In this document: piece after piece, positions 1 to 64,000 of the stretch | Position numbering within the stretch: position 1 is the stretch's first letter | How the letters are laid out: every line of letters starts with the position of its first letter | Source of the DNA: Carcharhinus longimanus | Lineage: Eukaryota | Direction: 5' to 3' | DNA length: 64,000 nucleotides | NCBI GenBank assembly: GCA_030264375.1 | Contig: JASCQW010000137.1 | Coordinates: forward strand, 40,565,172-40,629,171 | Translations under genes and position numbers: made by a program | The notes under the pieces: generated by a model | The model's input: the letters and a program-made list of their open reading frames with translations, nothing else | What the model was told of the DNA's origin: nothing | Databases searched by the model: none

Positions 1-990
1 GTGTTAAACAGAATTTCCCTTTAGTAAATCCATGTTGATTTGTTCTAATCATGCTATGCTTTTCCCAATGCATTGTTAACAAATCCTTAATAATAGTTTT
101 CAGTATTTTCCTAACAACTTCTGAGGTTAACTGGCCTGTAGCTCTCTGTTTTCTCCCGCCATCCTTTCCTGGAAAGGAGAATAAGATTTGTCTCTTCCTA
201 TGACTCCAACTTCCTACCTGATGGGATCATTCCCAAATTGATGAATTCTGGAAAACACAGCCAGCGCATCCACTATCTCTGCAGCTATTTTCCTTAGAAT
301 CCGAGGATGTAGGCTGTTGGAACTCTGGAGTTTTGTGTCATTTTAGTCCCCTAAATTTCTCTAATACGTTTTCCCTGTTGTTACTCCTTTCCCTAATGTC
401 TTCATTTGTTTTTGGCCTGTAGTTTGCCATCTTTTCCTGGAATAAAACTTGTGTTTACTGCTGTGAAGACAGACACAAAATTATTTGTTGAGTGCCTCTG
501 CCATTTCCTCAATCCCCATGATGATTTCTCGTATCTCTGTTTCTAAGTGACCAATGTTAGCCTTAGCGACTCTCTTATGTTTTAGATAATTGTAAATGTT
601 TACATTCTGTTTACTCCCATATTCTTCTTACCCCATCTTATCACTTCTTGGTTTCCTTTTGCTGGTTTCTAAATCACTCCCAATTCTCTGGCTTGTTACT
701 CTTTTTAAAAATGTTGCAATTCTCCTCTTATAAGCTAATACAATTCCTAATTTCCTGAGTGAGCCATGGATGGGTCTTTCTCACTGCACATTTGTTTTTT
801 CCATTGAATGTATCTTTTGTTGGACATTTCGAATTGTCTCTTTAAAATTTTCCCATTGTTCATTTCCTTCTGAACCTTTTTTGTCTATTTACCCAGTTAA
901 CCTTGACCAATTCTCCCACCATGCCTATGTAATTGGCTTTGTTTAAGTTCAAGAGTCCTGCTTGTGATTGGAGTATATCACTTTCAAATT
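1..990 (-). mobile_element. CR1-type LINE, decayed ORF2 fragment
   Basis: Reverse complement of 1-40 encodes NQHGFTKGKFCLT, matching the CR1 RT motif QHGFxKGKSCLT; the rest is a degenerate ORF2. Confidence 0.85.
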
Positions 991-1009
991 CAACCTGGAA
1001 TAACTCTGA

Positions 1010-1230
1010 GTTGCAGCTCCTCACGCCACTGCCCTCAGTTGGTAGCACTCACACCTCTTTGTCAGAAGATTCTGTATTCAAGTTCTATTCTGGAGACTTG
1101 AGGCCAGACATCTAAGCCCAAACATTCCAATGGTGGAGTGCTGCATTGTGGGAGGTACCATCTCTCAGGTGAGACATTAAACTGAGACCCATCTTTTCTC
1201 TGAGGCAGATGGAAAAAATGTACATCAGAG
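1010..1230 (+). mobile_element. Deu-domain SINE (SacSINE1-like) relic
   Basis: ggagtgctgcattgtgggaggtaccatctctcaggtgagacattaaactgag; related copies at about 8915-9000, 17070-17300, 31755-32150 and 60540-60810. Confidence 0.65.
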
Positions 1231-2036
1231 AAATATTCTATTGTACACTAAAAGACCCTTTCCTTAATGTCTGAGCTGCTGTACACTGACAAATCCTTCC
1301 ATCTATGAATCCAGTTACTTGCTCCTGTAATTATATTCACTACAGGCAGTTGACTGGGGTAACCTTGTAATTTCTCCGATAAATACATTCACTTAACTCC
1401 AGGCTTTAACTTAGATATCCCTGATGCTGAGAATCCTAGATTGATATCAAGAACTGGTATAATCTGATTGCTGATTACTGAGCGCCTTCCATAGAAGACA
1501 TTCCAATTAGTCCACCAACAATACTTGTAGTGTAGCAAACCTCATCTCACTTGTCAAGAAAGGTAATCTCAGCTCAGGTATTGACTATCCTTCCATATTC
1601 ATACCTCCATTCCAGCCTGAGTTTTCTCCTTGTTGTCGTTGGAATCTGTTTGTCTCTGCTTGGACCTATGATTTTGTAGTAATTGTTTCTTTTTCTACAT
1701 CATTACACTTTTATTGTTTTCATTTTGCATCTCTTGAAAATGTACATCTGCTTCATGCTTTTTTTTAAATTTCCAAGTAACTATTTTAACGATAAACATC
1801 TGTACAGTTTTTTTTTTAAGTTGAAGGCTTAAGAGATGATGAGAAATTAGATCCTCAAAGGTGTTGTTTGCGCAACCCAATAAATTTTGTTTCACATTTT
1901 AACTTGCATTTCTGAGGATTTTTACAATGAGAACTATATTTCTTTCCTTGTATTTAATCAGGAGCTATTCCGAGTCTAATGGACTTGGGAAATTTCAGCT
2001 TCCAATTGTATTTGATACATTTATACGTACAAATGC

Positions 2037-2492
2037 ATGAGTGTTGTATGTGTGTGCTATGTGTTATGTGTTGTATCAGCATATTGTAGTTGCGTGTGTA
2101 TGTGTTGCATGTGTGTGCATGTTGTGGTTATGTGTGTGTGTTGTATGTGCATGTTGCATGTGTGTGCATGTTGTGGTTGTGTGTGTGCATGTTGTGGTTG
2201 TGTGTGTGTGTGTGTGCATGTTGTGGTTGTGTGTGTGTTGCATGTGTTTGTTGTGTGTGTGTTGCATGTGTTTGTTGTGTGTGTGTTGCATGTGTATGTG
2301 TGTTGTGGTTGTGTGTGTTGCACGTGTTATATTGTATGTGCATGAATGGTACGTGCATGTTGTAGTTGTGTGAGTCTGTTGCATATGTTGTGGTTATCTG
2401 CGCATGAGTAGTGTGTTTGTGTGTTGGACGTATTGTGTGTGTGTTGCATGTGTGTGTGTGTGTGTGTGTGTGTGTTGCATGTGTGTGTGTGT
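2037..2492. repeat. Compound (TG)n/TGCATG microsatellite
   Basis: TG runs interspersed with gttgcat units; explains the Cys/Val and His/Thr ORFs. Confidence 0.97.
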
Positions 2493-3051
2493 GAGAACAC
2501 ATTCAGTATGGAGCAGATTGTGAAAAAATGGAAGCAGATTCCCATCTAAAACTTTGCTCAGCTTGGAAAGCAGCAAAATTGTCCTTTAACTCTGAGGTCA
2601 ATAGCCCAAAGTGTGTCTGTATTTTTTTAATTAAAACACGCTGTTTTTTCAAATCAGTAGCCAAGTAAGTTAGATGTTAAATTCACCTCTCCCTCTTCCT
2701 GTCCATTCTCCACCCTCAAAATTTCCCATAAAGATGCTTTATTGGTGTAAGTATGTCATGATGATATTCATTACCTTGCCAATCATTGTCTAATTCTAAT
2801 TTTGTTATAATCCACAATACCATCCGCGTACCTCTTGTTATTTGTGGAGTCTCTCAGCAGCAGCAGATAAAATAGTATTTAAGCTACATTTAAAATTTGT
2901 AGCAAATGATTAGCACGTGGATTTAAAATTATAAAATAATGTTGAAAAAATGTTCTAACTTCATTGCAGCAAACTAGGTTTGGTTTTCTGCTCAGGCACA
3001 GAGTATGAATGATTTGAACCACAATGACTGAAGCAGAAAGAAACCTCGCCT

Positions 3052-3722
3052 GTATCTTAAGGAAGGATGTGCTGGCCCTGGTTAAACATGTAGTTAAACA
3101 TGCTGCTGTTTAACTACTGGGTTAATTTTGAATCAGTTATCATTCAGGAAAGTTGATTTTGTCTAACTAGAGTAAGATTTTCCTGATACAAGAGCAGTCT
3201 GAAGGCACCTAAAAGACATGTCAAAGTTTATTTATTAGGGTCCAGAGGAGGTTCACACGAACGATCCCGGGAATGAAATGTTTGACGTTTGAGGAGCGCC
3301 TGAGGACTCTGGATCTGTAGTCAATGGAGTTTAGAAGGATAAGGGAGGATCTCATCAAAGCTTACAGAATACTGAAAGGTCTGGATAGAATGGACATGGG
3401 AAGATTTTTCCATTAATAGGCAAGACTAAGATCCCAGGGCACAGCCTCAGAGAAAAGGACAACCCTTGAGAACTGAGATGAGGAGCTTCTTCAGCCAGAG
3501 GGTGGTGAATCTATGGAATCCATTGCTATGGAAGGCTGTGGAGGCCAGGTCATTGAGTGTATTTAAAACAGAGATAGGTAGGTTCTTGATTGGTAAGGGA
3601 TCAAGGGTTACGGGAGAAAAAGCCAGGAGAATGGGGTTGGGAAACTTATCAGCCATGATTGAATGACAGAGCAGACTCGATGGGCCGAATGATCTAATTC
3701 TGCTCCTATTTCTTATGGTCTT
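3052..3722 (+). mobile_element. CR1/HER1 LINE 3' end, interrupted at 3082-3236
   Basis: YLRKDVLAL (3053-3080) resumes as RVQRRFTRTIPGM (3237+), then FFSQRVVNLWN and the 3'UTR gggccgaatgatctaattctgctcct. Confidence 0.92.
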
Positions 3723-3860
3723 ATAGTCTTACTTCATGCGGCTGTTGTAACTACTGGGTTGATTTTGACATCAATTATCATTCAGGAAAGTTGATTTTGT
3801 CTAACTAGAATAAGATTTTCCCGATAAAAGAACAGTCTGAAGGCACCTAAAAGACATGTC

Positions 3861-4054
3861 AAAGTTTATTTATTGGTCACAAGTAGATTGACATATACTA
3901 TGAAAATCCCCTAGTTGCCACATGCTGGCACCTGTTTGGATGCACTGAGGGAGAATTTAGCACCTAACCAGCATGCCTTTCAGACTGTGGGATGAAACCA
4001 GAGTACTCAGAGGAAACCCATGCAGACATGGGGAGAATGTGCAAATTCTGCACA
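3861..4054 (-). mobile_element. HE1-like tRNA SINE with alternative tail
   Basis: aaagtttatttatt tail; body gaggaaacccatgcagacatggggagaatgtgcaaa; runs into a gap. Confidence 0.88.
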
Positions 4055-4193
4055 NNNNNNNNNNNNNNNNNNNNNNNNNNNNNNNNNNNNNNNNNNNNNN
4101 NNNNNNNNNNNNNNNNNNNNNNNNNNNNNNNNNNNNNNNNNNNNNNNNNNNNNNNNNNNNNNNNNNNNNNNNAATAAATACCTTTTATGTTAG

Positions 4194-4356
4194 TGGCAGG
4201 CATCATTACGTTGACAATGAGGATGGGATGGATTATGATGACGCTGTCTGTGCTCTGAGATGTGTGAGTAGTGAGATGTTGCGATATTGTCAGATCCTGA
4301 GGGACAGACACAGAGCAAACCTGGATTGGCTGATGCAGTCAGAGATACATCTTTAA
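4194..4356 (+). CDS. Candidate terminal coding exon of an unidentified gene
   Basis: Acceptor ccttttatgttag, open frame GRHHYVDNEDGMDYDDAVCALRCVSSEMLRYCQILRDRHRANLDWLMQSEIHL*, overlapping AATAAA at 4364 and 4368. Protein not recognised. Confidence 0.4.
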
Positions 4357-4390
4357 AATGAACAATAAATAAACCTCCAGAATCAAGGGC

Positions 4391-5600
4391 TGTGATACTG
4401 TGTTTACGGAAAAGTGGAACTTAAATTTTAAAAAAAGGAGAACTAGTTGCCACAACTCTTTTTTGAAAGCAAAGAGAACACAGAACAATTTTTTGAGTGA
4501 AAGATATAAAAAGTGCCCCCAAAGAGTTCTAGCAGTTGTAGCTTGGTCTCCAGAGTGCAGGAAAGTGAAGATGTTGGGTTGCTGGGCTCCTAATCCGAGC
4601 ATAGCCTACCAATGTGGGGCAGAGGGACGGTTACCCATCCCTGCATTGAGAGGCTGCAGGCAACAAGTTCCAAAGTTTTAGAGAAAAGTCCTCAACCTGT
4701 TGGTTGAATTGAAAAGGGTTAAAAATGGACCTTTGGACCTCGAGAGTGTTGTATCTCGCAGTGAAATTGATTTTAAAAAACCCATGCATCAAAGGAAGAA
4801 ACGAAGGGACTCTCCAAATGGCCAGAGGGAAAATAAAAGTTGCCAAGATCACTGAGAGCTATTCCTATTAGTAAAAAGAGAAGTTTTAAAAGTTTAAAAA
4901 GGTTCAAAGGAGGACCTGCCAGATTCATGCCAAAACTTCACGATTGTGGGAAATGCACGTAGAAAGAACTGGCAGCTGCTGACAGTTTAAAAAAAAGTTG
5001 ACAGTCTTAAAGCAGCAATGCATTTAAAGAGGTAATACATTTAATGCGGCAATGCATTTAAAGCAGCAACCACAAGAACCAATGGCAATGGACAAGAAAA
5101 TCGGAAAAGACCCCAGATAGAGGACAACTCTCAAAAAATGTCCATAGCAATGAAGATCTCAAGAAAGGCAGTGGGAGACCCCCGGGAGGATGGCACCATA
5201 CTGAATGACCAAATGAAGGGCAATGAGAGAATTGCAGATTGGAAACAAATCAAAACTTCTTCAGAGACAGATCCACCCAACAGTGAAACCAAAAGAATTT
5301 TAGCTGAAGCTAAGACAAGTAGAAATAAAAAGTCCATTTGTGAAATGTAGGTGTCCAGTAAGAAGGTAATAGATTTTCCTTGGGAAAAAATGGCAAAGTT
5401 AAAGACTTCAAAAGAAACATTAAGAGGAATCAGCAGAAAGAATTAAAGCTCTTGAGAAGACATTAAAATAAATGACTGACAACCAACATAAAAATAGTTT
5501 CAAATGAAGTTAAGATGAAGAACTCAATGAGACAGTGGAGAATAAGCTGAACTTCATGAAAAAGCAACCACAAAATATGAATAAGATTGTACAACAATGT
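4391..5600 (+). mobile_element. Possible decayed LTR-element 5' region with gag-like purine-rich remnant
   Basis: TGTGA start, then A-rich broken Lys/Glu-rich frames; no diagnostic motif. Confidence 0.3.
5008..5069. repeat. 17-bp tandem repeat, about 3.6 units
   Basis: taaagcagcaatgcatt / taaagaggtaatacatt / taatgcggcaatgcatt / taaagcagcaa. Confidence 0.85.
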
Positions 5601-5607
5601 AAAAGAC

Positions 5608-5837
5608 TGTGGTGATTGTCCCTTTAAGGGTACGACAGCAGAAGAGGGTCACCAGGCTTGTGTGACCAATTGGGACTGAGAATGGATAATCACCACAGGG
5701 GAATTGAGTCTTCTCTTAGACAGAAGGCATCTCGAATTCATGTAGGGACTGAGGCAGCCAGAGAACTGTCTACAGTTTTTCTTTATTAATAAATAACCTT
5801 TGTGTTCCTGACAAAGTCTGTAGTGTGCATCATGACA
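5608..5837 (+). mobile_element. Solo LTR (Gypsy-type)
   Basis: TGTGGTGAT...ATGACA termini with internal AATAAA; start resembles the LTR at 19934. Confidence 0.6.
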
Positions 5838-5974
5838 ACCAGTCACTGGGAGCAGGAAGAGGTGAAGAGACCAAGATCACCAATGCCCCTGCCTTCATAG
5901 GTAGAATCATAGAATTGTAGAATCCCTGCAGTGCAGAAAAGGCCATTTGGCCCATCGAGTCTGCACTGACTCTC

Positions 5975-6270
5975 CAACCACCCACTGTGTGAAAGAATTT
6001 TTTTCTCACATCACATTTGCCTCTTATTTTCGAATCACTTTAGATCAATGCCCTCCCATGAGTGGAAATAATTTCTGCTGATCTATTCTGTCCAGTCCCC
6101 TCAAAATTTTGAACAACTCTATCAAATCTCCTCTTAGCCTTCTTCTCTGCAAGGAGAACAATCCCAACTTCTCCAATCTATCCTCACAACTAATGTTTCT
6201 CATCCCTGGAACAATCCTTGTAAACCTCTTCTGCACTCTTTCCAATGTGTTAATATCCTTGCTATAATGC
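5975..6270 (-). mobile_element. CR1/HER1 LINE 3' fragment
   Basis: Encodes YSKDINTLERVQKRFTRIVPGMRNISCEDRLEKLGLFSLQRRRLRGDLIE. Confidence 0.93.
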
Positions 6271-8691
6271 ATAACCTCATTGGAACTCTTCAAGCTGTCA
6301 CAGATCTGTCCAAGCTCATTGGACTTGCAAAAGCTATCAAGGGATTTAACTTGGTTGGACTTTACATTTTTCAAAAAGTATGGAATATCAGTGCTTAATA
6401 TTTCACTCCATCTGTTGACATAAGACTGAGGGTTGTCATTCTGTGATTTGTGCTACGTAATTGATTTTACAACCTAACATTATCACAGCGCCGTGTTTGT
6501 TAAGTGAGCAATTTGATTGACAAATCCAAGTGATTATAATATAAATGTTTGATTTCAGACAAGCTTAGTCGAAGGAAATTCAATATGTACTTTTTTTAGA
6601 ATTTTTTTTAAATACACATCATCAATAGACACAGCCTTATTTTATTTCACCATGGCTTCTGAGGTTTCCCCATGGGGAGTATTGGTTGAGTTGGAATGCA
6701 ATAGGTAAGAAGATAAGGTTGGGGATAACATGAGTTGTCACNNNNNNNNNNNNNNNNNNNNNNNNNNNNNNNNNNNNNNNNNNNNNNNNNNNNNNNNNNN
6801 NNNNNNNNNNNNNNNNNNNNNNNNNNNNNNNNNNNNNNNNNNNNNNNNNNNNNNNNNNNNNNNNNNNNNNNNNNNNNNNNNNNNNNNNNNNNNNNNNNNN
6901 NNNNNNNNNNNNNNNNNNNNNNNNNNNNNNNNNNNNNNNNNNNNNNNNNNNGTGGGTGTTTAGGGGTGTGTGGGGGAGGGGCTGAGACAGGCCTTCCACC
7001 CAGCTTCAGCCTCCATACATTCTAGGTTGGAAGTCATAACTTCTAACCCAGCCCTTGTGATACTGGCAGGACTTCCTGTCCCTGCAGATGGAGCAGAGGC
7101 ACTCTGACCCTATTAAGGCTGTACTATCGCTGTGAGGCATCTGAGATGCCATTGCACTTTTTGGTCAAGATGCAGGTAAGCAGCCCCCCTCCCCCATAAA
7201 ATCCATCCCTACAAATCTCTTGTTCAGGCATAGGCACTGCCAATAAACCCAATGGATTTGGGGGAAAATCAACTGAAGCCCCAGTCAAGTGGTTGTACTT
7301 GGATCGAAGCAGGCAATCAGCAGATCTCCGTGAAAATTCTGTCCATTGGAAGGGATTTTCCACGTATCCCTTCATGTTTTTCACATTGGTGAAGATGGCC
7401 TGCTTTTGGTCCTGCCGCTGTTAACAAGGTTCCCTATTCTATGCACACCCTGCAGCTAGCAAACGCATGGCAGCAGTTCACTGTCCTCCGGTGCAACCGG
7501 AGGATCCCGCTGGCAGGAATGGCCGGAAAATTCCAGCCATTGTTTTTGACTTGATTGACTAAGCCGGTAATTGGAGGATTAGCCCTTACTTTTGGGGGTA
7601 TTCTCTATATTCAGAACAGTTTACTTCAATAAGCCCCAACTTCCAAGCTGCCTACAGAACATAATTGAACATTCCTGTAAACAGGAGGTAGTACGTTTCG
7701 ATTCCTCAATGTATATGAGGCAGCCGCATGCTTGTGCCTCCTTCAGAATGAAGCTCTCTGCACATTGATAGTAATTGAAATGGTGGCACTGTCTCAATGC
7801 AAGCGAGGACAAGATAACTGCAATGAAATAATGAAACCAGTTGTAGTCTGATTATCCTGACTTAAATGCTAGTCAGTGTTGTGCAGTGACTAATACTCAT
7901 AAATAGTGCAAAGGGATCTCACGAGGGCAACCTGTAACTGAATATGAGCAGTGAAATCAGAGACCAAAAGGCCATCTGCTATTCTGTGCCAGGAGCTGAT
8001 GTGACCTTAAACAAATTTCTTACTCATTAATTGGATTAGATTCACCCTTTTGCCAGTGTTTTTTTTTATAGTTGCTGCACAATCAAAAGAACATTCTGGA
8101 ATTGCTTTATTAAAAAAAAGATCCTAATCTGTTACTTTATGATACATATTTTCTTCAAGAAGCAGAGTTAAACCCGTCATCAGGAGTCTTCTGTTACCTC
8201 AGATCATTGGTACAGGTTCCAAGGAGCCTTGTAATGGGAACAAGTGATTGTAAGATGATAGCTAATGTTCAGCACGTCAAGAATCAGATCTGGTTTCATT
8301 TCATCCACTCTGATATAGGCGAAAGCAAAAATGTAGTCTCCACCAATCAAAAAGACAAAGTTCNNNNNNNNNNNNNNNNNNNNNNNNNNNNNNNNNNNNN
8401 NNNNNNNNNNNNNNNNNNNNNNNNNNNNNNNNNNNNNNNNNNNNNNNNNNNNNNNNNNNNNNNTGATGCTCCACCTTGGAATATTGAACTAAGAAAAAGG
8501 AGTAGATAGTTGCAATGAACTAATCTTTATCAAGCATTTGCATCTCCATTTAAATTTGAAGTTAATTTTTCTCTCCCTCTTTTCAACCATCCTAAACAAT
8601 TTGCAAGCTTTCTTTTTGCCCCTGTTAATCAGACCCTTTTGCTCATTAGTTGGGGGTTAGTTGGAATGAGCTGAGATAGTCATGATGCCTT

Positions 8692-8862
8692 GATGTGGAG
8701 ATGCCGGCGTTGGACTGGGGTAAACACAGTAAGAAGTCTCATAACACCAGGTTAAAGTTCAACAGGTTTATTTGGTAGAGAGTCACCTGACAAAGGAGCA
8801 GTGCTCCGAAAGCTAGTGGTGTTTGCTACTAAATAAACCTGTTGGACTTGAACCTGGTGTTA
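8692..8862. mobile_element. Penelope-like fold-back element (family A) with decayed hammerhead
   Basis: Inverted arms acaccaggttaaagttcaacaggtttattt / aaataaacctgttggacttgaacctggtgt, one-sided tail, core tcac-CTGACAA-a-GGAGC agt GCTCC-GAAA-GC-TA-gtg at 8783-8818. Confidence 0.8.
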
Positions 8863-9014
8863 TAGTCAAACCTTTCCATCCTTTTTGTTAGGAAGCTCCT
8901 GACCAGTGCTGACCTCTGACATCTCAAGTGGGACCACAGCTGGGGTGCCAACCAGGGCTCAGCGGTTCAGTCCTTTGGATGAGACTTTAAAGCTTGCCCT
9001 CTGAAGTGATGAAG

Positions 9015-9360
9015 GCCGTGTAGCAGTACTGTTACTGGACTAGTCTTCCCGAGGCCCAGGCTAATGCTCAGGGGACACAGGTTCAAATCTCACCAGAGCA
9101 GCTGGTGATATTTAAATTCAATTAATAAAATCTGGACTATAAAGTTAGTCTTAGTGATGCTGTTGTGAAAACCATCTGGTTCACTAATATCTTTAGGGGA
9201 GGAAACTTGCCATCCTTCTCTGGTCTATTGGCCTACATGTGAGTGCAGAACCACAGCAATGTGACTGACTCTTAACTGCTGTGTGAAATGGCCTAGCAAG
9301 CCAAGGCCAATTAGGAATGGCCACATGCTGACCTGGTCAGTAACATTCAAAGCCCATCAA
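9015..9360 (+). mobile_element. tRNA-derived SINE, group B
   Basis: B-box-like ggttcaaatc plus tctggttcactaat...tttagggga body shared with 12360, 20950, 24160, 25755 and 55045. Confidence 0.8.
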
Positions 9361-10116
9361 AGACATACAAAAGGTCCCTTAAGTTATTTTGAAGATATGC
9401 TTGATAAAGATTAGTTCATTGCAACTATCTACTCCTTTTTCTTAGTTCACTATTCCAAGGTGGAGCATCTNNNNNNNNNNNNNNNNNNNNNNNNNNNNNN
9501 NNNNNNNNNNNNNNNNNNNNNNNNNNNNNNNNNNNNNNNNNNNNNNNNNNNNNNNNNNNNNNNNNNNNNNTCATTAAAACCGATAACCAAGTCATCATCA
9601 CGTTGTTGTTGATAAAAGCTTGTGCACAAATCGGGTTACATATTTTCTATATTACACGAGTGGCTACACCACATTGACTGTTAAGTATTTTGGGATGTTC
9701 TTAAGTTGTGAAAAGCTACATAAATATGATACAGCACACCCTTATGTCAACGTATTCTGTTAAAGTTTCTTCCATATTATTTGCATCTGTCAGAGGTACA
9801 TTTTTTTGCCATCTCTTACAAAATGTCAACTGATTGGTTCCGTGCACTTCCACCGTCCCCAGTTATCTTCTGATACGGCACGTATCATTAGGATTCATGT
9901 TTGAGCCTTTACAGACCCCATAAATTCACGTGGCTATCACAGCCTGGTCTGATGTCCACTTAACAAGCACACTCACTGAAGATTTGCGGGCCACTGACCA
10001 AAAGCAGGAACTCTGGGTGATTTATATTCCTTCCCCACTCAACTCCAGCAAATAGTGGACAATTGGATAAGTGAGTGGATATGACTGTGCGGAACGAAAG
10101 ATGTGAAATCAAGTAT

Positions 10117-10400
10117 AAAGTTTATTTATTAGTGTTGCAAGTAGGCTTACATTAACACTGCAATGAAATTACTGTGCAAGTCCCCTAGTCGCCATGTCTG
10201 CTTGTTTGGTAACACTGAGGGAGAATTTAGCAAAGCTAATGAATTAACCAGCGCATCTTTCAGACTGTGGTAGGAAACCAGAGCACCCGGAGGAAACCCA
10301 AGCAGATACAGGGAGAACGTGCAGACTCCGCACACACAATGATCCGAGCTGGGAATCGAACCCGGGTTCCTGGAGCTATGAGGCAGCAGCGCTAACCGCT
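10117..10400 (-). mobile_element. HE1-like SINE with alternative tail, near full length
   Basis: tRNA head (reverse complement gggaatcgaacccggg...gaggcagcagcgctaacc) and tail aaagtttatttattagtg...cccctagtcgcc. Confidence 0.92.
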
Positions 10401-11767
10401 ATACGAATGCCTTTGGAAAGGAGGGGAAGGGGGAAGGAAAATAAACTGGCATGCAACTAAAACAATTAAGCCTGGAGTTGGCAAATGTAGTGTTTTAAAA
10501 CACTATGTTCAGTAATAAAAATCTGTGGCTGTTTTTGCATCTATTTTGACAGTGAGCCTTGCAATTTATGCAGCAGAATTGTGATCGAATTGAGCAACTG
10601 ACTGCGCCAAGTGGGAGAGATTGTCAAAACTGCAATATCAAAGCAGATTTGAATCAGCCTTTGTCAGCTACATATAAATGTTTCATTTGGGAGTAAGACC
10701 ATTTGGCATCCGTGGAGTCTGCAAGATGCTGGGAGTGCTGACAGTCAGCAGGAATGGAAGAGTTGGCGACAGTTTCTCATGTGGTAGAGTTAATTTGTGT
10801 TTGGGCAGAAATGAAACATTGATTGATAAAGGTTGTCCCTGAGGGCCACGTCCTATTTCAAAGTGAAATGTGGGTGCCACATTTCCCTCCTCGGATCACC
10901 TCTGGAATTCTGTCACACCTCAGACTGAATATCCATTCTCTCGTGGCAATGGGTTTCCTATGCACTACCTGCTGGAAACTCAGAATTATCCCTTGTGTTA
11001 CAACACCTGCTCTTGAACAATCTCAGCAAGTTTACGCCAAGGTATAAAATAACAAATAGCTTTTTAAGTCACGATCTCCACAGAGGAACAGAGCCTAGAA
11101 CTTACTGACCATTCACACCGGCAGGTCCTCTGGACTGCGCATCTCCGCCATGGGTTCCCCGGCGACAAAGGGGACATTAAACGGGAAACCCCATTGACTT
11201 GGAGGTCCTGCCACCTCCAGACACAAGGCAGGTTGTGTGCGGGAAGTCCTGCCCTGTGTTGTTTTACATTGGTAAAATGAGCGCTCACTGTGCCTGAGTG
11301 CCAGATTAATTCAGCCACATGCTTCACTTCCAACTTGCTTTGTACAGGGAGCTCCCCCATTGCAATATCCCCACTGTTGGATTTCAGCACATCAATACTC
11401 AGTCAATGCGCACTCTCCAGAGATGGTCTTTCCAATATGCAGTGACTGAATAATGACAGGACATGATGCAGAGTGCATTATTTTTTATTGGGCAAAGCCA
11501 CCCCACAGCTGATATTTTCCATTCCTTTAGCTGGTACCTCGAGGATCGATTTTAACTGTACTCACCCAGCAGAAACCTAGCAGCTACCAATGAGCAGGTT
11601 ACTTACCCGCTCAGATTCCAACTAATTCCAATTGTCCATGATGTTAACCTGCGGGGATTTGCAGATGGCTGCAATTTTAACTGGGCCCCCGAGTGGGGAG
11701 ACTACTTCTGTCTCAACAGAGGCAGGTTTGCTACTGGCCAGAAGGCCACAGAGACCTGGGTGGATTC

Positions 11768-11870
11768 ACAGCTCTGACAAAGGGTTATCTGGACTCAAAA
11801 TGTTGCCTCTACTCTCTCCCCATGGATGCTGTCAGACCTGCTGAGGTTTTCCAACATTTTCTGTTTCAGT
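11768..11870 (+). mobile_element. Penelope-like family B fragment with decayed hammerhead
   Basis: CTGACAA-a-GGGTT atctg GACTC-AAAA-TG-TT followed by gatgctgtcagacctgctgag. Confidence 0.65.
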
Positions 11871-11899
11871 TACCACAGAGCCCTGCCTGGTAAGCGTAA

Positions 11900-12140
11900 G
11901 GAGCAAGAAGTGCCTCAAAAGGCTTGGCCTCCGGTGCCCAAGCTTTCCCCCTCTCCCTTCCACACCAGGCCCTCTTGAACTCTTTACCCCACCACTAGAG
12001 GCAGCTGATCCATTGGTCAGACACACTATGGGCACTTGCTGCAAATCCAGAGAGAAAAAGCATTTTGAGGAAATGGTTTCCCACCAGGAACTCGCTCCAA
12101 GTTACAGTCTGCCTGCCCTCTGTAATACAGGCAGCCATTT
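11900..12140 (-). mobile_element. Possible RTE-type LINE 3' relic
   Basis: Minus frame LTNGSAASSGGVKSSRGPGVEGRG loosely resembles an RTE ORF C-terminus; highly degenerate. Confidence 0.35.
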
Positions 12141-12359
12141 AAACCAGTGCAGGAAGGTATCACAAAAGACCAGCCAGGGAGCTGGAATCACTGTTCCCTT
12201 CCCATCTGTACTTGAGTTACAGCAAGAAAGAGATGGCTTATAGCAAATGGAGGAATGTAGCAAAAATTACAGCATCTGTCAGAAAATGGGATAGAAGTTC
12301 ACTCTTTTCCTATTATTTATGTTACATTAGGTCGCATTTGTTGCAAACGAATAGAGACA

Positions 12360-12706
12360 TTTCTTTTTCATTCATGGGACATGGGTGTCGCTGGCTGGCC
12401 AGCATTTATTGCCCATCATTCGTTGTCCTTACTGAGTGCGTGCTAGGCAATTTCAGAAGGCAGTTGAGAGTCAACTATATTGCTGTGGCTCTGGGCTCAC
12501 ATATAGGCCAGACCATGTAAGGACTGCAGATTTCCTTCCCTGAAGGACATTAGTGAACCAGGTGGGTTTTATGACAACCTCATGGTCATCAATAAATTTT
12601 TAATTCCAGATATTTTTATTGAATTCAAATTCCACCATCTGCCTTGGTGGGATTCGAATCTGAATCCCCAGAACAATAGCTGAGTTTATGGATTAATGGC
12701 CTAGCC
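12360..12706 (-). mobile_element. tRNA-derived SINE, group B
   Basis: Reverse complement of the 25755-26068 copy. Confidence 0.88.
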
Positions 12707-12714
12707 TCCTTTGA

Positions 12715-13138
12715 GGAGAATCCCCTCCCTGATGAGCTCAATGCATTCCACGTGCGTTTTGAGCAAGAGGTCAGTAAGAGCATGCCCTCCACCTTGGGAG
12801 CCCTGGATGAACCTGCATCTGGGGTCACCATTGCNNNNNNNNNNNNNNNNNNNNNNNNNNNNNNNNNNNNNNNNNNNNNNNNNNNNNNNNNNNNNNNNNN
12901 NNNNNNNNNNNNNNNNNNNNNNNNNNNNNNNNNNNNNNNNNNNNNNNNNNNNNNNNACTTTTGAATGGATTTACCTTGCATTAAGTTGATCTTTCTCTAC
13001 ATCCTAGCTATGACTGTAACACTACATTCTGCACTCTCTTATTTCCTTCTCTATGAATGGTATGCTTTGTCTGTTTAGCACGCGAGAAACAATACTTTTC
13101 ACTGTATGTTAATACATGTGGCAATAATAAATCAAATG
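12715..13138 (+). mobile_element. Rex1/Babar-type LINE fragment (gapped)
   Basis: LPDELNAFHVRFEQ matches the Rex/Babar motif LPDELNxFYARFE; 3'UTR after the gap ends aataaatcaaat. Confidence 0.8.
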
Positions 13139-13193
13139 AAAGAATTACTTTTAACAGAAATTGCAAAAGTGCTGCCCACTGTGTCAACTTATC

Positions 13194-13365
13194 ATAGGAT
13201 CCCTACAGTGCAGAATGAGGCCATTTGGCCCATCGAATCTGCACTGATCACAATCTCACTCAGCCCCTATCTCCGTAGCCCCACGTATTTACCCTGCTAA
13301 TTCCCCTGACACTGAGTGGCAATTCAGCATGGCCAACCAACTTAACCCATACATCTTTTGGACTT
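13194..13365 (-). mobile_element. HE1 SINE 3' half
   Basis: HER1-type tail (reverse complement ccctacagtgcagaa...ggccatttggcccatcg). Confidence 0.85.
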
Positions 13366-14047
13366 AGGTTCCCACCTTTTGGTCATCTTAGTAAATAGGA
13401 GATGCTAATTGTTGTAACTGAGAATTTTCTCAAATGGTTTTCCCTCTTTTTAGCCAGAGGTGAAACCTGTTGAAAATATTGTATTACTGTCGGGCGGGCT
13501 GTAGTTATTTGTTCTATAAATGTGGCAGTTGGTGATATTGGGAGTGCAGGAAATCCAGTATTGGTGCTGACTGCTAATGACGAGGCAATAATACCCCATG
13601 GTCTGCTGCAATATCTGACTTGCATTTTATTCTACTAATTAAAGTGGTTGTTCCTGCTGAAAGAATCAGTATTAGGTATTTTCTTTTTAATTTTACAGGA
13701 CGGAATAAATTCCTTGTCTGTCAGATGTCATTGCGTTCTTGTCAGTGTGAAGGTTCACATGTTCCAGTCCAGCAAAGTGCCTCATGCAATGTTCTCACAT
13801 CCCCTTTCTAATTCCACACTTCACATAGCTTTCTGGATAAGATCAGTTCGAAGAGTTAAATTGCAGCTGAATGTAAACACTCATGATTACAGTGAAGGGT
13901 AACATTCTGTCAAAGATCAGGCAAGGGTGAGGGTTGGGTAAGNNNNNNNNNNNNNNNNNNNNNNNNNNNNNNNNNNNNNNNNNCGGGTGGGGGAGGGGTG
14001 CGCTGGGGTTGCCTGACCTTTGCCTTTGTCTTGCCTCCTCACCTCTT

Positions 14048-14385
14048 TATAGAATCCCTACAGTGTAGCAGAAGGCCCATCAAGTCTGCATCGACTCTCT
14101 GACAGAGCCTCTAACCCAGGCCCTCCCACTGTCACCTCATAACACGCATGCATTTACCCCACTAAGCCCCTTAACCTACACGGCTTGCGATACTAAAGGA
14201 CAATTTACCATGGCCCATCTTGCCATATGCCGAGCCTGCAAACCTTTGGGCTGTGGGAGGAAACTGGAGCACCTGTTAGAAATCCACACAGAGGATGTAC
14301 AACTCCACACAAACAGTCACCCGAGGTCGGAATTGAACCCGGGTCCCTAGCGCTGTGAGATAGCACTGCTGGCCACTGTACCACC
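14048..14385 (-). mobile_element. HE1 SINE, full length
   Basis: tRNA head at about 14330-14385 and HER1-type tail at about 14048-14090. Confidence 0.9.
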
Positions 14386-15779
14386 CAGATCCAGCTCAGA
14401 TTCGGCCTGCGGGTTGTGGAGAATCTCTGACGTGGTTGCAGTGCAGCAACCTGTCTATTTACAGGTCCAACTGAAAATTGCATCAGCTGTGCCTAACTGG
14501 GATACCCTCCCTTCTGATCTTGCTGCAATGGTTGCTCATTTTCCAAGCAAGAAGTGGAATGGCCAGCATTTGGAAACACTCCTCTCTGCGCCAATATTTA
14601 TTTAAGTTGCCAACAAGCTGCAATTTCCAGATGAACCGAAAGCTGTTTTCTTTCCTCCAGTGATAAGCCACAACCATCATTTCAAAAGTTAATTCCAAGC
14701 TGTTATATTTTCATTTTTCTTTGTCTTTGAGCAATGCCAGTGCCTGTGCCGTGGATCGAGTTTAAGGTCACTGTGCACACTTAAGCTCTACTTCACTGTG
14801 CTCTGCTGTTAATCCAGCCTGTTATTTAATGTTCTCCTTTGCGTTTGCACCAAAACATCACTGCTTCGTTTCTCAGCTGTTTGAGTCGAGGCATAAAAAC
14901 AAAATGAGGAAGAAACAGCTGGTACGCAGCTTGTGATGGGTCTTCGGCAATGCTGAAAAGTACACTTGAAAAGCACATTAATTTCAGCGTGTGCATTCAA
15001 AATGAAGTTTGAATAGTGAAATATCATAGTTCAGGTTGCACGCTCTAAGGCACACACAAATCTTTACGTTTTTTTTCTTTCAATTAATGCAACAATTTTG
15101 TGCATTTATGTGCGATATAGAAAGAAGAATGTCCACAAGCACAGAAGTTTGTTTCCACCAATGGAGATGGGAAGGGGTCACCAGAAATTTGGTTGAAGAG
15201 ATTGTTTGGACTCCAAGGTGGAGAAGCTTAAACAGGGAATTCCAAGCCCAAAGTGCCAGAATGGCCTAGATCAGGTAGGATAGGGGCGTTAAGGCAAATG
15301 GGACTCGAACTGGGTTAAGAGTTGTGCAGCAAAGTTTGCCATGAGTTGAGGTCCATGGGAAATGAAGGATGGGATGCCAGCATCAGATTGCCGTGTCGGA
15401 GGTTTACAATGTCACGCGTGAGTGTTTCAGAGCAGAGGGACCAGAGTGTGGCAACTAGGGGATTTTCACAGAAACTTCATTGCAGTGTTAATGTAAGCTT
15501 ACTTATGACACTAAGAAGTTAACTAATTTACCTGAAGAATACCTGGGGCTGCCTCTGAAATTTGGGATGGGGCCACCGAAAACCCTGGGCCCTGGAACAC
15601 CACAGTAGTGGGTGGAGAAGCATCTAACAGGTGGATCTTCCAGCTTCAGTATCACCGAGGAGGTACATCTTCCAGCCACAGAGTGAACCTGGTGATGTCC
15701 ACATTTATCATCGATTCTGTCATCTTTTCCTAATATGAAGCAATTTATTTCTTTGTACCTTCAGCATTGACTTAATTAT

Positions 15780-16370
15780 AGCCTGGCTGATTGGTAACCC
15801 ATTCACCATCTTAAACATTCACTCCCCCCACCACTGATGCACAGTTGCTGCATATACAAGATGCATGCTGTAATGTACCAAGGCTCATAGAATCCCNNNN
15901 NNNNNNNNNNNNNNNNNNNNNNNNNNNNNNNNNNNNNNNNNNNNNNNNNNNNNNNNNNNNNNNNNNNNNNNNNNNNNNNNNNNNNNNNNNNNNNNNCAAT
16001 GCAGAAGGAGGCCATTCAGCCCATCAAGCCTGTGCCGACACTAATCCCGCCCAGGTTCTTTCCCCATAATCGCAAATATTTACCCTGCTAATTCCCTTGA
16101 CAATAAGTGGCAATTTAGCATGGCCAATCCACCTAACTCACTCATCTTTGACTCCTTCAATAGCTTTTTTTAACCTGTGACCTCTACTACCGAGTAGAAC
16201 AAGGACAAGCAGACACATGGGAACATGCCCACTCGCATGTTCCTAATAGCACTGTGGGTGTAGCTACACCACACATACTGCAACAGCTCAAAAAGGTGGA
16301 TCACCATCACCTTCTAAGGGGATATGAGGATGGGAAATAAATGCTTGCCTAGCCAACGTGGTTCACCTCC
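15780..16370 (+). mobile_element. LINE 3' relic sharing its tail with group B SINEs, interrupted by an HE1 SINE and a gap
   Basis: aacattcactccccc...atacaagatgca and tail gatgggaaataaatgct; HE1 piece at 15997-16150. Confidence 0.55.
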
Positions 16371-17324
16371 CAGGGAAAAAAGGGGGGAAAGAATAAAATA
16401 GTGAATATAAGGAGACCCTCCTGATAAGTCAAACCATTTTCTTTCTGGGGCATGGAACACAGGATTACTCCTCTTGGCTCCACAAAGAAGGTCAGTCTCC
16501 CCATCCAACATTTCATCCTCATCCCTAAGCCCTTTACCACAAGACAAGTTAGGTGGGAAGTGAATTGTTGACACTTAAATCACTATGGCCCCCCCCACTG
16601 TTTGTAGTGGGCAGGACACTAGCAGCGAGCATTAGCCCACCGTAAACCCACTCCACTTTATAATCCAGCCTTATATGTTGCCCAGTTAAATACATAATGT
16701 TCTTATAAGGAAGGAAACTACATTGCTTTGATTTGTACAATATATTTTAATAGCCAGGAAAGCCAAGCAAATTTTATTGCAATTACAGCTAGTTGAACTG
16801 GCTGGTTTTACTTCTAAATAAGTTTTTATTCATGCAAAATATTACTCTTTTAAATTTTGACTTGCATTCTTTTAGAATGCTGTTAGAATGACATGTGGGA
16901 CTCAGTGATGTGTAACTTGGCTGCCATGAGATGGAAAGTGCTTCAGTACTCTTTGGAGATTGGAGTGAAACTTTTTCCATTTGATATAATACTGCATTTC
17001 ATTTAAAATATTCATCAAAAGAATTTTATAGTATTTTAGATAACACACTGGGACACAGAACATGTTTTCAGCTTTGCTCAGTGGTAGCTTTATCGCATTC
17101 CACTCCAGCACAAGATCTAGTCTGACACTGCAGGGCAGCACTGAGGGCAGGTTATACTGTTGAAGTGCTGTCTTTCAGAGAGATGTTAAGCCAAGATGGG
17201 TCTGAAAGATCCCACAGCACAAGTTTGAGGAAGAGCAGGAAAGTTGTACCTGGTTTCCCAGCCAATATTTGTACCTTAGCCGGTGTCACTAAAGCTGATG
17301 ATCTGGCCGTAGGGTTTTACAGCA

Positions 17325-17840
17325 CAGAAAGAGTTCCTCCAGCCTATTGTATTTGCCTTGGTTATCAAGCACTTAAGTATCCTAACCACAGCCTTGTATA
17401 CTATGACATTTCAAGTGCTCATCTAACTTTCTTAAATGTGAGGGTTGCCACCTCTACCACCCTTTGGGTGAAAATGTTTTTCCTTAAATCCCCTTTTAAT
17501 CTCCTGCCACTTATCCTTAATCTACACCCTCTGGTTACTGGCCCCTCTACAAAGGGGAAACAGTTATTCCTATCTACGTCCTTCATAATTTTGTACACCT
17601 CTCAGTCAGTATCCCCTCAGCCTTCTCTGCTCGAAGGAGAACAACCCCAGCCTAGCCAACCTTTACTGCTACGCTCCAACCCAGGTAACATCCTGGTGAA
17701 TCTCCTCTGCATTTTCCCTGGTGCAATCACATCCTTCCTATAGTGTGGCAACCAGATCTGCACACATAGAACATAGAACATTACAGCGCAGTACAGGCCC
17801 TTCGGCCCTCGATGTTGCGCCGACCAGTGGAACCAATCTA
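17325..17840 (-). mobile_element. CR1/HER1 LINE 3' fragment plus a second LINE tail
   Basis: Encodes QIWLPHYRKDVIAPGKMQRRFTRMLPGLE; second tail atagaacatagaacattacagc at 17766. Confidence 0.88.
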
Positions 17841-18167
17841 NNNNNNNNNNNNNNNNNNNNNNNNNNNNNNNNNNNNNNNNNNNNNNNNNNNNNNNNNNNN
17901 NNNNNNNNNNNNNNNNNNNNNNNNNNNNNNNNNNNNNNNNNNNNNNNNNNNNNNNNNNNNNNNNNNNNNNNNNNNNNNNNNNNNNNNNNNNNNNNNNNNN
18001 NNNNNNNNNNNNNNNNNNNNNNNNNNNNNNNNNNNNNNNNNNNNNNNNNNNNNNNNNNNNNNNNNNNNNNNNNNNNNNNNNNNNNNNNNNNNNNNNNNNN
18101 NNNNNNNNNNNNNNNNNNNNNNNNNNNNNNNNNNNNNNNNNNNNNNNNNNNNNNNNNNNNNNNNNNG

Positions 18168-20296
18168 GCCCACTGCAGGAGAAGCAATTGTTTGACAATT
18201 GGAATTAATGGTTGGAGTTGACAGTTGGTGTCCAGGAGTTGTTGAGTTTGAGCTTTCTTAATGCTGTTCTATGTGTATAGTTGTTTTTTCCCATATAGAT
18301 TTCCTCCTCATTTATCTGCCTTGCTGTTCATCGATTGCTCGCAGCTATTACATTTGGCAATAAAGGGAAGCGGAACATTTTTCTATTGTAAGTCCTTGAA
18401 TCATAACCCTTTTCAGAAACACGACTACAACTTGTGAGTGTCAAATTGCCTTTAATTGGGAAGTTGGAACCATTTGACCTGAGACAGAGCTGTGGAGCAT
18501 CTCTGATTTTATTTTAAGCCCAATGAATGTTTGTGAAGTAAGAAAAGCAGAAGGTAACCCTTCTCACAGCCTGCAGGCTCAGACTATCATCAGATTTAAA
18601 GCCTTGTAACAGGAGGGGGCACATTAGGCTTAAATACAGAGTCAACCAAAGTCTACCAAGGGTCAGCAAAAAAAAGAAAATGACTCTTGTATGTCCAGCA
18701 TGAATCAGATTGCAATCTTCTCACACTTAGTGCACTGAAAGAACAGCCACATGAAACACGCTGATATGGATTCCCCAGGCATGTGACTCAGCCAAACTGG
18801 CTCGCAGCTGTACACTGTTAACAAGGGGGAGCTGCACTTCAACATCCCTCTGCACTCACAGCCAACCACGCCAGGAGAATGACAATGCAGAGATCAGCTC
18901 CATGCTTCATGGAGGTATTACTGAGAAGGCTTCTGGATGCAGTGGAGGAAAGATGTGGTACCCAGGTCAACACTGCAAGGCTGGGGACTGCGGTGGAAAG
19001 ACTGGGACAGGATTTTGTAGCCATTGGACAGCAGGGTCCAAGATGTAGCCAAGTCTCTGAGGACAATGGCTCTGGGCCTTGGAAGCATGCTGCAGACACA
19101 GCGGGTAATTGTGGAATGGCTCCAGAGCTTGGTCCAGATGCTGAGGTCCATTGCTGAGGGCTCACACACTATGGTGCAGACAATATTGAGCCTCTAGGAC
19201 TGGCAATGCCAGGTGACACAGAGGCTTCTGGAGCTCACTCCATGTGCCTCTCCATCGAATAGGGTGTCTCACGGATCTCAGGAGGAAATGCTACTGGCTA
19301 TCACAGGATCTTCCACACTGGAGACGTCAGCAATCCCCAGCCCTTCTAAATTCCCCCCTTCCAGCAATTTTCGCGGATTAGCACAATCTGCAACCCAGCT
19401 GGAAAACCACAGCCCATGTCTCCACCAAGGTTGAGAGAACTATTCAGATAAACAATACGTAAGAAGTTTCAGTAATGGTCTGAATTGGGTCGCTGGGGTG
19501 ATCGTGGCCAAGATGGGTCCAGTCTACATAGTTGACATACAAGAGAATGAAGAAGCATGTGGACCAATGGAGGAGAAGAGAACCACACACAGTACCAATT
19601 GAACAGTCTGTCCCTGCTATGCCTGTGAGTGTGGCTCCAGCAATTGTAAATGGAATCAAATCCAATAACTCTGAGGCGGAGCTGAGTAACATTCCAGTGG
19701 GAATTGGAGAGGTTACCACCATTAGAGCACCGGTACAAACTGGAAGCCCTTCTGCTTTCATTTCAGATGAAACTACATTGACTGATGAAGCAGCTGTTGA
19801 AGAGTTGCAATGCTGTCAACAGATTAGAAAATCTCCAGAGAGACTGAGTTAAGTGTATTCCCCCTTTTGCTGTTAATATTGTAAATAGTTTTGTTATTGT
19901 AAAATATTAATTGAGAAATTGAAGGCAGAGAGATATGGTGATGTGTCCCTTTGTGGGACGGGGTGGGGGGGGGAAGGATTATCGGGGGTCACATAACCCA
20001 TGGGCCCACTCTGAGGCTATTGATTGACAGTTGGAATTGGCAGTTGGAGCAGGATTTTTTGGCCAAGCTCACCCCAAGGCCAGAAAATTCCACCCAATGT
20101 TAATGGACATTTGCATGGTCCATGTCCCGCCCACTATGATTCACGTGGTGGGTGAGACAGTAAAATTTAACCCTTGGAGTCCAGGAGTCATTGAGTTTAT
20201 AAGCTTTCTTATCACTGTCCTACGTATGTAGTTGTTTTTCTCCCAAATAAATCTCCTGTTCATTTATCTGGTCATTGATTCCTCGCTATTATTACA
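18168..20296 (+). mobile_element. Internally deleted Gypsy LTR retrotransposon with both LTRs
   Basis: 5' LTR (gap to 18352) aligns with 3' LTR (19934-20296), both ending attaca. PBS relic ttggc, gag start LPLIGKLEPFD, integrase C-terminus YVRSFSNGLNWVAGVIVAKMGPV..KKHVDQ, purine tract before 19934. Confidence 0.88.
18880..19400 (+). mobile_element. Harbinger Myb/SANT-ORF relic nested in the Gypsy element
   Basis: QRSAPCFMEVLLRRLLDAVEERC resembles the Myb/SANT-like N-terminus APRFxxxxLxxLLDAVEER. Confidence 0.6.
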
Positions 20297-20944
20297 GCAA
20301 GTATGCCATATGCCTTTTTAACTACCTTAGCTACCTGTCCTGCTGCCTTTAGGGACCTCTAGACATGCATCCCAAGATCTCTCTGGTTCTCTGTACTTCC
20401 TAGCATTCAATCGTTCATGGTGTCCCTTGCCTTGTTCATCCTGCCAAAATGCATCACCTCTACTTTTCAGGGTCATTGTCACATTGCTTTGAATTGAAGT
20501 TTGCTGTGTACACATTGTTTACCTGTGTTTCAATAGTCAAAACACTTGAAAAACTCATGACCGTCTGTAAAGCACTTTTGAGATGTCCACAGGTCGTAAA
20601 CACACACAAGATTTTTGTTATTTTCTTCTTAGCAGCGGGTGGTTTAAAATGGTATTTAAGAAAATGTAGTAACTACATAAGAAAGAATCTCAGCCAAGTT
20701 CTATTAATGTGGAGTAAAATATTACAGACTGAGAAATTTTAAAGTAATAGTCCTTTTTTCAAATGTAAGACACGAAGTGTTATTTTTCTTTTGTCCTCTC
20801 TCCTATATACTAACTGTCGTATCTAGTTCATTATTATTGTACGCTGAGGGAGAATAGGAGGGAAACGAGTTTAAAATAAGCAACATGCTGGGATCCTCAT
20901 CACTGGTGACTGCCTTTGATTGTGAAATCTGAGATGTTAGGGCC

Positions 20945-21280
20945 CATTCTCATTAGTTGTATTATAATGAGACTATTCATCTAGAAACTCAGCTAATGTT
21001 CTTGGGATCTGGGTTTGATTTCCGCCATGGCAAATGGTGGAATTTGAATTCAATAACAAATATCTGTAATTAAGAATCTACTGATGAAACTTTTGTCGAC
21101 TTTGGAAGAAAACATATGGTACATTAATGCCCTTTAGGGAAGGAATTCTGCCATCCATTACATGGTCTGGCCTACATGTGACTCCAGAACCACAGCAATA
21201 TGGTTGAGTTTCAACTTTCCTCAGACAACGAGGGATGGCCAATAATGCTGGCCAGCCAGCGACGCCCATGCCCCAAAAAA
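20945..21280 (+). mobile_element. tRNA-derived SINE, group B
   Basis: agaaactcagctaatgttcttgggatctgggtttg...aataatgctggccagccagcgacgccc. Confidence 0.88.
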
Positions 21281-22715
21281 AGAATTTTTTAAAATGGCCA
21301 TTTTAGTAATCAAGATAAGCACGGAAATCAGAAGCACAGTTTAAAAAAAATCAACAGTAACCCCACTGACACGGCAGAGCATCACCGTCATTGTACGTGT
21401 ATCTTGCTAAATAGAAGATCAATCTGGTCTATCCAACAAAGCTCATTGAATGTACCGCCGTTTAACTCACAATGGAGTTTGAACAGTTCTGAATTTCAGA
21501 CCCAAATAGAAATTATTTTGTAAGTAATTCCTCCTTAATTTTAAGTAAACCCAAAGACAACCATTACATTTCTGATCAATGCGTGTGCACATTAAGCAAT
21601 TAAAAGACTGATGCACAAATCAACCTTTTGAAGGCATCAAGATGGGTGTGAGGTATGTTGTGGAAACTCTATAGATGAGAGCAAGAGAAGAAGGACTTGC
21701 TTAGCCTGGGTTCCACGGTGCCCTTGTCTGCGTAAGTGGCTCATGGACCCAGCAACCTTTTGAGTCTCATTACATTTTGAATGAAGATCACAGAATTTAT
21801 GTTCTGATTTGCAAAAAAGAGTCCAAACCCAAAGGCTGGAACCTGTCCAGCTTCTACAGTTTTTGTCTGCAAAAGAAGCCATTCTAATCCCATCGGTGTG
21901 AGCCTTTGACCCATGTGCCAAAGGGCCCCCAAAGAAGCTATGTGTGAACCATTCCAACATCCAAAAGGGACACATTCATCAAGAAGTGCACCCACTGGCT
22001 AATTAATGCACAAAACTACTCCAAATCTTAAAAAAAGAAGCACAGCAAATACAGTGATGTATTTACATCATGCTTATACAATGTAGACAGCTTTTATATC
22101 TTCAGACATAACATTTCAAAAAATAATTCACTGTGTGTGAAGTGCTTTGGGAAATACGAAGAGATGTGATAAGGCACAATATATTTGGTAGTTTTTGCTT
22201 TCTTTTTCTCCTTCATAATACTTGATTATCTGAATAAGATTTAAAAGTGGAGAGAGAAATTACTGATTGTATTAAAGAGAACATTAAGATAAACATGCTG
22301 CAGTCTTCACCCTTATGCAATGTTAGCTATGTCTGGGGAGATTTTAATATTTATAGAAATACAGAAAATGTTTGAAAAATAGGCAGGATTCATATTGTGC
22401 TATAAATTGTATTGAAAAATCTACATCCAGCTATCCATCATGCTCCTGATATGATGTGGTCAAATGCTCATTTTACCAAGACATAGTTCTGATTTTTCAT
22501 GGCGATCTAACTTGCACCCACAAAGGGGCAGGCAGTGCATAGTACATTCATTTCACAATGGGACATAGTGCACGGGACATCCATTTCAAAATCAGGCAGG
22601 CAGTGCCCAGGGCATTTAATTCATCTGATAATGTCAAAGGCCAAAGTCACTGTTGTGATCAGATTTACTTACATTTGAGTGAGCCACCAGCATTAAACAT
22701 ACTGCTTGTAGTTAG

Positions 22716-23116
22716 TTTGCCATTTAGGAAGGCAGAAAATCCAGTGGACCTGGTGCTTAAAGTCAACCTTGAAGGAGAAGGGGGAGTTTCCTTCAGTAGG
22801 GCCAGGGAGCTATGGAAACTTATGAAGCTGTTCATTGAAAAAGTCAAGAATGAGAAGAAGATTGTGTTACCCTCAGATCGAAAATGGGTGCTATGTCAAG
22901 GAATCAGCACACATAGAGGAAGAGAACATGGCGCGTTAATGCCAGCCACATCATTTCTAGGACATCACCGGAGCACTGCAGAACCACAATTACCAAAGAC
23001 TCTCTTCATAGATCTTTGAAGATTATGGGCCAATTGGAAGATGGGATTAGAATAAAGAGGCGGGTTGACTTTAAGCACCAGGAACACTGGATTTTCTGTC
23101 CTCCTAAATGGGCAGA
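22716..23116. repeat. About 53-bp inverted repeat (22716-22768 / 23063-23116)
   Basis: catttaggaaggcagaaaatccagtggacctggtgcttaaagtcaacc versus ggttgactttaagcaccaggaacactggattttctgtcctcctaaatg. Confidence 0.93.
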
Positions 23117-23139
23117 ATACATAATAGAAGAAATAGTTT

Positions 23140-23358
23140 GGATCTGATTTGGTTTATTATTGTTTCATATATTGGTATACATTGAAAAGTATTGTTTCTT
23201 GCACACTATGCAGACAAAGCATACTGTCCACAGAGAAGGAGAGAGTGCAGAGTGTGGTGTTACAGTCATAGCTAGGGTGTAGAGAAAAATCGACTTAATC
23301 CAAGGTTGATCCATTCAAAAGTGTGATGGCAACAGGGAAGAAGGCTGTTCTTGAGTCG
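23140..23358 (-). mobile_element. Rex/Babar LINE 3'UTR
   Basis: Reverse complement of 12960-13138. Confidence 0.8.
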
Positions 23359-23821
23359 TGGAAGTGGAAGAGCTATCACTGTCCTATAGGACACTGCTAA
23401 ACAACATCTTCAGTGAATGGAGGGCACGTAGCATTGGCTATGGTGAGGCAGCAGGCCAGAGAGGGACGGAGTTCTGGCTCTTGTTTCCTTCCCTTTTCTA
23501 CTTCACCCTCCAACATGCACAAACGCTCTCACATCATGGTTCCCTGGTGCTGTAAAGAGTTGCTACTTAACTGCTAACCCTTTCTGTTGTAAGAGGCAGC
23601 ATCAGTGCTTTGCTGGGGGCTTATCCAAATGGGGAGGCAAGAGAGGAATAGTGAGGAGTGAGGGGCGTAATTTGTGTGCCAGTTTAGGAAGCAGTAAAGG
23701 CAGCATCCTGGATTGTCTTTATATCATTGGGGACTGATTTAAGAATATTTTACAGGTTCTGCCTCTTTCCACAGGAACTCTGGTCTATTAAATTGAGGCC
23801 AGCTCAAACACTGCATCAAAT

Positions 23822-24085
23822 TTAAAATTTATTCATTAGTGGCGCCAGTAGGCTTACATTAACGCTGCAATTAAGTTACTGTGAAATCTCCTAGTTGCCG
23901 CACTCCATTTGGGTACACACAGGGAGAATTTAGTATGGCCAATGCACCTAACTTTGTGGGAAACCCTCGTACGCATGGGGAGAATGTGCAGACTCGAGGC
24001 AGACAGGCATCTGAACCAGGAATCTAACCCGGGTCCCTGGCAGTGTGAGGCAGCAGTGCTAACCGTTGTGCCACCATGCTGTCCC
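23822..24085 (-). mobile_element. HE1-like SINE with alternative tail
   Basis: Head ccctggcagtgtgaggcagcagtgctaacc; tail gtaggcttacattaac. Confidence 0.88.
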
Positions 24086-24159
24086 AGATAGTTTATTGGT
24101 ACTTTATTTCTGTGATTTATATCTCACTGCCCTATTTACACGAGGAAGATGGGATATTT

Positions 24160-24470
24160 TGTTTATTCTTTCACAGGATGTAGGCATCGCTGACAAGGCC
24201 AACATTTGTTGCCCTTGCACTGTGTGGCTTCCTCAGCCATTGCATGGGGCAGGTCAAAGTTATTCACATTGCTGTGGGTCTGGAGTTATGTGTAGGCCAA
24301 ACCAGGTAAGGAGGACAGATTTTTTTTCCCCAAAAGGACATTAGGATGGGTTTTTGCCATCAGTGATGGCTTCCATGGTCACCACTTCTGAGATCAGATT
24401 TATTATTCCAGATTTATTCTTTAGTTGTATTTAAATTGTACCAGCTGCTGTGGTGGGGTTCGGATTAGTC
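24160..24470 (-). mobile_element. Group B SINE, diverged
   Basis: gggtctggagttatgtgtaggccaaaccaggtaagga. Confidence 0.75.
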
Positions 24471-25754
24471 GCCTGGATTTTTTAGATGAAATCACTGCTA
24501 AAGACTTCTCATCCACATTAAAAGAATTGAGGAAGAGCGTGCATTCTTTAACTATTCAGTGCACAGAACATGCTGTGAGGATGTGGGCAGAAGTGGGGAA
24601 ACAGATGATATTGAATTCACTGTCCATTTTACATCCTGACTATTTTGCAAGGAGATGGATCAAGGATTTGCCCTGTCCACTCTGCGCGTTGGCTTTGTAA
24701 CTTTAAAAACGGAGCAAACTTGTTAAAAAAAAATTCTGTTCCATCGACTTCAGTGGGTTGTCAAGTTGTTTTCTCCCAAAATCACAATCCCCCACCCCCT
24801 CCGCCACCCCACCCCATCCCATCAGTGTGGATGTGTACTGGTGGAATGTACACACAATCAGCAGACAAAACCATAAACCAAATGTGAATGGTTTTGCTTG
24901 GCAATGTACGCTCCAATAAACAACATCAGCGCTGCAGTTGCCAGAAAGGAGAGGAGTGGGGGTAGTTAATCTCTGTTTACAATACACTTGCTTCATCTCT
25001 GGAGACAATCCCTCCCATCTAGCCCAGACAGAGGAGATGCACTGATGCTCCACAGCTGTTGGAAGTTGTAACGTTGAGCTGTCTCAACCCTAATTTTCTC
25101 CAGTGGACACATTCCACAGCATGAAAGTCNNNNNNNNNNNNNNNNNNNNNNNNNNNNNNNNNNNNNNNNNNNNNNNNNNNGTATTTTTTTTTAGAGTATG
25201 TATACAATTTTGATCTTATTCTTGAACGTTGTAAATTTCTGGTGACTTGCTGGTATTCAGATCTGCCTCGTATCACTGCAAAGTCAGCGAGTGCACATAA
25301 CAAGGCTCTTTTGATGTGAGCGAATGTGGTAACCAAGAGCTCACCCAGCTTAGGTCAGCAGCTAAAAAGTGAATATTGCTAATATCTGCTTATCAATCAA
25401 AGCAGAAGTAGTAGATGACTGCAATATGGCAGTGGGTGCCACAAGCATTTACCTCCCAGCTGATCTGAGGTCCCAATTAGTACCAGTTCCACTGATTAAT
25501 GATAATATAGTATTGTTGTGCAACCTATACCTGTACTGACTCTGTCAACCAAAATACCATGTGAATTGTGTATGGCTGTGACCTCAAAACATGAATTCTG
25601 ATATTGTAGTGGTTCTGAAAACAGAGCTGCTTGAGAAGAAAAATGTGTGCCTATGTTCAGGGATATGTCAAACCGTGCCACCCTTCTTACATTCTGATGT
25701 AATACGCCTTTAAGGGATAGTATCATGCTATCACTTTAAGGGAATTGTGTCAAG

Positions 25755-26068
25755 GGGGAAGCAATGGCCTAGTGGTATTATCGCTAGATTATTAATCCAG
25801 AAACTCAGCTAATGTTCTGGGGATCCGGGTTTAAACCCCGCCACGGCAGATGGTGAAATTTCCATTCAATAAAAAATATCTGGAATTAAGAACCTACTGA
25901 TGACCATGAAACCGTTGTCGGAAAAACCCATCTGATTCACTAATGCCCTTTAGGGAAGGAGGTCTGCTATCCTTACCTGGTCTGGCTGACATGTGCCACA
26001 GCAATGTGGTTGATTCTCGACTGCACTCCAAGGGCAACTAGGGATGGGCAATAAATGCTGGCCAGCCT
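25755..26068 (+). mobile_element. tRNA-derived SINE, group B
   Basis: A-box-like tggcctagtgg, B-box-like ggtttaaaccc, tail gggatgggcaataaatgctggccagcc. Confidence 0.9.
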
Positions 26069-26128
26069 ATGTTGGTTGCTGGTGGACACCATGCCGAACT
26101 CCGGAAGCAGACCAGGCATTGTTCCCCA

Positions 26129-26425
26129 TTAACATTCCAGGCAATGACCACACATGTTTACAACTTTAAGGTAAATGAGGCATGAGGCTATTTTTTGCCC
26201 CTGTAGCTAACTGCCTCTGTCTGAGAGTTGATAAGATAAAACAGCTTCTTACACCTTTAGCTAACTATTTACCCAACCCACCCTTTGATAAAAAGTAATT
26301 TACTCCATTTGTTCAGTTACAATTCGATTTTCAAGTGCTCCCCATCTTGGGACCAAGCTTCTGATATCCATTTGACAGGTGTCAGCTGTTTCTAGACATT
26401 CCATTAGGAGGTAATGTAGATTAGG
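26129..26425 (+). repeat. Left arm of 297-bp inverted duplication
   Basis: Reverse complement of 28224-28520 with about 14 substitutions counted by eye. Confidence 0.96.
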
Positions 26426-27197
26426 AGACCCGGATTCGAATCCACCCTCACAAGCCCTGTCCCCTTGGCACTGCCTGTTGCCCAGTGAGCAGTGCCAAGA
26501 TGCTTCTGGGGCATTGCCAATTTGCCCCGTGGTCAGTGACAGGGAACCAGGCTGGCATTGGCAAGGGGGCACCCCCCCCCTTCCATTACTCCTGACCATC
26601 CCCACTCCATCCCTGCCCTATCCCCAGCTATCTACCATGGCTAATCCAACAACTTCCAGCACAAAGCTTATGATTCCAAAAAAACTTGAAGCCAGAGACG
26701 CACGGAGGCCATGGCGTCCAGCGGGGATTCCGCTAAACGGACTCTGCTGATGTCTCCCAGCCCATTGGGCTGCTAGAGTAGTGCAGCAGGCTGGAAGAAT
26801 TGCCCCCTTTGATTTATGCAGGAACTAATTCGCACTTGAATTTTCTCTTTGTTTTGTGCTGATGTGGCTGATTTTGGGCCAATTGGAAAACTCTGCCTCT
26901 GTGTATGTGGGAAGATCAATGCCAAATTAAATTGATAGCAGGCAAGTGCAAAGTATTATGTCTGGAATAGTGGGTCAATGGTTATGGTAATGCAATAGTG
27001 GTGTGTATCATGATGTAATTAGCAATCATAATAAAGGACTGAGGAAAAAGATGGAATAATCTGTACCTTGAAGTTTAGAATGTTCTAGAGTGTAAATACA
27101 GGAGTTTTTCAAAAAAAAGTTTGAATTATACATAAATCACTCATAAGTAGTTGGAAATCTTTCTAATCCAGAATGGGCTGCAAATTCTCCATATAAT

Positions 27198-27543
27198 CCA
27201 TAGAATCCCTGTAGTGCAGAAGAAGTTGAGTCTGTGCTGACCCTCTGAAAGAGCACTCTTCCTAGGCCCACTGCTCTGCTCTATCCCCACCTATCTACCA
27301 TGACAAATGGAGTAAATCAATCATGACTAATCCACTTCACCTACATGTCTTTGGACACCAAGGGGCCAATTTAGCATGGCCAGTTCACCTAATTTGCACA
27401 TCTTCGGACTGTGGCGGGAAAGTGGAGCTCTTAGAGGAAACCCACGCAGATACGGGGAGAACGTGCAGACTCCGCACAGACCAAAATCAAACTGGGGCCC
27501 CCCGTGGGGTGAAGCAGTAGTGTGGACCACTGTGCCACCGTGC
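27198..27543 (-). mobile_element. HE1 SINE
   Basis: Tail catagaatccctgtagtgcag; body gaggaaacccacgcagatacggggagaacgtgcagactcc. Confidence 0.9.
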
Positions 27544-27905
27544 TACCCTAAATTACCAGAGGAAAGATCCAGATGGTATTTACAGTGGAAACCAAAACAT
27601 TCAGTCTCAGGACTAGCAGAAGGGAAATTTAGGAGCGGCATTAAGAAATTAGTTCTTCACACATCAACACATGGACTGGAATCTTCTAGCCTCCAACACC
27701 ACTGGGATCTTCCAGTCCAGTCGAAAGTCAGTGGATTTTTGGCTGGACCACCGCATCCTCCATAGTGGATCTCAAATTCTGACCATAGAATGGACTTCCA
27801 GCTCCGGTAGTGGAGGCAAAAACCTTGGAACCATTTAAGAAACAATTGGGTGCAGCAATAAGAGGACCTTAGAATCATTCTAAATGAATGGATTAAAATT
27901 TCCCT

Positions 27906-28047
27906 CAGTAAGAAGTCTCACAACACCAGGTTAAAGTCCAATAGGTTTATTTGGTAGTAAATGCCACTAAACCTGTTGGACTTTAACCTGATGTTGTGAG
28001 ACTTCTTGCTGTGTTTACCCCAGTCCAACGCCAGCATCTTCACATTA
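27906..28047. mobile_element. Family A fold-back element with hammerhead deleted
   Basis: cagtaagaagtctcacaacaccaggttaaagtccaa pairs with ttggactttaacctgatgttgtgagacttcttgctg; tail follows. Confidence 0.85.
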
Positions 28048-28223
28048 CAATTTCCTCAGAAGAGATAGCCTGTGAGTGGGTGATTCACAGAATTTTTGTT
28101 TTCGATAGATATCAGATTGTGGTGCTTATCCTGTACAATGTAAGGTTACACTAACCTGTGTGTTTATCCACCCAAATTGGGATTGTCCCTGAACAGTCTG
28201 TCGGATGTTTTACATAGCTGGGC

Positions 28224-28520
28224 CCTAATCTACATTACCTCCTGATGGAATGTCTAGAAACAGCTGACACCTGTCAAATGGATATCAGAATCTTGGTCCC
28301 AAGATGGGGAGCACTTGAAAATCGAATTGTAACTGAACAAATGGAGCGAATTATCTTTTATCAAAGAGGGGGTTGGGTAAATAGTTAGCTAAAGGTGTAA
28401 GAAGCTGTTTTATCTTATCAACTGTCAGACAGAGGCAATTAGCTACTGGGGTGAAAAATAGCCTCATGCCTCATTTACCTTAAAGTTGTAAACATGTGTG
28501 GTCATTGACTGGAATGTTAA
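28224..28520 (-). repeat. Right arm of 297-bp inverted duplication
   Basis: Reverse complement of 26129-26425. Confidence 0.96.
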
Positions 28521-28868
28521 TTTTAACTCTTAAGCTGCCAGCAGATTGAGGGAAATGTCCATCTTCTTAAATCGAGCAGTTTTCTAAGTCTTTAAATCAT
28601 GGAGAGATGTGGGCTATAATGCTGAGAATGTCATTGAGATATTCCTGATATTTATGCAGCTTTATTAATGTGATAGTAAACTTAAAATATTAAAAATGAA
28701 TGCCCAATTTCTCAAAAACCAAAAGGTAACCTTGTCTGATATTTTTCTTCATTTTTATTCTTTATCTTCCAATTTTGGAATGTAGACAAATTCATTTGTT
28801 ATCCTGCCGCCCCTGAGATTTGGATAGTTAGAACTACTTGAACTGTTGCAGCCTTTGTGATAATTCCT

Positions 28869-29152
28869 CACAGTGGTTAGCACTGCTGCCTCCCAGTGTC
28901 AGAGATCCGAGTTAAATTCCTGGCTTGGGCCGCTGTCTGTGTGGAGTTTGCACATTCTCCCCGTGTCTGCATGGGTTTCCTTTGGATGCTCTGGTTTCCT
29001 CCCACAGTCCAGAGATGTGCAAGTTAGATGCATTGGCCATGCTACTTTCTCCTTCAGTGTACCTGAACAGGCGCCGGAGTATGGCAACCTAGGGGATTTT
29101 TACAGTAACTTCATTGCAATATTAATGGAAGCCTACTTGTGACAATAAAGAA
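28869..29152 (+). mobile_element. HE1-like SINE with alternative tail
   Basis: cagtggttagcactgctgcctc...gcctacttgtgacaataaa. Confidence 0.92.
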
Positions 29153-29503
29153 AATTTAACGTTCAGAATGGTTTGAGGAAGAGAATTCTAGGATATTGGT
29201 GGAGGAACAAATTTGGACATGCACTTGCCATACTTGCATCTCGACGTTCATGATAATCACTCGGTACTGTAGATTGGAAATCTCATATTTTTAAACACAT
29301 ATTCTAACACATCGGCTTAGACGTTATGCTGAGGAAATGGTAACATTTGAGTGGTTTGAAATTCCTTCATTCATTATTTTAATAGCAGATTTAATTTATT
29401 TAATATAAATAACACCACCAGTAGAATTACAAACTAAAGCATTTCAGACGAATGTACTAAACGTTCACATGCTAATACTTCCAACTTCCGATTGTCTTTT
29501 CAG

Positions 29504-29527
29504 TGCTTGAGCTTGTATGGGTCTTTT
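29504..29527 (+). other. Candidate 24-nt microexon
   Basis: Branch-like gctaat, tract cttccaacttccgattgtcttttcag, donor gtaagt; frame-preserving length. Confidence 0.35.
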
Positions 29528-31204
29528 GTAAGTCCAGACAACAGCTAACAACTCTTATATGGCTCCAATTTCATTCCTTGTTCGTCTCTTGTGGGATGAT
29601 TTTTGGCCAGTGGCCAGCCTGCTACCCAAAACAGGATGAAAAGCGTGAAGAAACAGTTGTACCTCATTTTTTTGAGGGGGGGGGATCTCCCATGCCCATC
29701 GCCAGCACACTCCCCCACTCCAAAGATGATTACACCCTCTCTATGCCTCTCCCCAAGCTTCTTGAACCAGACCGACCACACCCCTCCTCACTCCCACCCC
29801 CGCACTTCCTTCCCACTCACTCCTCCCCACTCCTGCACTCACTAACGTCCTAAATCCCTCCTCGACAAGAGACGCTGGACTTGCTCCTTATCCATTGGCA
29901 GAATTTTCTGGCCTTTCCTGCTGGCGAGATCTTCCAGTCTCGCCAATAGCGATACTCGCACCCGGTTCCCCGAAGGCAATGGCCATCAAACAACATCAGC
30001 AGGACTGGAGGATCCTACCATCAACCAATGGGGAGCTATCTCCGGGGTGGGGGTGTGGTGGGAGAGGGATTGGGAGTTGGGGATGGTAAATCATGCCCTA
30101 TGCCTTTCCTTCTCGGGGCACTGGCCCCTACTGCATCCTGGCACTGCTGGGACCACTCAGCTGCCAACCAATGAGACCAGCCAGCAGGTCTCGAGGGTAG
30201 GGCTTCCTGTCCCTAAGGGGCAGAGGTCCCATTCTCAATTTGTTGAGGTCGCCCTGAGTGTGTTATCGCCATGGGTCAGCCCTTTTCAAAGTTGACAAGC
30301 TGCTGACTGACTTTTCTCTGAATGTTCCTGGTCTCATTATTCCCCAATGTCTAAAAAGGATTGTTCACAAATCGTCTAGTTCTGAAACTCCGTCAAAAAG
30401 GCTCAGAGAATTTCATGCCAAACATATATTTTTCCTCCAAAACAGTGAGCTCCCTATCAGACCCGGAAATATTGGCCAGGATTCTCTGACCTCGTCCACG
30501 ACTGGGATTCTCCAGTCCTGCTGCTGTGAATGGAGATTGGCCAGTGTGCCAAATTCTCCATTCTCGCTGACAGCAGTGGCAGGCTGTACAACATTAGAGA
30601 ATTCTGGCAATCATTCCCAAATCAGTCTCTCATACACAGAGAAGAGGAGACTTAGTATGCCATACAATAAACGTTCCCTCTTTCAGAACCAGAGGTATAG
30701 CTGTCATTTTAAAATGCCCATTGATTCAGTGAATAAACGCCAGGATTGATAATGGCCCAGAACCTGATGGAAAGGCAGTCACTGTAAGTATAATCTGCTC
30801 AAACCCAAAGTCAACACATTCAAAGAAGGGCTGAAATTCTCCGGTCACGGGCGCCACTGCCAGCGAGAAGGGAGAGTTTGGTGCTCAGCCAAATCTTCAT
30901 TCACAGCAGCTGGACTGGGGAATTCCAGCCACTATCTTCTGTCATGTACCACAGTGTTAACATAGTGGTTATCCTGGGAGCTCTGAACTGGTGCTGCCAT
31001 TCAGTGCTGTTTATAAAATGGAGAAAACAGTGGACATTTGCAATGAATATATATCAGACTGTCTTGTGTGTTGGATTAGATTACACAGAACATAGTGTTG
31101 CTCTGTTCACTCAAAGAGCAGCAATTAATTGCGCAACATGCAAAGGGAATGTTACCCTAGGAGATTGCCTTGCAAAGTATTTTATAAAGGGCAGCCTGAA
31201 AGAA

Positions 31205-31565
31205 TCATAGAATCATACATCGCAAAAGAGGCCCTTCGACCCTTTGAGTCTGCACCACCACACTAGAAACATCTGAATTCCCACCTTACCCCATCTGACA
31301 GCACTTGGCCCATAGCCCTGAATGTTATGATGTGCCAAGTGCTCATGTAGGTACTTTTTAAAGGATGTGAGGCAACCGGTCTCTACCATCCTCCCTGGCA
31401 GCACATTGCAGACCATCACCACCCCTGGGTAAAAAGGTTTTACCCCTCATGCCCCCCTAAATTTCCTGCCCCGCACCTTGAACCTGTGTCCCCTTGTGAC
31501 TGACCCTTTGACTGAGGGCAACAGCTGTTCCTTATCCACTCTGTCCATGTCCCTCATAATCTTCA
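31205..31565 (-). mobile_element. HER1/CR1 LINE 3' end
   Basis: Encodes VMVCNVLPGRMVETGCLTSFKKYLHEHL plus tail. Confidence 0.88.
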
Positions 31566-31754
31566 GAAAAAGACACTGACAATATATCTGCTGATACAGG
31601 AGATATTCTTTGTTTTCCTAGTCCAGCAGCAATCTCAAGTAGCCCCTAACTACAAACCATCCACTCCAGTAGCCTGTCTGATTCCTAGTAGCTGTCATTA
31701 GATAGAGCACAGATTATAATTCTCCCTGGTTCTCCATATAAATCGAAGAGACAA

Positions 31755-32150
31755 ATGACTTGCGTTTACTTAGCACCTTTCATGGCCTCAAGACACCCCA
31801 AAGGGCTTTCTGGTCAATGAAGTATTGCTGAGGTGAAGTCACTGTTGATATGGAGGAAAAGTGGCCACCATTTTATGCACAGCAAGCGCCCACCATGTGA
31901 TAATGTCTCTGTGATGTTGTTTGAAGGATAATATTGGCTAAGATAGCAGGGTTACTCTCTGCTCTTCTTCGGAAATAGTGCGATGGGATCTTTTATGCCC
32001 ATCTGACAGGGCTGATGGCTTAACTTCTCATCTAAAAGGATGACACATCCGATAGTGCATGACTCTCTCGGTGCTGTGCTGGAGTATCAGTGTAGATTTT
32101 TGTGCGTAAGTTTCTAGAGTGGGACTTAAACCCACAACCTTTCAACTGAG
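31755..32150 (-). mobile_element. Deu-domain SINE, near full length
   Basis: gggatcttttatgcccatctgacagggctgatggcttaacttctcatctaaaag...gtgggacttaaacccacaacctt. Confidence 0.8.
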
Positions 32151-32199
32151 CCGTAGTGGATATCATCACCCAGTTATGTGGACATCCAGAAATCTAGAC

Positions 32200-32558
32200 A
32201 TCACAGAATCACAGAACTGTTAAGGTGCAGAAGGAGGCCATTTGGCCCATCATGTCTGCACTGGCTCTCCGAATGAGTGTCATGATTTAGTACCTTTCCC
32301 CTAACTTTTTCCCACATACCCTTACACATTGTTTTTATTTGAATAATCGTCTTAAGGCCCTCTTCATTGAACCTGCCTCCACTACACTTCCAGGCAGTGC
32401 ATTCCAGACCCAAACCACTTGTTATATGAGAGAGTTTTTTCTCACATCGCATTTGCTTCTTTTTGCAAATCACTTTAAATCTTTGCCCTCTCATTTCTCG
32501 ATCCTTATACGAGTGTGAACAGTCCTTCCCCATCTACTCTGTCCAGCCCCCTCGTGAT
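32200..32558 (-). mobile_element. CR1 LINE 3' end
   Basis: Encodes RGQRFKVICK; tail cacagaatcacagaa. Confidence 0.85.
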
Positions 32559-33485
32559 GACACTAATTAATAAATAAATCTTGAATACCGATGAACATTT
32601 GTGCACCGTACAAAGACTCAATACCTGCATGGGACTGGACAATACAAGGTGAATCAATGCAGTACTCGAGTGAAGTTACCTCACCTGATACTCCATCGGA
32701 TGAAGTATAATCCCTGTGACAACTGTAATGTGATGTCATCTATCTACAGATGGTTCATTGTAACTTCTTTCACAAAAAGAAAGAGGAAATTAAAGATTAG
32801 GCTGCCAGATTACGACAGTCAACACACTGTGAACCTGGGAACAGTTTAAACATATATCAACAGTGATCGTTCAGAATCTGAGGCTGGAATTTTCCAGTCA
32901 CTCATGTCCCACTGCAAGCGAGGATAGAGAATTTGGTGAAATCTTGGTTCAGTGCAGCAGGACCAAAGAATTCCGCTGGCATGAACAGCTGGAAAATTCA
33001 TCCCAGTGTTGCTGTGGCAACCTACACTTTTACATATATGTTATATGATCAGTGATGATCGAGGCTCCAATGTTCTTTCCATCACACGGCTGACCAGGTA
33101 TCTCTCTCACTCTTGCCATTGGCGTGTGTTGGAGGGATTTGCTGGCTGATACCCAGTCTGTCTGACTGCATTACAAATGCACCTTTCTTGGCCATCAAGG
33201 GGGACTTGAACCTGAAGCTTATGCCTCAGAGGTAAGGACACTACCCACTGCAGACCTCCCGAAGCACAAAGGAAACTATATAAAATTTTATACGTATTTA
33301 ACTCATGCCAGTCATATTTCAGATGGCATGCTCCAAATGTCACACTTGCTTATGAATCCCAAAAACAAATGTTTATAAAGAAAGCGACAGTAAGCCAACC
33401 TTAAACCTGCCTGCTAGAATTGACAAGAAACGAAGAATTGCATAGAGATTTTGGCAGTTTGCAACAAACTACAATTACCGGGGTA

Positions 33486-33606
33486 AATGCAAAATACTGC
33501 CAATGCTGGAATCTGAAACAAAAACAGAAAAATCTCAGCAGGTCTGTCAGCATCTGTGGAGAGAGAATAGAGCCAACATTTCGAGTCAAGATGACCCTTC
33601 ATCAGC
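33486..33606 (-). mobile_element. Penelope-like family B fragment
   Basis: Body tctcagcaggtctgtcagcatctgtgg is shared with the 11820 and 35310 copies; ends at the hammerhead core. Confidence 0.75.
33571..33605 (-). ncRNA. Hammerhead ribozyme core (family B), stem I unpaired
   Basis: CUGAUGA-A-GGGUC aucuu GACUC-GAAA-UG-UU. Confidence 0.65.
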
Positions 33607-33724
33607 AGGCAGGACTTTGCTTTANNNNNNNNNNNNNNNNNNNNNNNNNNNNNNNNNNNNNNNNNNNNNNNNNNNNNNNNNNNNNNNNNNNNNNNNNNNN
33701 NNNNNNNNNNNNNNNNNNNNNNNN

Positions 33725-33906
33725 CTTTCGGGGTTAGCCCATTCATCAGATGAAGGGAGAGTTCTGGCCTCAGACAGAGCTTTATATAAGCACAGGCCAG
33801 AACTCTCCATTCACCTGATGAAGGGGCTAACCCCGAAAGCTAGTGAGTGTACTATCGAATAAATCGGTTGGACTTAAACCTGGTGTTGTCAGACTTTTTA
33901 CTCTGC
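33725..33906. mobile_element. Family A fold-back element with hammerheads on both strands
   Basis: Arms 33725-33770 and 33794-33839 are inverted; followed by aataaatcggttggacttaaacctggtgttg. Confidence 0.88.
33809..33848 (+). ncRNA. Minimal type-I hammerhead ribozyme, intact core
   Basis: AUUCAC-CUGAUGA-A-GGGG cuaa CCCC-GAAA-GC-UA^GUGAGU: 6-bp stem I, 4-bp stem II, palindromic AGCU in place of stem III. Confidence 0.85.
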
Positions 33907-35186
33907 CTTTGCCAGCAGTCTCTGCATCAGTCAGGACAATTGAAGAAAAGCTTAAGTCCAGCAGACTTCCTATTTTCTCTCAGTCGGAAAAAATCGAATG
34001 TTCACTATAGATGCACTGCAGACATCTATAATTCTATTATTTGCGCCTTTAATATTATATTGCGAGTGCCCTTGATTTGCAGTGAGCCGCTCCAATATTT
34101 CTCAGGTCGAGGTTCATTTGACAAATGTTTTATGACTCTGCCCCTTTAAATTATATGTTATCATTGAGGCTGACAGTTGAGGCTCAAGTTAGCTGCATTT
34201 TCAGTAGCGGTAGCTTTCTCCGGGGAGCTTGTGTACTCTTGCACAATCATGTTCTTCAATCCCAAAGGGAAAGTATGACTTAACTCAGTAACATGTTGCA
34301 GTTACTTTGATGTACTGTCACTTTCCTTCTGGTTATTTTGGTAACTTTAATTAGAATGATAAAAGTTCATAACAGTAACAAGGAGAGCTTGTAAAGACAT
34401 CAAAATTTTCATCAAATCTAAACAAAATTTTACTAGAATTGTGCAGTATATTTATAAAATCTAGTCTGTAGATTACATTTTTGATTAGTTTCAAGTACAC
34501 CTACAGCAGGAAAATGGGATATTGCCTGTAGAATGTGCTGACTTGTCATTTTGTCTGCGCCTCGTACATAAGTGTGCTCTGCCAGTTTATATTCAAACGA
34601 ATTAATTTATTTTTTTCTGTCTAACTTGCCGTGCTGTGCGATATGTCATTAGATTATGAAGTGCAAAGCTAAAACGGCATAGACAGTGAAAAGTGCAGGT
34701 TATTGTCGTTGCCCAGAAATCACTAACAATCTCTTACCTTTTGGCATCAGAATATTAGTATAGTCGACAGAATATCTTTATAAGGCTTGTTAGCATGGTG
34801 GGCATCATTTAGATGCTTCAGTTAACCTCAGGCAATGCACAAAGTAATAACATGGGGTTTAATTGTTTTGCCATCATTTTAACCAAAGATCTGTGGCAGC
34901 ACTAGAGAACCAGTAAAAGTGCACCACTTCTGTGGACCATTTGTCAGAATTGTAGTGGGCAATTGGGAGAACCTTTGGGGGAAGCCCTATGGGCTAGAAA
35001 TTCATCTTGGACAGTGGCACAGAACAGGTAGTAGCAGATCACCCCCACATTGTGCATGGTATCTGTATTAAACTCCATTGACAACTGAGTTGAGTATCAG
35101 ATTGCCAAGCCATACCAGCCATTTCACAACACCAACCAAGACAAAGATCTATGCACCATAATCAAAAAAAAATCTGACAGAGGATA

Positions 35187-35352
35187 AAAGAAAATTACTG
35201 TGGATGCTGGAATCTGGAACCAAAAGAGAAAATGCTGGAAAATCTCAGCAGCTCAACGCTTTGACAAAGGGAAATCTGGACTTGAAAATTCAACTCTTTT
35301 CTCTCCCCACAGATGCTGCCAGACCTGCTGAGGTTTTCCAGCATTTTCTCTA
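35187..35352. mobile_element. Family B fold-back element with decayed hammerhead
   Basis: agagaaaatgctggaaaatctcagcag / ctgctgaggttttccagcattttctct arms around ttgacaa-a-gggaa atctg gactt-gaaa. Confidence 0.75.
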
Positions 35353-35988
35353 TTGGCTTAAAAATCAGACAGTTGACACTAAACCTCCAGATATTTTATT
35401 AATCTGAAGTTGAGATGAAGGGAATAAAGTCAAGGAAATGGGTGCCATATTAATCAGCACCTGAAGGGGAATGAAAGGGAAACATTAAGGCGCGATGCTT
35501 CAACACACCCGATTTTCTGAGTTACTGTTGACCAGTCTTATTTAACAAACTCTATTTTGCAAAGCACAGTCTTACTCCCAGATATACCCATAGATTTTCT
35601 GCTTGGTTTCCATTGTTTTCTGTACTTCTAGATACTATAATGAAGCCTGGAGTTAGCTAACCTGCAGGAAATTGCCATCTTATCTTCCGATTTGGATTAC
35701 ATCCCTAATCTAAATTTCCATGTAAGTCCAAAAATAACACTGGTTCCTGATTTTCCGAGGCAGCAAACTCCAGATAAGAATCCAGTTCTCTGTACAAAAT
35801 CATCGTCTATCGTGCAACATGCATTGTTCATTTAATACTGGATGGCGCAGCAAGTAGATAAGGCAAGACCTGGCTGCTGTGTTAATGAAAAGCACAGAAT
35901 ATGCAAGAAATAGGTTTGAAAGTACGTGTCTGCTGCCCCCTGTATACAGTTATTTTTCATCAACCCTGCAGTGCCGAACTATGCATAT

Positions 35989-36192
35989 ACAGTAAGAAGT
36001 CTCGCAACACCACGTTAAAGTCCAACAGGTTTATTTGGAATCACGAGCTTTTGGACCGCTGCTCCTTCATCAGGTGAGCGGAGAAGTTGGTTTCACAAAC
36101 ACGGTATCTATAGACCAAGACACAGTTGCAAGATAATGGGGTTGGAATGCAAGTCTTTACAGGTAATCAAGGCTTCACAGGTACAGACAATG
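35989..36192 (-). mobile_element. Family A single arm with mutated hammerhead (36041-36077)
   Basis: Reverse complement: tcac-CTGATGA-a-GGAGC agc GGTCC-AAAA-GC-TC-gtga (GAAA changed to AAAA). Confidence 0.82.
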
Positions 36193-39100
36193 CATGTCTA
36201 AAACTAGATGGAGAGTGGCAAGAGAGGCAAATCCATGGCTCACTGAACTGCAAAACCACAGTTCCGTTGATTGTATCATTAAGGAATGAAGTTAATCATT
36301 CCTGATTATCACTGAGCGAATTATGAGACCCAAAGCCAATTATTCTCGTTTAACGCTTATGTAATTAAAGTTAGTTTTTTAACCGCCAGTCTGGTCACAC
36401 ATAGGACTTGTACAGGGGAAAAAGGAAACAAAGGGATGATGATAACCTGAAGGTGTGTGGCATTGAGTGACTTGTACTGTGGTCTCTCCAGTTTCCTGCC
36501 TCTTCCCAGCATTACGTGAGAATATGCGAAATAAAATATTCTAGAAAATTTTTAAAAATGCAACCTTTCAAACAACAGCAGTAGGTGGTGCATGCAATAC
36601 CATAAAAGTCTAAGTCTGGAGCCCTGTATCCACCAATACAATCATAGATTGATGATGTTTTTCGGCAGTGCTTGACTGTGTAACTGCTCAGACCTGTTTT
36701 GCTTTACCAGGCACGGGGGTACCAGCACATGTTTACTGTCTTTGGTTTTACTGTCGTGTTTAGCCACTGGTAGGGTTGTTTTTTTTTTGCCCCCACCCCA
36801 CACCCCGCAAAGATCAAGTTGCAAGATCAGTTACAGAGCTCACAGAACAGTTTGGACTGCCGAACAGAGATAATTTGAGCAACTCCATCCAGTGTACGGG
36901 CTCGCATGCTTTGCGTTTTGACAAATGGGTCTGGCAACTTCAAAAAAAAGCCCAATTCAACGAATAAATTCTGCTTACGGCAGGTAGAAACATTTTAAAG
37001 AATGTGCAAAATATATCCTGTCTTTTACAATGTCTTACTACCTCCGTAAACATTTATTCATCTCAATTTTTAAAAAGTACAACGTGAATACATGGACTTT
37101 GCACCAAAATTCCAACCTTAGAAAGAAGAGTCTCGTAGAAGTGTGTGCGTCAGCCTGACTCTCTCGTTCATGCCCACCAGCTGCCAGTGATTGACTGGCA
37201 CTGAGGGAGAGTTGGCAGTTGACTTTCTACCCAGGCAGTTAGTTGTGGAATGTTTGTTGATGGGTGGGTGCGGGGTTTGGGTGGGGGGGTGGGGTGCANN
37301 NNNNNNNNTGCATTTGTCGATAACGGGAACAGAAGGGAAAGGATAAATAGCCTAAAACTGGCAGAAGAATGAGAATAATGTGCCTTGTTGTGCTTTCCAA
37401 GGATATCTGAGATCAAAGGTGATTAAAAATGAGTCTCATGCAGATACTGCCAGCAATCTGTGCAGGTTGGCTCCAGACTGATGTACCATGGAGCAAGAGC
37501 GAACAAAGTGCTGGACTAGGGAGCACAGTGTTGTCAAAATACTTCGGCTGAAGTCTTGCCGCTGTTTATGGCAGCAGGATCTTACAGTCCTACGGATGGC
37601 ACACTCCCGTCATGGGTTTCCTGGCAGCAAGGGTAGTTCAATGGGAAGTCCATTGACAGCTGCAAGACCATAATATTCCACCGCCAGTGAATGGTGTGCT
37701 ACCTCCCACCAGTGCAAAACACTCTGCAAAGTGGGAAGAAAATCCTGCTCTTTAGAACAACAGATGGATAAGAAGCTCCCAGCAATCTTCATCTCTTAAT
37801 TCCATGTACCTTTAGCATTCTCTTTTTCTGGGGAGTTTGAAAAGTAAAAATATGAGCTTAGTGAATATCACATGCAATAATACATTGGTGACTGATGAGA
37901 AATAAATCGCTCAGACTTGTTCCACATAACTGCCATTGTTGACTCATGTAGTCCTGGAAAGCTTCCCTTCTTGGAACTCAGTTGTGGCAGGGGACTCCCA
38001 GGTTGACTGTGGAGAGACTTTAGAGACTTTGAAGCATTGCTGAAGAGATCAAAATCAGTGCCGAGTAATAAGAGTCCTGGCTTGTGACTGAGCAAACGGA
38101 GAGGATTCATTCAAGAAGACATCAAACTCAACACGAGTCTTTGTGAGGAACGCACAAGGGTGAAGTCGAGGCATCAGAGAGATTGCACAAAGCTTCAAGT
38201 GCTCCATCTACCATCCCTTCAAGCAGCACCTGCCCCTCTGGACCATTGAGCTGAAATGCAAGCACATCATTGTCAATCCTGGAGACTGCCTGAGAAGAAG
38301 TCGGGAGTCCCTGTGCTTGACAGCTCCCTCAGCAGCGGGGTCAGATCAGAAACCAACTAAATGAAGGGCTGAATGGCCATCTTCTGGGCTGTAGCATTTT
38401 ATGATGGCCACTAACCTACAGACCTAGCCTCCAGCGTTCAATACAACAATGCCAGTGACAGCTCCCCAAACATTAGCTCAGTAGAACTGACTCTGGAGAA
38501 GAATGAAGAATTAGAACTTGATGATTGTCAAGGAGGAGGGAAGTGTAGAGAGAGAGGAGGCCACCGCTTCCTGTACAACTCTTGTGTACGTTCTGGTGTG
38601 CTGACCAGAGCAAAATAAACAGGAAACTTGACGTGTTATCTAATGTCACCAACTAAGGAGGCTAGCTTAGATTCAGAGAAAATTAAGCAGAATTGTAGTC
38701 TGCAAGGGGAAAGAATTCCAATGGATAGTTAGTCCTTGAAACAGTTGAACGAACAGTTGGTTCTGCAGATAACTAGTCAGGTCAGGGCCTGCAAATTTAG
38801 CAACATTTCAAAACAAGACTGCTTTGCAGCAGTGCCAATTTCGCAATTTAGACTCATTCTTGGGTACAGAAAGACAAAAGAAAAGACCTTAAGAAAGCAT
38901 CAAATCTCTAATCAGATTGCTTCTTGGGAACTGAGCAGTTGAAGCTCTCCCCAGATGTTTATCATTGGAACTGCAGTCATATTCTGTAACGTTTACTCAT
39001 GACTTCTGTTATTCCAGCCATCCACCGAGTTAAGAGAAATAACACCGTAAGATAGATTACATTTTTAGACAGGTTTCCGATGCAATTTATATCGGGAGAA

Positions 39101-40904
39101 AAAAATTGCTTTTGAACCGAACTTCTTTACGATTTCATGTCAAGTGAATAGAATGTGACAAATAGGACTGCACATTAACAGGCTATGTGATAATGCATAG
39201 AATCACCAAAGAAAATGAGAAAAGCTTTATTCCTTCAGCACACCATTGCCCAAGATTGATTCTGAAGGTTGTTTCTTTGAGTTGAATTCACCCATCTCCT
39301 CCCTCCACCCTCTTCTGTCTGGACTCTGTGTGGTTTCTGGTGCTGCTTGGCCACAAGGAGAAGTAGAGATCGGTATATTAGTCCCAGTTGTAAAAAAAAA
39401 TGAGTTGAAATGGACCGATGCTGATGGACAGTGCTAATTTACTGTTAAACCCGTGCCAAGTCTTTCCATTCCCATCTTTCAACTTGAGAGTGACTGGTAA
39501 ATGGTGTAACTCCACATCCAAGGGGATGAAAAAAAAACACAATGAAAATCTGATGGATAAGCTCAGGAAATGATAACCAGAGAAAAAAAATGTTTGTTTT
39601 AACGCTGTAGGCAAAGTTGCACTGCGTCGGGCAGGTGTCAAACTAGCTGTGAGTTCTCATTCCTTTTTGTACTGCTGTGCTAAGCTGAAAGCCCAGCAGT
39701 CACACACGAGCTGAGTTTTACTGCAGAGAAAATATAATGCTGTTAATTTAAGAGACTCGTTAAACAAAGTTAAAAATGAGAATAGTGGGTGTTTTTCGCT
39801 TCTCCTCGGCACGGTTTGAGATAGTTCTGTAAGGGAACATTAACTTACACGCTGAAGGTACTCAGAATGATAATTAAATTTAATCAGTGAGCCAATCAGT
39901 CAGAGGCTTGATGCTGTTTAGTTGTTTCGAATCTTCACGCACTTTATTCCTTTCAGGGGAAGGAGTCACAGGCAGATGATTAACCTTCTGAACCGCATCA
40001 CAAACACTGCTTCCCTGGCCAGCAAGTCATGGAGTGGGACCTCTCAGTTAAAGGCCAGGCCGTCCACACCGATTGACCCACAAGTCCCCCTGACTCTATG
40101 CCACTAAGTATTGATTTTAAAGAATAATAGATTCTCAGGTTAAAGCTCCAATACAGCTGGTGCATTTAGAGTAGGAGAAACCTTTCAGCCATAAAATGGA
40201 CGCATCATTTCCCAACCTCTGAGTGTGAGGTACTTCCCCAGTTTGCGTCAGCAGCATGGCCACCCATATATTGCTCCTCATTGATTTTAGGTGTACTTGG
40301 CAAATGCCTGGAGCCAATGTTGGGCCAATTACAATACTCAGAAGAAAAACACAGTTAATACTAGTCTGAACTGGTCTTGTATACTTTAAAATGGAACACC
40401 AGTCAAACAGGGAAATAAACATGTTTGTCCACAATGTTTCTTGCTTCTGATTATTGAAAGAATTAAGGATCTGTGCTTGATTCAGGACCCTTCTGTAAAA
40501 TCTGTGCAGAAACTAGATACTGTATAATGGGATTTTCCAGTTTTACAGCTATCCTTAAAGGAAGAACTGAATACTGTCAAAGAAATGGTCATAGAATTTT
40601 TTAGAAATGCACAGAGGGGCAGAAGTGACCCTTCTTATTCCACACAATTATGAGAGGCCATTGCCAATGCACAGTGGCCGCCCTCTTCCCGCACCTCCAT
40701 AGTTTCCTCTGTTCCTCCTCTAGAGGCTTACTTGAGGGCTGCTAATTTGAATTCTTATATCAGATAAATTGCCACTGGAGATGAGGTCTAATAGCTTAAC
40801 CTCTATTATGAAATAGAGGCCTGAAGTCAAATTCTACCCTACGAGTCACCACTTTGTGCAATGACACTTACAGAGTCTACTGGATTGTTATTATACAATG
40901 ATAC

Positions 40905-41235
40905 TTTGATTTGATTTATTACTATCACGTATCAGTATACAGTGAAAAGTTTTGTTTTTTAGGTGCTGTACAGACAAAGCATACCACTCATAGAGAAGGA
41001 AACGAGAGAGTGCAGAATCTAGTGCTACAGTCACAGCTAGGGTGTAGAGAAAGATCAGCATTTGTACGAGGTAGGTCCATTCAAAAGTCTGATGGCAGCA
41101 AGGAAGAAGGTGTTCTTGAGTCGGTTGGTATGTGACCTCAGACTTTTGTATCCTTTTCTTGATGGAAGAGAATGTCCGGGGTGCGTGGGTTCCTTAATTA
41201 TGCTGGCTGCTTTTCTGAGGCAGTGGGAAGCATAT
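40905..41235 (-). mobile_element. Rex/Babar LINE 3' end
   Basis: Same tail as the 12960-13138 and 23140 copies. Confidence 0.8.
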
Positions 41236-42455
41236 AGGGTCTCTGGGAGGCATTAATCCCTTAGCACTATAGAGAGGCACAGGGAACAAGTCTCTATCCC
41301 CACGACACTGCCTCCTCATTTCGGGATGGAGCACCAACAGATATAACTGGGTAAGTGCTGCAATAGATGCAGGTTTAGCGTTCGAATGGAAATCAGTGAG
41401 TCTCAGGTATTCCCAAGCCATTTGCTGAAATTTCCTCTGTGGCCAAAATGGGACAGAAGGTTGTCAGTGTGGTTTGTGTCTGGACCTTTTACAGACTGGG
41501 AAATCTGACTTGGTCACAGAAACAACCCAAAGATAGCTAGCTAATCGGTAGGTAAATAATGGATGGAGCTCTCTGGCCCCAGTGCGGTGGGATCAGGGAT
41601 AGGGAATTGTCGCGAGCCATTCGAAAGTCCATTGCCTTCGACGGGACCAGAATACCTCTCTGGCAGAAAATTCTGGCCATGTCTTCTCCCCTGTTCAAGT
41701 CTTGTTTCTCCCCAACACCTCCTTCAGTTGCCAACAGTAAACCGTGCCTTACCCAGCCTGTGGTACAGGTCTAAGGGCCCATACTGCTAGTCTGGAACAG
41801 TAATAGTCAAGCAACATAAGGACTTCACAACTGCAACATACTCAGATGTGCAACATCAATCTGCTAGCCAGCATAGGAGAGGGGAAAAATCAGCCCTACT
41901 TACTAAAGTACCAGGCTTTAAGCATTGGTGTATGCTGAGTTAGACCAGTTTTGCTGTAACAACAATTGGAGGTGCCACAAGGGTTTATTTATTGCTCATT
42001 GATATACCATGGTCCCTACCAGCAGGTGTGCGTGTGCAGCTATTGAAGGAGGATTATTTTAGATTTCAGCACAGAGCTCAGTCTAAGAGTAGATACCGGC
42101 CAACATTCAGTTCACAGGTTCACACAGACGTGGGCACAAGAAGGTTGATGACATTGAGGATTGATGCCCAGGTGCAAGCCACTTCCTTCAAGGTGCATTG
42201 AAGAAGAAATGAGCAATGGCTCGAATTCAGCAGTGACAACAGGCTTTACATCAGTTCCAGAATGCTGGAATTGGCTGAATGTTTGACCCTTGGTCCTTGG
42301 CGACTCTCACTCAGTTCAGCATTCCGAATGAGGCAGATGTCTGCAACTTATCCACCACTAGTGAGAGCCGAGTGAGTTGTTTGGACCAACTTGCTGGTAA
42401 AACTAGCCTTCTGGGAGCCGCTATTTGCAGTGCAGAGGGCCGATGTTTAAGGCAA

Positions 42456-43118
42456 AGGGTGGAATTTTGCACTGTTGTGCACAAAAGTGCTGGTTGAAGC
42501 GGGAAATCCGGCGTGCAGGTCTCCAGCTGCACAGCTGAGCTTTCTCTCCAGATTCACTCCGCACAGGAAATCTGGAGGAGCAGCTTTTGACCGTATGCTG
42601 ACTGGGCCGGGCCCGATAGAAACCGCAATGCCAGCTCCACGGAGATCAGGGCATCCTTTTTAAAGTGCTGCTACTGNNNNNNNNNNCCCACAAGCACTGG
42701 GGCAACCACCCCCACCCCCCCCCCCCCCCCCAAATAGAGCCCTTCAGAGGGTTTTCCCTCGAACTGCCTCCAGTACTCCCTGGGCATGTCCTCCACCTAC
42801 CCCCCCACCTCCACCGTACCCCTAATGACTGCTTCACATTTTACATAGACAATTGTAAACCTTGAAAATGTGGGGGGAATTCTCTATGTGGGGGGTGGCG
42901 GTGGGAGAGACATATGATGGAGAGACCCTTTAAGTGCATTTAAATTCAGTTCAATGCATTTAAATGAAGAGCGGGAACCTTGTTACATCACTGGCACGGG
43001 GCAGGGAAAATCAGAAAATGAGATCTCGCTGGCAAGAATCGCATTTTCAGAATATGGCGAGATCTGGTGCCCATGTTGCCTTCTGCGCTCATAGAAAAGG
43101 TGGGCACAAAAATTGCCT
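42456..43118. mobile_element. Non-autonomous DNA transposon (Harbinger-like)
   Basis: Imperfect inverted ends gggtggaattttgc / gcacaaaaattgcc; GC-rich interior similar to 52435-53200. Confidence 0.5.
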
Positions 43119-43435
43119 CCAAAATATTTTTAATCTCCCCATGATGTTATACACAGAGTGAAATTCAAGTCACTGCTTCTGAGGAACTGAGAGTTAGAAG
43201 ATAGTGGAATAAAACTGAACCATGACACCAAGTTTTGGGACTTAGTTTCAGTGCTTATTTTTATATTTACACATTATGTTTTTCGATGTCGAGGCCAATA
43301 ATGGCTTTGGTTTCTTGACAGTCATGTTAGGATTACACTCTTTTGCAGTCGCAATAGGGCATCTCCCACTGGAACCAGAATGCAATTACACCATCAAAAA
43401 TAAAAGTTGAAGTTTGAAGCAAGAAACTTTTAATT

Positions 43436-44440
43436 ACATAGAACACACAGCACTGGGAGAGGCCATTCAGCCCATCAAGTTTATTGCTCCACTTGTACCT
43501 CCTTCCATTCTTCCTCATCTAACCGTAACTGCTTCACCCGCTATTCCCTTCCACCTCATGTACTTGTCCAGCTTTTCCTTAAATGCATCTATACCATTTA
43601 CCTCAGCAATTTCTTACAGCTCTCTGGACAGAGAAATTGCTTCAAAATACTCAATTTGATTTCCCTGTGATATTTATATTGCTCATCCCCAGAAGTAGAA
43701 ACAATCTTTCTATATCCGATCTATCAAAACCTTTCAGAATTGTAATAGCCTGTATTAGGTCATTTGTCACCTTTCATTTTTCAAAGGGAAAAAGACCCAT
43801 CTCTTCAGAACCTGCACGGTGGCACAGTGGCTAGTGCGATTGCCTCGCAGCACCAGACACCCGGGTTCAATTCCAGACCCTAGTCACTGTCTGTGTGAAG
43901 TCTGCACGTTCTCTCCGTGTCTGCGTGGGTTTCCTCTGGATGCTCCAGTTTCCCACAGTGCAAAGATGTGTGGATTAGGGGCAAATAGATGGGATAGGGC
44001 CTGGGAAAGATGCTCTATTGGAGAGTTGGTACAGACTTGATGGGCCGAATGGGCTCCGTCTGCACTGTAGGGATTCTGTGATTCTTCCTGATAGGTATAA
44101 CCTTTCAATTCTTATCATTGTAAACCATTTTTTGTAACCTTATGAAGCACCTTTATATCCTTTTTTATAATCTGGTGACTAGGCTGTACACAATATGACA
44201 AATGTGGTCTAACCAAGGTTTCATTCAAGTTTAACCTGATTCCTCTGCTTTTCAATTCCCCCTTCCCTCTAAGTCAACTCCATTACTTATTTGCTTTTCT
44301 AATGATCTCATTGACCTCCATCGCAATGGCTAGTGATTTGTGTATTTGTGCTCCTGCACCCCTTTGCTCTTCTGACCTATTCAGATTCTTGCTTTCCAAG
44401 TTATCTGCGACCTTTATTTTTCTTGTCAGAATGTAATGGC
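43436..44440 (-). mobile_element. CR1 LINE relic interrupted by an HE1 SINE (+, 43814-44085)
   Basis: LINE tail catagaacacacagc; aaatgtggtctaaccaagg; SINE head gcacggtggcacagtggctag. Confidence 0.8.
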
Positions 44441-44514
44441 TCATGTCAAAACTCGTGACAGTCAGATGGCGAGGAATAAAACATGAGCGCCTAGCTTTTA
44501 CTTAGAGAGACGCA

Positions 44515-44686
44515 GGGCAGAATTCTCCAGCACCACCATCGGCCGTCACCGGGATCTTCCTGCCCTGCCGAAGTCGGTGGTGATTTACACTGTTCGCCCG
44601 AGCCACCGCTGGAGAACCTGTGGCAGGGGCCAACTTCGACGGAACTGGAAGATCCCACCAGCTGGAAGGGCTGGAGAATTCTGCCC
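44515..44686. mobile_element. MITE with perfect 17-bp TIRs
   Basis: gggcagaattctccagc / gctggagaattctgccc; relatives at about 7400, 11120, 29895, 30475, 37550, 41570, 48465, 54548 and 62830. Confidence 0.85.
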
Positions 44687-45094
44687 ACAAGCACGAGTGA
44701 GTCCCCAATTCATGCCCACCACTCGAATACAATTAACACCTAATTGTTGAAATTCATTTGCCAATCCTGAATGTTTATTGTTGTCTATTTCTAATTTGTT
44801 GCAGCCCTTCCTCTTGACTATTGATCCAAATTTCATAATCTCCACAAAATTGAAAATGAGGTTTTTCGTTCTAAATTTAAATACAAAGTGTAAGTAATGG
44901 TCGTTCCAATACTGGTTCTTGTGAGGCCTCACTTTCCACCTTCTACCACCCTCTATCATGACTACTCGATTATAACCTTTCTGTCATCCTGCTATTGGTC
45001 TCCTGACAATCACCTTATTCATTCACCTACGTGTGGTATCTTATCAAAGGCCTTTAAAAAGAACCCTTTCAGTTACTTAAAAAACCTTTTGTTG

Positions 45095-45368
45095 TAGTTT
45101 TATTGCATTTCAGCCCCATGCTCCTGATCCATGGGCACTCAGCATGGAGAGGGGCGGGAAAGGAGGAGGACCTCCTTGTGGACCTGCCTCTAGGACTGGC
45201 CAATCTTGCCATTAATGGAGAGTTGCCCGATCAGACTGTTTGCCCACTACCGTGGCCACACTCGTAGCCCGTATGCCCCTGGAGAGGGAGCATGAAGTGT
45301 CCGAGGGCGCCATCAAGACCTTCCGCTCTCAGAAGGACTGGGGTGCCTTATCAATGCTGTTAATCATG
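45095..45368 (+). mobile_element. Tx1/L1-type LINE 3' fragment
   Basis: Encodes LLIHGHSAWRGAGKEEDLLVDLPLGLANLAIN, typical of a Tx1 ORF2 C-terminus. Confidence 0.7.
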
Positions 45369-45376
45369 TTTTGAAA

Positions 45377-45672
45377 GTGGCACAGTGGTTAGCACTGCTC
45401 CTTCACAGCACCAGGGAGCCAAGTTCGATTCCTGCCTTGGGTCACTGTCTTTGTGGAGTTTGCACGTTCTCCCCATGTCTGCGTGGGTTTCCTGTGGCTG
45501 TTCCGGTTTCCTCCCACAGCCCAAACGTCGTGCAGATTAGGTGCGTTGGCCATGCTAAAATCTCACTTAGTGTACCCGAACAGGTGCCAGACTCTGGCGA
45601 CTAGGAGATTTTCACAGTAACTTCATTGCAGTGTTAATGTAAGCCTACTTGTGACACTAATAAATAAACTTT
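45377..45672 (+). mobile_element. HE1-like SINE with alternative tail, full length
   Basis: gtggcacagtggttagcactgct...gcctacttgtgacactaataaataaacttt. Confidence 0.93.
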
Positions 45673-46154
45673 AGAAACAAAACTTTCAAAGTTTCATTGG
45701 TAATTTACTTTTTTAAGGGGTTGTCCTTATTGCTTTATCCCTCAGTTTATTTCATTTAGTTTAATTGGTTAACTTAAAAGAGTTGAAAATCCTGAAATAT
45801 TGCATCTACCACCCGACCCTTGTTTACCCTCCCTGTTACCTCCTCAAAGAATTTGAGAGATTAAGATTTTTCCTTGTGAAATCTCTGTTGACTATTCATC
45901 ATTATTTTTTTTATTCCTTTATTCCAGTTCTTGCTCTCACTGCTTTACTCCAGTTCATGGCGTCACCTTGATTATTAGTTGTGTCGCATAGTGTGGAATT
46001 CCCTCATCCTGTCCACGGCAGGTTTGGTGGTGGGTGAGAGTGGAGAATTTAGTCGGAAACCCACTGGCATAAAATCAGATTTTCTTAATGGCAGGTCAGC
46101 TTTTCTGTTTCATTTGCACCTCATGAATGCTCATTAAAATAGCTGCCAACTGGG

Positions 46155-46337
46155 CATCCAAAGATGTGCAAGTTAGGTGCATTGACCATGCTAAATTGCC
46201 CCTTAGTGTTCCAAGATGCGTAGGTTAGAGGAATTTGCAGGGAAAAGTACAGGGATAGGACCTGAGTGGGATAGTTGTCAGTGCAGACTTGATGGGCTGA
46301 ATGGCCTCCTTTTGCACAGTAGGGTTCTATGATTCTA
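46155..46337 (+). mobile_element. HE1 SINE 3' half
   Basis: catgctaaattgccccttagtg...gtagggttctatgattctat. Confidence 0.87.
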
Positions 46338-47107
46338 TCAGGCATTCCAATCTTGCGTCACATCAGCATGTGGTTACATTGGTCAAAAGCTCGATTGCTA
46401 ACAAGTATTGTGTGGTCTTCAGTTTACAAGACATTTTTGAGGTGAGTGCACCAAAGCCTTTCTGCCATAGTACTGCACTGCTCCTGATGCACTGCTCACC
46501 ACTCTGCTGGGGCAGACCACATCCTGTTCTCCATCTCCATACCGAGCTAGTTTTCGAGGACAGCACCATGCTGCTGGATCGTACACATTCCTGTGTCACC
46601 GTCTCAGATCAGTGCTGCGCCTGGGGTTGGGGAGTGCAGGAGTCTCATTCACTCCCAGTCCACACACCAGTCTCTATCTGGGCAGCAAGATTCATGCAAC
46701 CACCGCAATAAAGATCCAAGGTTCAACCTGGGGTACAAGTTGAGGCCAGGCTGGGGAAAGGGTGTGGGTGAGGGATCTGATGAAGACAGAGGGGCACAAT
46801 TAGAAGGAGGTCTGAGCAGGAAGCAGTTGGGGGGACAAGCGACAGCTCACGACGGCAGGCAGAGGGGCAAGGGGGTGGATGAAAATGATGAACAATGGAA
46901 GGCAGAAGGATGACCAAGTGGAGGGAAGCTGGATCCTGACTAATCTGTCTGAAAAGTAGGCAAACCAGATGATCTAAGGGATAGCACGCGTACGACTAGA
47001 AGGGGATGCAGACGGCAGATTATGGGTAATACATTAGGGATGGTTTGCACAAATACTAGCAGGCCAAGGCTGCATTTTTAAAGTAGAAGGAGCTGAGAGA
47101 GGACCTA

Positions 47108-47245
47108 CCCTGGCAGAGCAGATGAGATCGTTCATCTTCTTTCTGCATTGGAAGGTACTCTGCAGGTAGTGGGCAGCCATTCTGACCTCCTGTACAATGG
47201 CTTCCCAGGCCAGAGAGGTGAGGTTGTTGTGTTTCTTGGTGCCAA
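47108..47245 (-). mobile_element. Harbinger Myb/SANT-like DNA-binding ORF fragment
   Basis: LAWEAIVQEVRMAAHYLQSTFQCRKKMNDLICSAR matches AWxxI..QCRKKxNDL, followed by a gtagg donor. Confidence 0.8.
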
Positions 47246-48184
47246 NNNNNNNNNNNNNNNNNNNNNNNNNNNNNNNNNNNNNNNNNNNNNNNNNNNNNNN
47301 NNNNNNNNNNNNNNNNNNNNNNNNNNNNNNNNNNNNNNNNNNNNNNNNNNNNNNNNNNNNNNNNNNNNNNNNNNNNNNNNNNNNNNNNNNNNNNNNNNNN
47401 NNNNNNNNNNNNNNNNNNNNNNNNNNNNNNNNNNNNNNNNNNNNNNNNNNNNNNNNNNNNNNNNNNNNNNNNNNNNNNNNNNNNNNNNNNNNNNNNNNNN
47501 NNNNNNNNNNNNNNNNNNNNNNNNNNNNNNNNNNNNNNNNNNNNNNNNNNNNNNNNNNNNNNNNNNNNNNNNNNNNNNNNNNNNNNNNNNNNNNNNNNNN
47601 NNNNNNNNNNNNNNNNNNNNNNNNNNNNNNNNNNNNNNNNNNNNNNNNNNNNNNNNNNNNNNNNNNNNNNNNNNNNNNNNNNNNNNNNNNNNNNNNNNNN
47701 NNNNNNNNNNNNNNNNNNNNNNNNNNNNNNNNNNNNNNNNNNNNNNNNNNNNNNNNNNNNNNNNNNNATAGGCAGTTCATGGAGTCATTCAGTGAGTATT
47801 TCTGATTTGATGCCAGCAGTGTCATTTTGGAGCTCAGCCGATACCTTTTTTTAACCCGTCATAGCTGTGCAAAAAACCCCTCACTAGTGCTATTTATAGG
47901 TTTCATCAACTGCTTACAGATTCGTTGCTGGATGATTTCTGACTGTTATTATGATGCTTTCCAGAGTTGTTTCAGGTCACAGAAGAGCTCACAGGATGTG
48001 GTGATGCAGATACTGAAGCACTTTTACTAACTTCAAGTTTTCTGCAAACCAGTTGCTCCCACACGTGCACTAGTAGTCATTCCCCCTGGAACACAGCATG
48101 ACCTGGAGAGGAAGCAGAGGCCACACAGAGCAAGATATGTTACTGGAAGAGGGAAGAATTGAAGAAGGGCTCTCAACAGTAGAA

Positions 48185-48390
48185 TTCACTGCCCCCCGAA
48201 TGTAGTTGAGGCCAGAATGTTGTCTGATTTCAAGAAATTAGATACAGCTCTTGGGGCTAAAGGGTTCAAGGGATATGGAATAAAGGGGGGAATCAGGGTA
48301 TTGAATTCAATGATCAGCCATGATCAAGTTGAATGGCGGAGCAGGTTTGAGGGGCCAATTGGCCTATTACGACTTCTAGTTACTATGTAA
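48185..48390 (+). mobile_element. CR1 LINE 3' end
   Basis: gatcagccatgatcaagttgaatggcggagcagg. Confidence 0.85.
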
Positions 48391-48769
48391 CAGGAGGACA
48401 TATCAAGAAAAGTGCTCAGGGAGCAATTGCCCTGCCGGAACCTCAGTGTGGAACAATAGCTGGAACTTTCTGGCCATTCATGCCGGTGGGATTTTCCAGT
48501 CCTGCTGATGGCGCAACTGTACCATGGGTTTCAGACATTCAGTTGCATTCAATGGGAAATGCCATTGACAATGGCAGGGCCATAAGATCCTGCCACCAAC
48601 CCTTGCAGTAAATGTGTTTCAATGTGTTTGACATCTGCTTTTCACAGAGTCTGTCCTCACTGAAATCTACCTGCAGCAGCACAACTCCAAACTTTTAAGT
48701 ATACATGAGCTGCACTGCCTGTGGCTGTGAAGGTGATCCCCTGCTAAACTGGTAAATCTAGTACCTCTA

Positions 48770-49012
48770 CTCAAGAAAGGAGGGAAGAGAGAAAACAGGG
48801 AACAACAGACCAGTTAATCTGACATCAGTCAACAGAAAAATGTTGTTCTGAAGGATATTCGAGAAAATGATGGTATTATCAGACAAAATCAACATGGTTT
48901 TACAAATGGAACATCATGTTTGATGAATTTATTAGTCTTTTTTGAGAATGTAACCTGTAAGGTAGATAGAGGGAATCCAGTTTCCAAAACATTGACTCAG
49001 ATGCCACAAAAA
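48770..49012 (+). mobile_element. CR1 RT fragment
   Basis: Encodes KGGKREKTGNNRPVNLTS and QNQHGFTNGTSCLMNLLVFFENVT. Confidence 0.87.
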
Positions 49013-49909
49013 AGGACTCTTATATTTTGTACAACAGCCCTTCCTTCTGCAAAGAGAGTATAAGGGAGTGTTTCCCTGAACTGCATCTCACATTCCTCAT
49101 GCCCATTTTTGGGGGGTATCCATATTGGGTTGCAAGGGCTTGCCCCCCCATTTCTGCCAATCCTCTGGGGTCACTCCTTAGTGCCACCAAAGTGCAAGAG
49201 CACTCCCCAACTGCCCTGAACCCTGATTTGCTTCCTCCCACACTATTGAATACCAGATAGCTGTGCCCACTTGGGTGAACCATGCATTGCTGTGTACTCT
49301 TAAGCTTTGCAAGTGACTCGTCATGAACGTCAGAAACCTGTAGCCGGATGAGGGAATATTTAAAAAGCAAAGGCCACTTATTCACGGAATAATGGACAAA
49401 GTTGTGAAATTCCATTCCCTAGCACCAATTACAATTTCAGAATACCATTTAATAAGAATGGAATGTGACTTATTAGGCTCTGTATGTCAGTGGCATGAAG
49501 TTAGCTGCTGCAGGGCATACCCAGAACTCTGACTCACTATGAGGAACACCACAGGAGACTTGGTAATACATCTGTTTACGGGATCTTTCCTAAGAATTCA
49601 TTTGTGGGCTATTTCAAGATTTCAGTGGAAAATAAATCAGTGTATTTATTTTTGTTTGGGTTGTCAGGAGAATCTGCAGAGTTAAACCTCTGGACTTGCA
49701 GCAAACTGTTACATGCAGTCATTTGGTGACATGATCTATTTCAGTAACAGCGGATATTTGGAAGTGCAGGAGATTGTAACTGAGAACAGGGAACTTGCAT
49801 TCCAATTTTTCAGTCGAGTTAGTCTCCTCAGCTCCCCTCACGTTTTTACTTGTCTTGAGCTTGTTTTAATAATGCAGCAAAATAAGTAACACTCCAGATG
49901 TCCCTGAGC

Positions 49910-50385
49910 TGTGACGCCTAACTGTATATTGGGCCTCTTTAAGGTCAGGTGACCTGGGACTCTAGCTCCACCCTGGGTGGAGCTTGCCCAGCCGGTCTTG
50001 TGTCGAGTGTGCTGGGATAAAGACATACAATCATAGAACCTAGAGTGCAGAAGGAGGCCGTTGGGCCTAACAAGTCTGTCCCGATGACGATCCCACCCAG
50101 GCCCTATCCCCATAACCCCATGCATTTACCCTAGCTAGTCCCCTGACGCTAAGGGGCAATTTAGCATGGCCAATCCACCTAACCCGCACATCTTTGGAGC
50201 ACCCAGAGCAGACATGGGGAGAATGTACAAACTCCACATAGACAGTGACCCAAGCCTGGAATCAAACCCGGGCCCCTGGCGCTGTGAGGCAGCAGTGCTA
50301 ACCAGTGTGCCACTGAGCAGCCCATTGTGTTAATAAACTGTTCCAGTTAGTTTACAACCACTGACTTCTGGTGGTTCATTATTAG
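49910..50385 (+). mobile_element. Probable solo LTR containing an HE1 SINE (-, 50030-50322)
   Basis: TGTGAC start, cctctttaag..ggtgacc, AATAAA after the SINE; the SINE itself is unambiguous. Confidence 0.6.
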
Positions 50386-50808
50386 CCTTGGTATCAGATC
50401 CCAAACATTATACAATGGGAAACAGTACCTTTATTGGTTCTGCCCATAGGTCTGCTGGGCATTGCTTAGAGCTGCCATCTGCTGCAAGTGCGTGTCAGGC
50501 AAAATTTGACCATAAATATTTGAAAAATCCAAAATCATAACTACCCGTCTGTCGAGTAAATCTGACAAGACATTGCAGTGATGCAATGGGTAAATGCAGG
50601 ATCAAACAGACCAGGCAAGTGCCAGTATCAATCAGCCATTTCTAGTGACTTAATGAGTCACATGTGGTGAGGTAAATGATTTAGCAGAAGCAGTCAGCGG
50701 CCAGTATGGGGAAAAAACTCGAAGGAAAACTGCAAAGCTGTATTTCCAAAGGAGAAATTCTGCTTAGAATAGCAAAACCTTTGAGCACGGGAGCTGTACA
50801 GTTTGTTG

Positions 50809-51347
50809 GTAAGAAGTCTCACACCAGGTTAGAGTCCAACCAGTTTATTTGATCGTAATCTCACAAACTTTCGGAAACGGTGTTCCTTCGTCAGGTGTGT
50901 GGAAGGTTCTGATAAGAGAAGGCAATATAAAGACACACTCAGTTTACAGAATACTGATTAGAATGCAAGTCTTTACAGCTAACCTGCTATTCAAGTCTTA
51001 AAGATGCAGACAATGTNNNNNNNNNNNNNNNNNNNNNNNNNNNNNNNNNNNNNNNNNNNNNNNNNNNNNNNNNNNNNNNNNNNNNNNNNNNNNNNNNNNN
51101 NNNNNNNNNNNNNNNNGCAGACAATAGCAGGTTAGCTGTAAAGACTTGCATTCTAATCAGTATTCTGTAAACTGTGTGTGACTTTATATTCCCTTCTCTT
51201 ATCAGAACCTTCTACACACCTGATGAAGGAACACCATTTCCGAAAGTTTGTGGGTTTACTATCAAATAAACTGATTGGACTCTAACCTGGTGTTATGAGA
51301 CTTCTTACTGTGTTTACCTCAGTCCAACGCCGGCATCTCCACATCAT
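50809..51347. mobile_element. Family A long fold-back element with a hammerhead in each arm
   Basis: 50809-50990 is inverted relative to 51123-51308; one-sided tail to 51347; a gap lies in the loop. Confidence 0.88.
51217..51252 (+). ncRNA. Minimal hammerhead ribozyme (mirror copy on - at about 50862-50897)
   Basis: CAC-CUGAUGA-A-GGAA caccau UUCC-GAAA-GU-UU^GUG; the mirror copy has CUGACGA. Confidence 0.72.
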
Positions 51348-51384
51348 TTTGTCGGTGCCAGTAGTTGATCAATATGTAGAGAAT

Positions 51385-51692
51385 TGTAGAATCCCTACAG
51401 TGCAGAAGGAGACCATTCAGCCCATCGAGTCTGCACCTTCCACAATCCCACACAGGCCTTATTCCAGTAACCCCACATATTTACCCTGTTAATCCCCTGG
51501 ACAGTAGGGTCAATTTATCATGGCCAATCAACCTAACCCGCGCATCTTTGGAGTCTGGGAGGAAACTGGAGCACCCGGAGGAAACCCACACAGACACGGG
51601 GAGAATGTGCAAACTCCACAGGGACAGTGACCCGAGGCTGGAATTGAACCCGGAGCCTTGGTGCTGTGAGGCAGCAGTGTTAACTACTGTTC
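51385..51692 (-). mobile_element. HE1 SINE, full length
   Basis: HER1-type tail and tRNA head both present. Confidence 0.93.
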
Positions 51693-51809
51693 CAGTTAGT
51701 GCTGCCCCTTCACTCCAGATAATGCTGTTTTTAGAGAACAGCCAGCTGTGAACTGTGTTGGCACGTGAGTTAAACTTGCTACATCTTTTGTCTTTTTAAA
51801 AGTACAAAC

Positions 51810-52340
51810 ATATAAGATTGGAGCAGAAGTAGGCCATTTGGCCCTTTCAGCCATTCAACAAGACCATGGCTGATCTATTTGTGTTTCGAATTCCACATTC
51901 CCGCCTAGCCCGATTCTCTTGCCTAACAAGAATCCATCCATTGTGATGAACACAAGGGGTCACAGGTTCAAGGTGAGGGGGGCAAGGTTTAACACAGATG
52001 TCAGAGGAATGTATTTTACACAGAGGGTGGTGGGGGCCTGGAATGCACTCCCAAGCGAGGTGGGAGAGGCAGACGCGCTGGGATCGTTTAAGACTTATCT
52101 GGATGGCCACATGAACAGACTGGGAATGGAGGGATACAAACGAATAGTCTATTGGAAGCATGAGCGGCGCAGGCTTGGAGGGCCGAAGGGCCTGTTTCCT
52201 GTGCTGTATTGTTCTTTGTTTGTTCTTTGTTCATCTATCACCGCCTTAAAAATATTCACTGACCCCACCTCCACTGCCTTCTGAGACAGAGAGTTGCTCA
52301 CTTGCACTGCCCTCCGAGAAAAAAAGTTGCTCCTCATGTC
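51810..52340. mobile_element. Older CR1 3' end (-) split by a younger HER1-type 3' end (+, about 51945-52232)
   Basis: Plus frame NTRGHRFKVRGARFNTDVRGMYFTQRVVGAWNALP; minus frame RSNFFSRRAVQVSNSLSQKAVE. Confidence 0.9.
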
Positions 52341-53206
52341 TTCTCTTTTTCAAGCTGACCTAATCACATCCCTAAGCTAACCATTCACTTTTAAAAACTC
52401 AACAGAAGTAGCTCCCTTCACTGCACTAGACAGTGGAATCTTACCAGAAAATGGCAGAGTGTCAGGGTCTGATAGAGAACCGGTTTATGAAAACAGGCTG
52501 GTTTTCTCTCCCAATCTTATGACGCGTCATAAAAAAAAGCAGGGCCATCATTTTGAGGGGCGGGGCCCAAAGACACCAGCAAAGCCAGCTCCACAGAGAT
52601 CGGGGCACTCTCTTTAAAAGGTGCCCTGATCAGAGCAAAAAATAACCTTCTTCCCAACCCCCCCACCACAGAGGTATTCCCTCCCCCACAAAGTCACATC
52701 AGCATTTTCTCTCCCCTTCAGTGCACCNNNNNNNNNNNNNNNNNNNNNNNNNNNNNNNNNNNNNNNNNNNNNNNNNNNNNNNNNNNNNNNNNNNNNNNNN
52801 NNNNNNNNNNNNNNNNNNNNNNNNNNNNNNNNNNNNNNNNNNNNNNNNNNNNNNNNNNNNNNNNNNNNNNNNNNNNNNNNNNNNNNNNNNNNNNNNNNNN
52901 NNNNNNNNNNNNNNNNNNNNNNNNNNNNNNNNNNNNNNNNNNNNNNNNNNNNNNNNNNNNNNNNNNNNNNNNNNNNNNNNNNNNNNNNNNNNNNNNNNNN
53001 NNNNNNNNNNNNNNNNNNNNNNNNNNNNNNNNNNNNNNNNNNNNNNNNNNNNNNNNNNNNNNNNNNNNNNNNNNNNNNNNNNNNNNNNNNNNNNNNNNNN
53101 NNNNNNNNNNNNNNNNNNNNNNNNNNNCCCCTCACCCCCACCTATAAGGCTCTCACTAGGGTCCGCCCCTGCCACAATGCCAACCTGTGCCAGGGCAGTG
53201 TGAAAC

Positions 53207-54308
53207 TGTTAAAAATGAACAGGTTGGGGTAGATTTTGGCTTTGTGTGATTGTGTAAAATGGGTTATTCCCATTAATTACAATTGGGAGGTGATTTTCTG
53301 ATCCTGCCAACAGAATTCACCTTCTGACATCCTATCAGCCGTTTTACACGAATGCATGACATCTGAAGATGTGCAGGTTCTGGCCCTTTGTAGGCGTGAA
53401 TCTCATGTTGTCATCGGCAATGGGCAGGGAAAGTCGCGAAAGGCGATCTGTCCAGAGGGAACTGCGTTTCCCTATTCTCTCCAGATTTTCAGCCTGTGTT
53501 GCACTTCTCTCTGACAGCAAATGCAGGCTGAAAATGGCCCCCAAGCTTTCTTTCACTAATGTAATTTAAGCTTGCTCAAGCAGCCATGTATGTGATTCCA
53601 GACCCAAGGCAACATGGTTGACGCTCAGGTTCCCTCTGAAATAGCTGAACAAATGCTGAGTTGTATTCAAGAAAGTGGCTCATCCCTACTTTCTCAAGGA
53701 CAGTGAGGGTTCGGCTTTGCCAATGATACCCACGCTTTCAGAAGGAATTAAAAATCTCTTAAAACAGAACTGTGACATTGGACTCAAATGAAGAAAAATC
53801 ACTTTAAGGAGATGCTGGACAGCTGTGGGTATCATGGCATCATACAGTAGCAGCACCTCCAGAAGAACAGAGTCACAATAGGTGGACGATATCTCTGACA
53901 ATGCTAATAGAACAATAAAAGTAGATTTGATCTGTGCAAATAGACTTTGTTGTATGCTTTTTAATACCGACGTTGACTACATAAATATTCATAAAATCGT
54001 AGAATTCCTACAGTGCAGAAGGAGGCAGTTCCCACCCAAGGAGGCCCATCGACTCTGCGCTATCTCTCTGAAAGACCATCTTACCTAGACCTACCATCCC
54101 GTCCGTTACCCCCCATCCAGGCCCTATCACCTATACCCAATGCACTTACCACGGCCAATCCACCTAATCTGCACATCTTTGGATGTGATACATTTAAGTA
54201 AAATGGGTGATAGTAAGTGGGAAGCCTAATTTACACATCTACCAATTGTAATTAATTTTACACAATCACACAAAGTCAAAATCTATGCCAATCTGTTCAC
54301 TTTTAACA
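53207..54308. repeat. About 70-bp inverted repeat (53207-53286 / 54242-54308)
   Basis: tagattttggctttgtgtgattgtgtaaaat versus attttacacaatcacacaaagtcaaaatcta. Confidence 0.8.
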
Positions 54309-55044
54309 TTTTAGCATCTGAATTGGAAAGCAGAATAGCTCCAGTGTACAGTAATCTTGAATATATTTACTCTAATGACTTGTATCTGTCTTCTGCTTAT
54401 GTAGAAATGTACACTGAAAGTAAAACTGGTATAACTGTTCTCTTGTTACTCTATATTGAGAAGGTACATAACATTCATTCTGTACTCCAGAGGATTGTGA
54501 ATGCTGTTTCGTTGAGTATATTTAAAGCTTAGATAAACAGACTATTGGGGTAGGATTTTCCAGCCCTTCCTACCAACAGGATCAGAAAATCGTGTCAAAG
54601 GCAGACAATGGTGAGCCATTGGAAAACACGCCATGGGGAGGGTGGGGGAGCAAGGTTGGGCAGCAGAATCTGGGCTTTGGCCTCTCAGGGAATTAAAGAA
54701 TATGGGAAGCAGGCAGGAAAGTGGAATTGGAGCCAAAGATCAGCCATGGATGATGGAACATGCTCAACTCAACAGGTCATATCGTCTACTCCTGCACCTA
54801 TTTCTTATGGTCCTATGTCCTTACCACACAAATATTGATTTTGAGCAACTATTGAACTCATTCAATAGTTCAGTAATTCATGAGCATCATTGCAATGGGC
54901 TTATAATATCAGTGAGAAAAGGAATTTGAAATCCAGAAGATCAAACTTAGGCTTTTAATTATATATGGCTACAATAATCATCTATACAATCAACAAGAGG
55001 TTGTTTCATTTCAATGACATTCTTTGAAAAAATTGAAATGTTTG

Positions 55045-55540
55045 GGGAGGCAATGGCCTTGTGGTATTATTGCTAGATTATTAGTTTAAATGGTCATTGG
55101 GTAAACATATGGATGATATTGGAATAGTGTAGGTTAGATGGGCTTTAGATTTGTTTTCACTGGTCAGTGCAACATCAAGTGCCAAAGGGCCTGTACTGCA
55201 CTGTTATGTTCTATGTTCTATAATCCAGAAACTCAGCTAATGTTCTGAGGAACCCAGGATATACCCCACCATGACAGATGGGGGGATTTAAATTCAATAA
55301 AATATATCTGGAATTAAGAATTTACTGATGACCATGAAACCATTGTCGATTGTCGCAAAAAACCAACTGGTTCACTAATGTTCTTTAGGGAAGTAAATCT
55401 GCTGTCCTTTCCAGGCCTGGTCAACATGTGTCTCCAGAGCCACAGCAATGTGGTTGACTCTCACTTGCCTTCAGGCAACCAGGGATGGGCTATAAATGCT
55501 GGTCAGTCAGCAACGCCCATGTCCCACGAATGAATAAAAG
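55045..55540 (+). mobile_element. Group B SINE with nested LINE tail (55085-55220)
   Basis: Head ggaggcaatggccttgtggtattattgctaga resumes at taatccagaaactcagc after tail gttctatgttcta. Confidence 0.88.
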
Positions 55541-56089
55541 AAACTTTCCTTAGCCAGCATAATGCCACCTAAAATTAAGGGCTTTAGTAGAAACTGTGCT
55601 TGTTCCAAATTTTCTTGTTACACCCTTGAAGACAGTGAATTAAAAATTGGTTTGAGATATTTGTTAACACAGCACTAGGTCCTGGTTAATGCAAGATTGA
55701 CCTGCTTTTGGCTCAGCTGGTCCACTTTGGGAGTCAGGCAGGACAGCAAAGTCAGTACAAATGTTCAATCGGTCCTTGGTTACTGCCTTTTGTGTACTCG
55801 CTCTGAACTGAATGCACTTCATTTCACCGACCTTACTGGAAAATTGCGCTGTTGAAAGCGAGAGAACAGTTGAGTTGGTGAATGAATCAAACATTTCCCA
55901 GCAAACTAGCTTGCACACAATTCAGGTGATTTTTTGAGTGTATGGAGATACTTTGGAAAGATATTTAAGAATTTGCACTTTGTGATACTTTTTAAGTAAG
56001 GATCAAGTTCCACAACCCTTTACCCTCAGTATTGTCATGCAAACCGAGAACGCTGATAGACTACAGAAATATAACAACTTGCATTCATA

Positions 56090-56406
56090 GGGGCACAGTA
56101 GTCAGAACTGCTGCCTCACAGTGCCAGGGACTGAAGTTTGATTCCTGGCTTGGGTGACTGGTTGTGCGGAATCTGCATGTTCTCTCCGTATCTGCGTGGG
56201 TTTCCTCTGGGTGCTCTGGTTTCCTCCCACACTCCAGAGACATGCAGGTTAGGTTGATTAGCCACGCTAAATTGATCCCAGTTTCAGGGGGATTAGTAGG
56301 GTAAATATGTGGGGTTACAGGGATAGGGCCTGGGTGGGATTGTGGTTGGTGCAGACTCAATGGGCCAAATGGCCTCCTTCTGCACTGTGGGGATGCTATG
56401 ATTCTA
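56090..56406 (+). mobile_element. HE1 SINE, full length
   Basis: actgctgcctcacagtgccaggga...ccttctgcactgtggggatgctatgattcta. Confidence 0.93.
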
Positions 56407-56934
56407 TATAATGCAGAAACAGACAAAAGGGAGAGATTCTAAGCAGGATGGCTGAAAACACCGCTGAAAATATAAGTTTTAAAGTAGATTTTTAAAGGAG
56501 ATGGGAAAGGTAGCATGACTGAAGAAAGAAGTTGTGGACAGGTAGGGCCAAGGCAGATAAAGGCTTTCCCATCAAGAGTGCAAGGTACATAATTCACAAG
56601 GCAAAGGAGATTGCAAAGCTATGGTGGAATAAGGACATGAAGGGATTTGAAGACACAGTGAAGGTTTAGCTCTAAAGCCTTAGGAAACAGTGTAACTATG
56701 ATGACAGAGCGAGGAAGAGTAGAACTTAGTCTGCGACACAACACTAGAGGTTTAGTTTTAGACTTCAATGTGTGTTCTTCAATGTGTGTTCCTTTTGAGT
56801 GTGGCTCTACCCAGGAGTGCAGAATCATCAAATAAACAGCACAAGGTCTAAAGAAGTGTCATACCTGGCTCTGTTTCTCTCTCTACAGATGTTGCCAGAC
56901 ATGCTGAGAGCTCAGGAACATTGTTTAAAAATAA

Positions 56935-57180
56935 AGAAAGTCTCCCAGTTAAAATGGAAATTAAAATATATTTTTTTCTCTCAGAGGGGCGTGAATTTTT
57001 GGAACTGACTTCCCCGGAGGGAAGGGAGGAGGCAGATAGATTCATGACTAACAAGGGGAGTCAAAAGTTATTGAGGATAGGTGTGAATGTGGGGTTGAGG
57101 CTGCAATCACATCAGCCATGGTTTTATTGACTGGCAGAGCAGGCTAGAGGAGCCGATTTACTCTTGCTCCTGATCTGTGT
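56935..57180 (+). mobile_element. CR1 3' relic
   Basis: Encodes FFSQRGVNFWN; atcagccatg tail. Confidence 0.78.
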
Positions 57181-57639
57181 GTTTGAATGTTTGCATTCCA
57201 AGCACTTTCTGTTTTTAGTTAAGCTTTCCAACATCTGCAGTATTTTGCTTTTTGTTAACTGCTCCTTGGACGTTCCTGGGATTTATTTACCCCTCATTGC
57301 TATCCCAGTTCTGTATTCTGCTGTAATAGCCAGATCCACTGCAGGTTCTTTCATCCACATTCGGCATGACTTTAGCATTATATTGCCTCCTACATCCAAC
57401 ATTTGACCATTTCAAAATCCAGCAATCATTGAGCTCTCGACCCTTTGTGTCACCACAGAACGTGACATGAAACTGAAGAGAATGACTATTTAACCAGAAA
57501 CCTTTTCAAAACATCAAACAAGAGTGTTCCCCTCTTTGAGAACCAAAAACCAGTTGGAACCTGGAAACAAATGAAACATATTAGAAAAATCCAGCAGTTT
57601 TTACGCTGGTACTGTTCGAGGGATTTCTATTGTATTGTG

Positions 57640-57968
57640 TTCATAGAAATCCTACAGTTCCGAAGAAGGCCATTCAGCCCATCGAGTGTGAACCGACCAC
57701 AATCCCACCCAGGCCCTTATATCCCTACATACTTTACCCGCTAATGCATCTAACCTACGCATTTCACAACTCGAAGGGGCAATTTTTAGCATGGCTAATC
57801 AGCCTAATCCTCACATTTTTGGACTGTGGGAGGAAACCGGAGCACCCGGAGGAAACCCATGCAGACAAGAGGAAAATGTGCAAACTCCACACAGACAGTG
57901 ACCGAGGCTGGGAATCGAACCAGGGTCCCTGGAGCTATGAAGCGGCAGTACTAACCACTGTGCTACCG
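57640..57968 (-). mobile_element. HE1 SINE, full length
   Basis: ggactgtgggaggaaaccggagcacccggaggaaaccc; head and tail present. Confidence 0.93.
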
Positions 57969-58391
57969 TTCAGCCGTATTGATCTCATGTAATGACCATC
58001 TATTTACTAAAATTTATCAAATTCTGTCCATGCTTCAGATGCATTTAAAAGTCCCTTTCCTTGCAGATTTTGTCCAAAAGGCACCCTCACTGGACTCTGA
58101 CATTCATGTGAATTGACATCCAAATCTTTGTTCTTTGTTTTGTTATTCTGCTGTGTGTGTGTTTGTGTATGTGTGAGTGAGTGTGTGGACGTGGCTGCGA
58201 GTCACTTTGAAATTGACTTCACAAAACAAGGGTTTGGGAAACACACCACCATCTATTTCAAAGATTAAAACACTGTTCCTTCCCTATAGGCAGAGAAAAA
58301 AGTTCAGTTTGCCCCTCTCCCCTGATGAAAACTGCATATCTTTGCCTGTAGTTTTGGTCTCCTTTTCTGAGAAAAGGTATTCTTGCTCTTT

Positions 58392-58912
58392 AGGGAGTGC
58401 AGCAAAGATTTACCAGGCTAATTCTGGGGATGGCAGGACTGATGTATGAGGAGAAAGAGACAAGGATGGGATTGTTTTCACTGGCAGTTNNNNNNNNNNN
58501 NNNNNNNNNNNNNNNNNNNNNNNNNNNNNNNNNNNNNNNNNNNNNNNNNNNNNNNNNNNNNNNNNNNNNNNNNNNNNNNNNNNNNNNNNGTTCCTGATGG
58601 TGTGGGACTCCAGAACCAAGGGTCACAGTCTGAGGATTTAGGGTAGACCATTTAGGACAGAGGTGAGGAGACATTTCTTCACCCAAAGAGTGGTGAGCCT
58701 GTGGAATTTATTACCACAGGAAGTAGCTGATGCCAAAACATGAATGCATTCAAGAGGCGGCGAAGTATAACACTTGGGGCGAATGGGATCAAAGGTAATG
58801 GGGAGAAAGCAGGATTAGGCTATTGAGTTGGACAATCAGTCACGATCATAATGAATGGCAAAACAAGCTTGAAGGATGAAGTGGCCTCCTCCTGCTATCT
58901 TCCCTGTTTCTA
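58392..58912 (+). mobile_element. CR1 LINE 3' end (gapped)
   Basis: Encodes VQQRFTRLILGMAGLMYEE and FFTQRVVSLWN. Confidence 0.92.
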
Positions 58913-60316
58913 TAACAATTGCTTCTTATCTGTTTGCTACATTGAAAATCTTTAGAAATAAATTCTCATATAGTAGGTGCTTTTGTCCTCTAAATAGTGC
59001 TGAAAAATTATTGATCGATGTACGTGCAAGATTCCACAACAGCCTGCTCTTCAAGCAAGAAATCTCTCACCTGGAACCCTTGATTTCTGGCAGCATTAAC
59101 TTTGTGTTACAAGTTGTTTGGTTTCACTCACCCCACACTATTCCCAGCAGTATGACACATCGAAGAGTTTCAACTGCAAGGTGTAGTGTGCAAAAAACAT
59201 GTGCATGGATTAGTTGCTATAAGAGGAAAGCTTAACAGCAGAATTAGTTCTGGATTTCTGCAGCGAAGAGCAAGCACTGATGCCATGGGCCAAATGGTCA
59301 CCTCCTATTCTATAAATTGGAATGGTTTTTTGGAGAAAGATCATTCTATCGTGGAGAATGGCTGTATTATACAAGGGAGAGTGGGAACAGTTTACAGTCT
59401 ATTCCTTCTGCTGACAGTGTCGACAATTCCTGTGTCATTTGCAAATCTCTCTGCAGCGTCTGAAGACTGGTTTGTTATATTTCAGTCATTATGTATTTCC
59501 AAGAGGTTTTGGGTGGGTCTGTCTGTGACAGGCAGTGTTTCAATATCCACCACTTTTCATTTTTAATGTCCTTTCCTCAGATAGTGACGAGTTTCAATGG
59601 ACCTTTGAATTACAGGAAATGTTTCTGCCTGCACATTCCCCTGAGGGTGTCTTCTTCATTTCTTCACTTTCAGTTTGGAAGGTGGCCTTGTATTTTCAAG
59701 TACTTGGTACCGTCGCAACTCAAACTGCAAAATTTCCACGCAGCTGAAAGTTGAAAAAATAATTTATTTCAAAATTATAGGGGCAGAGACTCGTGACAGA
59801 TGGTAAGAGCAGAGGTCCTTAGTGTCTTGGCCATGAGGTACCAAACAGTTTATTAAGAAAGTTGTTCTCGCTTTAAATTTTCCTGCCGCCTTGATGAGGT
59901 GCTGTTATTACGTGTCAAGAATGATGTCTAGATAAACGGGTTGGGAATCATGCTTCAGTCTCTGGCCATTCGGAATGATGTTCAGTTCTTTCTTAGCGCT
60001 GGCATTGTGAGGATGGAATGTTCTAGAGACTGTTTCCCTGATGCTGTTACATTATTTGGCCAGCTTTGGAATATGGCCATTTAATTCATCTTCCAGTTCA
60101 GTAAAGTCTGATTCTGTATGCCGCAGAAAATGTCATCTGCAGGTAAACTTCTGGGACAAGGGGGTAGGTTGTTGCTGACCAGTTGGATAGGATTGGAACT
60201 AAGATAGACTCGAGGGTAGCCCATTAGCCTGCTCCTCCAGGTGCTAGTCTTGGCACCCATATGCACTCCTGAACCCTCTGTTCAGGGGTAATGGTTCCCT
60301 GCCATCAGTAACATTG

Positions 60317-60385
60317 AGGCGGCACTGTGGTTAGCACTGCTGCCTCACAGCGCCAGGAACCTGGGTTCAACTCCCGCCTCAGGCC
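60317..60385 (+). mobile_element. HE1 SINE tRNA-like head
   Basis: ggcggcactgtggttagcactgctgcctcacagcgccaggaacctgggttcaactccc. Confidence 0.85.
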
Positions 60386-62506
60386 ATTGTTAGTGTGTAT
60401 TTTGTACCTTCTCCATTTTCTAGTGCTGCTGAAGGTGAATGGGGTTTTGGCTGTAATGCCAAATTCTCCATTGTCACGGGGTGGCCACAGAGGAGAGCAG
60501 AGAATTTTGTTCATGGTTGGATCCTGCCCAGTTGTCACACATGAAGGTCTTACAATGCAACATTGACCAGATAATCTGTTTCTTAGTGATGTAGTTTGAC
60601 GGATAAATATTGTTTAGGACATTAGTTTGAACACTCTTGCCATTGGATCTTTTACCTCTCATTGNNNNNNNNNNNNNNNNNNNNNNNNNNNNNNNNNNNN
60701 NNNNNNNNNNNNNNNNNNNNNNNNNNNNNNNNNNNNNNNNNNNNNNNNNNNNNNNNNNNNNNNNTTACCTCTCATTGAGAGAGTTTAACATCTCATCCAA
60801 ATGATGCACCGTAACATTTGGAATGCAGTCTGATTTGACTTGGTTAATCTCAAAAGCTATCAATGTAGAATCAACACTCTCCATGACTCATGAAGCACAT
60901 GTGGTGTTCAGTGAGGTATTGAGCCAGACAGATTGATAAGATTCCAGGTTCAATTCTGAAGTTGTAAAGAACTAACTGTCCTCAGCTGGATATCAGTCAG
61001 TTGTCTTGCAATTAACCGAGGAAAGAGAAAAGCTCAGCCAACACAGCTGTCCCTAACTGCTGCTCTGTGACCAGCAACGGACATCAGATTCAGACTCCGA
61101 TATGATGCACTCTGTTGTTGATTGTCTGCCAACTCTTTGGGCTTGCATGCAAAGCAAAGGCACCATGCAGTTGATGTTGTCCGTAGGTGGGTACCAAGTG
61201 CTACAAAATGAGCTGATACCTTCTGGGAAGGAGTAGGGGAGGGGATGGAGAGAGGGACATGTTTTTTAAAAATGCTGTGAGTTTGGGAGGAGTGCATTTG
61301 TGCTACTGTGGAAAATAAAGAAGTAAAACTGCGAGGTTAAAAACTTGTGAGGAATACCATTTGTATGAACAGACCTAGTTGGTATCTTCATTCCTAACGC
61401 AGTGCCAAAGGACAGAGTGAGCCAGAATTGAAGGCTACACGAAAGCCCTTAGTGGTGAGTCTGACTCTGGTGTCGAGTACACCGCAACAGATGATTTTGT
61501 TTAAAACCTAGATGAGAATATCATAGGCAGATGTCAGGCTGACCGAAGGTTGCACTGGTTGTAATGTGAGGTGTTGAAATAAATGTCCAAGACATTTGGG
61601 AGTGGTTCTTTATCATGTTAATTAAACCAATATGAGATTTAGTACTACAAGCTATCTTAACCCACTTTTAGTGTATATTGTTCTTCCCTAAACAGTTTGT
61701 TTCAATTCATTCTGAAATAAAATAAGCATTCCTTTAATATGATAAAACTGCACATGATTTAACAGTTCCAAAAGAACATTAAGATTGGAACAGAAAAAAG
61801 ACCCTATTTTTGATTTTCCAGTTGCCATTATTCAAAATGAATGGCTTGCATCTGCTTCAATGTGATGCTAATCTAAAAATCTAGCCCATAAACTTTAAAC
61901 GGCAGCTGATAAACAAGAAGGATTGGATTTTTCCAGTTGTTGGTGGAATCTCAGATGGACTTGAGGGATATTCATGAGAGAATGGCTACCAATTTCCTGA
62001 GCTGTGGGGATGTCCTACCAGAGAATTGAGACCTCAAAAAAAAATTCCTCCCAAAGAAACACATAAGAGGCTTTATTTTATGTTTAGCCAGAGGCCATTG
62101 TGCTGAACTCATTTAACAACACGAGTAGCTTCTCGTTTTTAGTTTTACAAAAAGGTCCAGTGAGAATTAATGAGGTGACTAGTTGCAATTGTTGACATAT
62201 CAGCGGTCTGGTTTCAGATTTTAAAGTCAGCTCCTCCTGAATATTTCAGGATCTGAGCCTAACCAACCGCTCTCCATTGGTCAATAATTTCTGGTTTTCT
62301 CTTACATATTCTATAATTGTTTTAAGCTACACAGTTTCCCAGAAATATCAGGCATTGGCAGTCTTCTTGGTGTGCTTTGGATTCCAAGGGGCGAATTAAT
62401 ACTGAGGGAGGTTTGCGTTGAAAGGTATAGATTCTAAACTCCATATGGATCAAGTTCTATAATGGTCGTATCTTCGAGTTCTAAGAAATACCTCCTCCTT
62501 CCTTAC

Positions 62507-62567
62507 ATTCCCTGGTGAAGGATATTCATGGTGGGGTATAGTCCCACGAGTTCTTCACTTGAAACAT
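62507..62567 (-). other. Candidate 61-nt exon
   Basis: Acceptor tttgtttttactgaactcaattttcag, donor gtaagg, open frame VSSEELVGLYPTMNILHQG. Confidence 0.25.
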
Positions 62568-63943
62568 CTGAAAATTGAGTTCAGTAAAAACAAACCACAA
62601 CTTGGCAGCGTGATCATCTATCTGTGGCATTGATATTGTAATGCAGACTTTATTTACTGCAGCAACCGTTTTCACACCGTTTATAAATAGTCTTCTGATT
62701 GAGAAGTTCAAGTACTGTACCCTGGACTCTTCTGATGCCAGTCTGCTCTGGATCTCCCTCTCTAACACCAGGAGCAGAGTTTAGAAATGACACCTTGGAA
62801 GTCTGAAATTCCCCTGCTAAACTCCACAGCGGATAGGATTTTCTGGTCCCCCCATTGCATGTTTTCCAGCGACGGAAGCGGCTTGCCGTTGGCTGCTGGT
62901 TGGATCTTCCGGTCCTGCAGATATTTATGACGTTTTGTATGGCTCACCATCCTCCACACCACCACCACCGTCCCCCCTACCCTCCCCACCCACTGGGCAG
63001 GGAACCTGACGTGAGGCCACCTTCAGTGGGACTGGAAGATCCCACTGGCAGGAAGGGCTGGAAAATCATACCCCATATCTCTTTCCACTGCCAACCAGCT
63101 TCCCTACTACTTCGACTTTGATTTCGATCGCATCTCCTCACCCCTATTTCTTGCTGTTACTGACCTTTCTGCAGCCACTATCCTCCCCTCCTCCCCATAA
63201 GGCATCTTCAGGTACTTCCCTATTTTTAAAGGGCCCTCCTTACATTATAATAGAGATTGCACCCCAGAAACAGAGTGCCTCATTGGCTGGCCAGCATTTG
63301 TCGCCCATTTCTAATTGTCCCTGAGAAGGTGGTGGTGGTGGTGTGCCATTTTCTTGCCCATCTGCAGTCCTACGTACACCCACTCTGTTGCTGTTAGGGA
63401 CAGTTTCAGGACTTTGATCCAGTGACACTGAATGAACGGCAATACATTTTCAAGTCAGGGTTGAATCCCTGACTTGATGGCAATGGTGAAGTGAAATGCA
63501 TGTCAGGCCATGAGTTTACAGATTGAGGTTGAATTGAATTCTGCTGTTGCTGGTGGCCCACACCACCTCATGGATGCCCAGTTTTGAGCTGCTAAATCTG
63601 TGCTGAATCTATCTCGTTTGGCAGAGTGGTAATGTCGCACAACACAGTAGAGGGTATTATTATAAACCCAATTTTTATATCAAAAATGTATTTATTAATT
63701 GAGTGGGGTGAGATTACAGGATAAGTTTAAAAAGACTGAACAACAGTGAATAAAAGACTAAACAGCAGTCCATAAGATGGCTGAACACTTGCATTGCTGT
63801 ACCCTAAAAATTACAAAACTATCAGCAAGATACTGCATTATCTAGAAGTAGCCCAGTACAAGCAATCGATTTCGATCAATGTGAATGACCCATCTACTGA
63901 ATATTCATAAAACATCCAGATCCCACCTGCATCTGGATCAAGA

Positions 63944-64000
63944 GGCATGGTGGCACAGTGGTTAACACTGCTGCCTCACAGCACCACAGACCCATGTTCG
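63944..64000 (+). mobile_element. HE1 SINE head, cut by window end
   Basis: ggcatggtggcacagtggttaacactgctgcctcacagc. Confidence 0.9.

What the first reader, a model, noticed from the sequence alone, without database searches (positions are those of the whole stretch)
8692..51347. Family-level evidence: hammerhead stem II covaries across five dispersed fold-back elements
Seen: copies at 8692, 27906, 33725, 35989 and 50809 share termini. Stem II differs but stays paired: GGAGC/GCTCC, GGGG/CCCC, GGAA/TTCC. Core losses are CpG-type (CTGACGA to CTGACAA, CGAAA to CAAAA). Several copies have an asymmetric tail of about 38 nt (tgtgtttaccccagtccaacgccggcatctccacatca). Known: Penelope-like retroelements carry minimal hammerheads, inverted pseudo-LTRs and a short 3' extension. 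Inference: an abundant non-autonomous, ribozyme-bearing retroelement family selected on RNA structure during transposition and decaying afterwards.
Basis: partly seen in the sequence, partly recalled or inferred. Interest (0 to 1): 0.7.

Follow-up and report, generated by a model that had tools for sequence, protein, structure and literature searches.

The report
Shark Penelope retrotransposon hammerhead end stubs
These five short repeats are cut-off, mostly hairpin-shaped 3' ends of a very common shark Penelope-type jumping gene that carries a small self-cutting RNA motif, a known kind of element rather than a new self-copying family.

Summary
The five copies are real and share the 3' end of a Penelope-like retroelement (PLE). 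The finding overstates them: only four hold a hammerhead (27906 has none), four are fold-backs (35989 is single-armed), and stem II is broken in 35989. The covariation comes down to two independent compensatory swaps among three subfamilies.

The motif fits the published minimal, dimer-type PLE hammerhead. The 36-38 nt one-sided tail, head-to-head arms and 7-12 bp target duplications are textbook PLE features.

Two public protein records join these ends to a GIY-YIG endonuclease: a shark gene model reading collinearly from endonuclease through UTR, hammerhead and tail, and an unnamed fold-back chimera. The endonuclease has a Neptune/Nematis-type cysteine linker. Public contigs show tens of thousands of matching pieces, sharp tail ends and many different fold-back junctions.

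So these are truncated insertion products of autonomous elements, not a fixed non-autonomous family. Selection on structure among source elements followed by CpG decay is plausible, but already described for PLE hammerheads.

One open lead: the two arms are not nested, and one arm starts at the predicted ribozyme cleavage site, a possible in vivo footprint of cleavage.

The parts
8691..8861 (.). Copy A, fold-back: tail plus short arm (8691-8778, minus), 4-nt filler, then hammerhead plus arm (8783-8861, plus)
   Evidence: tail end confirmed by pile-up of loose ends at 8691/8692
8691..8728 (-). 38-nt tail of A, A+C 61%; probably ends on the A of the parent's start codon (inferred)
   Evidence: (loose ends at 8691 and 8725)
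8783..8820 (+). Minimal type I hammerhead of A: C3 at 8787, G8 decayed to A at 8792, 5-bp stem II 8795-8807, AGCU at 15.1-16.1, predicted cleavage after 8815
   Evidence: G at 8792 in 79-96% of laid depth
8676..8682 (+). Left copy of the candidate 7-bp target duplication of A (right copy 8862-8868); 8 extra nt lie between it and the tail
   Evidence: chance 0.017-0.032
27906..28047 (.). Copy B, fold-back without hammerhead: tail-less arm (27906-27967, minus) begins at the predicted cleavage site, within a 2-nt ambiguity; tail-bearing arm (27968-28047, plus)
27897..27908 (+). Left copy of the 11-12 bp target duplication of B (right copy 28049-28059)
   Evidence: chance about 0.001
33726..33905 (.). 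Copy C, fold-back, left arm cut by an N gap; near-palindromic TATA-like junction at about 33779-33791; intact hammerhead on the right arm; no tail visible
33808..33849 (+). Intact minimal hammerhead of C: 7-bp stem I, GGGG/CCCC stem II, AGCU palindrome
   Evidence: MFE fold gives both stems, z -3.1, 3 of 200 shuffles as good
35989..36192 (-). Copy D, single-armed 5'-truncated copy, at least 204 nt: part of 3' UTR, decayed hammerhead (about 36040-36078), arm, no tail; upstream limit approximate
50809..51346 (.). Copy E, fold-back with long arms (50809-51016 minus, tail-less; 51123-51346 plus, with tail), 93% alike over 186 nt; hammerheads at 50857-50902 (minus) and 51212-51257 (plus); 100-N gap at the junction
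50802..50810 (+). Left copy of the candidate 9-bp target duplication of E, 8 of 9 alike (right copy 51348-51356)
   Evidence: chance about 0.1, weak

Best explanation
The copies are 5'-truncated, dead-on-arrival insertion products of several subfamilies of an autonomous endonuclease-bearing Penelope-like retrotransposon of sharks (Neptune/Nematis-type linker). Steps: (1) Shown by linkage in public records: the parent is RT plus C-terminal GIY-YIG endonuclease, then about 200 nt of UTR, a minimal hammerhead, a 50-nt arm and a tail. (2) From the Anolis element, inferred here: the protein cuts both DNA strands and starts reverse transcription at two internal RNA sites 35-38 nt apart, which gives arms with and without the tail. 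(3) Inferred: two short cDNAs, one from each DNA end, join head to head through 0-4 nt of microhomology or filler, leaving a fold-back with a one-sided tail and a 7-12 bp target duplication; a one-ended event gives copy D. (4) Inferred: the hammerhead has no helix III of its own and could cut only as a dimer, through the AGCU palindrome, or with protein help. It is kept paired in the source elements, which gives the stem II swaps between subfamilies. (5) Shown: after insertion the copies decay, mostly at CpG.
For: P0173, a Scyliorhinus torazame gene model, has residues 1-110 at 94.5% identity to a shark PLE endonuclease and residues 160-234 matching the sense reading of UTR, hammerhead, arm and tail of copies D and E (E 4e-10 to 1e-8). 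P0136, from an 808-nt ENA contig, has the antisense reading of tail plus arm (19 of 23 identical to E) joined straight to an endonuclease C-terminus; 12 of its 15 longer relatives carry shark names. Metagenome locus L002 has the same core and arm (81% over 58 nt) downstream of a GIY-YIG C-terminus. The linked endonucleases have C-x4-C-x2-C before the GIY-YIG core, the Neptune/Nematis mark. Laid contigs: 77,224 records in the best run, sharp ends at 8691/8692 (2,577 + 593) with unrelated flanks, a second end at 8725 (472), and 383 joints. The motif matches the published consensus. Tail, inverted truncated copy and 8-10 bp duplications are published PLE features.
Against: No intact parent was seen as one DNA locus. 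The link rests on two predicted proteins: 1 of the 153 other proteins held and 1 of 21 matched these copies, and 0 of 30 further cluster members did. The window holds no coding remnant of the element. Target duplications are weak for A and E, and D has none. Only 1 of the 5 hammerhead-bearing stretches of this family that were folded (C) stands out against shuffles. Self-cleavage was not tested. Some identical junctions recur at tens of copy-equivalents in one run, which a small re-amplified subfamily could also give. The two-cDNA step could be mimicked by later deletion at a palindrome centre.
Confidence: 0.88

Rival explanations
1. The stubs are a true non-autonomous family: fold-back RNAs are transcribed and re-copied in trans by the parent's protein, so structure is selected at the stub level.
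For: Very high copy number and short length. One junction recurs at summed depth 274 against about 9 for single-copy sequence in run X15. pLTRs alone sufficed for mobilisation in trans in a rotifer, and non-autonomous PLE derivatives exist.
Against: Four fold-backs have four different junctions and lengths. 383 joints were found, and the 13 skip joints shown are all different. The same ends occur on endonuclease coding sequence. In the Anolis element the template must extend to ORF position 172, beyond the mapped start at 111-118, so a stub should lack part of the protein-binding site (inference). B has no ribozyme to select on.
Confidence: 0.07
2. Same origin, but each fold-back arises by snap-back self-priming of a single cDNA, or from antisense templates, with later asymmetric deletion at the palindrome centre.
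For: C has a near-perfect palindrome at its junction, and Arkhipova et al. 2013 read such palindromes as self-priming. Arms within a copy are 92-96% alike.
Against: In 3 of 3 copies with both ends visible (A, B, E) each arm holds sequence the other lacks: tail on one, more 5' sequence on the other. A plain copy-back cannot give this without a later deletion each time. E rests on reading across an N gap.
Confidence: 0.3
3. The fold-backs are miniature inverted-repeat DNA transposons and the hammerhead is incidental.
For: Short elements with inverted ends and flanking duplications.
Against: Ends are asymmetric; duplications differ in length (7, 11-12, 9); D has one arm; the arms are collinear with a retroelement 3' end; the hammerhead descriptor gave 0 hits in 200 simulations.
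Confidence: 0.01

Closest known systems
Minimal type I hammerheads (min-HHR) in pLTRs of metazoan Penelope-like elements (Cervera and De la Pena 2014, PMC4209133)
   Same: CUGANGA core, extra base between positions 9 and 10.1, G10.1-C11.1, no helix III, palindromic 15.1-16.1, short stem I, several covarying families per genome, mostly single or opposite-strand truncated copies.
   Different: No cartilaginous fish among the species in their supplementary Fig. S3 and Table S1 as I read them. Stem II here is 4-5 bp, at the short end of their range.
Canonical EN+ PLEs, Neptune/Nematis type (Craig et al. 2021, bioRxiv 10.1101/2021.04.23.441226; Arkhipova et al. 2013, PMC3846280)
   Same: RT then C-terminal GIY-YIG with two cysteines inside the core, CX2-5CxxC linker, 5' truncation, inverted truncated copy, 30-40 nt tail on one side, 8-10 bp duplications.
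   Different: No RT tree was built, so Neptune against Nematis is open. In the rotifer Pen2a element the pLTR and tail include the first ORF codons, whereas here the tail seems to stop at the start codon (weak inference).
Poseidon from Anolis carolinensis, PAc (Frangieh et al. 2024, PMC11167929)
   Same: Works like it: two internal RT start sites define an AC-rich tail, both strands are cut and extended, and the hammerhead lies upstream of the tail.
   Different: Different clade (Penelope/Poseidon lacks the cysteine linker). The PAc ORF starts inside the hammerhead; here it appears to start about 110 nt after the cleavage site.
Animal non-LTR retrozymes (Cervera and De la Pena 2020, PMC7229834; Li et al. 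2026, bioRxiv 10.64898/2026.07.22.740005)
   Same: Non-coding, hammerhead-bearing, derived from PLE pLTRs; reported in one chondrichthyan genome.
   Different: Retrozymes are head-to-tail tandem arrays with a hammerhead in each unit; these copies are dispersed and head-to-head or single.

Membership tests
EN+ Penelope-like element (truncated copies) | RT and C-terminal GIY-YIG coding sequence upstream of the pLTR | tested here: met
   Indirect: P0173 collinear from endonuclease to tail; P0136 chimera; L002; RT in relatives P0166 and P0009. No coding remnant in the window.
EN+ Penelope-like element (truncated copies) | Optional 30-40 nt tail on one end | tested here: met
   3 of 5 copies; two end positions 34-35 nt apart in laid contigs
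EN+ Penelope-like element (truncated copies) | Inverted 5'-truncated copy joined head to head | tested here: met
   4 of 5 copies (A, B, C, E); D has one arm
EN+ Penelope-like element (truncated copies) | Short target duplication of variable length | tested here: inconclusive
   B clear (about 0.001), A moderate (0.02-0.03), E weak (0.1), D none, C hidden by a gap; no empty site seen
Neptune/Nematis clades | CX2-5CxxC linker before the GIY-YIG core | tested here: met
   Present in 9 of 9 proteins examined; definition
Neptune/Nematis clades | RT phylogeny with clade references | not tested
   No labelled Repbase references were available from the tools
min-HHR of PLEs | CUGANGA, extra base, G10.1-C11.1, GAAA, U16.1 and H17 not G, short stem I | tested here: met
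   Intact in C right, E left and E right; one core change each in A and D; H17 is A, A, C, U, U; consensus
min-HHR of PLEs | Palindromic 15.1-16.1 allowing a dimer helix III | tested here: met
   AGCU self-pairs in A, C and D; AGUU in both arms of E does not
min-HHR of PLEs | Self-cleavage as a dimer or with protein help | not testable with these tools
   Needs an assay; only contigs were available
Canonical hammerhead (Rfam families) | Covariance-model match | tested here: not met
   0 of 11 matches at E up to 5 were hammerhead families; expected for a motif without helix III
Non-LTR retrozyme | Head-to-tail tandem units, each with a hammerhead | tested here: not met
   0 of 11 tandem rows overlap the copies
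Non-autonomous PLE family or MITE | Fixed ends, junction and internal sequence shared by the copies | tested here: not met
   Four junctions in four fold-backs; 383 joints; duplications of 7, 11-12 and 9 bp

The most novel reading that the evidence does not exclude
The stubs are a fossil record of the RNA templates and of a two-ended insertion mechanism. Each arm was primed separately from one DNA end at one of the two RT start sites, and many arms ran off at natural RNA 5' ends: the hammerhead cleavage site (B's tail-less arm begins there, within 2 nt) or the promoter start near stem I (A's tail-less arm). With some 100,000 copies per genome, a pile-up of junctions at the cleavage site, present only in subfamilies with an intact core, would be genomic evidence that PLE minimal hammerheads cut in vivo during transposition. 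Frangieh et al. found no RNA-seq reads ending at the site and no need for cleavage in vitro.
Probability: 0.2. Interest if true: 0.6.

Novelty: new member of a known kind. Interest (0 to 1): 0.17.

Why it matters
As it stands, this adds a very abundant shark family to a described class and helps repeat annotation: such ends are captured in shark gene models, for example a septin model whose first 234 or so residues are read from this element. The class has an open question, whether the minimal hammerhead ever cuts in vivo and why it is conserved. A family with this many dispersed, junction-bearing copies is good material for testing that by computation alone.

Tried and rejected
No whole genome is held for this window, so there was no genome-wide copy set and no R-scape-type test.

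Rfam found no hammerhead; its microRNA matches on B and on the 35.2-kb hairpin are all below gathering score and are rejected as hairpin noise. Exact scans for the 3' arm found nothing in viral contigs or metagenome contigs. A hammerhead-core pattern found 2 loci, which are 99.6% alike over 677 nt and count as one element.

No RNA holder was listed; run X19 is only guessed to be RNA, so nothing is claimed on expression. In one search none of the 40 of 169 variant rows shown falls in stem II, so genome-wide covariation could not be read. Two single contigs among 12 of 240 insert rows show further stem II variants with extra paired changes; this is a hint only. No empty site was seen: X1 and X9 hold A's left junction, and X15 has 188 nt where the window has 283.

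The endonuclease piece of L002 had no Pfam or NCBIfam match; its identity rests on the Atlas and on relatives with RT. A search with the N-terminal 130 residues of P0009 found 0 hits among 63 candidates, so the tail-to-start-codon link stays weak. Model R1 had the structure off by one column and was not used; R2 found only the known copies, plus 3 matches at E 0.3 or worse. The tail and arm show no fold beyond shuffles in 3 of 3 copies. Weak Pfam rows below cut-off were taken as chance.

Literature searches for a description of this shark family (and 87 for twin priming) returned none that deals with it in the listing. Dfam and Repbase could not be searched, and the supplementary tables of the 2026 retrozyme preprint were not seen; either may list it.
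Full report
Observation. The five copies, A (8691-8861), B (27906-28047), C (33726-33905), D (35989 to about 36192) and E (50809-51346), are in the window and match each other. Read on the hammerhead strand, each ends in the same 50-nt arm. Four of the five tail-less arms stop within about 4 nt of the tail start; A's stops about 17 nt earlier. The 38-nt tail is exact in A, has 1 mismatch in E and 3 in B; C and D show none. A, B, C and E are head-to-head fold-backs, while D has one arm. B holds no hammerhead. A covariance model built from these copies found no further copy in the window.

The ribozyme motif. Parsed copies give stem I, CUGANGA, one extra A, a 4-5 bp stem II opening with G10.1-C11.1, GAAA, two bases, U16.1, H17 and stem I. 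A strict descriptor hits 3 times in the window and never in 200 Markov simulations. H17 is A, A, C, U, U and never G. Positions 15.1-16.1 are the palindrome AGCU in A, C and D, but AGUU in both arms of E. This is the minimal hammerhead of Cervera and De la Pena (PMC4209133; I read parts 1-2 of 4 of the text and parts 1-2 of 3 of the supplement). Rfam does not detect it: 0 of 11 matches. Only C folds better than shuffles on its own (z -3.1; 1 of the 5 stretches of this family folded).

Covariation. On 7 rows (5 window arms and 2 near-identical metagenome rows) 90.9% of cells pair and 3 of 10 pairs change on both sides, 2 of them in stem II. Slid controls reach at most 54% paired. But each stem II swap arose once (A-U to G-C in C; G-C to A-U in E, counted twice), the fifth pair is lost in C and E, and D has a G.G mismatch. 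Both arms of C, and both of E, share their variant, and the upstream UTRs of D and E are 70-75% alike, so the variants mark different source subfamilies. The core losses are decay: G8 of A reads G in 79, 80, 96 and 85% of laid depth in the four runs, and the loose-end consensus for D's subfamily has an intact stem II and GAAA. CpG observed over expected is 0.30 in the window, so CpG loss is the ordinary background.

Abundance and ends. Laying public contigs on 8464-9470 placed 77,224, 64,182, 41,354 and 3,458 records. In X1 the summed depth is 8.6 million over the tail and 1.3 million over the hammerhead, against 21 on the flank. The tool warns this is no copy number, but it agrees with 5 copies in 64 kb, which points to some 100,000 copies per genome (inference). 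Matches stop sharply at 8691/8692 (2,577 and 593 records) with unrelated flanks (agreement 0.35), and again at 8725 (472), which are the two tail boundaries; 24 of 2,000 loose-end rows were shown. There were 383 joints; the 13 skip joints among the 15 shown are all different fold-back junctions. Candidate target duplications are 11-12 bp for B (chance about 0.001), 7 bp for A (0.02-0.03) and 8 of 9 for E (0.1); D has none.

The parent. A hammerhead-core scan of metagenomes found one element in two loci. In L002 the same core and arm (81% over 58 nt to A) lie downstream of a GIY-YIG C-terminus. Searching with that piece gave 3,273 relatives, 150 listed. One of them, P0136, matched the window: residues 22-44 are the antisense reading of tail plus arm (19 of 23 identical to E) and the rest is an endonuclease C-terminus. 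It is a fold-back truncated inside the coding region. Of its 15 longer relatives, 12 carry shark names, at 65-81% identity. One, P0173 (Scyliorhinus torazame septin model), reads through the element in sense: residues 1-110 are 94.5% identical to a shark PLE endonuclease, and 160-234 match UTR, hammerhead, arm and tail of D and E. Relatives carry RT and are 60-65% identical to an 881-residue full-length protein, P0009. All 9 proteins checked have the C-x4-C-x2-C linker that marks Neptune and Nematis (Craig et al., passages only). Against this: only 1 of 153, 1 of 21 and 0 of 30 proteins tested matched these copies, no intact parent was seen as DNA, and the window has no coding remnant. The weak consensus beyond the tail in X1 translates as M-T-I-I-D and one shark model begins MATID, which hints that the tail ends at the start codon; a direct search for this failed.

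Mechanism. For the Anolis element, Frangieh et al. (PMC11167929; parts 1-2 of 4 read) showed cutting and extension of both strands, two internal RT start sites that bound the tail, a need for template RNA out to ORF position 172, and a protein-assisted hammerhead not needed for insertion in vitro. That explains the one-sided tail, and suggests that stubs lack part of the signal needed to move again (inference). In A, B and E the tail-bearing arm is the shorter at its 5' side and the tail-less arm reaches further upstream (E assumes the 100-N gap is an overlap). Neither arm can then be a plain copy of the other, so I favour two cDNAs primed from the two DNA ends and joined head to head. Snap-back with later central deletion remains possible, and C's palindromic junction fits the self-priming reading of Arkhipova et al. 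(PMC3846280, passages). B's tail-less arm begins at the predicted cleavage site, within a 2-nt ambiguity, and A's at the start of stem I. One such coincidence among four short arms is not significant (roughly one in ten by my estimate). The 13 skip joints shown all resume 7-21 nt after the site, but they are a selected subset.

Comparison and novelty. The copies are not retrozymes: no tandem array overlaps them (definition from Li et al., parts 1-3 of 5 read; PMC7229834, passages). I found no paper describing this shark family (searches; listings only unless noted), but Dfam, Repbase and the preprint's supplementary tables were not seen. Two earlier AI notes of this scan reach the same reading in other genomes; they are not independent support. 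That the surrounding repeats are HE1-like SINEs and CR1-like LINEs is recalled, not tested.

Verdict. A real, very abundant family of shark PLE end fragments with a minimal hammerhead: a new member of a known kind, interest 0.17. The lead worth following is a genome-wide map of arm 5' ends against the cleavage site.

Noticed in passing
window 33490-33624 (-), 11771-11875 (+), 35190-35356, 56866-57247: A second, unrelated-looking family with a minimal hammerhead (5-bp stem II, 5-nt loop, decayed ACGU-type palindrome) and fold-back arms; CpG-type core losses at 11.8 and 35.3 kb. The 33.5-kb copy lies directly across an N gap from copy C.
   Followed up: partly
window 8675-8690: Between A's tail and its target duplication lie 8 extra nt that repeat the last 5 nt of the tail, and the duplication itself resembles the weak consensus seen beyond tail ends in four runs. 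This may be priming by microhomology to RNA just past the tail, followed by slippage.
   Followed up: partly
window 33783-33813; 36075-36112; 51182-51219: TATA-like words lie about 27-30 nt upstream of the hammerhead's stem I in C (left arm), D and E, similar to the TATA plus initiator described in rotifer pLTRs.
   Followed up: no
window 26128-26425 and 28224-28521: 298-nt inverted repeat, 95% alike, enclosing 1.8 kb that includes copy B and a SINE; origin unknown.
   Followed up: no
window 8464-8537 and 9397-9470: 74-nt inverted repeat that runs into N gaps on both sides of the stretch holding copy A. A contig of X1 bridges 9397; a contig of X15 stops matching there.
   Followed up: partly
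window 51017-51123: The same 9 letters stand on both sides of E's 100-N gap, so the gap is probably an overlap and E is about 430 nt long with a 3-nt microhomology junction.
   Followed up: partly
L002 1-109, 660-1090; L001 99-449: In the metagenome element, inverted pieces of its own RT and linker coding sequence lie between the endonuclease stop and the hammerhead, a complex tandem and inverted PLE arrangement.
   Followed up: no
proteins P0173, P0168, P0169, P0044, P0019, P0161: Several shark gene models (septin 5a, XRCC5, PPP1R12A-like, FAM210B, a cytochrome P450, a pyrin-domain protein) include stretches of this PLE's coding sequence; annotation artefact or exonisation was not distinguished.
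   Followed up: no
window 9010-9310; many SINE-like and LINE-like pieces, e.g. 51377-51693, 6045-6452, 12680-12964: Other high-copy repeats: two in A's right flank (depth peaks) and many tRNA-type SINE and LINE remnants; names recalled only.
   Followed up: no

Follow-up and report, generated by a model that had tools for sequence, protein, structure and literature searches.

A palindrome of about 180 nt within the 64,000-nt stretch of shark DNA analysed here (the window) appears to carry a hammerhead ribozyme motif on each strand, which raises the question of how such an arrangement came about and whether it makes a functional RNA. A sequence-only reading had ranked it as the best functional RNA candidate of the window, a possible switch in which hairpin and ribozyme folds compete. 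The window contains 17 N gaps and is dense in dispersed repeats, and the palindrome that had been described was recovered: two arms of 46 nt (33725-33770 and 33794-33839) that are complementary at 43 of 46 positions (93%) lie 23 nt apart, the left one adjoining a 100-N assembly gap (33625-33724). Searches of the assembly (2.68 Gb, 68,774 contigs) and of related proteins led us to a different answer, which we hold with high confidence. The locus is the remnant of a single insertion of a high-copy Penelope-like retroelement (PLE), with two truncated pLTR ends lying head to head, and therefore the hammerhead motif occurs once per strand.

On the + strand, a complete minimal type-I hammerhead motif spans 33808-33849, as had been proposed. 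Stem I (33808-33814/33843-33849) comprises 7 bp including two G-U pairs, the core CUGAUGA (33815-33821) is followed by one extra A, and stem II (33823-33826/33831-33834) leads into GAAA at 33835-33838. The palindromic AGCU is present and A17 lies at 33842, so that our predicted cut after 33842 agrees with the UA cleavage site placed there by the sequence-only reading. Every element that defines a minimal hammerhead is present on this strand: besides the core and helices I and II, there is an additional base following position 9, G10.1 pairs with C11.1, positions 15-16 are palindromic and the cleavage site is of the UH type. The claim of a hammerhead on both strands thus stands for the + strand, but not fully for the - strand, where only a partial mirror core was found (33726-33749). 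There, a U at position 10.1 (33741) faces C11.1, the conserved G-C pair is lost and this copy fails the strict scan, while the 3' half of the motif, with the cleavage site and the 3' strand of stem I, falls within the gap. The strict scan (core plus a 4-bp stem II) returned 4 sites in the window compared to a mean of 0.24 (maximum 2) in 100 Markov simulations. The motif is therefore above chance, though it is one of four such sites in the window. Rfam reported nothing in the window at the gathering score, and no hammerhead family at E≤10 in 33400-34000. We dismissed eleven weak Rfam matches obtained with E≤10, most of which were to generic miRNA-like hairpins and fell well short of the threshold.

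Using the right arm as a query, we obtained 2194 first-look candidates in the genome, and among 40 that were scored, 39 other places were 95-97% alike. Each of four public runs from three studies contained between 26,733 and 42,093 contigs matching the right-arm repeat or the neighbouring repeat. At least five related copies of this pLTR family, including the present locus, reside in the 64-kb window. Membership in a high-copy PLE pLTR family had been overlooked by the sequence-only reading. Longer copies (L030, L031, L032, L034, L035 and L039 among them) run without a gap from the end of an ORF through a 3' spacer into the arm. The frame upstream of the pLTR, read by eye in translations, combines a linker of the form C-x4-C-x2-C with a GIY-YIG-like core that contains internal cysteines; Pfam GIY-YIG matched it weakly, under the cutoff. 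Of 80 candidate proteins, 21 were homologous to this endonuclease frame, the best named ones being from sharks. Several shark gene models (P0008, P0010, P0013, P0014 and P0021, annotated as septin, XRCC5, PPP1R12A-like, USP8 and others) contain pieces of the endonuclease, which could be annotation noise or exonisation.

The shark protein P0005 (643 aa, 75% identity) combines a reverse transcriptase (RT), with RVT_1 present, and the endonuclease. Compared with the genome, it gave 82 matches among 69 scored candidates, and the genomic copies together cover residues 1-643. No uninterrupted full-length RT and endonuclease frame was seen among these 69 candidates, and flagged long open frames checked at 7 places held no real frame of ≥180 residues, most of them spanning N runs. 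Copies bearing RT and endonuclease end in a related pLTR, present as direct repeats in L105, and L101, L103, L104 and L108 have an inverted truncated pLTR copy ahead of the ORF; at the level of the family, direct and inverted pLTRs both occur, as in EN+ PLEs. The pLTRs of the RT-bearing copies belong to sister subfamilies and are about 72-84% alike to the right arm. For the window's own subfamily (87-97% alike), the link reaches no further than the C-terminal endonuclease, covering residues 520-643 of P0005 at most. Hence, RT and C-terminal GIY-YIG in one frame were found for the sister subfamilies, and the endonuclease end only for the window's own.

The C-x4-C-x2-C linker conforms to the CX2-5CxxC motif found between RT and endonuclease in Neptune elements. 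According to the accessible part of PMC8557442, linkers of this type are common to Neptune and Nematis, whereas Penelope and Poseidon are without them. The presence of the linker therefore excludes Penelope and Poseidon, and fits Neptune or Nematis. Nematis was found in none of the species sampled in the portion of 10.64898/2026.07.22.740005 that was available. The sequence of the linker suggests that the parent element is likely of the Neptune type. Among the matches listed in literature searches, which covered freely available papers, none dealt with this shark PLE family.

With the family in hand, the locus can be read as two pieces of one pLTR. The forward piece (33794-33902, + strand) is a pLTR 3' end that lacks the optional tail and is 95-97% alike to its best matches elsewhere in the genome; its right flank occurs once in the assembly. 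The other piece (33725-33795, - strand) is an inverted, 5'-truncated pLTR copy covering family positions of about -22 to +46. The 23-nt loop described earlier does contain TATATAA, which starts at 33783, but it is not a separate loop sequence: the inverted pLTR alignment extends through it to 33795, where it meets the forward arm at a shared AG. Positions 33781-33795, a segment without strand assignment, comprise the TATA-like AT run that belongs to the pLTR together with the inversion junction, whose 2-nt AG microhomology lies at 33794-33795. Exact and gapped pattern searches found this junction only once in the 2.68-Gb genome. P0005 had no tblastn match in the window at E≤1e-5 and no ORF remnant of the element was found at the locus, which is a non-coding remnant. 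From the layout of paired copies elsewhere, we predict that the gap at 33625-33724 conceals what is missing of the left arm, namely the cleavage strand, the pLTR end and the tail, along with the left target duplication. With its left boundary inside the gap, a target duplication is not readable at this locus.

Inverted pairs were surveyed in the 20 top loci, one of which is the locus studied here, with one natural copy (L032) as a reference. An inverted piece lay upstream in 12 of the 20, or in 11 of 19 when the present locus is set aside, and was often separated from the forward piece by a 100-N gap. Target duplications of 12-15 nt with at most one mismatch flanked 7 of the 12 paired loci, and the remaining 5 had flank duplications of 5-9 nt, these lengths being reported without a shuffle control. 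Three further pairs of the pLTR family were found within the window. A tail of about 37 nt was present on exactly one arm in 9 of 9 pairs from this set with both outer ends readable and in 3 of 3 other window pairs (12/12). The count left out L001 because of a gap, L007 as an internal piece and L009 as a member of another subfamily, and it may be biased by a query without a tail. The other pairs join at different points from this locus. An inverted partner is a habit of this PLE family. What had been taken for the best functional RNA candidate is thus one copy of a high-copy PLE pLTR with a routine inverted partner. Of 42 copies, 21 have the TATA-like run 29-30 nt ahead of the A in the 5' strand of stem I, 4 have it at a different spacing and 17 lack it; at this locus the spacing on the + strand is 26. 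Judged by sequence, the run is part of the pLTR.

Other members and neighbours were recorded along the window. Gap-free inverted pairs of the same pLTR family lie at 8691-8875 and 27906-28049, the latter apparently with a short flanking duplication, and a solo copy at 35989-36084. At 50809-51346, a sister subfamily is represented by a longer head-to-head pair that extends across a 100-N gap and has complete candidate cores on both strands (50894, - strand; 51220, + strand), called from the core alone and not from stem I. A 298-nt inverted repeat (26128-26425 and 28224-28521, 95% alike, 1.8 kb apart) encloses a pLTR pair and is possibly a non-autonomous DNA transposon. A second high-copy family (2319 candidates), whose copies start with a hammerhead-like core and frequently form palindromes, is represented at 33484-33605 (- strand), 11774-11875, 35185-35356 and 56866-57252. 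No parent frame was found for it in 14 loci, and it is likely another PLE derivative. We considered 33484-33605 as part of the same unit as the palindrome and rejected this, as it belongs to a different family with no linked frame in those 14 loci.

Could the palindrome nevertheless act as a co-opted regulatory RNA, its hairpin and ribozyme folds competing as a switch? The intact + motif and a strong hairpin of about -91 kcal/mol speak for such a device. However, hairpin and ribozyme folds differ by about 32 kcal/mol, and ensemble folding gave the ribozyme fold a probability of about 1e-23 with the left arm and of about 0.11 without it. Transcription from either side meets the antisense arm first, and this value indicates suppression and not competition. 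A read-through RNA is therefore predicted to form a fixed long hairpin that blocks cleavage, and RNA initiated at the central TATA-like box would contain no antisense arm at all; under the folding model, neither would be a switch. Cleavage of the internal-start transcript is possible because its + motif is intact. A two-monomer cofold with ViennaRNA yielded exchanged stems and not the AGCU-paired active dimer, which ViennaRNA is unable to model. The layout is moreover common to many copies, and the - core is damaged. We therefore regard the proposed switch as highly improbable. The copies themselves point to where the ribozyme may matter. After 7 duplicate loci had been dropped, 89 of 91 matches were distinct and 88 were parsed; 67 of the parsed copies had not been selected on the ribozyme and 21 had been selected for likeness. 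In the 67 copies, stem II pairs 2-4 were Watson-Crick in 56, 49 and 49 copies against shuffle means of 48, 31 and 37, values reached by none of 2000 shuffles, and G-C and A-U pairs were swapped between subfamilies; the shuffle test ignores relatedness and hence reflects a few subfamily-level changes. The core was intact in 33 of the 67, and 17 of these also had G10.1-C11.1. A fully intact motif like that of the + copy was present in 17 of the 67 unselected copies and 14 of the 21 likeness-selected ones. We read these patterns as suggesting a ribozyme under selection in transposing lineages that decays after insertion, and this copy is likely inert.

Another explanation is that reads of different repeat copies were merged into an artificial palindrome at the gap edge. 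The left arm does adjoin the gap, and on the far side the last 77 nt (33548-33624) are identical to a copy on another contig (L116), including 19 nt of non-family flank. That contig end is likely chimeric, and the sequence of the left arm may likewise be unreliable. Chimeric joins can occur at gap edges of this assembly, and one 7.9-kb contig (L072, G000:C68359) is apparently a single long palindrome whose two strands translate identically, likely through fold-back during assembly. However, the junction lies about 60 nt inside its contig, has its own AT-run variant and has no second occurrence in the genome, and the two arms are mismatched at 3 of 46 positions. Among the matches listed, no contig of runs X1, X2, X3 and X7 bridged the junction; 33789-33791 was uncovered in X1-X3, holes that prove nothing. 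One contig of X7 (organism C) matches from 33789 on and has a 21-nt loose end that resembles the left arm and folds back at the same point, too short for bridging. A wider contig comparison, swamped by repeat contigs, revealed no empty-site joint among the matches listed. Because it is unique, internal to its contig and accompanied by gap-free pairs nearby (8691-8875 and 27906-28049), and in view of the X7 loose end, which weighs little, the inversion junction is probably real, and an assembly chimera is quite unlikely. To a self-propagating palindromic unit, retrozyme or MITE-like and copied whole, possibly via circular RNA, we give virtually no credence. Animal retrozymes are related to pLTRs and present in a cartilaginous fish, as the available portion of 10.64898/2026.07.22.740005 reports, and the non-LTR retrozymes described there are likewise non-coding and hammerhead-bearing. 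They are, however, tandem head-to-tail units, whereas this locus is one head-to-head pair with a unique junction and no tandem array. A junction found once in 2.68 Gb by exact and gapped patterns is not that of a tandem unit amplified as a whole, and other pairs join elsewhere.

A single PLE insertion thus remains the preferred reading. Family membership, the link between the pLTR and the endonuclease frame, inverted pairs as a habit and the unique junction were established here, and they can be placed in a conditional scheme. The protein of the element would cut the target, cDNA would be copied from the pLTR end, and the 2-nt microhomology would serve to join two short products, each arm being antisense cDNA when read inward from its flank. 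Joining could proceed by priming from both cut strands, which we prefer, or by fold-back self-priming. In the accessible part of PMC11167929, a PLE protein cuts and extends both strands, and two RT start sites bound the tail; with these two properties, the joining of two cDNAs by microhomology would produce a head-to-head pair that has a single tail and is flanked by a target duplication. Our tentative proposal, to which we assign somewhat less than an even chance, is a two-ended integration in which each 3' end of the staggered cut primes a cDNA from a different one of the two tail-bounding start sites, and microhomology joins the cDNAs. Such a route would account for the tail on exactly one arm in every readable pair. 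Conversely, tight hairpin junctions in L007 and L008 fit fold-back self-priming, which remains a rival. The term 'twin priming' had no occurrence in PLE papers among the matches listed. The ribozyme would serve the RNA of the parent element, as a dimer or with help from the element's protein. The same part of PMC11167929 describes a PLE hammerhead that cleaves only with protein and is dispensable for insertion in vitro.

The architecture of this family resembles that of Neptune-type EN+ PLEs as covered in the accessible parts of PMC8557442 and PMC3846280: a pLTR after an RT and C-terminal GIY-YIG frame, an inverted 5'-truncated pLTR, an optional tail of 30-40 nt at one end only, short target duplications, a TATA-like box in the pLTR and difficulty for short-read assembly. 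Unlike them, the locus has no remaining ORF, and its clade was assigned by the linker motif alone and not by a tree. PMC8557442, in that part, describes an inverted 5'-truncated copy, a one-end tail, hammerheads in pLTRs and assembly trouble, and PMC3846280 reports target duplications, an inverted pLTR that overlaps its direct counterpart and a TATA box that can be read in either direction, and proposes self-priming. Minimal hammerheads in pLTRs and inverted pLTRs are therefore already published hallmarks of PLEs. As in the metazoan minimal hammerheads of PMC4209133 (accessible part), the motif is type I with no real helix III, palindromic at 15-16, with an extra base between 9 and 10.1 and G10.1-C11.1. 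That source reports thousands per genome, opposite-strand pairs, no monomer cleavage and low dimer cleavage, in agreement with the earlier view that hammerheads of this kind cleave as dimers. Its opposite-strand pairs lie about 100-700 bp apart, whereas about 65 nt separate the two cores at this locus, and helices II and I measure 4 and 7 bp here versus 7-8 and 4-5 bp in the Schistosoma motif. The hosts named in that main-text part are fishes, coelacanth, Xenopus and reptiles, with no sharks. PAc (Poseidon) of the green anole (PMC11167929, accessible part) likewise has a pLTR hammerhead and a tail; it differs in belonging to a clade without the linker motif and in that its cleavage was measured, whereas cleavage here is predicted from the nucleotides.

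The locus itself, an ordinary PLE remnant, is of little weight, while its family may be useful. Two-strand hammerheads in fish, shark and amphibian DNA are to be expected from Penelope insertions. How inverted structures form in PLEs is called undefined in the accessible part of PMC8557442, and this genome offers many young pairs with readable tails, junctions and duplications. If two-ended integration is true, shark genomes would provide thousands of natural products for testing this step of the Penelope cycle.
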